Source: Convolutriloba macropyga (lineage: Eukaryota). From it: 64,000 nt of DNA. Where the stretch lies: assembly GCF_964194025.1 (NCBI RefSeq), contig NC_134476.1, positions 25,792,001 to 25,856,000 on the forward strand. The letters run 5' to 3'. Both the position numbers and the translations under genes were made by a program. Below the pieces are notes generated by a model that worked only from the letters and a program-made list of their open reading frames with translations, ran no database searches and was not told the origin of the DNA. Positions 1 through 64,000 of this stretch are shown piece after piece (the first letter of the stretch is position 1; the number at the start of each line of letters is the position of its first letter).

Positions 1-92
1 AAGGGGTATGTGCCCAGCAACTACCTCTGTGTCAACACTCTCACCCTTGGACCATGGTACTTCAAGGACTGCAAGCGAAATGACGCTGAGAG
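1..92 (+). CDS. kinase exon: SH3 C-terminus and start of SH2 (partial at window edge)
   Basis: Frame 1 reads [30 protein letters not shown](R); donor AG|GTAGGG at 92/93. Confidence 0.9.
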
Positions 93-3000
93 GTAGGGTT
101 AGACAGTTGACATATATTGACTGACTTTTATGGTCAAATTAGCAGAGTGCCCACGTTCCTTTTAATCACTTGATTTCATTATATAATAGTTAATAATAAT
201 AAACTGTTTTCTCTAGTCAGCAAAATCACACATTGATGGTAATCGGTTACAAAATACATCCTGTATTACACACTAAAAAAGTTAAGGTAAGTTCACTTTA
301 AGGGAGCTAACGTAAACCGTTGTTAACGTAAAGTTAAGGTAAAATTTTAGTTATAGTAGAATTTAAGGCTTTTTTCAAGGTTGTGAGGGGCCTTAACTTT
401 TCCGGTAACGTTCAAGTTAAGTTAGTCCTAGTTAAGGTGAGTTAAGGAAAGGCAAATCTACCTTAACAATTGATGTGAGTTAGGATGTTTTTAAGGTAAA
501 ATTACCTGAACTTTATTTGTGTATGATTTGTATTAACCTGCCTGTATTAAGACAAATTAATATTAATAAAATCAGCTGAGATTAGCAGCTAAAAATATAA
601 AATAATCGAATCAGCTGAGATTAACTGGAACGTGAGCAGTTTCTGGTACTTTATCCATAAAAGCCAGTCGGTTGCACACTGTTGCAACCGCAGTTTTTCT
701 TCAAGAAAGATGAGATTGCCGACATGTTAGAAAACTGTTCAATTCCATTGTTAGAACTCATATATGTCTTTCGGAACTCACAACGTCAAACTGGCGCTAC
801 CCAATGCATCGTATTAACATGTTTACATACATACATCAATTCCAAATTCCAGATTCCAAATTTTCCAGGTTACTAATGAAAGCGGGCGCGGGTTCCTACC
901 TGATCCGGAACAGAGACAGATTGACGAAGAGTTCTCTCAACAGGTTGAGGACAGAGTACACTCTGAGCGTGAAGGTGGAGGATGGCACAGCCAGCAGAGT
1001 TCAACACTGGAAGATTGACGTCATACACAGTCTACACCAGGCACCCAACTCACAAGCAGACCCCACTGAAGAGGTATTACTAGGGTATATATACTGAATT
1101 CTCCTGGCTAATCATAGTCGTATAGCTATACTGAAAAGGATAATTTAAAATACCCTTCGAATGCACCTTCGAATGCACCTTCGAATTTACCTTCGAATGC
1201 ACCTTCGAATGTACCTTCGAATGTACCTTCGAATGCACCATCGAATGTACCTTCGAAAATACCCTTCGAATATGGTGGGTGAATTTGTGTCCCGCAATAG
1301 CTCATCGATGGAAGGTAACACTTTGAGCAATATTTTTGGGGTTCATTTTCCTCCAACCGAAAGGTCAAAAAACTTTTGCATTCATAGGCCTGTTTGAACT
1401 AATACGTCAGTTTTCCAGTGTTAGTAGATTATACAGCATAATTAGAAGAGAGAGCAGACATAGAAATAATACACAGCAGTACAAATGTTTCGAAATATCG
1501 GATATAGATATTCAAATGCTTGTCATGTTATTCTCTCGTTAGAGGGGAACCTTATTATCCACTCAAAAATTTAAAAATAAGCATAACCAGAAAATTAATC
1601 CAACAGCTCAAAATTTTGTATCTCATTTTATATTAAAATCAAGATGTAAGACTTCAAGTTTTGACTCTTTAATGGTCTGCCAGCAGTGAACAGAAATAAA
1701 TTCAAAAGAAATGATTTTGATCGCAATGGGCGCTGCCTTTTTTGAGCATTTTCAGTAGCTAAATTTAATCCAGTAAATCAATAGAACCTCTGTAGAATTT
1801 TTTAGCCTGAAGTTGATGCAACCTTTTCATAAAATATCCTAAAATGAGCTGAAATTTAACAATTAAGGGCCCAATGAAATTTCTATCTTATGCTTCCTTA
1901 GGAAAATTAGAAAAACTCAAGAACCTATAGCAAAAGTGTTAACCTTTTGTCCCCACTAAAACTCGAATGGAAGAGTTCCGCGGGTTTTGATGCAATTTTC
2001 TTGGCAGGCATAAAAAATTGAAGTTAGCTTGTGTAAGTTAACTTTTGACAGTATTCATTTATGCTCCTTTTTGTACGTTTTACAGGGAAGTAAGTCTTTA
2101 AGGGAAATAAAATCACCTAGAGGGCTATATTAAAAAACACTTTTTAAAAAATATATTATGGAAAACATTGCAAATTAGAAACTCAGGTCCGAAACCACTC
2201 TAGCTGAATTTTAATCTCTACATTGGGGACCACAGAGGGATTGGGGATTACAAACATTTTAAGCTATAGAAATTTTGAGCTCATCGATAGTACAACCGAT
2301 TAACCGCCCCAAAAACGGTTCATAACCGGGCGGAACTCTTCAAAGGTCAAATCCTTGACAGCTTTTGTTACTAGTGTTTTTTGATGTGCTATGTATGGCA
2401 AAGATAGTTCAAAATTTCTTAAACATAATTCTCAGTTACTAGCAAAATGCAATGGTGAGTTATAAGGTGTCCTTTTTTTTCAAAAAATCAAAAATTACCA
2501 AACAAAATAATTGCAACTCAATCCAATGTGGTACGAGGTATATGCAAGGTACGGACTCACCAAATTGGCTGAGAAAGTGCTGCTAATTTTCCTGGTGGCA
2601 TCGATAACTCAACAATTACGAATCAAGAACTACGTCTTTCTAGAGGGCTTTACGAGGAAAGTTTGAAAAGACAACTCAAAGATTTAGAATTGTTAACACA
2701 TATTGAAGGCAAGTGCTTATGTACAGCGAACCTCTTTGAGCTTTCTCCGGGTTTGCAATTTTAGCTTTTGGAGTTCTTTATGTTTCGGCGTCAAAAATTT
2801 GGCTGTGTCACATCTGTTACGGGGACGAAAAATAATGATCGGATGCCAACATGCTGTTTACAGTTTCCAGGAGGTATGCAAACAATGTGGTGAGGAAAGC
2901 CACTTCATGCAGCGATTTGCCAGAAAAAAAACAATTCGCGCATATTATTATGGTGTTCATTGGGTGCTTCAACATTCAAAAAATTTGCCTGATTTTTTCT

Positions 3001-6000
3001 TGAATACTCAGAAAAAAAATCACTAAACTTTTATTAAGTTATTTCAATAGATTTAAATATTTTTTCATTTTAGTAAAGAAGTGAAAATAACTATTCGAGA
3101 TAAAATTCATGTCCACGGGGATGGTGTAAAAATGGTTGCTTACTTAAGCTATCTGAGAGAAATACGAAAAAAAAAGAAAATTACTTTGGGGGTACTAACC
3201 GTGAGTAATTTCTCAGAAGTCGTTATTCTAATTTGAACTTAAGAATAATGATTAGGAAATATGTGACATCATAGTCGATTTTTCAACAAATATTCATCTT
3301 GATAAATAAATGAATTTCTGGATCTGTCTTAACTGATTAGATTCAGAAATTTTTATTGAAATTAGATTTCTCAATTCAAGATGGAAGCTCGATTATTACG
3401 TTTGGGATGAACTTAATTTAATCATGTGTTTTTTGGGACAAATCGCAGGAGAAAACTACAAAATTATTTCGCAAACTCATTCATCTACATCGCTTACTTT
3501 TGTGGCGTATAGGTACTGCTTGACAATGCATTCTGAGAGCTTCTCTTCAATTCTTTTTTTTATGTGGAATGTGTTTTTTCTGTTGGAAAGTCAGAGAGTT
3601 CCGAGCTGGATTTCAGACTTTTTTGATGCAATTTATTTGGTAGGTATAATTACTTGACGTTAGTTGTTGTAAAGTAGTTTTCGCCAGTTTAGGTTTATGC
3701 CTGTTGATTTGTAAGTTTTTCAGGGCAGTAGATCATCAGGGCAATTGAAAAAACCTAAAGGGTTAACTTTGAGAAACACATAGAATTTTTAATTGCAATT
3801 TAGAAGCTAAGGCCCAGATACAACTTCGGTGAATTTTAAATTCTACAAACAAATTGGGATTGCGCCAGTTTGATGCACCAAATAATTACACAAACTCCAA
3901 AGACGAAGTAAAAAAAGACTGTAATGGGTTCAGGCAATAAAAATTTAAGCGCAAGCTTCTATGCTGTACGAATTTTAGTCAAATAAGTCAACTATTCTTT
4001 GCAGACAATTAGTTCTTCAGATTTTGTCCTGCTGTCAAAATTAATATAGACATAAAAAAGTCCAAAAATTTCATCTGGCGTGTAAAATATTGTTTGATTT
4101 ATGCTTTTGAATATTGTGTTTAAATATTGTAATAATTAATTACAGGTATTAAATTTAATCAAACTGTTTTTGAAAGGTACATTAAGGGGCAAAAGTATGA
4201 AATATTACAATTCTTTCGCAAATTTTCTGTACAAAAGTTTCCTTTTTGAGTGTTTTTGCTGTGATAAAGTGGATACCTTTTCTAAAGAAAACTTTTGATG
4301 GCCATTAAGGCATGAAGTTTGATCAATCTATAATCATTAAAATGTGCATATTTGTTGACAGTCGAACCTGCGTTACTACATAGACAAGAGGAAGCGGTTC
4401 AAGTCACTGGCCAAACTGGTGAAGTACTACAGCAGACACAAGGAGTTGGAGGTTCTGCTGAAGGAGCCATGTGTCCAGGACCAGCCATCTGCAGAAGGAA
4501 TGTGTCTCCCAGGACTCAAGGTACTTTCTCGAGGTCACTCAGTTGTCGACATTGAAACTATGCTGTCCCAAATCCTTATGATGTCAAAATAATCTGTAGA
4601 TACTTAAATTAAAGATAATATGTCTGGATTGATCCATAATGAGCCCGTGAAATCATATATACAAAGGCAATGAATGTGAGGAATAACTCGGCTATTGCAG
4701 TGTCTATTTGGGATATCCACGAATAAACACCTGCTTTCTTTTTTAATAGCCGCGAAGCGATAGCGGCTATTATTGGGGACATCGTGGTTTTTTACAATTC
4801 AAAGAATTTGAATTGTATTGGGGCGCTGTCTTTTTTTTAAGATCTGTTCACACGTTTTCATGATTTTTGAAGTCAAATTGGAGGGGTGATTTTGGTCACG
4901 CCGAAACAGGAAATGGAGCGAAAAAGCGAGTGGTTTTGCGGCGTGAATTTTTCTCGCTCTAATTTTAAAGTAGAGTGAGAAAACGGTGTTTGAACAAAAA
5001 TTCGGTTTCTCGGTGGTGGTTTTTTGTTCACATGCGGCAATTTCACTCTAATTTTTACTGTTTTTTCGATTTTTTTGATCGGATTTTTTTCTAGATGGTA
5101 TTCCCAATCCATTCACAGCTCATTCTAGGCATTGTTTTTTGTTTGAATTAACTTTCATTTCTCGCTAGTGGTTTTTTTGTTCACATGTGGTATTTTGACA
5201 TTGTTTTTCTGTTTTTTTTTCTAATTTTTTTATCTGACTTTTTTGAAAATGGTTTTCTCAATTCACTCATAGTCCATTCTAGGTCTAGTTTTTCTGTTTA
5301 GTCAAAGAAAATTCTTCGAATTGTACGTCAGGACTTGTCCTGCTATGTTTTTTTAATTCGTCGTCTGCATCGATGATTCTTACGAACTGACTTCTTGGAA
5401 TTGACTTCTTGGAATTGACTTCAGTGACTTTTATTCCTTTGCAATTAAAATTTGTGTGCGTGACGTCATTTCTGATTTTAGGTCAATTGAGTGACTTATC
5501 TCACTCGAAAAAAATGACTTCTGAACTCACTTATGAAAATTTAAATTTTATGAACATTTTAATTAAAAATCAATAGTGTGCATCTAAGTAGTTGCAAACT
5601 TATATGCCCTAATTCTTGAATATTAGTCTCGAGTTTTTGATTTCAAATATCAATTTTGAAAAAGCTCTCCTTATAGATCGTATGTGTCATAAAATTGACA
5701 GTCCGAATCTAACCCAAAAAGTCTAGTGGTCTATTAAAGGACTCCTGGTCGATCTGTCTATCTTATTTCTTTAGTTGTTGCAATTCATGGAAGGCCACAA
5801 ACGTCTATCGCGGCTATTTTCTGGCAATTTGCCAGCTATGTTTTCCAACGGGAAACCTAAATTGTTAATTTTTAAAAAGAAGGGGGGAGGAGAGAAAAGT
5901 ATAACAAAAGGTAAAGACGGACCTTTTAGCAATCTAAAGACATGTTTTTACGCAAAATTACATCAAACCAAAACCAAGGCCAGTTGCAGTAATTAATTTA

Positions 6001-9000
6001 GTTGTTTCTTTTTTACACTCTCCAAATTCAGACAGGCAGATGATTTTAAATAAGCGAACTATTTTTCTACAGAACAAACGTTCCCTTCAGAAAAACTTTG
6101 ATCTGCTGAACATACATTTGGGAATTTTAAAATCTAAACCTATAGCCGTTTGCCTGACAGAAATTTGGCTGAAGAACCACTACGAAACGTCACAATTCTC
6201 TTTGAAAGAATACCAAAATATATGCATTTGTGAGAGAAGGAAGAGAGGGGGTGGCGTAGGAATTTTTGTAGTGAACATTTTGGATTTTTTTGAAGTGAAA
6301 AGATGCGATCACAGCAATCTGCAGCTCTTACAATAAAAATCAAAGCAGATAAGCACCATTATCTGATTATTACTTGTATATTTATTCCACCTAGAAAAAA
6401 AAACATTTTGATTTTTGAAAGGCTAGAAAAATATCAAGAAACCTTACCAATTGATCCTGAAGACAAGCATGTACTATGCGCAGACTTCAATATTTAATTT
6501 TGGTTAATAGTGCAAACTTCCAGAAAACATTCATTTTGCTAGCAGGAAATAACCTCTCTGTAGTTGAAAACATTGAAGCAGCTCGGGAAACCTCGAGCAC
6601 GAAATCAACACTGGATGCGTTTTTTTCAAAAATTTTGTCTTCTGTCTACTATACTGATTCCGGCATTTCAGACCATCACACAGCAACACTAACACTTGAA
6701 CAATCACTGGAAAACTCATCCAACAGGCTCAAAAAGTTTACAAAAAATGGACCAAATTAGAGAACCGTAAAATTGGTCGAAGACCTCAGCAATATCTTGG
6801 TGAACAAAAAACAATATCATGATGAAAGTAATTACCTGTAATGGTAGTGAATGGTGCCCCGATAAAACTTTCAAAAAACTGCATGAAAATTTTGAATTAT
6901 AACATAGATGAAAGTCTACCAATATTTGATTCAACTAAAACTGGAGTACAAAAAAGGAAAGATAATTAGGTGAAAAGTGCTGCGGCAAAAATGTTCCCGA
7001 CAATATTGTGTCTTAAAAACCCAGATCAATATGTTCTGCAAAATTATTACAAGATTCAATTCAAATTTGCCAGAAATGTAATCAAACAAAAACTAAGACA
7101 TTTTCCCCAAAATAAGATTGAAAAATAAGCAGCCAATAGCAAAAAAAGTTTAGTCAGTCTCTTCAATGAAACATCGGGCAAAACGCTACCCGTTCACCAT
7201 AATAAACAATTAGTTGAAAACATAGAAACCTTTAATATTTTTTCGCAAACATTGGAGTAGAGCTAGAAAAAACGTTTGATACAAAGCAGAGATATGAAAT
7301 CGAAACTAACACAAATATCATGTTCTGTTTCTCAATAACCAGTTCCGAAATCATTGAAACACTGCGAGTGCTTCCATCAAAGTTTAGTTTAGACTGCCAC
7401 AACATAAACTACTTTTTTCTCCAAAAAGTTTCCCGGGCATTTATTCCACTACATGAAACATTATATAATGAGAGTCTGAAGCAAGGATTATTTCCAAAGT
7501 GCCTGAAAATAGCCAAAATTGTGCCTTTTTAGAAAAGCGGTGATCGCAGCGAGCCCACATACTACAGACCAATCTCACTTCTTCCAGCAATTGGCAAACT
7601 GTTTGAAGAATTACAATATAAAAGAATTTATTCATTTACGAGCAAAAACAACACATTTTTAAAAAAAAATTAATCTGGTTTTTGAAGCAAATTAAATACC
7701 ATTGACGCCATAGCTTCATTAACTGAAGAAATCAGAGCAAACAGGTATATATCAAAAAACTTAAATAAATGCACTTTTATTGATCTAAAAAAAATGCTTT
7801 TGATACAGTGAAATATGAGCTACTGCTGAAAAAGTGTTAACACTACCGACTCTGAGGAACGGTACTGAAAATTCTTGAATCCTATTTGAAAGACCGACTC
7901 TAATATATTGAAATAGGAAATGTTGAATTTGAGAAGGAAAGCGTTAAATGTGGAGTCCCACAAGGATCAATTCTCGGCCCATTGCTTTTCATTATCTACC
8001 TAAAGACGTTCCAACTCTGAAATCAAAAGAAATTTGAACGTAACTTTATAGTGACAATACAGTTGTTTCTAATAAAGGTAGTATTGAGACTGTTGGAAAA
8101 AAAACACCATGTCGCACTAGCTGCAGTTGTGAGCTGGTTTTTTTAAAAAAATTGACAATTAACACAAGAAAAACAAATCACATGGTATATGGAAAAGCAC
8201 ACAATTTATACCAGCATAGAACGACAATTGATCGAGCAGAAATTGAAAAAAATCAGCACCTTTTTAGGTATCTAGGATTAATATTAGACGACCAGTTGAA
8301 ATTCAAATTACTTACGTCGAAGAGAAGCTTTTAAGTTTTGTTCCCTTTTTTACAGCTTACGCCTTATTTTTGCAAGAACACAGCTTTCAAGACTTTTTAA
8401 TCTATATGTCAAACCAATAGTACAATACGGAATTCTGATCTACGGAACTACTAATGAAAATTTTGAAAATCAATTAACATGTTAATTCAAGAATTTTCAA
8501 AAAAATTTTCTGGAAACGTAAAAACGAGTCAATCGAGCAAATACGAGTTCAAAGTTTTATAAGCAACGCTTCAGAATTACATGTTTTTGGAATATTCAAA
8601 TTGATAGTAAAATTAATAATAAAACCAAACGCTAAATGAAGTTTTTTCAACCATAGTAACGGACTCGGACCTTAATGAGATCATAAAAAAGAGAAATCGT
8701 GGATTGTATGTAGAAAATTGCAGACAAAGATTCGATAGCATTTCTTTGGGATGCTAAAAATGGCATTGAATTATAACAACTATTTTATTGAAGATGTTAG
8801 AACAATGAAAGAAGCAAACTTTAAAAGATTTTGCCATACATTTTTGCATCTTTAAAAAAGTTGTTAACCAGGACTTGCTTGACAGACTCTTTCATGCTCA
8901 TTAGAGCAAAATTTTTGATTGCTACATACACAGTTTCTTCACTAGTTACCCTCTGCTAGATAGAATAACTTTTCATTTTTAAACATTTTTTTCTTCTTCC

Positions 9001-12000
9001 TTAATTCAACTAAAATTGCACAACTTTTCCATGAGGCGCTTGAAAACAAACCAGATAGGTTTAATGGCGACCTTGTAGTGTCGCAAATTGTAATCGATTG
9101 TATTGGTACAGGGTATGTATGTATTTTTTGCTACTATTTTGCGGTAACGGCACTACGAACAATTTATTATATACAAAGATTTTAAAGAATTAGCCAGATT
9201 GAGTTTGTCTTTAGATATTCAGAATCAGAAGAATTGAGCCTCATTTTCTAAAAAAATTTCAAAAATTTGCTGACTGCAAAGGTTTCATATATGCTATGAT
9301 TTTGATAGTCATAATTTAGCTGTCCATTAGAAAAAAGAAGCATTGCTTTTTTTTCAAAAGAATGTGAAAGTAATTACTTCTTTGAAATTTTTTGTCAAAT
9401 TAATTTCATTTAATTTTCAGTAGCATCGCTGGGCTTTTTTTGAGACTATCGAATGAATGGATTTTCGGGGAAAATAAGAATTTCATATTACTAAAAATAT
9501 AAATTTACAATTTAAGCTCATTTTGCTTTCTATGTGAAGATGATGAAACTAACTCATCTTCATTTGGAGAAGTAAAGCTGGAAAAACATTGCATCTATGA
9601 TAATATTCTCTGCCCCATCAACTTATTTTTGAGATAACGCAAGGACCTCTTGATGACCTAGCAAGTGGGCTGTGTCATTACGTGGCCAAGGTTCGAAATC
9701 GCAAATTTCATTTACAAATTTGTTTTGCGCATGTAATTAACCTTAAAATTTTATTGCCCGAACTTCAGTAGTAATTACTTTAAACGACAAATTTCAACGA
9801 CAAAATAGTTCTTGTGAACAAGGCTTTGAACAATTTTGAAACCACTAATTATATCCTTAATCCACAATTAGAAAATGCTTACTCGATATTCGGACATTGG
9901 CTACCTAATGGTTTCTTTTGCAACTTGCTTAATTACAGTACTGCCAAAAACCAAAGTCACATCGGCAATTCTTAGGGAGATTCTGGTTTTTTTCACAATC
10001 CAGAAATGGGTTGCATTGCGGCTACTTTAAGCTTTCAAAACGGAATAAAAAGGTAAAACTCAGCAGGCATCAAGTTACAATAGAAACCCTTAGCCGCGTT
10101 TAGTAGTCCTTCAAGAGCTGAGATTGGCGAAGCTAATGGAAAAGACGTAATTGAAGGCTACATGTCCAATCTTACGAAATTTTGACACAAAATGTTGCAA
10201 CTTTAGCGGTTTTTCTGCAATTTTTTCGAATTTTTTGTTGAACCAGTTCAAAATTCAGGTTTGCCAATGTTGATAAAAGTCTTTTTGAAAGACTTAATTA
10301 GTTTAAACAACCATTTTAAGAGCTATATGTTTTGGTATTCCAAGCATAAACACTCTAATTTTTTTCACCTTTTACAATTTTTTTCAAAGTTTTTTGAGAA
10401 TGTTTGCCATATTTTGTGATGTTTCAGCCCCGGGTATCAAAAAAGCTCATTGAAAATTTGATATTGGATAATGGATGATGGAAAATAGGTTAATGGATAA
10501 CATAGTTTGTTGTGGCAATGGAAAGATTTTTAAGACTTTAATATTACAAATTTTTCAAATTCTGCTAAAAATTAGATATATTTTTTTTCAATTTCTGATA
10601 ATTTAGTATTTTCCCCAGTGGCCAGGGGACCTCTATAGGATACTATAGTTTGTTACAACATAGTTATATTTAGTGCCAATTAAATGGTTTCTACTTTTTT
10701 AATATCACAATTTTTTTTTAAATTATTTAAAATTCCGTTGAAATTGTTTGAATTTTTTTGAGTTTTCCGGCAAGAAGGGCCCAGGAGCGTCTTCCAGATT
10801 CTGATCATAAAGTACTGCGTAGTTGCTAGAGGTATTGCAATGGTTATGATTGTTTCTTAATAACACGATTTTTTGCAATTTTTAATTTTTTTTGATGAGT
10901 TTTTTTTTCAAAATTTCTCTAAATTAAAATCATGTTCCAAGTTCATTGATTTTAATGAGCCAGTGAAACTTTTACGGCTTAAATTTGGGATAATAATCAG
11001 TCTCCGGAGACAATGAAAATGTTCTGAAGATAATAATATTACGAATTTAGGGAAGACTTTGTTAAAATTTGGATTTTTTCAGGAGTCCTGTGTCAGAAAA
11101 ATGTTTCGGAACTATTTTTTTAGCTAGAATTAGAAATCTTCTTTAAATCAAGTTCATAAACCTTTGGTGGCAAATACATCTTTCGAGGCTGCTGCCTGTG
11201 TTGATGAGAAGTTTGATTTTGTCATATTTGTCCTGCAGGGTAACATGTTTACGAATTTTGAGCCCTAAAAAAGGTAAATTTGTGGGTTTTTTGTAATTTT
11301 TGATTTTTTTGTCGGACCAGTTTAAAATTGGGGTTTGTAGAATTTTTTTGAGGTCGTATGACCCTTTTAATAGCTATATGTTTACGAACAAGCAAATTTA
11401 TAATAAATTTAAATTTTTTAGTAAAATTTTTCGAAAGTATTTGTTAATCATTTGAATCTTTTTTTCAACCCAGGAAAAAAGAACCTCCTCTAAGATTTGA
11501 TAGTTGATTAATGTAGAGTTTCTAGTTGCAATGGAATTTTTTTCAAAAAATTAAAATTACACATTTTATAAATTAAAGTAACAATTTTTTTTCTTTTCTG
11601 AAAGTTAAATTTTTTTCCGCTGGCCAGGGAACCTCCTATAAGATTTGCTACTATGCTACTGTGTAATTTCTATAAGCATTGAAATTTTTTCCACTTTTTT
11701 ATAATCACCAATTTCGGTGTTTTAGGAGTTTTAGAATCGAGTATGCTTTTGTTTAGCTCGTTTGTTGTTTTTCTGTTTCTCAACTTTTGATATTTTGTCA
11801 TTTTTGCTGGGAATGTTCAATTGATCTGCTCATCAGGTATATTATTTCTCATTTTTTTCAATCAATTGTTTGGATTGTAATTCAAAAATTTCAATAAAAT
11901 TTGCGTTTTATTTGAACAATACTTTTTTTGAGCTTGAAATAAGCCTTAAATTTATTCCCCGAAATTTATGAGTAATTACAGGAGACCAAACTAAAAGACT

Positions 12001-15000
12001 TAATTTTTCTTGGGATTAAAGCCATGAGCAATTTGGAAACCATTAATTGTCAACCTATTCCAAAATTAGAATCCAAATTTCTGAAATTGATAAATATTTA
12101 AGTTTTCTTTAATTTCGCTAATTTGATACTGTATCAGAGGGAGAGTAGTACCTTTGAGCATATTTGAATCAAATTAGCCTAGTGTCAGTCAATTGAACAC
12201 TCGCTTAACACTCTAACCTTAAAACATAGGTCGTGAAATAGCGCAAAAAAATTGAGCATGCGTACTCAATTTTTTTGCCAATGGCTACCCAATGGTTTCT
12301 GTTGCAGCTTGATTAATTATATTAATGCCCATAACCTACTTGAAAAAAAATGTTATGACTAGCCCCGAAGTGATAGCAGCTATTATTGGGAAAATCGTGT
12401 TTTTTTTGTACAATCCAAGCAATAGTGTATTGTTGTATCTTTTTTTAAGCTGGATCTACACCTTTTTCGAGACTTTGAGCTTCGAAGACAAGATAAACAG
12501 TTGAAACTCAGCGGGCACCAAGTTTCATTAGATGTCCTTAGCCTTGTTTAGGGTTCCCTAAAGTGCTTTGAGTCGTGAAGCTACTGAAAAGGCCGTAAGT
12601 CAAGGTTAAAAGGTCATGTTTATGACTTTTTGAGCCCTAAAGAATGTAAATTTGTGGTTTTTTGTAAATTTTTGAATTTTTTATTGGTTCAGTTTAAAAT
12701 TGAGGTTTGTAGAATTTTTTTGAGGTCGTATGACCATTTTAATAGCTGTATGTTTTCGCAAAAGCAAATTTATAATAAATTTAAAAATTTTTCCATATTT
12801 TTCGAAAGTATTTGTCAATCATTTGAGTTTTATTCAACCTAAGGTAACAGGAACCTCCTCTAAGATTTGATGATTTATTAATGTATAGTTTGTAGTTGCA
12901 TTGGAATGTTTTTCAAAATTTTAATATTATACATTTTATAAAATAAAATAACAATTATTTGTTTTCATTTCTGAAAGTTAAATTTTTTTCTGCTGGCCAG
13001 GGAACCTCCTATAAGATTTGTTACCATGCTACTCTGTAATTTCTATAAGCATTGAAATCTTTTCCACTTTTTTATTATCACCAATTTTAGCAGTTTTTTT
13101 TATAAAAGTTCTGTTCTTTTCGATTTAAAATGTTCGTAATTTTTGAGTTTTTGGACAGCAAGTTTTGTTAACATGATACTGCATAGTTGCTAAAAGTTAT
13201 GGAATGGTAATCAGTATTTTGATAACAGAAGTTTCAGCAATTTTTTCGATAAAATTTTCTGAAAATTTTTGTCTCGTTAAAAGTTTCTTGATCTGTGAGC
13301 CAGTGAAACTACTTAAGGCTGGAAATAGTTATAATGGATAGTCTCTGGAGACAATGAAATGGTTCTGAAGATATTGATGTCACAAAATTTAGCAAATTTT
13401 TTTTTAGATTTCGCAATTGTTTTAAAACTTTTTGCTTTTTTGTTGTTTTCTGAGCTGCGTTTTAGGATTACTACTTGCCAACAAAATTTTTTAAAGTCTC
13501 TCAGATGAGTTAAATGGCAGAACTCCGCAGTCGCAAAAAATCATTTTAAAGATTTTTAGAGAAATTTAAAAATCCTCCTTAAATCTTCCACTTATTAGTT
13601 TTTGAAGCAGTTCTCATATTTCTGGAGTTTATCTAATTTTAGTGGCAAAAACAGTTTTCGAAAAAAAATTTCAAGGCTTATGAGTTCTTATGAGTATTTG
13701 AGTTAACTAAACTTTATCATACTTGGCCTTCAGTGTAAAAACTTTAAGAGTTTTAACAATGATTAATTTTTAATATGTTTGACTATTTTAGTTTCTCAAG
13801 TTGTGAGATATTGTCTCTTTGGCTGGGATTGTTCAATTGATCTGCTGGTCAGGTACATTAATTCTCCGTTTTTCAATCAATTTTTTGTATTGTAATTCAG
13901 GACTTATCCTGCTATGTTTTTTAAATTGACGTCTCTATCGATGATATTTGATACAATTGACTTTTTCAATTTCGACTTCTACTGTTTTGCAGTTAAAATT
14001 TGTGTGCGTGAAGTCATTTGTTCTGCTTTTAGGTCAATTGCGTGACTTACCTCACTCAAAATAAACTTCTGAACCTAAAAACTGAAATTTGATTTTTATT
14101 AACATTCAATGTTTAAAGATCAATAGTTGTGCATCTAAGTTGTACCAAACGTATATGCCCTAATACTTGAGTATTAGAGTCTTGAATTTTTAATTCTGAA
14201 ATTTTATTTAAGAGAAGCTCTATTAGGGTGTTTTCCTTACAGAGCGTATGTGACTCTTAAAATGACAGTCCGAATCTAAACCAAAAAATATAGTGGTCTG
14301 TTAGAGAATCTGATATTTTATTTCTTCACTTGACTCAGCAAAAGTAAATTTCTCCTCATCAGAGGGGATCTAGCCGAGCGTGACGAGGCAGGTCTGGAAA
14401 CCGTTGCCACTCAAAAAGATCTCGGAGTCGTAATGTCTCAAAATCTCTCTTGGAGCGCAAACTGCCAACGTAGGACAACCAAAGCGTGGAAGGCCTTCTA
14501 CACACTCAAACGAAATGTTTCGAGCAGAACCTCAATGGAAACAAAACTGAACGCGTACATAGGATACGTAGTGCAGGTACTCTCTTTCGCCTCCCAAGTC
14601 TGGTACCCTTCGAAGACTGACATGAAATCAATCGAGAAGATCCAGCACAAGGCCAAGAGGTGGATATGGGTTGAAAACGACGAATACCATCAAAGACTCG
14701 AAACACTGAATATACTCCCACTCTCCATGTACATGGAAATGCACGATGTCCTCTATCTCCTCTCAATCCTAGAAGGCAATTACCACGTCCCCGAAGACAA
14801 ACTGCCAAAGCGAATAGAAAACGAAACAAGACTAAAGCACGAATTTGAACTCCCCAAACACCGACTACAGAAATCAGACGAAAACTTCTTCTTCTTCAGA
14901 GCCGCAAAGCTATACAACATCATCAGAATAACAACGGAGAAGCCAATGACAAAGAAACTTCTTACCGAGATGTACCAAAACTACTTCCACAGAAGCTACA

Positions 15001-18000
15001 ACGAACTCGACAGCTGCACCTGGAGACTTCTATGCAACTGTGGGATCTGCAATCCAATGAAAAAACTCTGGCCAAACGAAAACTGAAGGGTTTTGCACCC
15101 GTGGGCTCCGACCCTAAAGACTCTCCTACTACTACTACTACTTTAGTTGTTTCATTTCCACGGGAGACCACAAGCTCCTATAACGGCTACTTTCCGGCAA
15201 TCTGCCGGCTATATTTTTTTATCAAAAAAGTCAACAACAAGAGAGGAGTGTTGATTTTCTCAGTTCAATTTCTTTAACACAATTATTACAACGAAAAAAA
15301 AATTTTCCTTTCATATCGATTTGATTTTTTTTGTCTTTCTGAGATTTCCTTTTTAGAGTGCTGTTTCTGTGATGAGGTGGGTTTTATTTTATCAAAGATG
15401 ATCAAATTTTTTGTCCCTATTTCTCCATGCAGGAATTGCCACCACTGTTTCAGCTAAATGTTCACTTCAAAAGGGCTGCATTTTCGTTCTATACCCTGCA
15501 ATACCCGGAACATTTTATTGTATTACATAAGACTCTTAGCTCTTTTCGTTTGAAAATGCAGAAACTTGGATTCTTTTCACTAATTTATGATTTTATCCCA
15601 GCTAAATTGTTTTTTCTGAACGCTTTTATCTTCTGAAAAAATCATCAACACGAAAATGAACACATTCAATAAGCTGCTTCAAATTACGCTAGAATATGTC
15701 GTCATAGACCAGCTTTAAGATTTGAAGTAAAATTAAAATAAACACGGTGCTCATTTCTTTTCTGCTTCAATGGTCAACTGCCGCCATGTGAGTTCCACTA
15801 ATTTTTAGATCGAGTTAACTTCCTTTGAGAACAGTTGAAAACAAGCATAAAAGCGTGAATCTTGATGACATCAATTGAAAAATCTAGTCTCCGCAAATTA
15901 GTCTTGAAAGAAATCAGATAGAGGTTGCCATCCAGTTCTTGGGTCACTCTTGGAAATACTTTGTTTCGCATACTATTATATTTCTTTATTTTAACTCATT
16001 TTTGCTTCAGTATAACCTTCTCTTTCGCAATAAACCAAAAATAAAACTTAACTTTTGTCATTCTGGCCAATATGATTATTTTTCTTTCATTTTTGTGCTA
16101 CGCGTATCCTTGAAATAAGAAAAAACAGTTATCTCTGATTGGCTTAAATAATTTTTCTGACAGAACAAAACGACCGAACGGTTCTATCTTTCAGGACAAG
16201 TGGGAAATACCAAAAGAAGAGGTTACTTTCCACAAAGTGTTGGGTTCTGGCCAGTTCGGAGAAGTCTGGCGGGGTCGCTGGAACAACATTCTGGACGTGG
16301 CAGTTAAGATTCTCAAGTCTGAGAGTACTATGAAGATAGAAGAGTTCTTAATGGAAGCGAGAGTTATGAAACAGTTACATCATAAGCACCTTGTTCAATT
16401 ATATGCAGTATGTAGTGAGTCAGAACCAATGTATATTATAACAGAACTTGCGGAGCATGGCAGTTTGAAAGACTTTCTTCAAAAAGACGCCGAGAATTTG
16501 AACACCGAGTTTTTGACAGGAATTGCAGGTAATGAAACTTTTTACACAAAACTTTATTCGTCTATAATCTAAAAAAAGTGAGCTGGCCACTTTTCTATAC
16601 AGGCAAAATAAAAGCTTATTGGACTGTCGTACAACCAAGCCTAGCTATGACCTCTTGTGGTCTTGATGTCATTTCGAGCGCTGAAGTGACAAATGTGCGG
16701 TCGTTTGAGTCTCATCAGGGATCAATTCTTTCAGGGAAAGTTTTATCTGGTTTAGCTCAAACTAATAGTAGGTTGCATAGACGCCAATTTTTTCGATGAA
16801 CCCGGGTAGAGAAAAAAGTAATCTTGCGGTGAATGCATTTAAGTAGAGCGCTAAAGGGAGTAAGTTTTCATCGCACTTACAATTAATTTTACATTAATTT
16901 GTAGCATTTTTAAAAATACTGGGTTTAAAAAGCTTATGATATGGCCTAACAACCATTTAGGATGAATTTATTTTCAAAAATTTTGAACAAAATTGTCAAT
17001 GGGGACGTTTAATGGGCTTTTAATGGGGACGTCGTGGATTTTATCAATTAAAAGAATTTGAATTGTCTTGGTGCGCTGTCTTTTTTTAAGATCTGTTCAC
17101 GCCTTTTTCGAGTTCTTCACGTCAAATGAGATTGGCGATTCTGGTTACTCTGAAATAGTAAGAGAAGCAAAAAATCAAACAGGTTTAAGGCGTAACTTTT
17201 TTCAAAATACCTTTAAAGTGGAGTGAGAAGTTGGTGTTTGAACAATTTGGCGGTTTCTGAGATTGATTTTCTTCAGGTGCATCAATTTAACATCCGTTTT
17301 CGGAGTTTCTTCTGCCTCAGTTCTTTTAGGATGGTACATATGTTATCTAATTGTGCCTATTTGCTTTTGCTTGAATTCATTAAGGGCAGCTAAAACTTTT
17401 TATGACTGCCACTATTTGTTGTCATAAAACATTAGTGAATTTTAGATTTTGCCCTTTTTAAATCTATCTGGTGTCTTATCTTTTAGTACCATCAATGACA
17501 AGTCTGATTGCTGCTTAATGAGGCATGAAAAACCTAATTAATGGCTCGAGTTAATAGCTAGTAGTTTTCATGACTTCGACAATACTTTTCTCAAAATTTT
17601 GAGTGAATTTTTTAGTTCAGCAAGTATGTATTGCATTTTTTGATGTATCACCATTTGACTTCATTGAAGACAGCTTTCTGATGCCGCTAAGAGGGTTAGG
17701 TTTATCAATTTAACCGTTTTTGTTCGAATCTATTACTTTCTATGACTTGACACTGCAAGTTTTCCTACTCAATTTTGTCGTCTTAACTTAGTCTCATTTT
17801 CTACAGGTCTCATTGGTTGCCGGTTGCTAACAAAACTTCAACTAAAGTCTGTTATTTCAGTTCATAGATATTGCTCTTTTGACTTATACGCTTGTTTGTT
17901 TCTAAAAAAATCAGAGTGACGTTTTATTTTCGCTTGTGTCCTTGTTTTTATTGCTGTCTTATCACCTAATCTCATTGACAACAGATCTCAACGGTGGTCA

Positions 18001-20550
18001 GTGAGGACTCAATTAATTGATATAATTGTATCTTTCAGCAGCTGGTGCGTTCTTTGATTCTTATACTAAGTGTCGGCAAGCTTTTGTTGCAAATTTTGTG
18101 TTTTGTGTCTTATAATTTAATATTATTATTGAGAGGACTTATCAACATTTATTGACAATTTCATAGCAGCTATTTTCTTTTCAAAAAAAAAATTTTTCAA
18201 AATTTTGATCCTATCTTTTCAAAAAAAAAATAAAATTGAAATTTTAGTCTTACTTGTTTTTGTTGTTCTGGTGTTGTTTTTTTGCTTAGTCTCATTACTA
18301 ACAGCTCTCAGTTGTCTTTTAAAACGTAGTTAGTGATTGTCAGGTCAAAAATTAGTAAACGTCTTTGAATTATATTTCAGGACTTGTCCTGCTATGTTTT
18401 TTTTAATGCGTCGTCTCCATCGATGATTCCTGCGACCTGATTTCTAGAAATTGAATTTTTCAACTTCAGGGAGTTCAACTGATTTACAGTTAAAGTTGGT
18501 GTGCATGACGTCATTTTTTCTGCTTTTACACCAATTGCGTGACTTACCTTACTCAAGAAAATGGCTTCTGAATCCACTTAATGAACTTTAAATTTTATGA
18601 TAATTTACTAGTTAAAGGACTGGTGGTCAATCTGTCTTATTTCTCTAGTTGTTTCAATTCATGGAAGGCCACAAGCATCTAGCACGGCTATTTTCCGGCA
18701 ATTTGCAGGCTAGTTTTTTGTTGGGGAATGTTGGTATAAAACTGTTTACGCAAAGAAAAATAAATGCAACACTAATTGGTCAGTTAAGTTTTTTTCTGAG
18801 TCAGTCGTAAAGCAACGGAATTCGTGGCAGATAGAAACACTTTATGATACCGAATAAGAAGTGAAACCGCGCAAAAATTTTCATATTCGACACATTTCCA
18901 TCTCCTTCAAGAATTTCATTCATTCAGAGATGTATTGTTGTATACTACTAAGCTACACTCAATTACAGACCAGGCAAAATCATTCTAATATAAATAAAAT
19001 ACTAGCGCCATGTGGAACTAGGCAAAGGTGTGAAGGCTTGTCACATACTTTATTAATGTGGACACAGACGTCATTTTTAAAAATCTAAATTGAGACCTTC
19101 TTGCTTGCATTGGCCAGTTTTTTTTACCTCGCTGTTATCATAAAAAGATTTGGTGTGGTAATTTTCCAATGCTCATCATATTACCTGTTATATAAATTGT
19201 CAGCTTATTGCAATTAAACGTTGAAAAGACTTCTCAGTACACTCGACGAAACTTTCCTTGTGGTATGCCGTTCTAAAACATGCTAAAACTTTTTAATCTT
19301 GCCATAAATGTTTCCATGTAACATCATAATATGTACGAACTCCCTAGATAATTGCGTTTGGTATCAAGAAACAATATCATCTCAAGATAACCAAGAAAAA
19401 TTAGACATGGAAAATATGCCAAATCGTTGTACAAATTAAAAAAGCACCTTTATACAATATTTAGCAGGAGTTCATAATATTCAAGAATTATGGTTGATTT
19501 GAGGACTTCAATAGAAGTGAATTGTTATAGTGTTGTTCGCAGGTGACATTGCGAGTGGGATGAGCTACTTAGAGTCTAAAGACTTCATCCACAGGGACCT
19601 GGCAGCCAGGAATGTAGTTGTGGGTCGCAACACTGTCTGCAAGATATGTGACTTTGGACTGGCCAGGTGGCTCACAACTGATTTCTACCAAGCCAGGAGG
19701 GGAAGTAAGTTCCCAGTGCGCTGGACTGCCCCAGAGGCGATGCTGAAGGGAAAATTCACGATGTAAGTCGAGCTGTAATTTAAATTGATACATAAAGACA
19801 GCAGTTAAAAGACGTAAAATTTGGGTTGATTTAGGTTGTAACTAAGAGCTGAGAAATAACTCCACAATGTTTAATTGCTCAACTTTTGCAGTTTATCTAA
19901 TTTAATTATCATAACTTATTTTTTTTGTGTACACATCAAGAATTTTTTCTCGTAGTTCAACTTAATTTAGTGAACACTATAGTTATACAAACAGATGTCG
20001 TATAGGATGAAATTATAAAAATGGATGAACATACGCATGAATAGCCGCAAATATTTTCTTACCCCCCCCCCCTCCCCACCTATTGTTTTTTATAACCCCA
20101 ATTACGAATTATATGAATTGTTATATAGCACGTTACTATGTAAAAAGAACGTGCGCCTGGGGGGGGGGGGGGGGGGGGCACTATAAGCCCACTAAGCTAG
20201 GGATTTTAGAGCGTACGTTTAATTCATCTGTGTCTGTTTTAATCAGAAAGTCAGACGTGTGGAGTTTCGGGGTGCTGTGCTACGAGATTATAACCAAAGG
20301 CCAGACTCCCTACAAGGGCATGAGCAACAAAGAGGTTATGCAATTTGTAATGAAAGAGAACAAACTCACAAAGCCAGCTCATTGTCCAGACTGGTACTAC
20401 GAAGTCATGACCAAATGCTGGAGGAAGGAGGCGGATACGAGGCCATCTTTCAGGCGGATTTTAAAAGTGATTCACAAAAACTGCGCTGATGAAATTGCGA
20501 ATAGTTTGGACGCTTCAGACGCCGAAAAGAGTTCCGCAGTTGAAAACTGA
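1..20550 (+). CDS. Src/Frk-family non-receptor tyrosine kinase (SH3-SH2-kinase), 5'-partial; join(<1..92,869..1073,4362..4520,16195..16528,19543..19762,20247..20550)
   Basis: The exons have GT/AG junctions in matching phases (2,0,0,1,2) and total 1314 nt without internal stops. Motifs: SH3 end GYVPSNY; SH2 [18 protein letters not shown]; kinase [48 protein letters not shown]...[12 protein letters not shown] rather than HRDLRAAN fits Frk/Src42A-like rather than vertebrate SrcA/B kinases. Confidence 0.93.
269..521. mobile_element. MITE with CAC...GTG termini and TA flanks (EnSpm/CMC-like non-autonomous element)
   Basis: Left end ta|CACACTAAAAAAGTTAAGGTAAGTTCACTTTAA; the right end reverse-complements to ta|CACAAATAAAGTTCAGGTAATTTTACCTTAA. 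The interior has repeated GTTAAGGTAA motifs. Confidence 0.7.
869..1073 (+). CDS. kinase exon: SH2 core
   Basis: Acceptor TTTTCCAG|G; reads [16 protein letters not shown]...[11 protein letters not shown]...VQHWKIDV...DPTEE; donor GAG|GTATTA. Confidence 0.88.
1150..1270. repeat. 12-bp minisatellite, about 10 copies of (T/C)ACCTTCGAATG
   Basis: Directly visible; it produces the spurious LRMY/EGTF ORFs. It may be the interior of a small element bounded by TACTGAAAA (1129) and TTTTCCAGTG (1420). Confidence 0.9.
4362..4520 (+). CDS. kinase exon: SH2 C-terminus and SH2-kinase linker
   Basis: Acceptor TTGACAG|TCG; reads [53 protein letters not shown]; donor AAG|GTACTT; 159 nt, phase 0/0. The ORF track lists another frame here. 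Confidence 0.9.
4741..5844 (+). mobile_element. Helentron-associated non-autonomous element (HINE/DINE-1-like), copy 1
   Basis: 5' AATAGCCGCG (4745) with a nearby partial inverse GCGGCTATT (4763). The 3' subterminal inverse CGCGGCTATT (5809) is followed by the hairpin CTGGCA-ATT-TGCCAG (5821-5835). Both ends lie in T runs. Confidence 0.7.
5990..9170 (+). mobile_element. degenerate CR1/L2-group LINE ORF2 (APE endonuclease + RT), many stops and frameshifts
   Basis: APE motifs [32 protein letters not shown] motifs YRPISLLP (~7563), [21 protein letters not shown] (~7952), YSDNT (degenerate YADDT, ~8048), [12 protein letters not shown]. Confidence 0.88.
9690..13900. repeat. shuffled diverged block duplications in kinase intron 3
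   Basis: 11250-11720 ~ 12620-13090; 10755-11060 ~ 13140-13400; 10035-10165 ~ 12500-12620; 11775-11885 ~ 13790-13895; 9720-9950 ~ 11895-12330. Confidence 0.75.
12357..15220 (+). mobile_element. HINE-like element copy 2, containing a nested LINE fragment
   Basis: 5' end TAGCCCCGAAGTGATAGCAGCTATTATTGGG matches copy 1. The block beginning TCAGGACTTATCCTGC (~13897) is shared with copy 1. 3' end CGGCTAC plus hairpin CCGGCA-ATC-TGCCGG (15194-15208). Confidence 0.65.
14335..15141 (+). mobile_element. 5'-truncated CR1/L2-group LINE (ORF2 C-terminus, 3'UTR, (CTA)n tail)
   Basis: Open ORF 14433-15086 with [14 protein letters not shown]...TKLNAYIGY...IEKIQHKA...[13 protein letters not shown]...[14 protein letters not shown]. 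It ends in CTACTACTACTACTACT and interrupts the HINE sequence ATTTCT|TTAGTTG, which is contiguous in copy 1. Confidence 0.88.
16195..16528 (+). CDS. kinase exon: N-lobe (Gly loop, VAVK, alpha-C, hinge)
   Basis: Acceptor CTTTCAG|GAC; reads [25 protein letters not shown]...VAVKILK...[15 protein letters not shown]...TELAEHGSL; donor GCAG|GTAATG. Confidence 0.95.
17023..18718 (+). mobile_element. HINE-like element copy 3 (5' end eroded, about 1 kb different interior)
   Basis: GGGGACGTCGTGG...AAAGAATTTGAATTG...GCGCTGTC matches copy 1. 3' end CATGGAAGGCCACAA...CGGCTATTTT plus CCGGCA-ATT-TGCAGG. Confidence 0.65.
19543..19762 (+). CDS. kinase exon: catalytic loop, DFG, activation loop
   Basis: Acceptor TTCGCAG|GT; reads [23 protein letters not shown]...[31 protein letters not shown]; donor AT|GTAAGT. 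Confidence 0.95.
20159..20178 (+). repeat. G20 homopolymer (a C-rich run lies at 20062-20080)
   Basis: Directly visible in the last kinase intron. Confidence 0.9.
20247..20550 (+). CDS. kinase terminal coding exon: C-lobe and tail
   Basis: Acceptor TTTAATCAG|A; reads [25 protein letters not shown]...[12 protein letters not shown]...SAVEN*, with TGA ending at 20550. Confidence 0.93.
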
Positions 20551-20631
20551 AAACAACGTTTTTGTAGTCGATGCAGATTTTTTTTTGTAGAAAGGAAAGA
20601 GACAAAAATTGTTATCTGAGCTCTCGTGTTT

Positions 20632-20637
20632 AATAAA
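20632..20637 (+). promoter_or_regulatory. candidate polyadenylation signal of the kinase gene
   Basis: First AATAAA after the stop codon, about 80 nt downstream; the AT-rich background lowers specificity. Confidence 0.45.
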
Positions 20638-20904
20638 GCCATGTAGGAAAGTAGGTCTTCTAAAATCTCAGCACTTTAGATCATATTGGTGCTCCGTCTT
20701 TTTCGCAAATTTTTGGAATATCATTTTCCGCACATTTTTGATCAAGTTCAGCATTTGAAACGGGATAAACTGGAAAAGTGGAGTACACAAGGTCATCCCA
20801 GAGTGGTGAAGTACAAAGAGGAGGTTAGGGTTTGCAGTGTACTAGGTGCAGTGTCCTGAGCTTACCCGGAAAACATGAGTTTTACTTGATATGAAACGCG
20901 AGCA

Positions 20905-23670
20905 AATCTTTGAATACTGATCCCAAAAGTCAAGAGGCGGGTTGACTTCGAGAATCGTGTCACCCATGAACGGGGACAATCTATACCAATTATTTTCTGA
21001 CCTCTCACCCAATGAATGGAAAAATAAAAATTTTATGCTTTATCATACGGGTTGAATTTCAGAGGCGGGAAAAACTGAAAGGAAGATCAGGAATGTTTAC
21101 CTCAAACAGTTGTTACAAGAACGAAGCGATTGTGATCCCTTTGTAATTGGGGCTGAGCTTGTGATATTAACAATGATCGTTTTTGAACCACAATTTTCTA
21201 ATTGTTTTTTTTTCTCTATCTTCACTCAACTTGAAATTCATTGGTCTTAGCGACAGGGAAAATTTGGTTTTTTAAAAACAAGAACAGATTACTGAAAATC
21301 TTGTCCAAATAATTCATATTCGTTTTGAGACATTTCAGACGTAAAAGCATTGACCACTAAACTAATCAAAAACTCCCATAACAACCAGGCTACCAGCTCA
21401 TAAGTTGAACGATCTATTTTCTTAAATTTTCACTTTGATTTGCAAAAGTGACAAACATACAATAATCTTAAACTGTTCTAGAGAAATGGCCACTAAAACG
21501 TTTGCTAGCGAATTAATTAAACGGCACAAGTTTGTTGGAATTTTGATGCCGTATTTTTATTTCTGCTCAATTAGCCTGTGGTTCAATGTATTATGCCGGC
21601 AGGCTTCAGGATTGTGATTTTTGAAAAAGATTGGAAAATGAGAAAAAATTCAACTTTCGAGACAGTGACGATGCAAAGAAAACCTAGTTTTTGTGTAGTC
21701 GGAAGGGATCATTCTGTGTATCAATTTTTTTGTGATAATTTTTTTTATTCCAAAAAAAATGAAATCAAAATCGAAAGCAAATTACGTAAAACTCTGGCAG
21801 CATAGCTGTTATCTTGATGACAGATTTATTGAAGGTATCGAAAACGAACTTTGCAAAACGTTGGCAATTCTCACCGAATCAGGAAAAAACTGCTTGTGGA
21901 AATCAAGAAGAATAAGTATGAAATATGGCCAATCAAAAGCATGACAACAAATGACAGTTTGATCCAGAAGAACTGTGTAGATGAAATTGAAGTTTTAGGA
22001 GCTGCTAAAAGATCTGATCTTTTTGTTGCTTCTTGTATACAAAACCCGTCAAAAATAGAAGATTTATTGGACAGTTCAGCATTGAAATCCTTCAAAAATC
22101 CAATTTGGTTCAGCGTGCAGCATCTGAAGGAATTCTAGGTTTTGTGACGCCACATTCCTCTTGGGAACAAGCATGCATCCCAAACACAACACCAGTCAAC
22201 GAAAAAGACAATCAGCAGATCAAGTTCAGGCTGCATAATTTTGATCCGTTTTTCAGTCTTCAATTCTTGTCGAAAAACTAAGAGACCCGATTGCAAATGA
22301 AGACATCTCATTTGTTATGGCAATTGACAATTTGGGCTGAATTGCGACAACACATCCCTCTGAAAGAAAAATTCAGGAAGAACCTGATAGCTCAGCTCGC
22401 TGAAATTTGTTAGCAAAACAAAATTACATTAGAAATAAAGTTCGTTAAAAATTGCTTTAGGTTCCGCAGTCTTTTGCCTGGATATCCGAACCCCCATTCC
22501 AGCTATGAGATTACACCTATCTCCCAATGAGCTCCATGTTGCACTTAAATACTGACTAGGTGTTAAATTGTACAAAAACAAGAAAAAATATCACTTCTGT
22601 AAATCGGGGACTCTAAATGTAATGGGCGATGATGCTGTGCCCAGCCAAGGTCGGGGTGATATGATCTCTTGTCGTAATCGTATACGATAAAAAATTAAAT
22701 CAGCTTGCTTGTGCTTGGGAGCTATCTTTGAATCCTAATCCCAACAGTCAAGAGGCGAGTTGACCTTGAGAACTATGTCACCCGTGAGCGGGGACAATTT
22801 ATACTGATTATTTTTTGACCTCTCACCCAAGGAATGGGGAAATCAAAGTTTTTTGCTTTATCATACGGCTTGTAATTCAATGGCGGAAAAATCTGAAAGT
22901 AAGATCAGGAAGTTTTACCCCAAACAATTTCCTTAAGAACGAAGCGAGTGTTATTCCATTGGTGGTTCAACCAATGAGTTGGGAAATCGAATTTTTATGC
23001 TTTATCATACGGGTTTTAATTCAGTGCCGGGAAAAATCTAAAAGCAATATCAGGAAGTGTTACCTCAAACATTTTTTACAAGAACGAAGCGGTTGTGATC
23101 CCATTGGTAATTAGGGCTGAGCTCGTGATATTAACAATGATCGTTTTCGAACCAAGATTTTCTCATCGTTCTTTTTTCTGTTTTCACTAAACTTAAAATT
23201 CATCGGTCTAACTATAAACAAGAACGGGCCGCTGAAAGTCTGATCCAAATTATTCATATTTATGTTGACATTTCAGCCGTAAAAGCACTGAACACTAAAC
23301 GAACAAAAAGTTCCGATAACGGCCAGGCTACCAGCTCATACGTTAGACGACCTATTTTCTTAAGTTTTTCACTTTGATTTGGAAAAATGACAAACATCAA
23401 ATAATTTTAAACTGTTCTACATAAATGGCCACTAAAAGATTTGCCAAAGAATTGATAAAACGGCAAAAAGGTTGTTAGAATTTTGATGCCGTAATTTTAT
23501 TTCTGCTCAATTAGCCGGTGGTTCGATGTTTTATGCCAGCAGGTCTCAGGGTTGTGATTTTTGTAAAACTTTAACCTTCATTAAACTCTAAAGTATATTG
23601 AAAAAAGGAGAAAAATTTCAAATTTGGAGACAGTAACGATGCAAAGAAACCCTAGTTTTTGTGTATTTGT
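20905..23670. repeat. direct repeat pair (~20905-21690 and ~22725-23670), the second with an internal ~160-bp duplication
   Basis: Both copies start ATCTTTGAAT..ATCCCAA.AGTCAAGAGGCG and end GACAGT.ACGATGCAAAGAAA.CCTAGTTTTTGTGTA. Confidence 0.85.
21790..22720 (+). mobile_element. relic of a CRE-clade (REL-endonuclease) non-LTR retrotransposon
   Basis: YLDD RT motif (SCYLDDRFIEG), IEVLGAAKRSDLFVAS (typically LGAPIGS), SWEQACIP (WxQAxLP), and a degenerate MGDDA...GDMISCRNRIR region. Confidence 0.6.
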
Positions 23671-25099
23671 GTTTTCGAGTAAATTCTCCATAAGAGTCCA
23701 TTCTGCATATTAAATTTTTTTCGTGAAAATCTGTTTTTCAAGATGAGGTAGATATGAGACACATTTTTTGTTTTTTTTTTCGTCTTTCCACCAGTTGTAA
23801 TTACTGTGTTTATTGTGTTTTTTTTTGCAAAAAGCCACTGAAACGGAGCTGAAAAAGAAAAAAACATCCAGAAGATTGCAGAAGTAATTAACTGTCTAAG
23901 GTAATGTACTTGCTGCATAAGCGTAGTTTGTTCCGAAACAAAAATTGAAAACCGTATTTTAGCTTTGCTTGTGATTTCGATTAGTTTATTCGATATTTGA
24001 ATCTTTCTTATGAGAATTTAGTAGAGGAAACCCCGGTGGTGGATCTCTATAAGGCGAGTACTATTTACATAATACCAAGCTTGCATCCATTTCATTTATT
24101 GAAATACTGCGAAAACAAGGCTCAATTGGTGTTAAAAATTAAACGGCAGATGATGAAATTTCCGACGCTTCTTGATGGCTTCTGTTAAATCCTGCTCTAG
24201 GCTATGAATGCGTGCTAAATCTTGTTTAAAGGTCTTTTATAAATTTCAAACTGAGTATGTCTTTCCATGTCATGGTGAATCTTTCTTTGAACCCATGCAA
24301 GATCGTAAAAATGTTGAAGTTTTCATAGCAAGTGTCATGACAAGAGATCCTGCGATGTTTAGTCAATTAGTATGTTTCTTATCTTTTTAAATCAAATTTA
24401 TGTTCAAATCCCTGTGAGAGTGCCGAGAAAGTGCTCCTAGCCGACAAATTTAACTAAAAAATGCAGGGAGATATTAAAATTTTGATACTCTGAGATTTTC
24501 TCGAATTTGGTTCAATTTTTTTTTCACCCGGGGAAACAATTTGTTTGAAACTAATATGCCCGAGTAGAAAATATTTTGGTGGTTGTCCATTGGGTTGGAG
24601 TTATTTCCAGGAATCTCATTTATAAACAACATAGCGGGAAATTGATACAAAATTGGTAAAAGATGGAATTTGAGAAAGCTTATTTTCTTCTTATCATTTA
24701 AACTATATCACGGCAACAAAAATTGACTCAAGTGGTTCACAAACTGCAAAAAAGGGGAAAAGAAGAACGACAGCTTCTTCAAAAAAATGGATTTGCTGCA
24801 TTTAGATTTACGGCTATCCGACAAAAGGAAGCAGACCGACCCCAAGTTTCCAGCTTAAATATTGAAGTTGATTTAAGTTTACATAAAAGTTTTGCCGAGA
24901 AACGAAACAGTGGATAATGGTGATTCGGACACCAGAAACAAATGAAATATTCAAGTTTAGTTGATTTTTCTGATCGAATTTAATTTCATATGAGAGGAAT
25001 TAATTTACCATGACTTCAATTATAAAAATTTATTAATCAAATAAAAACTCAATTTTTAGTGAAATCATTTTCTATGCAAAATGAAACCTCAATAAGTAA

Positions 25100-28000
25100 A
25101 TTTAATATGTGTATCCCATTCATCGTCATCCAAAAGCCCAAACCCAAGCAAATCAGACGCCTCCTATTTTTCTCTATTTTTGTCCTGATGCATTTGCAGC
25201 ACCAATTGAAAACAAAATAATCTACAGAAAACAAAGATTGGGTTTATGAATCTTGGCAGCACTAGAAAGATCAAACAACGGTCTAACTTGCCTGCATGCA
25301 AATTCTCTAAAACACCAATTAATAAAACTTAAACAATCTCCTGTGTTTTCGAATACAAATTTACAAGCAGTATGTTGCAAGCTGATGTGGGAGGACAATT
25401 ACCAAGATCCGATGGTTTTTCCTATATTCTCACAGGAATGGACGTGTTCACTAAAAATATGTTTGCCCAAACAATCAGTTCAATATCCTCAGAAATTGCA
25501 TGCAAATATCTAATGCAGTTGTTTAAGCGACATCCAGATATATCCGCTTATATCTTAAAAGACAAAGGCAGTCATTTCACGTCAAAAACGCTGGACAAAT
25601 TTTCAACACTACTTGAATTCCTATCGGAACACGAAACGCTGAAACCTCCGCGAACAATAGAAGTAGTAGTGAGATCAGACACATCTTTAAAACGCTATTT
25701 GAAATCATTCTAAATTCAAATACAATCCAACTGACATAAGCAAATAGACCTAGCAGTCTTCCAACATAATTCAAGTTAACACTCCAGATTCAGTTGTCCC
25801 AAAGTCTTGTTTTTCACGAACGAATACCAGAAAAGCCTAAAAATTGAGGTTTAATAATTATAATATCACACAAACAGAAAATTAACTAGGACTACGTAGC
25901 ACAAGTACAAAGCAAAGTGTCGAGAATATACCAGCAAAAACAGAAGTTTTACTGAAAGACTAACAAAACTTGGGATTAATTTATTAGAAAAGCAAAAACG
26001 GTATCAATGAAAGTTGCAGAATACTGCTTGCTTTTAATGCCGAAACCCAACTCCACCCGTTTATAGTTGCTCCCTGCAAAAGCAGAAGCCGTCGAGTTTA
26101 ACGCCATCTCAGAACCAAACCAATTCATCGTCATCCGAGAGCTCAAATTGTCAAAATTTAGGCCACCGCAGATCTATACCCGTTGAAGTTTAGGTCATCT
26201 CAGAGCCTATTATGCTTGACTTCATTTCTTGGAAGTCGTTGGCAAAAATTCCTGCATAAATACTTCAATGTATTCTCTATAATCTCTTACCAATAAAAAA
26301 CTTAAGAAAAAATATTATTTCTCGAATTAGAAAATCATCAATATGAGAATTAAAAAAGCAAATCAAACCCAAGCAAATCAAATTGGTGTGCCATAGGAGG
26401 CGATTTCTAAAATCTGGTGGTCTTTTATATATTATCAAAAGAAAAGACGTGTTCACCCAAAAATTTTTGCCCAAACACTCTTTTCAATATCCGCGGAAAT
26501 TAAATGCAAATTTCTAATGCAGTGGTTTATGCGACATCCAGACATATCCACTTTAGTATAAACTTACCCAGGCATTAAATTCACGTCTGAAAGAACTTTC
26601 AAAACTATTTGAATTCCAACTAGAGCACGAAACGTTGAAACATAGTTCATAGTACATAGAAGACGTACAATGCAAAACATCGAGAATATACCAGCAAAAA
26701 GAAGTTTTACTGAAACACTAACAATTATCGGGAACACTTTATTGGAAAAGCAAAGCAAAAACGGTATCAATGAAAGTTGCAGGATACTGCTTGCTTTTAA
26801 TACCGAAACTCAACTCAAACTGTTTGCAGTTGCTCCCTGCAAGAGCAGAATCCGTCAATTTTAACGCCATCTCATAACCAAACAGGTTCATCGTCAACCA
26901 AGAGCCCAAAAGGTCAAACATTAGGCCACTGCAAATCTATACCCGTTGAAAATTTGGCCATCCCAGAGACTGTTTTGGTTGCCATCATTTCTTCGAAGTT
27001 GGTTGAAAAACTTTGCATAAATATTCCAACATATTCTCAATAACCCTTTCCAACAAAAAATGTGAAAAATGACAGTTTTTGTCAATAATAGATCAAAACA
27101 AGCAAACCAAAGCGACTGCAAATCAAACCCAAGAAAATCAAATTAGTTTATTGTAGGAGGACGATTACCAATATCTGGTGGTTTTTCATTTACTCTCACA
27201 GGAATGGACGTGTTCAATAAATATATGTTTGCCCAAACACTCAATTCAATATCCTCAGAAATTGTATGCAAATATTTTATGCAGTTGTTTAAGCGACATT
27301 ATTTTTTAACAGTACTTGAATTCTTACCGGAACACGAAATGCTGAAACCTCTGCAAAAAATAGAGGAAGTAGTGAGATGAGACAAACCTTTAAAACGCTA
27401 TTTGAAAGTGTACTAAAATCAAATACAATCCGACCGACATAATTATATATACTTAGCAGTCTTCCAAAATAATACAAATTAACACTCCAGTTTCGGTTGT
27501 CACAAAGCCTTGTTTTTTCCGTACAAATACCAGAAACGCTATATAATTGAGAATTAATAATTAAAATATTCACAAAGAGTAACGTAACTAGGACAAGGTA
27601 GCATACGTACAAAGCAAAATGTCGAGAATTTACCAGCAAAAAAGATGTTTTACTAAAAGACTAACAAATATCGGGATCACTTCATTAGAAAAGCAAAAAC
27701 AATACCAATTAAAGTTGCTAAATAGCTTGCTTTTTATCCCAATTCTCAATTGAACCCGTTTTCCGCTGCTCCCTGCTATAGCCAAACCCGTTGAGTTTCA
27801 CGCCATTGCAGAGCCAAAGCCATTCATCGTCATCCAACGGCCGAAACCGTCAAATTTAACGCCACCGCGGATAGAAACACGTTGAAATTTAGGCCATTCC
27901 AGAGACTGGTTTGGTCAGCATATTTTTTTGGAAGTCGTTCAAAGAAATTCCTGCATAAATATTCCAATATATTCTCTATAATCACTTTCCAATAAAAAAA

Positions 28001-31000
28001 CTGACAAAAATTACAGTTTTTGTCAATATTAGAGCAAAACAAGCAAATCGAAGCGTCTGCAAATCAAGCCCAAGCAAATCAAATTAGTTTATTATAGGAG
28101 GACGTTTACCAATATCTGGTGGTTTTTCTTATATTCTCACAGGAATGGACGTGTTCAACGAAAACATGTTTGCCCAAACACTCAATTCAATATCCTCAGA
28201 AATTGTATGCAAATATCTAATGCAGTTGCTTAAGCGACATCCAGATATATTCTCTTCAGTTTTAAACGAACACGGCATTCAATTAACGTCAAAAATGCTG
28301 AAAGAACTTTCAACATTACTTTAATTCCTACGGGAACACGAAACGCCTAAAACTCCGCAAACAGTAGGAGTAGTAGACAGATCAGACACTTCTTGAAAAA
28401 GCTATTTGAAAGTGTACTAAAATCAAATACAATCCGACTGACATAATTATATATACTTAGCATTCTTCCAACATAACACAAGTTAACACTCCAGTTTCGG
28501 TTGTCCCAAAGCCTTGTTTTTTACGTACAAATACCAGAAGCCCTATATACTTGAGAATAAATAATTATAATGTTCACAAACAGTAATGTAACTAGGACAA
28601 AGTAGCATACGTACAAAGCGAAATTTCGAAAATATACCAGCAAAAAAAGATGTTTTACTGAAAGACTAACAAATATCGGGATTACATCATTAGAAAAGAA
28701 AAAAGCAATACCAATTAAAGTTGCAGAATAGTGCTTGCTTTTTATCCCGATTCTCAATTGAACCCGTTTTCCGTTGCTCCCTGCTATAGCCAAACCCGTT
28801 GAATTTCACGCCATTGCAGAGCCAAAACCATTCATCGTCATCCAAGGGCCCACACCGGCCCTTAAATTTAACGCCACCGCGGATATAAACACGTTGAAGT
28901 CTAGGCCATTCCAGAAACTGTTTTGGTAGGCATAATTTCTTGGAAGTCGTTGGAAAAATATCCTGCATAAACATTCCAATATATTTTCTATAATCCCTTT
29001 CCAATAAAAAACTAACATAAATTACAGTTCTTGTCAATATTAGATCAAAACAAGCAAATCAAAGCGTCTGCAAATCAAGCCCAAGCAAATCAAATTAGTT
29101 TTTTAAAGGAAGACGTTTAACAATATCTGGTTGTTTTTTATATACTCTCACAGGAATGGACGTGTTCAACGAAAATATGTTTGCCCAAACACTCAATTCA
29201 ATAGCCTCAAAACTGTATGCAAATATGTAATGCAGTTGCTTAAGCGACATGCAGATATATTTTCTTCAGTTTTAAATGAACACGGCATTCAATTCACGCC
29301 AAAAATGCTGAAAGAACGTTCAACACTACTTGAGTTCCTACCGGAACACGAAACGCTGAAACCTCTGCAAACAATAGAAGAAGTAGTGAGATGAGACAAA
29401 CCTTTAAAACGCTATTTGAAAGTGTACTAAAATCAAATACAATCCGACTGACATAATTATATATACTTAGCAGTCTTCCAAAATAATACAAGTTAACACT
29501 CCAGTTTCGGTTGTCACAAAGCCTTGTTTTTTACGTACAAATACCAGAAACCCTATATAATTGAGAATTAATAATTATAATATTCACAAACAGTAACATA
29601 ACTAGGACAAGGTAGCATACGTACAAAGCAAAATGTCGAGAATTTACCAGCAAAAAAGGAAGTTTTACTAAAAGACTAACAAATATTGGGATCACTTCAT
29701 TAGAAAAGCAAAAACAATACCAATTAAAGTTGCTAAATAGCTTGCTTTTTATCCCAATTCTCAATTGAACCCGTTTTCCGCTGCTCCCTGCTATAGCCAA
29801 ACCCGTTGAGTTTCACGCCATTGCAGAGCCAAAACCATTCATCGTCATCCAACGGCCGAAACCGTCAAATTTAACGCCACCGCGGATAGAAACACGTTGA
29901 AATTTAGGCCATTCCAGAGACTGGTTTGGTTAGCATATTTTTTCGGAAGTTGTTCAAAGAAATTCCTGCATAAATATTCCAATATATTCTCTATAATCAC
30001 TTTCCAATAAAAAAACTGACAAAAATTACAGTTTTTGTCAATATTAGATCAAAACAAGCAAATCGAAGCGTCTGCAAATCAAGCCCGAGCAAATCAAATT
30101 AGTTTATTATAGGAGGACGTTTACCAATATCTGGTGGTTTTTCTTATATTCTCACAGGAATGGACGTGTTCAACGAAAACATGTTTGCCCAAACACTCAA
30201 TTCAATATCCTCAGAAATTGAGTGCAAATATCTAATACAGTTGCTTAAGCGATATCCAGATATATTCTCTTCGGTTTCAAACGAACACGGCATTCAATTC
30301 ACGTCTAAAATGCTGAAAGAACTTTCAACATTACTTGAATTCCTACCGGAACACGACACGCCTAAAACTCCGCAAACAATAGGAGTAGTAGAGAGATCAG
30401 ACACTTCTTGAAAAAGCTATTTGAAAGTGTACTAAAATCAAATACAATCCGACTGACATAATTATATATACTTAGCATTATTCCAACATAACACAAGTTA
30501 ACACTCCAGTTTCGGTTGTCCCAAAGCCTTGTTTTTTACGTACAAATACCAGAAGCCCTATATACTTGAGAATAAATAATTATAATGTTCACAAACAGTA
30601 ATGTAACTAGGACAAAGTAGCATACGTACAAAGCGAAATTTCGAGAATATACCAGCAAAAAAAGATGTTTTACTGAAAGACTAACAAATATCGGGATTAC
30701 ATCATTAGAAAAGAAAAAAACAATACCAATTAAAGTTGCAAAATAGTGCTTGCTTTTTATCCCGATTCTCAATTGAACCCGTTTTCCGTTGCTCCCTGCT
30801 ATAGCCAAACCCGTTGAATTTCACGCCATTGCAGAGCCAAAACCATTCATCGTCATACAAGGGCCCACACCGGCCCTCAAATTTAACGCCACCGCGGATA
30901 TAAACACGTTGAAATCTAGGTTATTCCAGAGACTGTTTTGGTAGGCATAATTTCTTGGAAGTCGTTGGAAAAAGATCCTGCATAAACATTCCAATATATT

Positions 31001-33612
31001 TTCTATAATCCCTTTCCAATAAAAAACTGACATAAATTACAGTTCTTGTCAATATTAGATCAAAACAAGCAAATCAAAGCGTCTGCAAATCAAGCCCAAG
31101 CAAATCAAATTAGTTTATTATAGAAAGACGTTTAACAAAATCTGGTGGTTTTTTATATACTCTCACAGGAATGGACGTGTTCAACGAAAATATGTTCGCC
31201 CAAACACTCATTTCAATATCCTCAAAAATTTCATGCAAATATCTAATGCAGTTGCTTAAGCGACATCCAGATAAATTTTCTTCACTTTTAAATGAACAAG
31301 GCGTTCAATTCACCTCAAACATGCTGAAAGAACTTTCACCACTAATTGAATTCCTATCGAAACAAGAAACGCTGAGAACTCCGCAAAGAATAGGAGTAGT
31401 GGAGAGATCAGACACATCTTTAAAACGCATTTTGAATTCAAACTAAATTCAAATACAGTTCAATTGACATGAATATATAGGCTTAGCAGTCTTTCAACGT
31501 AATACAAGTTAACACTCCAGTTTCAGTTGTCCCAAAGCCTTGTTTTTTACGTAAAAGTACCGGAAACCCTTTGTAATTGAGAATTAATAATTATAATGCT
31601 CACAAACAGTAATGTAACTAGGCCAAGGTAGCATACGTACAAAGCAAAATGTCAAGAATATACCAGCAAAAAAAAAGATGTTTTACTGAAAGACTAACAA
31701 ATATCGGGATTACTTCATTTGAAAAGCAAAAAAAAGACCAATTAAAGTTGCTAAATAGTGCTTGCTTTTTATCCCGATTCTCAATTGAACCCGTTTTCCG
31801 CTGCTCCCTGCTATAGCCGAACCCGTTGAACTTCAAGCCATTGCAGAGCCAAAACTTTTCATCATCATCCACGGGACCAAACCGTCAAAATTATGGCCAC
31901 CGCGGATATAAACACGTTGAAATTTAGGCCATTCCAGAGAGTGTTTTGGTATGCATCATTTCTTGGAACTCGTTGGAACAATTTCCTGCATAAATATTCC
32001 AATATATTCTCTATAACCCCTTTCCAATAAAAAAAACTGACAAAAATTACAGTTTTTGTCAATATTAGATCAAAATAAGCAAATCAAAGCGTCTGCAAAT
32101 CAAGACCAAGCAAATAAAATTAGTTTATTATAGGAGTACCATTACCAATATCTGTTGGTTTTTTATTTGCTCTCACAGGAATGGGCGTGTTCAACAAAAA
32201 TATGTTTGACCAAACACTCATTTCAATATCCTCAAAAATTTCATGCAAATATCTAATGCAGTTGCTTAAGCGACATCCAGATAAATTTTCTTCACATTTA
32301 AATTAACAAGGCGTTCAATTCACCTCAAACATGCTGAAAGAACTTTCACCACTACTTGAATTCCTATCGAAACAAGAAACGCTGAGAACTCCGCAAAGAA
32401 TAGGAGTAGTGGAGAGATCAGACACATCTTTAAAACGCATTTTGAATTCAAACTAAATTCAAATACACTTCAATTGACATGAATATATAGGCTTAGCAGT
32501 CTTTCAACGTAATACAAGTTAACACTCCAGTTTCAGTTGTCCCAAAGCCTTGTTTTTTACGTAAAAATACCAGAAACCCTATGTAATTGAGAATTAATAA
32601 TTATAATGCTCACAAACAGTAATGTAACTAGGACAAGGTAGCATACGTACAAAGCAAAATGTCGAGAATATACCAGCAAAAAAAGATGTTTTACTGAAAG
32701 ACTAACAAATATCGGGATTACTTCATTATAAAAGCAAAAACAATGCCAATGAAAGTTGCAAAATTGTGCTTGCTTTTAATCCCGATTCTCAATTGAACCC
32801 GTTTTCCGTTGCTCCCTGCAATAGCCAAACCCGTTGAATTTCACGCCATTGCAGAGCCAACACCATTCATCGTCATCCGAGGGCCCAAACCGTCAAAATT
32901 AAGGCCACCGCGGATATAAACACGTTGAAATTTAGGCCATTCCAGAGACTGTTTTGGTAGGCATCGTTTCTTGGAATTCGTTGGAAAAATTTCCTGCATA
33001 AATATTCCAGTATATTCTCTTGAATTCCTTTCCAATAAAAAAACTGACAAGAACTACAGTTTTTGTCAATATTAGATCAAAACAAGCAGATCAAGGCGTC
33101 TGCAAATCAAGTCCAAGCAAATCAGATTAGTTTATTATAGGAGGACGATTACCAATATCTGGTGGTTTTTCATTTACTCTCACAGGAATGGACGTGTTCA
33201 ACGAAAATATGTTTGCCCAAACACTCAATTCAAAAATTTTATGCAAATAACTAATGCAGTTCCTCAAGCGACATCCAGATTTATTCTCTTAAGTTTTAAA
33301 TGAACAAGGCATTCAATTCACGTCAAAAATGCTGAAAGAACATTCAACACTACTTGAGTTCCTACCGGAACACGAAACACTGAAATCTCCGAAAACAATA
33401 GGAGTAGTAGAGAGATCATACACATCTTTTAAACGCTATTTGAAAGTGTACTAAAATCAAATACAATCCGACTGACATAATTACATAGACTTAGCAATCT
33501 TCCAACATAATACAAGGCAAATCAAGCCCAAGCAAACCAAATTAGTTTGTTATAGGATGACGCTTACCCGTATCTGGTGGTCTTTCATATATTCTCACAT
33601 GAATGGACGTGT
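25100..33612 (+). repeat. tandem array of a ~1.0-kb unit derived from a Gypsy LTR-retrotransposon integrase (8-9 units)
   Basis: The ATGGACGTGTTC anchor (degenerate in two copies) recurs at 25438, 26443, 27204, 28145, 29156, 30160, 31171, 32181, 33188 and 33603. Units translate LQADVGGQLPRSDGFSYILTGMDVF...DKGSHFTS...HETLKPP.TIGVVERS, an rve integrase core; all are disrupted. Confidence 0.9.
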
Positions 33613-33800
33613 TTCCTGTTCCTTCTTTAATTCAACCCGTATTCGTTGTTTCCAGAGCCCTAAATTCCTTTTTTCTATACTTAAAAGGACCACTTGGCCG
33701 ATTAAAATGGATTGGTTGTACGGAATTACTCGGAGCAAATAAACATTGCGTTAATCCAATAGTTATGTTCGATAATGCGCCACATTAGTTGCCCACTCAA
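33612..33800 (-). mobile_element. possible BEL/Pao integrase C-terminal (DUF5641-like) relic
   Basis: Minus strand reads ...RNVYLL...QSILIGQVVLLSIEKRNLGLWK...VELKKE, resembling IxVGDVVLI...W...VxEL; short and degenerate. Confidence 0.3.
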
Positions 33801-36373
33801 CAGCACCACAGGGATCTTGAAGTTCAAGCGGCCTTTTAATTGTCAATTTTTCTTAATTCATTTCCATAGTTCTGCAAAGTTTCTTGTGCTGGATTATTAT
33901 CGGCTTTGTCATAAGCCTCTCAGTTTCATACCAAAGATAGGCTTATTGTAATAGTTAGAACTTTGTGCATACAAAGCGCCGGGTTGCATGAGAAATTTAA
34001 GGATTGTGGAATAAACTATCTAATACTGTCTTTGATTGAGAATCTACAGACGGTGGGCCCGCTTCAGCAAATCGGTGAAAGTTAAAATCGTTGCGAATCT
34101 GTTTCTCCAACATTACAGATTTCAAGTAACAGGCTCATGAATATTAAACGGTTTTTTTTCAATTGGCTTGTATTACATGGAATTTTTACCCCGGTTTCTA
34201 CTTGAGCAAAAATTAATTTTAAAAAAAACCGCGTAAAAATTACTAAAAAAATTTGCTGGAATATCAATTTCTTCTCATCATACTTGTGAACATTGGCGCA
34301 ATCTTCCTGATGACTTAACGAATAATCAACATCATACAAAAACCAACAATTAATTTCAAATCACTTTTGATTACAATCTCCATTTGAATATTTCACCCAA
34401 TCTCCAAAAATTTAATGTCCGAGTTCTTGGTTGATGAATACATCACTAACAGCGTCTCAATTTTTAGCCTTTGCCTTTTTATTATTTAATTATAGCACTG
34501 ATATGCAACACAGAGAAGTTAGATAATAGTCGTTAAAGAAATAACTACCAATTTCCAAAAATTCATTGTAAATATTGATTGAAAAATCCTCAAGTTAATG
34601 ATATGTTATTCTTTGAAGCAAAGGTTCTCATTACGTCAATTTAAAGAAAAATTTTTCACGTCAACTGAATTTAAGTCAACATCTGGCAATGCCAACAGAA
34701 AACAAAGAGGACAGAACCCAGAACACACACCAGGAAAATCCTAGTGAAGCTGATTCTGTCGTTGGTCTCTTCCGGAAAAAGATACTGAACCGTATGTTCT
34801 CTTAGACAACTACAACAGGTTCACAAAAACCGTTTGAATTTGGCAGCACACGACATTTAACTCTCGTGAAATCTCGAAAAATCTCGAAAAATCGTTTCCA
34901 GTAAAAGCAAAACATAATTTGAACAGCCTGCACAATATGATGAGTTTCCATCCGACTGAAAACATTCCTACCTTCTGCTAATGAGTTCAAAGCTATGCAT
35001 TAAAACAAGAACTTTTTTTACTTCTTCATTACGAACTTCTAAACAGACACATGCAAGTTTAGTACTTTAATAGATAAATTGAAGAATTTTTACAGCGCCT
35101 CTCATATTGAAGAAACCTTGAACCTTTTTGCAAAAACAAAAAACCTATTGCAACTTAAAAACACGATGTCAAAGAAAAATATACGACGTAACTTGTCACT
35201 CCTTTTTTTTTTTACCTCAAACAACATATTTCAAGATTTAAGTGCCAACAAAGAAGTTTGTGGAACACCCAGAGCCATTTTTTCGAAAAATTTCAATTGT
35301 CGTTAAACTAAAGAACAGTTTTCAAAGAATTAAACCTTAAAAAAGCGACAAAAAAATTCTTACTATGATTGACTATCTCGAGACAATTTATACTGGAAAA
35401 ATAAATTAAAAAATCAATTAAATGAACATTTTTGATTTATAAAAACATCTTCTAGGTTTGTGAATAAAAACCTATTCTTACTCCTCAAGTTTTTGTATCT
35501 GGAAAAAGTTGTCATGGTTTGCTCGCATTTCAGACAATAATCTATTGTTAAAAAATAACTATTATGTCTGCTACTCTAAATGCATACGAACACTCCACAG
35601 TTTGGTCACATGTGAACTTATTTCAGCCCTGTTGAATTTCATTTCGTTAGAAAAAAAAGATATTGACTTCTCTTAGAAATTTTTCATTTGTTATAGCAGT
35701 GCGTAAATAATGCCATAACAATAGCAATTACTCACAAAAAAATATAGATTTGATGTACCATCAACAAAAGCTGATTCGGCTGTGGTCTCATACTTAAGAA
35801 AACCAATGGAAGTGAATTAATGTTCAATAAATAATTAATCATGTCAAAAAACAGTTAATCGCAGCTCAAGATGGCGTGCTGTACGTTGTAGACCAAATTT
35901 ATAATACATTTTAAAATGAAAACTAACTTTGCAAAGACAAAAGAAGACAAAAATGCTATCCAGAAATAACGAAAACCCGCTATGCTTGCGTTTGAAGCAA
36001 AAACAGCAGTCACTGAAGGTGCAGGCAGTGCATGCTCATTGGGAAAAATCCATGGATGGAAGTGTCATATGGAAGAACAGAACAAAACAGAGAAATTTTT
36101 TGGTTCTCCGTTAACCAAAATAGAAAAATATGACAAACGATGACTTGGAATTAAAGATGAATTTTTTCACAAAAATTTCATTATTGCATGGTCAATAAAA
36201 AAAACTTTAACAACTTTCATCGCAAAGCCATTGAAACTCAAAAAATATCTAGGCAGATCTAAACAAAGCAATTTACTTAATTCGCAAGTTTTCTTGTAAA
36301 TTGATTGCTTCCGATCATCTTGTCTATGCACTAGTTGAAATGTTAAGGGTTCAAGCAAATATACTTGGAGCAT

Positions 36374-37623
36374 TGTTAGCTCTCTTAATTGAATTTGAGT
36401 CATGTAGAAGAGCAATTAAGGCAGACACGTTTGGGCTCCTTTTACAGCCTTAAGGTATAAAGAACTAGGGCTACTTATTTCTGCGCGCGAAGTAGGCTAA
36501 CCTATATCTCTGAGACTATCCGACTCAGTAAAACACTGAAATCGTACTTCAATTATAATGATTTTTAAAAGAGTTAACACCAAAGTCAGAGGTATGCACA
36601 TCGTGCAACTACTCCATCAGACTGACTACAGTCAGTGGAGTTAGTGCTATATAAAAGAGAATAGTCTCTGATTTGTTGGAGGAGTACAACCAGTATTTCT
36701 ACTGTTACATCCATCCGGGGATAAAAGTTTTAAATCCGAATCTCTGAGTTGTAGCAGAAAGAGATTGGATGAGTGGTCCTCTGTGTAGAAGGACTGAAGA
36801 GCCGTGTTGTCGTTACAGTGAAGTTGTGACTTCTGCCGTCGTCTGGAATTACTGTGAGTAAAGTGTTGACCCTGTTTTGTCAGTAAGTTATCCACCTCAA
36901 TTGTGGAGTCAGTAGGGGTACCAGTTGCAGGATGTGCTCGCCAGTAACGTCAGTCCTGTTAGAATACCCAACTGCCTCTCGATGTCTTGTAGTGAGGATT
37001 TATTCCCATTTGGGGGATTGCTTTTAGTCTGCATAGTCTGCGTCTGGCTGTACAAGGAGATTTTCTGTTTATCTCTATCTGATACAGGGTTTTACCGGTC
37101 AGATTTACCAGCTTACTTTCTGGTGAAAATCCATCTTTCAGCTACTGTGTGAGCTACTTATTTTGTTAAACGTTTAGTGTAGTTTAGTGCCTGCTAAGTA
37201 AGCTCCGACCGGAGAGGAGAAGAAAAGAACTGATCCTAATCTTCAGTCGTGGAAATGAAGAAGGGAATAAAAAACTATAAATTATAAAAATAAGGGAAAA
37301 TTATTGTTTAAATAGTAAAAGTAATAAAAAGATACATAGAGAGAAAATAAGAGAAAAACAGTCCAGAGTGGTTTTTGAGAAAAGTGAGTCTCGAGTTTTT
37401 GTGGGTCGGTGAGCCTGAAGTGGTAGGATTGTGGCCTACGTTCGATATTCGAATTCGAAATCAGGGTCTCGATTGTCCGGATCTCTGACGATTTCGAGGA
37501 ATTCCTTGTCTTGTGCAAGATGGGCGGCAAGTGCCTGGGGGTATAGTTCCCAACAAGTCTCAGTCTCTTCAGAACTATACTCGTATCAATTCTCAATGAA
37601 GAGACTAATGGATTTACATAACA
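36374..37623 (+). mobile_element. possible solo LTR or other non-coding TE-like island
   Basis: GC-richer non-coding island with TGTTA...TAACA ends, TATATAAAAG at 36648 and an A-rich tract with AATAAA. No target-site duplication or PBS was found. Confidence 0.3.
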
Positions 37624-40194
37624 ATGCGCAATTAATTTAGTTTTGAATGCTAGAGCCGAATAAACTCATAAAAAGCTCTTCTCTCTCATGATGAAATTAA
37701 ACGTTTTGTAGGATCAAGCAATCCTTCTGTTCGTATCGATAAATTTTCTCTCGGAACTGCTCAAGATTTCCTATTGGAATCTCTTCTTATTGGAAATCAT
37801 TTTGTTACTCCACAAAAATGTGATCTCAAAATATTCAAAATAAAATGGATGATATTATAACTGATGTTTTAAATATTATAATTGATGTTTAAAAAAAAAC
37901 AATCAATTATATTGGCAGGATGTCAAATATGCATAATAAAACTCGAGTCAGAACAAAAATTATTACCTTGAGATTAAAGCCAACATCTTTTCGTGTCACA
38001 TTGAGACAATCACCAGTGATAACTTTAGGCTTACTGATCCGCTTGAATATTATTGCAGAAGTTCTTGAGTACTAACTATTCTCGTTTGATAATTTGGATC
38101 TTATATGTTTTGTCCCCCCCCCCCACCTTAGCGAGCTAAATTTTTTTATGCCCCCTAGAGCACAAGCTATTTTTTACATAAAAACGTTCTATATAACAAA
38201 ATAAAAAGTGTAACTGGGGGGAAGTGAAAAACACTGGTGCAAAACAGAATAGATAAAATCTTTTTGATGAGATTCCAGATCCGATTTTACAAATGATGCC
38301 AGAATTTCGTATCAGTCTCCAAATCAAATTTACACAACAAAAATTTTTAGGAAAAAGTCAGTCAATAATTCGATCTTTTTATTATCAATGATGCTACAAA
38401 TATTAATCAATTATAATTTTTAACAATTATGGGAAGCGTTATGTTAAACTGGTGAAAGCTGAAAGAGGAATAACTCCTAGGCTTGTACAGATAGCTACAG
38501 TCGGCAAGTATCAAATATTTTCGTTTAACACATCGCGTAAAATATTGAATGAAGCTTTTATTATTAGCCACACGCAAGAGACTTCAACTCTCTTACAAAA
38601 TAAAACAGTTAAGCAAGCTTCAGCCCCCTATGGATAAGAGTTTTATATTGCTAACAGTTAACAAACAATCCTAAACCATTCACTAACATAAACGATCAAC
38701 AAAACAAACAATAAAAATAATCAAGTTTAACCTTAGGACTGCTTTAAAGAAAAATGAAAACACACAAATTTAAACTTAATATTAAACGATTATAATGATT
38801 TCTGTTGAATTATTTTCACAATATTGCATGAAAAACAATCTGAAAAACTTTAAACCTTAGTGTGAAATTTAATTCAAAAGCCTGATGGAGCAAAATTATA
38901 TAATGAGCATTGTCATGGATAAAAACTTATACGATTTTTCCGTTAAATTTGTGGATTTGAAAAAGTTCAAATTGCTAGGTTGTTATTGAATAACATTGTG
39001 CGTATTAACTTATTGAAAAAGTGGAATTACTTTTTTTGTAGAAACAAATTGAGTTGTGGAGATTGTAGAATTAAAAGATTATATTTCAGTTGGTTTTTAA
39101 TAGAAATTGAAACTCGCCATTATAATGATTTGAGACTCTGCATCGAAGCACCATCTGAAATAAATTCTGAAAACATTTTTTACGGATAGTGAAAACGAGA
39201 GTAAAGTAGGCTTAATCACGGCCCCAGGTTTGCCGTTGAACCTGAATGCTCCCAACAAAAGCATGCTCCCCGAAATATATACCACCTTCAGCGGACAAAA
39301 CGATTAAACTAAATGGGTAAAATGGATACGCGCTACCTGTTATAGGCTATGCTTGACTTTCGTTTTTTGCAAAAAAAATACAAAACAAAATCAGTGGAAT
39401 GCATTCAAGGGCAGGCAACATCCTGGATACTTAGCTACAGTTCCAAATGCTACAAAGAACGATTAAAGAGACTGAAACTGTTTCTACTGTTACACTAATT
39501 AAAATTGCATGCTTTATTGATGTTAATATTGATACTTAATTGAATTTAGAAAACCAAAATTCTAATCAGATTAGTAAAAAAATATGGAAGGTGAAATCTC
39601 TCTCTCTTTCTCTCAAAAATGCAAACAATTATCTTTTTTCTGGTGCAGCGTGGTTTATTTTTTAATATACATTGTTCTTGTGCTTCAAGTTGCTCAGACC
39701 ATACGGGGTCAGATGGAGTACTAACATTTTTTTTTGATTCACCAATATGGGAAACGTTACGCTAAGATGAAAATAACCGAAAAAAGATGGGTAACTATGC
39801 ATATGAAACTTTAAATTGTCAACTTTGACCTTAAAAATGATCTAAAGAAAACCGGATAAAAACAAACTTATACGGAAAATTAAACGCTTTTAATGTTTTC
39901 AAATAATTATTTTTACAATAGTGCATAACAATCAACCTGAAAATTAGTAAAAATTAGGGTAAAATTTCATTCAAAAGCTTGATGGAGAATACTTTTTAAT
40001 GCGCATTGTCATGAATAAATTGTTATGAATTTTCTTTATGTTTGTTTTGGATTTAAAAGAGATTAGATCGCTAGAATGTTAATGAATATCATTTTGCGTA
40101 ATAACTTGATGAAAAAAGTCATTTTTTGTAGAAATAGATTGACTAGTGGGGATGGTGCAAGGGAAAGATTTTGAATCGGTTAGTTCTTTCAAAG

Positions 40195-40961
40195 AGATTG
40201 AAATTCGCTATCGGAATCATTTGGGACTCTGCATCAAAATAGCATTTGAAGTAAGTAGCGCAAATCAATTTTTATGGATAGAGAAAGCGAGAATTAAGTA
40301 GTCATAATTATGACCCAAATTTTTCACGGAAACTGAAAGTTTACAACGAAAGTCTGGAAGGCCTTTACTTACACAAAACAAACGTATCATCTTTAGCGGG
40401 CAAAAAGACCAAACTAAATGCGTAAATTTATTATGCGCCACCTTCCACAAGCTATGCCTCTCCTTCTTCATGTTTCGCAAATACAAAAGACATCAAATCA
40501 ATGAAAGGCATTCAAAGGAAAACTACATCATTGATACTTAGGTATAGATCCAAGTGCTACAAAGAAACGACTGATGAGACTGAAACTGTCTTCTTGAATT
40601 GATTTTGCATAATTTCTTGGTGCTGATATTGGTACTAATTGGAAATAAGAACATCAATTCTCTAAGCAGATCAACCGTTGAAGATCACTCAGGTATAAGA
40701 CAAAACGAGCAATTAATGGTACTAAAAACAAAAACTGCGATCGCCAATAAAAAAATTTTTAACAAAGTCAGTCACTTAATATGATAATGAAAGTAGGCAA
40801 AGTAAACCGAAAACATATAGACAAATAACTTCACAATTGTACTCCAATTACTTTCAAAAAGAATATTTGGAGGGTAATATATGTTTTTGGGCAATAATTT
40901 GAGGTTGTGAAAAATGAAATTTTGTGCATACAGTCAGATCAACCGTAAGTGAAAGGTGAAA

Positions 40962-41048
<87 letters not shown>
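40195..41048 (+). mobile_element. LINE ORF2 C-terminus with (CT)n tail, the core of the satellite unit (other copies ~39100-39615, 43165-43570, 44930-45748, 47120-47551, 49400-49788, 50080-50615, 52730-53330, 63090-63585)
   Basis: Broken translations across copies (TKVWKAF, NVSS..TKLNAYINY, GIQRK..YKERLMRLKL, ELHDLLILISVL.G, WNYFHKE..EFNMCSWA.NCSC) are collinear with ORF 14433-15086. Confidence 0.8.
40965..41048. repeat. (CT)42 microsatellite; related runs at ~42070, 43529, 44385, 45700, 47486, 52410 and 53246
   Basis: Directly visible; in the LINE-containing units the run follows GTGAAAGGTGAAAAC or a variant. Confidence 0.95.
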
Positions 41049-41053
<5 letters not shown>

Positions 41054-43534
41054 CTACCAACAAAAACTTTTTTGGTTCGCAGACGAGTTGAAACCTCAAC
41101 ACATTTTGAGTCACTCGCTGCTAGAAGTAAACACGCTTATATTCTGGGCTGTCCCTAGCTTTTGGCTAAATCTTTTACAATTTACTATGTTGTTTTGGTG
41201 CTTCAAGTTGCTGAAACCTTTAGGGCTCAGGTAGAGTACAAACACATCTCGTTTGGTTAATTTGATGAGGTTGCAGATTCGATTTTGTAAAACATGCAAA
41301 CAATGCTTAACAGTCTCAGAATCAAAATTACACAAACTCACATAAAAAATGTCGATCTTTATCAGTATAGCATCTTTTTTTAATATCACTGATGCTACAC
41401 ACCTTGATCAATCTTTCTGTTCGTCAATATAAAAAGCGTTAAGATAAATTGTTGATAACTGAAAAATTAATAAGTCTCTGACATTTACTGATAGTCATAG
41501 ATGAAGAGTATAAATTATATTTCATTAAACACATCAGGCAAACTATTGAACGAATTTCTTGTGAATAACCACGCACAAAATACGTAGTATTTTTTACAAA
41601 TTGGAACAGTTCAGCAAGCCTCAGTTCTCGATTCAATATGGATATGAATTATCCAATCGTCAATTTTAGCCTAAAAATTGTCTTGAAGAGAACCGAATAA
41701 AAACTTATATTCGCAAAAACCAACGCTTATAATGGTTTCTCTTCAATTGTTTTCGCAATAATGCCAGAAAATTAAATTGAAAACTGTTACAAAAAAAACT
41801 TAAAACTTAATTCAGAAGCCTGATGGAGTAAAAAGTTATAATGAGCAATGTCATGGATAAATTCTCATACAATTTTTATAATTATTTTGGATTTGAAAAA
41901 AAAAACTAAATTGCTAGGTTGTTTTTGAATAATATTGTGAGTAACAACCTTCTGAAAAATACTCTTTTTTGTAGAAAGAAATCGGGAAAAAAATGGAGTA
42001 GTGGAGATGGGAGATTTGAAACACTAGAGATTAGTTGTTTGTTAAACTTAAATTAAAATTCTCTGAAAACTCTCTCTCTCTCTTTCTCCCTCTCTCGCTT
42101 TCTCCCTAAAAACTACGAACAAATAAATTTTTTGTTGGTGCAGCGGACAAATTGAAGCCTCACCAAATTTTGAGTCACCTGCAGCTAGAAGCAAATACGT
42201 CTAAACTCCGTGCTTTCCCTATCTTTTGGCTAAATCTAATACATTTTACTGAATGTTGTTTTTGTGTTTCAAGTTGCTCAGACTGTCAGAGTTCAGCCGG
42301 AGTACTAACAATTATCGTGTCATCTTTTTGGTTAGGTTGAAGATCCACTTTTGCAAAACAAGCAAACAATGGTTAGTAGTCTTCGAGAAAAATTTACTCG
42401 AGCCAACACATAGAAAATGTCGATCATTATCAAGATAGACTTTTTTCAATATCACTGATGTTACACATTTTGAGCAAATATTTCGAGCGTTCACTAATAA
42501 AAGAGCGTTCACCACATTTTGAGCGTTCACCAATAAAAGAAGCGCTAAGTTAGAGTGTTGATAACTGAAAAAGTAAAAAGATTCTGAGCGTTACTGATAG
42601 TCAGAGATGAAAAGTATCAAATTTTCTCATTAAACACATCTTGCAAACTGTTCAACGAAATTTTTGTTATTAACTGCTCACAAACAACGTAGATTTTTCA
42701 GAAAGTTGAACAGTTCAGCAAGCTTCAACTCCCACTCCACTATGAATAAGAAATATTAAATCGTCAACTTTAGCTTTAAAACCTTTTTAAACAGAAACGG
42801 AACAAAAATGTTTAGACGCAAAAATAAGCGCTTATAATGGTTTCAGTTGAACTATTTTAACAATAGTGCATAAAAAACAGCAAATTGTTACAAAAAATAG
42901 GAAAATTATTTCAAAAGCCTGATGGAGTAAAAATATATAATGAACAATGTCATATGTCATGGATAAATTCTTATGCATTTTTTTTCTTTAACATTTTTGG
43001 ATTTCAAGAAAATTAAATTGCTAGGTTGTTATTAAATAATATTATTTGTAAAAAGTTACTGAAAAAATAGATTTTTGTGGAAAAAAATTACAGAAATAAA
43101 AAGAGTAGTGGAGATGCGAGAATTGAAACAGTAAAAGTCAGTTGGTTGTTTAATAGAAATTAAAACTGGCTGTTATTAATGCTGATATCGGTACTACAAG
43201 GATATTAGAACATCAATTCTCTAATCAGATCAACCCAAAGCGTTGACGATCACTCAAGTATAAAACAAAAGGAGCAATTGATGATACCAAAAACAAAAAC
43301 TACGAACGCGGATCAAAATACATGTAACAGAGTCAGTTACTTAACGTAATACTGAAAGTAGGAGAAGTAAACTGAAAACATTTAGACAAAAAATGTTTCA
43401 AAATTATAATGGAATTATTTTCACAAAGAAAACTTGGAGTTTAATTTGTGATCCTGGGCAACCAATTGCTGTTGTGAAAATTGAAATCTTGTGCATACAG
43501 TCATATCAACTGTAAGTGAAAGGTGAAAACTCTC

Positions 43535-43571
<37 letters not shown>

Positions 43572-45699
43572 GAAAACTACCAACAATTATTTTTTTTTGG
43601 TTTAGCGGACCAGTTGAAGCCACAACACAATTTGAGTCACCCGCTGCTAGAAGTAAAAACGCTTATATTCTGTGCTGTCCCTAGATTTGGCTAAATCTTT
43701 TACAGTTTACTATATGTTGTTTTGTTGTTTCGGTTTGCTCAAACCTTTGGGAGTCAGGTGGAGTACTAACAAATCTCATTTGGTTAATTTGATGAGGTTG
43801 CAGATTCGATTTTCTAAAACATGTATAAATTATAAATTATTTTTCATTAAACAGATCTGGCAAACTATTGAACTAATTTCTTTTGAATAACCACGCACAA
43901 AAGACGTAGATTTTTTTTAAATGGGAGTTGTTCAGCAAGCCTCAATTTTCGATTCACTATGGATATGAATTATTCAATCGTCAATTTTAGCCTAATAACT
44001 GTTTTGAAGAAACCCGAATAAAAACTTTTCTTCGCAAAAACCAATGCTTATAATGGTTTCTCTTCAATTGTTTTCACAATAATGCATGAAAAATAAATTG
44101 AAAACTGTTACAAAAAAACTTAAAATTTAATCCAGAAGCCTGATGGAGTAAAAATTTATAATGAGCAATGTCATGGATAAATTCTTATACAATTCTTTTT
44201 AATTATTTTAGATTTGAAAAAAATTAAATTGCTAGGTTGTTTTTGAATAATATTGTGAAGAACAACTTGCTGAAAAACACACTGTGGTGTAGAAAAAAAC
44301 TAGAGAAAAAAAAGAGTAGTGGAGATGGGAGATTTGAAAGACTAGAAATCAGTTGGTTGTTAAACTTAAATTAAAACTTTGAAAACTCTCTCTCTCTCTC
44401 TCTCGCTTTCTTCCTCAAAACTACAAAGAATTAAATTTTTTGTTGGTGCAGCGGACAAATTGAAGCCTCACCAAATTTTGAGTCACCTGCAGCTAGAAGC
44501 AAATACGTCTAAACTCCGTGCTTTCCCTATCTTTTGGCTAAATCTAATACATTTTACTGAATGTTGTTTTTGTGTTTCAAGTTGCTCAGACTGTCAGAGT
44601 TCAGCCGGAGTACTAAAAATTATCGTGTCATCTTTTTGATTAGGTTGCAGATCCACTTTTGCAAAACAAGCATACAATGGTTAGTAGTCTTCGAGAAAAA
44701 TTTACTCAAGCCAACACATAGAAAATGTCTATCATTATCAAGATAGCCTTTTTTCAATACCACTGATGTTACACATTTTGAGCAACTTTTTCGTTCACCA
44801 ATATAAGAATCGTTCAATTAGATTGTTGATTAGACTGAAAAAGTAATAAGATTCTGACCGTTACTGATAGTCAGAGATGAAAAGTATCAAATTTTCTCAT
44901 TAAACACATCTTGCAAACCTTCTTTCAAAGAGGTTGAAATTCGCTCTCGGAATCATTTAGGACTCTGCATCAAAATAGAATTTGAAATAAGTAGCGCAAA
45001 TCGATTTTTATGGATAGAGAAAGCGAGAATTAAGTAGTCATAATCATGACCCAAATTTTTCACGGAAACTGAAAGTTTACAACGAAAGTCTGGAAAACCT
45101 TTACTTACGCAAAACAAATGTATCATCTTTAGCGGGCAAAAAGACCAAACTAAATGCGTACATTAATTATGCGCTACCTTCCACAAGCTATGCCTCTCCT
45201 TCTTCATGTTTCGCAACTACAAAAAACACCAAAACAATGAAAGGCATTCGAAGGAAAACTAAATCATTGATACTTAGGTATAGTTCCAAGTGCTACAAAG
45301 AACGACTGATGAGACTGAAACTGTCTTCTTATATTGATTTTGCATAATTTTTTGGTGCTGATATTGGTACTAAATGGAAATAAGAACATCAATTCTCTAA
45401 CCAGATCAACCGTTGAAGATCACTCAGGTATAAGACAAAACGAGCAATTAATGACACTAAAAACAAAAACTGCGAACGCCAATAAAAATATTTTTAACAA
45501 AGTCAGTCACTTAACATGATAATGAAAGTAGGCAAAGTAAACCGAAAACATATAGACAAATAACTTCACAATTGTACTCCAATTACTTTCACAAAGAATA
45601 TTTGGATGGTAATATATGTTTTTGGGCAATAATTTGAGGTTGTGAAAATTGAAATCTTGTGCATACAGTCAGATTAACTGTAAGTGAAAGGTAAAAACG

Positions 45700-45743
<44 letters not shown>

Positions 45744-47486
45744 ATCTCTGAAAACTACCAACAAATACTTTTTTGGTTCGCGGACGAGTTGAAGCCTCAA
45801 CACATTTTGAGTCACTCGCTGCTAGAAGTAAACACGCTTATATTCTGTGCTGTGCCTAGCTTTTGGCTAAATCTTTTACAATTTACTACAAGTTGTTTTG
45901 GTGTTTCAAGTTGCTCAAATCTTTAGGGCTCAGGTAGAAGACAAACAAACCTCGTTTGGTTAACTTGATGAGGTTGCAGAATCGATTTGTAAAACATGCA
46001 AACAATGCTTAACAGTCTCAGTATTAAAATTACACAAACCCAAATAGAAAATGTCGATCTTTATCAATATAGCATCTTTTCTTAATATCAATGATGCTAC
46101 ACACCTTGATCAATCTTTCTGTTCGTCAATATAAAAAGCGTTAAGATAAATTGTTGATAACTGAAAAATTAATAAGTCTCTGACATTTACTGATAGTCAT
46201 AGATGAAAAGTATAAATTATATTTCATTAAACACATCCGGCAAACTATTGCACGAATTTTTGGTGAATAACCACGCACAAAATACGTAGTATTGGAACAG
46301 TTCAGCAAGCCTCAGTTCTCGATTTAATATGGATATGAATTATCCAATCGTCAATTTTAGCCTAAAAATTGTCTTGAAGAGAACCGAATAAAAACTTATA
46401 TTCGCAAAAACCAACGCTTATAATGGTTTCTCTTCAATTGTTTTCGCAATAATGCCAGAAAATTAAATTGAAAACTGTTACAAAAAAACTTAAAACTTAA
46501 TTCAGAAGCCTGATGGAGTAAAAAGTTATAATGAGCAATGTCATGGATAAATTCTCATACAATTTTTATAATTATTTTGGATTTGAAAAAAAAACTAAAT
46601 TGCTAGGTTGTTTTTGAATAAAAATATGAGTAACAACTTTCTGAAAAGTACACATTTTTGTAGAAAAAAAACGAAAAAAAGAGTAGTGGAGATGGGAGAT
46701 TTGAAAGACTACAAATCAGTTGGTTGTTAAACTTAAATTAAATTTCTCTGAAAACTCTCTCTCTCTCTCTAAAAAACTCTTTATAAAACTAAACGCTTAT
46801 AAAGGATTCAGTGGAACTATTTTAACAAAAGTGCATAAAAAACAGCAAACTGTTACAAAAAATGGAAAAATTATTACAAAAGCCTGATGGAGTAAAGATA
46901 AATATTGAACAATGTCATGGTTAACTTCTTATGCAATTTTTTCTTTATTTTTTTGGATTTCAAAAAGATTAAATTGCTAGGTTGTTATTGAATTATAATA
47001 TTCGTAAAAACTTACTGAAAAAATAGATTTTTGTAGACAAAAATTAGAGAAATAATAACAGTAGTGGAGATGCGAGAATTGAAACAGTAAAGGTCCGTTG
47101 ATTGTTTAATAGAAATTAAAACTGGCTGTTATTGATGCTGATATCGGTGCTATATGGAAATTAGACCATCAATACTCTAATCAGATCAACCCAAAGCGTT
47201 GCAGATCACTCAGGTATAAAACAAAAGGAGCAATTGATGATACCAAAAACAAAAACTACGAACGCGGCTCAAAATACATGTAACAGAGTCAGTTACTTAA
47301 CGTAATACTGAAAGTAGGAGAAGTAAACTGCAAACAATTAGACAAAAAATGTTTCAAAATTATAATGGAATTACTTTCTCAAAGAAAACTTTGAGTTTAT
47401 TATGTGTTCCTGGGCAATCAATTGCTGTTGTGAAAACTGAAATCTTCTGGATACAGTCAGATCAACCATAAGTGAAAGGTGAAAAC

Positions 47487-47531
<45 letters not shown>

Positions 47532-50500
47532 CTCTCTCTCTCTCTCTCTCCCTGAAAACTACCAACAAATAGTTTTTTGGTTCAGCGGACAAGTTGAAGC
47601 CTCAACACATTTTGAGTCACCCGCTGCTAGAAGTAAAAACGCTCTTATTCTGTGCTGTCCCTAGCTTTTGGCTAAATCTTTTACATCTTACTGTGTTTTG
47701 TTTTGATGTTTCAAGTTGCTCAAACTTTTAGGAGTCAGGTAGAGTACTAACAAATCTTGTTTGGTTAATTTGATGAGGTTGCAGATTCGATTTTTTAAAA
47801 CATGTATAAATTATAAATTATTTTTCATTGAACACATCAGTTAAACTATTGAACGAATTTCTTGTGAATAACCACGCACAAATAACGGAGATTTTTTTTA
47901 ATGGGAACAGTTCAGCAAGCCTCAGCTCTCGATTCACTACGGATATGAATAATTCAATCGTCAATTTTAGCCTAAGAACTGTTTTGAAGAAAACGGAATA
48001 AAATTTTTATTCGCAAAAAACCAACGCTTAAAATAGTTTCTCTTCAATTGATTTCACAATAATGCATGAAAAATAAAATGAAAATTTTTACAAAAAAACT
48101 TAAAACTTAATTCAGAAGCTTGATGGAGTAAAAATTTATAATGAGCAATGTCATGGATAAGTTCTTATACAATTCTTATAATTAATTTGGATTTGAAAAA
48201 AAATTAAATTGCTAGGTTGTTTTTGAATAGTATTGTGAGTAACAACTTGGTGAAAAGTACATTTTTGTGTAGAAAGAAAAAACTTGAAAAAAGAGTAGTG
48301 GAGATGGGAGATTTGAAAGACTAGAAATCAGTTGGTTGTTAAACTTAAATTAAAACTCTCTGAAAACTTTCTCTCTCTCCCTCGCGCGCGCTTTCTCCCT
48401 CAAAACTACGAACAAAAAAAATTTTTGTTGGTGCAGCGGACAAGTTGAAGCCTCAAAAAATTCTGAGTCACCCGCTGCTAGAAGCAAACACGTCTAAATT
48501 CCGTGCTTTCCCTATCTTTTGGCTAAATCTATTACATTCTACTGAATGTTGTTTTTGTGTTTCAAGTTGCTCAGACTGTCAGAAATCAACCGGAGTACTA
48601 ACAATTATCGTGTCATCTTTTTGATGAGGTTGCAGATCCACTTTAAGTGCTTACTATTCTCTGAGACAAATTTGCTCAAGCCGACACATAGAAAATATCG
48701 ATCATTATCAAGATAGCTTTTTTCAATATCACTAATGTTACACATTTTGAGCAATTTTTTCGTTCAGCAATATAAGAAGCGTTAAGGTAGATTGTTGATT
48801 ACTGAAAAAGTAATAAGATTCTGACCGTTACTGATAGTCACAGATGAAAAGTATCAAATATTCTCATTAAATACATCACGCAAACTGTTCAACGAAATTT
48901 TTGTTATTATCTGCTCACAAACAACGTAGATTTTTCACAACATTGAACTGTTCAGCAAGCTTCAGCTCCCATTTCACAAGGAATAAGAATTATTAAATTG
49001 TTTGTCAACTTTAGCCTTAAAACCTTTTTAAACAAAAACGGAACAAAAAAATTTAGACGCAAAACTAAACGCTTATAATGGTTTCAGTTGAACTATTTTA
49101 ACAATAGTGCATAAAAAAACGGCAAACTGTTACAAAAAAAACAGAAAAATAATTTCCAAAGCCTGATGGAGTAAAAAATATATAATGAAAAATGTCATGG
49201 TTAAATTCTTATGCAATTTTTTCTTTAATATTCTTGGATTTCAAAAAGATTAAATTGCTAGGTTGTTATTGAATAATATTATTTGTGAAAACTTACTGAA
49301 AAATTAGATTTTTGTAGAAAAAAATTAGAGAAATAAAAAGAGTAGTGGAAATGCGAGAATTGAAACATTAAAAGTCAGTTGGTTGTTTAATAGAAATTAA
49401 AATTGGCTGTTATTGATGCTGATATCGGTGCTATATGGAAACTAGACCATCAATTCTCTAATCAGATCAATCGAAAACGTTAAAGATCACTCAGGTATAA
49501 AACGAAAGGCGCAAATAATGTAACCAAGAACGAGAACTACGAACGCCGACTAAAATGTTTGTAAAAGAGTCATTTACTTAACATAAAACTGAAACTAGTA
49601 AAAGTAAACCGCAAACATTTAGACAAAAATTATCTCAAAAACTTACCGGAATTGACTTTACAAAGAATATAATGACGGTAAGATGTGTTCCCGGACGATC
49701 AATTTTAGTTGTGAAAAATAAAATCCTGCGCAGAAAGTCAGATAAACGGCTAATGAAATGTGAAAATTTTCTATCTCTCTCTCTCTCTCAACACTGCAAA
49801 CAGTTACTTTTTGGAACAACGGACCAGTTGAATGCTCAACACCTTCTGGGTCATCAGCGGCTACAGGGAAAAAACGTTTTAGTTCCGTGTTTCCCTAGCT
49901 GTTGGCTAATTCTTTTACATTTTACTATCCGTTGTTCTTGTAGATTGTTAGATTGTTATTAAATAATTGTGTTAGTAATAATTTACTGAAAAAACAAATC
50001 ATTTTTGTAGAAATAGATTGACTTGTGGGGAAGGTGGAATTGAAAGATTATAAATCAGTTAGTTATTTCATAGAAGTTCAATTTGGTTACTGGAATCTTT
50101 TGGGACTCTGCATAAAACCAGCATGTGAACAAATTTATTTAAACCAATTTTTTTGATCGGAAAAAACGAGATTTAGGTGGGCATTGTTATGACCCAAATT
50201 TGACTGAAACAGTCTAACTAATTCAAATTGCCTAATTTATTGATGCTGATATCGGTACTACAAGGAAATTAGACTATCAATTCTCTAATCAGATCAACCC
50301 AAAGCGTTGAAGATCACTCAAGTATAAAACAAAAGGAGCAATTGATGATACCAAAAACAAAAACTACGAACGCCGATCAAAATACATGTAACAGAGTCAG
50401 TTACTTAACGTAATACTGAAAGTAGGAGAAGTAAACCGCAAAAATTCAGACAAAAAATATTTCAAAATTGTAATGGAATTACTTTCACAAAGAAAACTCG

Positions 50501-51234
50501 GAGTTTAATATGTGTTCCTGGGCAATGAATTGCTCTTGTGTAAATTGAAATCTTGTGCAAACAGTCAGATCAACTGTAAGTGAAAGGCGAAAACTCTCTC
50601 TATCTCTCTCTATCCCTGAAAAAACTTTTGTGGTTCAGCGGACAAGTTGAAGCCTCAACACATTTTGAGTCACCCGCTGCTAGAAGTAAACACGCTTATA
50701 TTCTCTGCTGTCCCTAGCTTTTGGCTAAATCTTTTACAGTTTACTATATGTTGTTTTGATGTTTCAAGTTGCTCAAACTTTTGGAGCTCAGGTAAAGTAC
50801 AAACAAATCTCGTTTGGTTAATTTGATGAGGTTGCAGATTCGATTTTCTAAAACATGCAAACAAGGCTTACCAGTCTCAGAAAGAAAGTACAAAAGCTCA
50901 ATTAAAAAATGTCGATCTTTAACAAGATAGCATTTTTTAATATCACTGATGCTACACATTTTGATCAATTGTTTTTATCGTCTTTATAAGAAGCGTTAAG
51001 CTAAATATTCAATAAGTTTAAAAAAAGAGATAATTTTCCGGCCTGTACTGATATTCACAGGTTAAGAATATCAAATATTTTCGTTAAACATTTCGGGCAA
51101 ACTACTGAATGAATTTTTTCTTTTTAGACGCACACACATGATGTAGATTTCATTACAAATTGGCAAAATTCAGCAAGCTTCGGTTGCCATTCCACTATGG
51201 ATCTGGAACATTAAATTGACAACTTTATGACTTA

Positions 51235-52360
51235 TAAAATCGTCTTGGATACGCAACATGGATATTAAATCGTCTTGCAATGGAACATTAAGCCGTCAAC
51301 ATCTAAATTTTCAATTTACATTAGAAACAACGGATGACAAAAACAGTTTTCCATTTCCGGACATGTCAATTAACGTACAACCGGATGGCACAAATTTGCA
51401 CCCCTTCAACTTATGAAAAGCATAATACAGGGAAGAATAATCCGCCTGTTCCAATACACTAGTAATTGGGAAGCGTTCTATGAAGCAATGACAAAAAATG
51501 GAAACATTTGAGATTGTAAACAATATTCTAGGCAATGGGTAGGGAAAATTTTCAAGGATACATTTAACCAGCTGTGAATGAAAGAACAAAGAAAAGGATA
51601 AAACGCTGGTGTAGACGTAAAACAACAGAAAAACACTGAGAAACAACAAATTGTATTACAAAACGGAAGCAAGATTTCTAAGGAATTTGTAAGAAACCAG
51701 AACAAAATCCATCCTGTGCAGACATTTTTTACCACTCCAATATTTATGAGCTGTTTACCTAGCCTTAAATCAAGCTTTGATGAAGATCCCAAACCCCACG
51801 TGATTGATAAACTCATTGGTAATGCATGCAAATCCATCTATGTAGGGCAGAGATGCCGACATATTACCACAAGGGTTGCAGAGCATGTCAAAGTGAACTC
51901 ACCGATGGAATTAAACGCAATTGAGTGTAACGGCGATAAAACAGCTTTCGAGTGAAAGATATAAGACCAGTGCGGCAACAAATTTAATTAATGACACCAA
52001 AGGCGTTTTATTTAAGAACACTGGAAATGGTCACCAACACGCGCGACGGATACCGAACACGAGAATTGACACTGGAAGCTTAGATTGGAGATAAAAATTC
52101 AACTTGAAATGAAAGAAGGACACGTTACAAAACGAAAATTTCTACATCACAATTGAACACAACGAAGTAAGTTGAGATAATATAAGAATGGTTTTTCAAA
52201 CAAAACATATGGATATGCATCTGCCATATCAAATTGAAAACATACATATAATCAGATAAAAAATTTTGTAAATACGACTGTAGTTATGTAAAAAATTGTT
52301 TTTAGATTCCTTAAATTTGCATTAGACTTTTTTAATTTGCATTTTATTTTATGGTTTTTC
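51235..52360 (+). mobile_element. Penelope-like element fragment 1 (RT thumb + GIY-YIG; internally deleted, no ribozyme)
   Basis: QHLNFQFTLE...FPFPDM; CLPSLKSSFD..PHVIDKL...CKSIYVGQ..RHITTRVAEH, a GIY-YIG pattern. Confidence 0.8.
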
Positions 52361-53246
52361 CTAAATCCTGTGCAAAAATTCAGATCAACGGTTAATGAAG
52401 TTTGAAAACTTTCTCTCTCTCTCTCTCTCTCTCTCTCAACACTGCAAACAATTACTTTTTTGGAACAGCAGACCAGTTGAATGCTCAACACCTTCTGTGT
52501 CATCCGCGGCTACAGGGAAAAAATGTTTAAATTCCGTGTTTCCCTAGCTGTTGGCTAATTCTTTTACAATTTACTATACGTTGTTATGGTAGATTATTAG
52601 ATTGTTTTTGAATAATTGTGTTAGTTATAATTTACTGAAAAAAACAAATCATTTTTTTAGAAATAGATTGACTTGTGGGGATGGTGGAATTGAAAGATTA
52701 TGAATCAGTTAGTTCTTTCAGAGAAGTTGAACTTGGTTACCGGAATCATGTGGGACTCTGCATCAAACCAGCATATGAAAAAAAATTATTTTGAACCAAT
52801 TTTTCTGGTCGGAAAAAACGACATTTAGGTGCTCATTGTTATCATCCAAATTTGACTGAAACAGTCACACTACTTCAAATTGCCTAATTTATTAATGCTG
52901 ATATCGTTACTACATGGATATTAGAACATCAATTCTTTAATCAGATCAACCCAAAGCGTTGAAAATCACTCAGATATAAACCAAAAGGAGCAATTGATAA
53001 TACCAAAGACAAAAACTACGAACGCCGATCAAAATACATGTAACAGAGTCAGTAACTTAACGTAATGCTGAAAGTAGGAGAATTAAACCGCAAACATCTA
53101 GACAAAAAAAATTTCAAAATTGTAATGGAATTACTTTCACAAAGAAAACTTGGAGTTTAATATGTCTTCCTGGGCAATCAATTGCTGTTGTGAAAATTGA
53201 AATCTTGTGCATACAGTCAGATCAACCTTAAGTGAAAGGTGAAAAC

Positions 53247-53328
<82 letters not shown>

Positions 53329-53949
53329 CCTGAAAACTACCAACAAATAGTTTTTTGGTTCAGCGGACAAGTTGAAGCGTCAACACATTTTGAGTCACCC
53401 GCTGCTAGAAGTAAAAACGCTATTTTGTGCTGTCCCTAGCTTTTGGCTTTATCTTTTACAGTTTACAATATGTTGTTTTGGTGTTTCAAGTTGCTCAAAC
53501 CTTTGGGGCTCAGGTAGAGTACTAACAAATCTCGTTTGGTTAATTTGATGAGGTTGCAGATTCGATTTTGTAAAACATGCAAACATTTCTTACCATTCTC
53601 AGAAAGAAAGTACACAAGCTCAATTAAAAAAGGTCGATCTTTATGAAGATAGAATTTTTTTTAATATCACTGATGCTACATATTTTGATCAATTTTTTAA
53701 ATCGTCGTTTTAAGAAGCGTTAAGCTAAATAATTAATAAATTTTTCAAAAAAGAGAATTCTCCGGCCTGTATTGATATTCACAGATGAAGAGTATCAAAT
53801 ATTTTCTTTAAACATTTCGGGCAAACTAATGAATGAGTTTTTTCTTTTTAGACGCACACACATGATGTAGATTTCATAACAAAGTGGAAAACTTCAGCAA
53901 GCTTCAGTTGTCATTCCACTATGGATCTGGAACATTAAATTGACATTTT

Positions 53950-55230
53950 TTTGAATTATTGAATCCTCTTGGATACGCAACATGGATATTAAATCGTCTT
54001 GCAATGGAACATTAAGCCGTCAACATCTAAATCTTCAATTTACATTAGAAACAACGGATGACAAAAACAGTTTTCCATTTCCGGACATGTCAATTAACGT
54101 ACAACCGGAGGGCACAAATTTTTGTACATGTTATCAAAAACCATCATATACTGGAACAATTCTGCACTATCGTAGCTGTGCACCCCTTCAACTTAAGAAA
54201 AGCATAATACAAGGAACAATAACCAGCCTGTTCAGAAACACTAGCAATTGGGAAGCCTTCTATGAAGCATTTACATAATGGGAAACATTTGAGATTGTAA
54301 ACAATATTCTAGGCATTGGGTAGGGAAAATCGTCAAGGATACATTTAACCAGCTGTGAAAGAAAGAACAGAGAAAGGGATAAAACAATGGCGTAGCCTTA
54401 AAACAACAGAAAAACACTGAGAAACAACAAATTGTATTACAAAACAGAAGCAAGATTTCTACGGAAATTGTAAAGAGACTGAGAAAATTCATCCTTTCCA
54501 GACAGTTTTTACCACTCCAAAACTTATGAGCTGTTTACCTAGCCTTAAGTCAAGCTTTGATAAAGACCTCAAACCCACGTGATTGATAAACTCACTGGTA
54601 ATAGATGCAAATCCATTTATGTAGGGCAGAGTTGCCGACCTATTACCACAAGGGTTGCAGAGCATGCCGCATTGAACTCCCCGATGGAATTAAACGCAAT
54701 CGAGTGCAACGGCGGTAAAACAGGTTTCGAGTGGAGGATATAAGACCATTGCGGCAACAAATTTAAGTTAATGACACTAAAGGCGTTTTATTTAAGAACA
54801 CTGGAAATGGTCATCAACCTACGACGCATACCGAACACGAGAATTGACACTGAAAGCTTAGTTTGGAGATAAAAATTCAAATTGAAATGAAAGAAGGACA
54901 CGTTACAAAACGAAAATTTCTACTTCACAATTGAACACAACGAAGTAAGTTGAGATAATTTTTTAATGATTTTTCAATAAAAAACATTTGGATATGCATC
55001 TGCCATATCAAATTGAAAATATACATATAATCAACTGTAACATTTTGTAAATATGACTGTAGATATGTAAAAAATGGGTTTTAAATTCCTTGAATTTTCG
55101 TTAGACTTTATTAATTTGCATTTTATTTTATGGCTTTTCAATTTAGCAATTTGTATTCTTTTTAAACTGACGATGACCTTGGACTTCAAAACAATTGTAA
55201 GAAAACTTTTGATTGGCGATCGTTTTTTAA
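53950..55230 (+). mobile_element. Penelope-like element fragment 2 with 3' hammerhead relic
   Basis: LQFTLETTDDKNSFPFPDMSI...YQKPSYTGTILHYRSCAP..KKSIIQG (PLE thumb), GIY-YIG remnant, ORF end ~54861, CTGACGA motif at 55167. Confidence 0.85.
55160..55205 (+). ncRNA. degenerate minimal hammerhead ribozyme (PLE-type); paralogues at 57768-57812 and 60150-60197
   Basis: CTGACGA-stem II-AAAA-C-AATT-GTA with a palindromic stem III (ACAATTGT). The core GAAA reads AAAA. It sits at the 3' end of Penelope fragments, as expected. Confidence 0.65.
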
Positions 55231-55439
55231 ATAGTTAGCCTTAAAGCCGTTCTAAAAAAACAAAATACAAAAATTTAAACGCAGAAATAAATGCTGATAA
55301 TAGTTTCTGTTGAATTAACTCAACATTAGTGCATAAAAAACAAACAGCAAACCGTTACAAAAAACATAAAAATTATTTCATGAGCCTGATGGAGTAAAAC
55401 CATATAATGAGCACAGTCATGGATAAATTGTTTTGCAGG

Positions 55440-56562
55440 ACTTTCGTTTTTAAGTCAGACTGTCTAGAAAGTATCACTAGGAGCGCCGGGCACTCCAGTC
55501 AGTCGAAAGGACCTGTCATCAAAAAAACCCGGGCACGCTCAACAATTCAAAAGAAGGAATGCAACAACTGAGAAGGAATTCAACGATAAAATTGACAGAT
55601 TGAGTGACAGGAGAAAATCCAAAAAAACAGCTGCGCTACCAAAATCAATTGAAAACATATCTTCAGAAAAGCATTACAAATAAAAAATTTTGTCAACTGT
55701 GATTTTGTCGTTAACAGTACCCAATACGCAAGCAGCATTGGATTTTTCGATTGCAAGGGAGATACTCTGTATTCAAAAACTGCCAGCTCTAGGCTCCCTA
55801 TTCAAAAAACAGAAAGATATAAATAGGTCTTTCAAAAACTCTTCGGCGAACGGTCCCGCAGGCTCTTGAACTTCAAATGCTAAGGTTTGAAACATTTAAT
55901 TTTTTTCAACAACCTTTATACTTGTCATTCTTTCTCACCTCGGCTTCCACTGCAGCAGTTCCAGGGTTAACACCGAGCCTGCAGACAACCGACTGGGAGC
56001 AAAAACATCCACCACAGTTAAATCTCACATCAGTTGTTTGCCTTGTTTCCAGGGTACAATAGTCATACCATCAGGTCGTTTTGTCGGTTCTGTAGAGATG
56101 AGCTAGTTCTAAAACAGAGGGAACACGAACAGAGGCTGAAGTTTGTTTAAACAGGTGTTTCAGATTAGTGTGACGTGAGAGTCTCCCTGCACTCCGTACA
56201 CAAGAAAGCCTATGCAGACCCGAGGCTTCATTTTTTTACCACAAACACATATGTGAGTCTCGCAAATTTTTGCACCCGAGCGAAGCCCAACAGAAAATTT
56301 CAACTGCTGATTGGACAACTTAAGATTAACGTTTTTGCAAGGTAAAACAATTAAACCTTGTATTGCAAACTTATCTAGATAGAGGTTTAATCGCTTCTCT
56401 CTGTCCTCACCTCACTTGGGCATAAAATCGGTTAGAACTTTTTGATACATAACCTTGTTCGTTGTATGGTGCTTCGAGGAATCCTGTTACTAATTACCAC
56501 ACTTCAGACCGCAATTGAACTCTTTGTCTTCGAACTCCTCTGCAAAGTGGTGTTCCAGTACC
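55440..56562 (-). mobile_element. CRE-type retrotransposon 3' fragment (zinc knuckle + REL endonuclease), copy A
   Basis: Minus strand: HIC..C...GLHRLSCVRSAGRLSRHTNL, RPDG, AAVEAEVRKNDKY, LAFEV, QRISLAI..SNAACVLGT. Confidence 0.8.
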
Positions 56563-56564
56563 AG

Positions 56565-57840
56565 TAACTTTATGAATTATTAAATCGTCTTGGCTATGCA
56601 ACATGGATATTAAATCGTCATGCAATGGAACATTAAGCCGTCAACATTCAAATCTTCAATTTACATTAGAAACAACGGATGACAAAAACAGTTTGCAGTT
56701 TCCGGACATGTCAATTAACGTACAACCGGAGGGTACAGTTTTCTGCACATGTTATCAAAAACCATCATATACTGGAACAATTCTGCACTATCGTAGCTGC
56801 GCAACCCTTCAACTTAAGAAAAGCATAATACAGGGAACAATAATCCGCCTGTTCCGAGGCAACCGCAATTGGGAAGCGTTCTACGAAGCATTGACAAAAA
56901 TTGGAAACATTTGAGATTGTAAACAATATTCTAGGCATTGGGTAGGGAAAATTGTCAAGGATACATTTAACCAGCTGTGAATAAAAGAACAAAGAAAAGG
57001 GTAAAATGCTGGCGTAGCCGTAAAACAACAGAAAAACACTGGGAAACAATAAATTGTATTACAATACAGAAGCAAGATTTCTAAGGAATTTGTAAAGAAC
57101 CTGAACAAAATTCATCCTGTGCAGACAGTTTTTACCACTCCAAATTTTAAGAGCTGTTTACCTAGCCTCAAATCAAGCTTTGATAAAGACCTCAAACCCC
57201 ACGTGATTGATAAACTCACTGGTAATGGATGCAAATCTATCTATGTAGGGCAGAGATGCCGACATATTACCACAAGGGTTGCAGTCCAATGGAATTAAAC
57301 GCAATTGAGTGCAACGGTGATAAAATAGCTTTCCAGTGAAAGATATATGACCAGTGCGGCAACAAATATAAGTTAATGACAATAACGGCGTTTTACTTCA
57401 GAACACTGGAAATGGTCATCGACACGCGCGACGGATACCGAACACGAGAATTGACACTGAAAGCTTAGTTTGGAGATAAAAATTCAGTTAGAAACGAAAG
57501 AAGGACATTTAACATAACGGAAATTTCTACTTTACAATTGAACACAACAAAGTAAATTGAGATAATTTATGAATGGTGTTTCAATAGAAAACATATGGAA
57601 ATAAATCGTCCATATCAAACTGAAAATATACACATAATTAGATGTAAAAATTTGTAAATATGACTGTAGATATGTAAAAAATTGGTTTTAAATTCCTTGA
57701 ATTTGCTTTAGACTTTATTAATTTGCATTTTATTTTATGGCTTTTCATTTTAGCAATTTGTATTTTTTTTAACCTGACGATGACCTAGGAGTTCAAAACA
57801 TTTGTAGGAAAGTTTTTGATTGACGATCGTTTTTTAAATC
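56565..57840 (+). mobile_element. Penelope-like element fragment 3
   Basis: ORF 56603-56914 is near-identical to 53982-54278; hammerhead relic at 57774. Confidence 0.85.
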
Positions 57841-58044
57841 GTTAGCCTTAAAGTCGTTCTAAAAAAAACAAAAAACAAAAATTTATACGCAAAAATAAAC
57901 GCTGATGATAGTTTCTGTTGAATTAATTTAACAATAGTGCATAAAAAACAAACAGCAAACAGATACAAAAAACATAAGAACTATTTCAGGAGCCTGATGG
58001 AGTAAAACTATATAATGAGCACAGTCTTGGGTAAATTGTTTTGC

Positions 58045-59022
58045 AGGGCTTTCCTCTTTAAATCAGACTGTCTAGAAAGTATCGCTACGAGCGCAGGCCA
58101 CTCCAGTCAGTCAAAAGGACCTGTCATCATAAAAGCCCGGGCATGCTCAACAATTCAAAAGAAGGAATTCAAGAACTGAGAATGAATTCAACTATAAAAT
58201 TGACAGATTGAGTGACAGGAGAAAATCCAAAAAACAGCTGCGCTAGCAAAATTAGTTGAAAACACATCTTCAGAAAAGAATTACAAATAAAAAAATTTCG
58301 TCATCTGTGGTTTTGTCGTTAACAGTACCAATACGCAAGCAGCCTTAGCTATTTCGATTGCAAGGGAGATCCTCTGTATCCAAAAACAGCCAGCTCTAGG
58401 CTCATTATTCAAAAAACAGAAAGATATAAATAAGTCTTTCAAAAACTCTTCGGCGGACGGTCCCGCAGACTCTTGATCTTCAAAAGCTAAGGTCTTGAAC
58501 TTCATACCATCAGGTCGTTTTGTCGGTTCTGTAGAGATGAGCTAGTTCTAAAACAGAGGGAGCACAAACAGAGGCTGAAGTTGGTTTAAACAGTTGTTTC
58601 AGATTAGTGTGACGTGAGAGTCTCCCTGCACTCCGTACACAAGAAAGCCTATGCAGACCCGAGGCTTCATTTTTTTTTACCACAAACACATATGTGAGTC
58701 TCGCAAATTTTTGCACCCGAGCGAAGCCCAACAGAAAATTTCAACTGCTGATTGGACAACTTAAGATTAACGTTTTTGCAAGGTAATACAATTAACCCTT
58801 GTATTGCAAACTTATCTAGATAGAGGTTTAATCGCTTCTCTCTGTCCTCACCTCACTTGGGCATAAAATCGGTTAGAACTTTTTGATACATAACCTTCGA
58901 CCAAATCTTCTGATGTTCGTTGTCTGGTGCTTCAAGGAATCCTGTTACTACTTACCACTCTTCAGACCGCAATTGAACTCTTTGTCTTCGAACTCCTCTG
59001 CAAAGTGGTGTTCCAGTACCAG
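58045..59022 (-). mobile_element. CRE-type 3' fragment, copy B (internal deletion)
   Basis: ORFs 58281-58505 (LAFE..GPSAEEFLKDL..EPRAG..QRISLAI..AACVL) and 58510-58731. Confidence 0.8.
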
Positions 59023-59024
59023 TA

Positions 59025-60225
59025 ACTTTATGAATTATTAAATCGTCTTGGCTATGCAACATGGATATTAAATCGTCATGCAATGGAACATTAAGCCGTC
59101 AACATTCAAATCTTCAATTTACATTAGAAACAACGGATGACAAAAACAGTTTGCCATTTCCGTACATGTCAATTAACGTACAACCGGAGGGTACAGTTTT
59201 CTGCACATGTTATCAAAAACCATCATATACTGGAACAATTCTGCACTATCGTAGCTGCGCAACCCTTCAACTTAAGAAAAGCATAATACAGGGAACAATA
59301 ATCCGCCTGTTCCGAGGCAACCGCAATTGGGAAGCGTTCTACGAAGCATTCTACAAAGAAAAAGATAAAACGCTGGCGTAGTCGTAAAAGAGTAGAAAAA
59401 CACTGAGAAACAACAAATTGTATTACAATACAGAAGCAAGATTTCTAAGGAATTTGTAAAGAACTCGAACAAAATTCATCCTGTGCAGACAGTATGTACC
59501 ACTCCAAAACTTTTTAGCTGTTTATCTAGCCTTATGTCAAGCTTTGGTAAAGACATCAAACCCCACGTGATTGACAAACTCAGTGCTAATTGATGCAAAT
59601 CCATCTACGCAGGGCAGATATGCCAAAATATTACCACAAGGGTTGCAGAGCATGCCAAGGTGAACTCACCGATAAAAATTAAACGCAATTAAGCGCAACG
59701 GTGATAAAATAGCTTTCCAGTGGAAGATATAAGACCAGTGCGGCAACAAATTTAAATTAATGACACTAAAGGCATTTTATTTAAGAACACTGGAAATGGT
59801 CATCAACACGCGCGACGGATACCGAACACAAAAATTGACACTAAAAGCTTAGTTTGGAGATAAAAATTCAACTTGAAATGAAAGACGGACACGTTACAAA
59901 ACGAAAATTTTTACTTTACAATTGAACACAACAAAGTAAGTTGAGATAATTTATTAATGATTTTTCAATAAAAAACATTTGGATATGCATCTGCCATATC
60001 AAATTGAAAATATACATATAATCAAATGTAAAATTTTGTAAATATGACTGTAGATATGTAAAAAATGTGTTTTAAATTCCTTGAATTTGCATTAGACTTT
60101 ATTAATTTGCATTTTATTTAATGGCTTTTCATTTTAGCAATTTGTATTCTTTTTATCCTGACGATGACCTCGGAGTTCAAAACATTTGTAGGAAAGTTTT
60201 TGATTGACGATCGTTTTTCATATCG
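59025..60225 (+). mobile_element. Penelope-like element fragment 4
   Basis: ORF 59061-59381 is near-identical to 56603-56914; hammerhead relic at 60158. Confidence 0.85.
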
Positions 60226-60429
60226 TTAGCCTTAAAGTTGTTCTAAAAAAAACAAAAAACAAAAATTTATACGCAAAAATAAACGCTGATGATAGTTTCT
60301 GTTGAATTAATTTAACAATAGTGCATAAAAAACAAACAGCAAACAGTTACAAAAAACATAAGAACTATTTCAGGAGCCTGATGGAGTAAAATTATATAAT
60401 GAGCACAGTCTTGGATAAATTATTTTGCA

Positions 60430-62820
60430 GGGCTTTCCTCTTTAAATCAGACTGTCTGGAAAGTATCGCTACGAGCGCTGGGCACTCCAGTCAGTCAAAA
60501 GGACCTGTCATCATAAAAACCCGGGCACGCTCAACAATTCAAAAGAAGGAATGCAACAACTGAGAAGGAATTCAACGATAAAATTGACAGATTGAGTGAC
60601 AGGAGAAAATCCAAAAAAACAGCTGCGCTACCAAAATCAATTGAAAACACATCTTCAGAAAAGCATTACAAATAAAAAATTTTGTCAACTGTGATTTTGT
60701 CGTTAACAGTACCCAATACGCAAGCAGCATTGGATTTTTCGATTGCAAGGGAGATACTCTGTATTCAAAAACTGCCAGCTCTAGGCTCCCTATTCAAAAA
60801 ACAGAAAGATATAAATAGGTCTTTCAAAAACTCTTCGGCGAACGGTCCCGCAGGCTCTTGAACTTCAAATGCTAAGGTTTGAAACATTTAATTTTTTTCA
60901 ACAACCTTTATACTTGTCATTCTTTCTCACCTCGGCTTCCGCTGCAGCAGTTCCAGGGTTAACACCGAGCCTGCAGACAACCGACTGGGAGCAAAAACAT
61001 CCACCACAGTTAAATCTCACATCAGTTGTTTGCCTTGTTTCCAAGGTACAAGAGTCATACCATCAGGTTGTTTTTGTCGGTTCTGCAGAGCTTTCTCAGA
61101 ACTCAAAACCCAGAGCTTTCTCCGAACTCAAAACCCGTATAAGATCTTCCAACACAACTTTATAATCATCGGCTAATTTTCCATCATCTGTGTACCATTC
61201 ATTTTCAACTGCACATCATTCAAAAGTACTTGAATTGTCTGTGCAAAAACGAAAAAGGCTCCAGGATACCCCTATTGCGTCCCCTCTTCAGATGAGATGA
61301 TTGTAATGTCCTAAATTAGGAAACTAGGCTTGCTGTGGGCTGATAATCAAAAGGATACACAGTGGGTCTTATAGCATGCACAAGTTTTGACATAGTCTCT
61401 CGGTTCAGGGAATTAAATTTATTTTTAAAATCCAACCTACGCAAAACATGCTTTTAAAGAGACGGCTTTTCAAGAATGTTTTAGGAAAAATGGGCCGCGA
61501 TCTCTGCTCCAATTTGGGTTTTTCCAAAGTATTCCTTTCGTTAATCTGAGACTTTGGATCCACCGCACTTTGCAACGACTCTCCGCAAGGTGTTGCCTAT
61601 CGCAATGGGCCGTAGACCACCATCTTTTTTAACAAAAGCGATTAATTTAGCTCCAAAGAAAAACAGTCTAATATTTTCTGGGACTGTGTTATTTGGAGTT
61701 ACACTCACCAGTTCTGTAAGACTTTTCCAAAACTCGTGCCCAGTGCTTCCATTAGAATTAAACACAAATACTTTCAAAACTTGAGGAGCCAAGCCATTGG
61801 GGCCAGCGCCAGACCCAGTAGGAAAATGTGTTATACTTTTGTAAACGTTGTACTGGCTGGCTATAAAACTGTCAATATTTTCAAAGAAAGGAACATTAAT
61901 AGAACTACACTTCGAATGTTTAGAAAACAATTTCTCATAGTTTTTAGTGTTAAAGGGTGCAAAAGAATCATCAGAGCTAGCTAAAAGTATTCCCGCTTTT
62001 ACATTGCTTACTAATTTAGCTGGAATAAATTTATTACGCTTTTCAAAGTCAGAGTCCTTCTTGACAATGGAGTCCTCAGTATCAGCTTTCGTCAAAGTCA
62101 GATTATTGCTTCGTATTTTTTGGCTGATTACAGATTTGATACTTTTATTTTTTCTATCCGATCTTTTGGATTGACCCAAAAAAGACATGATGGCTTTAAA
62201 AAACTAACCAACTAAGACACGCTTGGTTCTCTGATTATATCATCAATATTTTTCGATTAAGCTTGCAGCTACAAGAGCACGTGAATCGCTAGGAACTCTT
62301 TTCAAAAACCGAGTTTTGAGGCTTTCATCACACTCTCAAGGGTGAGCTCATTAGAACACTAATGGTCTTTTAACCGAACATTGAAACATTTAACTCACTT
62401 GTAAAGTTCTAGTTTCTCACTTTCAGGGAGATTTGAAGGTGCGCAAACACCATGGTACCAAATTTTACCAAAATTGCAATGAATCCAATTTAGAATTCCA
62501 GATAGCTTAGAGCAGTTTTCGGTGTTCCACAAAGCGTTGCCTCTCTTTGGCAGCACTATTAAATAAAGGAGTAAAAATGGAAAAAAAACGAGCATACACC
62601 AGCCAAAAGGCCTCAACGAAAATTCAACTGTAGAAAACACTATCACTAAACCGAATTTAACAGTGAAAAACAAGACTTAAAAACACACAAACATACCTTA
62701 AAAAGGAACGGTCTCACCGGTTTCCAGTCGATGGAGTAAGAATAAGCCCAACTTTCGGGACAAAACAACAAATCAGCCACAGAGGGTTCCGACGATATCG
62801 GGACAACAAAAGGAGCAAGA
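60430..62820 (-). mobile_element. near full-length degenerate CRE-clade non-LTR retrotransposon (PHD-like N-terminus, RT, REL)
   Basis: ORF 61541-62188 has SGAGPNGLAPQVLK...FFGAKLIAFVKKDGGLRPIAIGNTLRRVVAKC. LKRVPSDSR lies upstream; degenerate GTQ*GYP and YTDDG lie downstream; the REL region is at 60665-61070. Confidence 0.85.
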
Positions 62821-63691
62821 TCATTGTGATCATTTACATTCTCTGAAACTATTTAATAAGATAATCACAACAATTAGGCTAAAAGGAACATTATATTAAG
62901 GAAAAAAAATTCCTCAATGTTTTTGGATTTGAAAAATATTAAAGTGGTAGGTTATTGAATAATTTTGTGCGTAATATTTTACTGAAAAAGAAGAATTATT
63001 ATTTGTAGAAATAAATTGAGCAGTGCAGATGGAGGAGTGAAAGATTATAAATCAGTTGGTTGTTTAATAGAAGACGGGCTCTTGGAATGTTTAATAGAAA
63101 ACTGGCTCTTGGAAGACACTGCATCGAACCAGCATCTGAAATAAGTATTGGAAACATGTTTTATAGAATGAGAACGGAGAGTAGGCATAATCAGGGCCCC
63201 AAATTTGTCTGAAACAGTCACAGTACGTCGAATTGCATGATTTATTGATCCTGATATCGGTGCTATATGGAAAAAGACCATCAATTCTCTAATCAGATCA
63301 ACCGAAAATGTTGAAGATCACTCAGGTATAAAACAAAACGAGCAAATAATGAAACCAAAAACGAGAACTCCGAAAGCCGGCGAAAATGTTTTTAAAGAGT
63401 CATTTACTTAACATAATACTGAAAGTAGGAAAAGTAAACCGCAAACGTTTGGACAAAAAATATGTCAAAATTGTACTGGAATATGCGGAGGGTAATATGT
63501 GTTCTTGGGCGATCAATTGCAGTTGCGAAAATTGAAACCCTGTGCAGACAGTCAGATCAACGGTAAATGAAAGTAAAAACTCTAAAATATTAGTTCAAAT
63601 CATAATTTTGACTAAATGAGAATGCATAGGGCAAAAAACATTTTGTGCATGACAAAACGAAATTTGCAAAACCTCCACTAGAGGGATACAG

Positions 63692-63737
63692 TTTTAACCT
63701 GACGATGAACGTAAAGTTCGAAAACGTTTGTTTTACC
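63692..63737 (+). ncRNA. minimal hammerhead ribozyme-like motif with intact core
   Basis: CTGACGA-T-GAAC-GTAAA-GTTC-GAAA-ACGT-TT; stem II is GAAC/GTTC, stem III is palindromic, and stem I has only ~3 bp. Confidence 0.55.
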
Positions 63738-64000
63738 CTAAAAATACAAGAACATGGACAAAATCGAAAAATCCGGAATAGGAATGTTTTTAAGTAAATT
63801 GATAACAGATGTAAATATGTGTTGTAAATAGGCTAAATATTGTATATAAGGAAAAATTTTCGATTGAATTTTTTAGAATGTTTCCTAGAATTGTTTTAAT
63901 TGTCATCTCAGACAAATGTAAATACATGTTCATTTTATCTTTTAACAATTTGTAAAACAACCTGCAATTTACCTTAGAAAAAGTGAACATGGATGGGGGT

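Follow-up and report, generated by a model that had tools for sequence, protein, structure and literature searches.

The (CT)n-bearing repeat in the right part of the window is a single-locus tandem array which, with a probability that we put at roughly 90%, arose from one truncated LINE copy together with a segment of its flanking DNA, duplicated at the DNA level and remodelled afterwards. The window, i.e. the whole stretch of 64,000 nucleotides analysed here, corresponds to positions 25,792,001-25,856,000 of NC_134476.1 from Convolutriloba macropyga (assembly of 1.18 Gb), and is AT-rich, with a G+C content of ~31-38%. Four 10-kb loci were appended on its right side; positions numbered higher than 64000 lie in this extension.

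According to the self-BLAST and the module map, the array occupies 38263..64000 on the + strand, with all of its units direct, and continues past the end of the window. Self-BLAST returned only direct repeats across 38.3-65.4 kb (extended coordinates), and no inverted repeats within the array. Its anatomy is described on a natural monomer, the most complete one in the array, of 1,841 bp at 39796..41636 (+), rather than on a consensus. This monomer comprises a Y/Z flank (monomer positions 1-465), a LINE segment (466-1170), a (CT)n tract (1171-1253), and an X flank (1254-1841). The LINE segment, at 40261..40965 (+), preserves the 5'-truncated LINE 3' end of the founder over its full length, 705 bp that hold approximately the last 200 codons of ORF2, now decayed, plus 6 bp of 3'UTR; it is followed at 40966..41048 (+) by (CT)42, the expanded LINE tail. 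The array counts ~14 primary units with an inter-unit identity of 70-92%, nine of which retain at least 100 bp of LINE sequence.

The LINE pieces, all on the + strand, differ in what they have kept. A second full piece at 44997..45698 is 95% identical to the first, and the one at 39170..39571 holds the 5' part alone (LINE positions 2-411). The 3' half followed by (CT)n is found at 43173..43530 (positions 354-703) and 47129..47486, and again, with a short (CT)n, at 49410..49766. The piece at 50141..50594 is internally deleted, with positions 2-73 joined to 318-703 ahead of a short (CT)n, and the one at 52854..53246 (positions 318-703) precedes (CT)41. Finally, the last piece, at 63209..63583 (positions 320-703), has no (CT)n and is followed by unrelated sequence.

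The first-pass annotation had described the interval as a 25-kb satellite formed by an amplified LINE 3' end. A LINE 3' end is indeed present; however, LINE and (CT)n sequence together represent only ~20% of the interval. Over 38263-63590, the LINE contributes ~18%, (CT)n 2.5%, the flanks X, Y, and Z 38%, and other sequence, mostly the dispersed repeats R1 and R2, 41%. The LINE end is thus a passenger, at most a co-founder, in a segmental tandem array. As for the proposed limits of 38370-63590, the array starts slightly earlier, at 38263, and the right limit is close to the end of the last LINE piece (63583), but the right edge of the array lies ~1.4 kb past the window. Its size is ~27 kb, or ~46 kb counting a recent duplication. 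The term satellite does not fit either: in its strict sense it would not cover one locus with ~14 diverged monomers that is not found genome-wide. Nor is the array uniform, since 51.2-62.9 kb is a secondary array of ~2.5 kb period made of two other dispersed repeats.

The LINE character of the repeat had been proposed from broken reading frames resembling the 217-aa ORF at 14433-15086. Each of the quoted peptides longer than four residues was found again, at most ~10 nt from where it had been placed (RDLG and MTQ were left out of this search as too short): TKVWKAF at 40346, TKLNAYINY at 45144, YKERLMRLKL at 45294, YVELHDLLILISVL at 63224, WNYFHKE at 43410, 50474, and 53126, and EFNMCSWAMNCSC at 50501. 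Their partner peptides lie inside the 14433-15086 ORF or just upstream of it, and the two quoted 23-mers, located at 40343 and 14475, agree in 20 of 23 bases. When the window was searched by tBLASTn with the 217-aa ORF, collinear matches on the same strand were obtained, with a best E value of 3e-6. Seven + strand matches fall in 40-64 kb with E values from 3e-6 to 0.05, besides weaker ones; these are 45099-45338 (3e-6), 50225-50539 (5e-5), 40351-40536 (1e-4), 45536-45643, 40804-40908, 63218-63547, and 52865-53191. Within each unit the order is the same, residues 18-102 being followed by residues 169-210 and, ~55 bp further, by the (CT)n. Judged by these alignments, the likeness of the repeat to a LINE is real and exceeds chance expectation. 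The statement that no long ORF survives was borne out as well, as no LINE piece contains an ORF of 110 aa or more, and 40290-40970 is filled with stop codons in all three frames. The same applies to the placement of the (CT)n 3' of the end of ORF2: the tract abuts the LINE end in every tailed copy and, in the array copies keeping the tail, starts 6-7 bp beyond the position of the stop codon of ORF2 in the parent family.

A genome search with 40184-41048 as the query for the LINE piece returned more than 15 dispersed matches elsewhere, with 66-72% identity, and most of those reaching the 3' end stop at query positions 779-783, where the (CT)n starts. All matches with an identity of at least 75% lie within the array locus. 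The 12 dispersed copies that were examined have 66-77% nucleotide identity to the array pieces (E values down to 1e-64), the value for 40261-40965 being 66-70%, are 70-84% identical to one another, and share a common 3' end. Their 5' truncation varies, the longest alignments spanning 1.8-2.3 kb, and the upstream parts of the longer ones correspond in alignments to residues 116-774 of an 811-aa ORF2, the reverse transcriptase (RT) included. At their terminus, the ORF2 stop codon (TGA) is followed by a 3'UTR of 32 bp, a (CT)4-9 tail, and unrelated flank. The suggestion that the (CT)n runs are the tail of the LINE is directly supported by these dispersed, 5'-truncated copies, which themselves end in (CT)4-9. 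RT sequence upstream, 5' ends truncated at varying points, a shared 3' terminus, and a tail of simple repeats characterize them as a LINE family. By its 3' end, RT homology, and tail, the parent of the array piece is this family, which is old, dispersed, and tailed by (CT)n. ORFs at two of the dispersed loci (L030 and L038) were also considered as LINE ORFs and discarded, since they carry a TCR/CXC domain and the RVT_2 of an LTR element instead.

The LINE at 14433, which had been put forward as the homologue of the array, is not its parent but only a distant relative; at the protein level, it and the array pieces are ~25-36% identical. The element, at 14334..15143 (+), is a LINE 3' end, truncated on its 5' side, and belongs to another family that is younger and carries a (CTA)5 tail. 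Its relatives elsewhere in the genome have different 5' ends and are 99.8-100% identical to one another, the copy in the window being 93-94% identical to them. The longest copy of this family that was retrieved encodes the 811-aa ORF, with an RVT_1 match (E 1e-32) and a weak endonuclease (APE) match, and ends in a 40-bp 3'UTR and (CTA)5. Between this LINE and the old dispersed family, protein identity is 28-53%. The weak APE match, the RVT_1 domain, and the microsatellite tails are compatible with the CR1/L2 clade, without defining membership in it.

The earlier reading had also proposed that one 5'-truncated insertion plus its flanks, a monomer of ~1.8 kb, was amplified, and here the flank, the 3' end, and the tree all agree with it, as does the measured 1,841 bp. 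The comparison of the pieces bearing the LINE end covered 38-68 kb in extended coordinates and included eight pieces. All eight lack the terminal 26-bp segment of the 3'UTR. In seven of them (TC)n comes next and then a common flank, the exception being the last piece, which ends at 63583; the flank common to all post-LINE (CT)n tracts reads CTGAAAACTACC...GGTTC.GCGGAC.... Moreover, a maximum-likelihood tree built on the 350 bp at the 3' end places a branch with 100/100 support between these eight copies and nine dispersed ones. The shared 3' flank, the shared loss of 3'UTR, and this branch establish a single insertion, which was amplified at the DNA level along with its flanks.

The 5' side is consistent with this single origin. 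LINE homology begins at ~40261 (+/- 20 bp), and a search with tblastx and word-7 blastn, using 0.8-1.6 kb of upstream sequence from four long dispersed copies, found no upstream LINE sequence (RT region) in the array beyond ~90 nt overlapping the junction. Thus, X, Y, and Z are not 5' parts of the LINE, and the founder was a truncated copy of 705 bp. Flank X is unique to the locus genome-wide, save for one 67% match to part of it (on C2), while a part of Y of ~200 bp has weak dispersed matches and, to go by these, may be a fragment of an older repeat. No target-site duplication could be recognized at 40261 and 41049, the locus being too diverged and decayed.

Retrotransposition could in principle have built the array instead, with the (CT)n tail of one truncated copy serving as the priming or insertion site for the next. 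Microsatellite-tailed LINEs can target like repeats, satellites are known to arise from dimers that transposable elements build by inserting repeatedly (PMC5932611), and the unit length in the array does vary. However, we hold such an origin to be extremely unlikely. Independent insertions would not bring with them the ~1.1 kb of non-LINE flank that the units have in common per full monomer, nor one and the same flank after all post-LINE (CT)n tracts, and no unit holds upstream LINE sequence. Furthermore, the starts of the pieces recur: both full pieces share theirs, whereas the shorter ones start at 354 (three pieces) or at 318-320 (three pieces), which coincide with shared deletion junctions. 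A tandem formed by double insertion (PMC5932611) would have junctions from element to element with no unique flank in common; here, ~1.1 kb of shared non-LINE flank separates the LINE pieces. The array arose through segmental duplication of DNA, and not through a series of insertions.

The edges of the array delimit the founding segment. They are in register, the left one entering the reference monomer at ~1466 (window position 38263) and the right one leaving it at ~1440 (extended position 65391), with unique DNA outside both. This is what the tandem duplication of one segment with the order X2-Y-Z-LINE-(CT)n-X1 would be expected to leave. The X module is the junction product of the founding duplication; a TTTGAT microhomology at that junction is possible, the junction inside X being not cleanly readable. 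A different view would be that the array is not a local product, but was carried there by a large mobile element or belongs to a satellite with many loci. Since flank X is confined to a single locus in the 1.18-Gb genome, apart from the partial 67% match mentioned above, and LINE-piece matches of at least 75% do not occur outside the array locus, we give this next to no credence.

After its formation from one duplicated segment, the array was remodelled. The later reshuffling by deletions, also part of the initial proposal, is visible in a few deletion junctions that recur in different monomers (reference positions 414>819, 538>783, and 1501>1714, as well as the loss of ~345-1215). Since the breakpoints are identical each time, the deleted forms must have been copied in turn. 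Blocks of 2-4.7 kb within the array are 83-93% identical, and the (CT)n reaches up to 42 units, versus 4-9 in the dispersed copies.

The secondary domain, at 51221..62906 (+), consists mainly of the dispersed repeats R1 (for example, 56645-57853) and R2 (for example, 55442-56561). The ~2.5-kb units proper lie at ~53.9-62.9 kb and have no LINE piece, and a unit of the primary type with a LINE piece (52363-53916) is enclosed by the domain. Dozens of loci spread over many chromosomes match R1 (~1.2 kb), and no fewer than five match R2 (~1.1 kb), each repeat having ~78-80% identity to its other copies. Ten stop-free stretches taken from R1, R2, and the ORF at 61.5-62.2 kb gave no Pfam matches. The order of nesting can be read from the way in which these repeats sit in the primary monomer: Y is interrupted by R1 at reference position ~33 and by R2 at ~232-245, and resumes at 233 past the last, longer R2-type insert, to be followed by a LINE piece. 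The secondary domain therefore derives from one primary monomer that received two insertions and was amplified again.

A further layer is a direct duplication of 19.15 kb, the left copy of which occupies 48972..64000 in the window, or up to 68119 in the extension (+), with the second copy directly adjoining. Positions 48972-68119 are repeated directly at 68116-87270 with 99.87% identity (16 mismatches and 5 gaps), and the junction shows a TTT.A/CAAGG microhomology. Word depth in exactly matching contigs is ~40x left of 48972 and ~65-80x right of it in three public runs, which belong to one study and are maybe the assembly's own data, contig word depth being a weak measure of copy number. This doubling suggests that the duplication is real.

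Near-identical adjacent copies are also a pattern that false haplotype duplication can give, and the runs backing the assembly all come from that one study, so the repeat structure might wholly or partly be an artefact of assembly. Overall, we regard this as very unlikely. The primary monomers differ by 8-30% and are not assembler copies, which excludes an artefact for these diverged units. For the 19-kb copy it is unlikely, as contigs of the three runs match the stretch exactly, the step in word depth from ~40 to ~70-80 at 48972 is found in all three, as expected for two real copies, and the microhomology at the junction is clean.

Three nested rounds of duplication, with units of 1.84 kb, ~2.5 kb, and 19.15 kb, would be accounted for if the locus were a long-lived hotspot of tandem duplication, where H-DNA formed by the long (CT)n/(GA)n tracts that stem from the LINE tail stalls replication and microhomology-mediated duplications follow. 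In that case, the microsatellite tails of LINEs would serve quite generally as starting points for satellites in this genome. We consider this idea unlikely. The old LINE family has two further tandem arrangements, one on C8 (locus L047), with a period of 323-366 bp over ~5 kb beside a longer LINE copy, and one on C11 (locus L048), made of three spaced copies; however, the (CT)n tail is missing from the C8 array and from two of the three C11 copies. Besides, the founding junction and the 19-kb junction both lie outside the (CT)n. These observations weaken the notion that the (CT)n is required for, or drives, the tandem amplification of the old LINE family.

With one truncated LINE and its flanks as the starting point, the most probable history of the locus is as follows; the anatomy of the array, its single origin, its amplification along with the flanks, and the order of nesting are established. 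An old LINE, with APE and RT and a short (CT)n tail, inserted once into unique DNA as a 5'-truncated copy of 705 bp. A 1.84-kb segment was then duplicated in tandem, made up of the LINE piece and its (CT)n between ~840 bp of flank on the 5' side and ~200 bp on the 3' side, and the array grew to ~14 units, probably through unequal exchange or replication-based duplication. Over time, the (CT)n tracts lengthened from 4-9 to as many as 42 units, and monomers shed parts at a few breakpoints, with the shortened forms being copied too. The transposons R1 and R2 entered one monomer, and a piece of ~2.5 kb spanning them was amplified, which gave the secondary array nested in the first. The latest event was the tandem duplication, across a short microhomology, of 19.15 kb that take in part of the array and its right flank. 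The array would have no function, and is most likely neutral junk DNA resulting from amplification driven by recombination or replication.

LINE-derived satellites are already well documented, and the present array, being small, old, and restricted to one locus, raises no new question. What it offers is a clean and legible record of the birth of such an array from part of a transposon and the adjoining DNA, with events that can be put in order, a parent LINE family that has been identified, and a founding segment bounded by the in-register edges. With a single orientation, a segment of a dispersed transposable element in its units, a single origin, and amplification at the DNA level, it has the features of a tandem array derived from a transposable element. 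Its general build also recalls macrosatellites and higher-order tandem segmental duplications, which have units of kilobases at one locus, are organized in blocks, and change in copy number by unequal exchange. It shares with macrosatellites the kb-sized units, the single locus, and the higher-order blocks; contrary to them, it has no coding unit or known function, and its monomers are 70-92% identical, whereas those of macrosatellites are typically homogenized.

Among systems based on transposable elements, McGurk and Barbash (2018, PMC5932611) described how tandems formed by double insertion can expand into arrays, and the present case has in common with their model that a transposon is the raw material of a tandem array. 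The common cetacean satellite derives from the 3' end of L1, and PROsat and Pvc20 are L1-derived too (PMC9659126). As in these satellites, the monomer contains LINE sequence that derives from the 3' end or from ORF2; however, they are abundant genome-wide, whereas the present array occupies one locus and its monomer is mostly flank. A close parallel in monomer make-up is the chicken HinfI (SCR1) tandem repeat, in which the 3'UTR and part of ORF2 of CR1 are embedded (Li & Leung 2006, tabulated in PMC9659126). Both combine LINE 3'UTR, partial ORF2, and non-LINE sequence in their monomers. Unlike chicken HinfI, the present array is a single-locus, low-copy, and strongly diverged one; its (CT)n tail is expanded, a secondary array is nested within it, and it carries a duplication of 19 kb.

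The main array, whose ~1.84-kb monomers carry a LINE 3' end followed by a (CT)n run, takes part in a direct tandem duplication of 19.15 kb, which extends from window position 48972 to extended coordinate 87270 (G000:C9:25840972-25879270; coordinates beyond 64000 continue the window rightward). The copies are 99.87% identical, their junction shows microhomology, and the duplicated content comprises the array plus ~2.7 kb of unique right flank.

Within flank Y of the monomers, which hosts the dispersed repeats R1 and R2, the motif ATGGATAT.AAATCGTC is present in several repeats immediately ahead of each R1 insert (53941-54023 and 56562-56644). This motif lies at the start of Y, its repeats representing a small local tandem expansion. 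The long R2-type insert contains, on the minus strand, a 220-aa open frame (61544-62203) ending in ...GGLRPIAIGNTLRRVVAKC. A Pfam search of this frame gave no match, and it may represent the N-terminal portion of such a protein as a retroelement polymerase.

The window holds three arrays side by side, among them a distinct one at 25390-33516, with ~8 units of ~1.0-kb period that are 78-92% identical and show a strongly negative GC skew. Other tandem arrangements involve the old, (CT)n-tailed LINE family elsewhere in the genome. On chromosome C8, an independent array of at least 13 units with a 323-366-bp period (L047:3448-8700; G000:C8:67.822-67.828 Mb) derives from an internal part of the family's 3' region, without the (CT)n tail, and lies next to a longer LINE copy (L047:8718-9983). 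On C11, the same old-family LINE region occurs three times at a spacing of 0.9-1.5 kb (L048:3165-6022 and L048:976-2236; G000:C11:43.82 Mb), close to a pure (ACT)n microsatellite that is very long, at ~420 units.

The LINE family with (CTA)n tails is very young and probably recently active: its copies at six loci (L041-L046, on C5, C11, C12, C13, and C15) are 99.8-100% identical to each other and differ in their 5' truncation, with one of them retaining an 811-aa open ORF2 fragment. Additional, decayed LINE RT fragments at window 7335-8002 (plus strand) and at extended coordinates 92239-92739 (L027) match residues 296-514 and 341-509 of this ORF2, respectively, with E values of 1e-8 to 3e-13. 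Plus-strand exons at 16237-16572 and ~19590-19700, which present the motifs GQFGEVW... and DFGLAR, belong to a protein tyrosine kinase gene. The young-family fragment in the window (14334-15143) is located directly upstream of them and probably sits within an intron.
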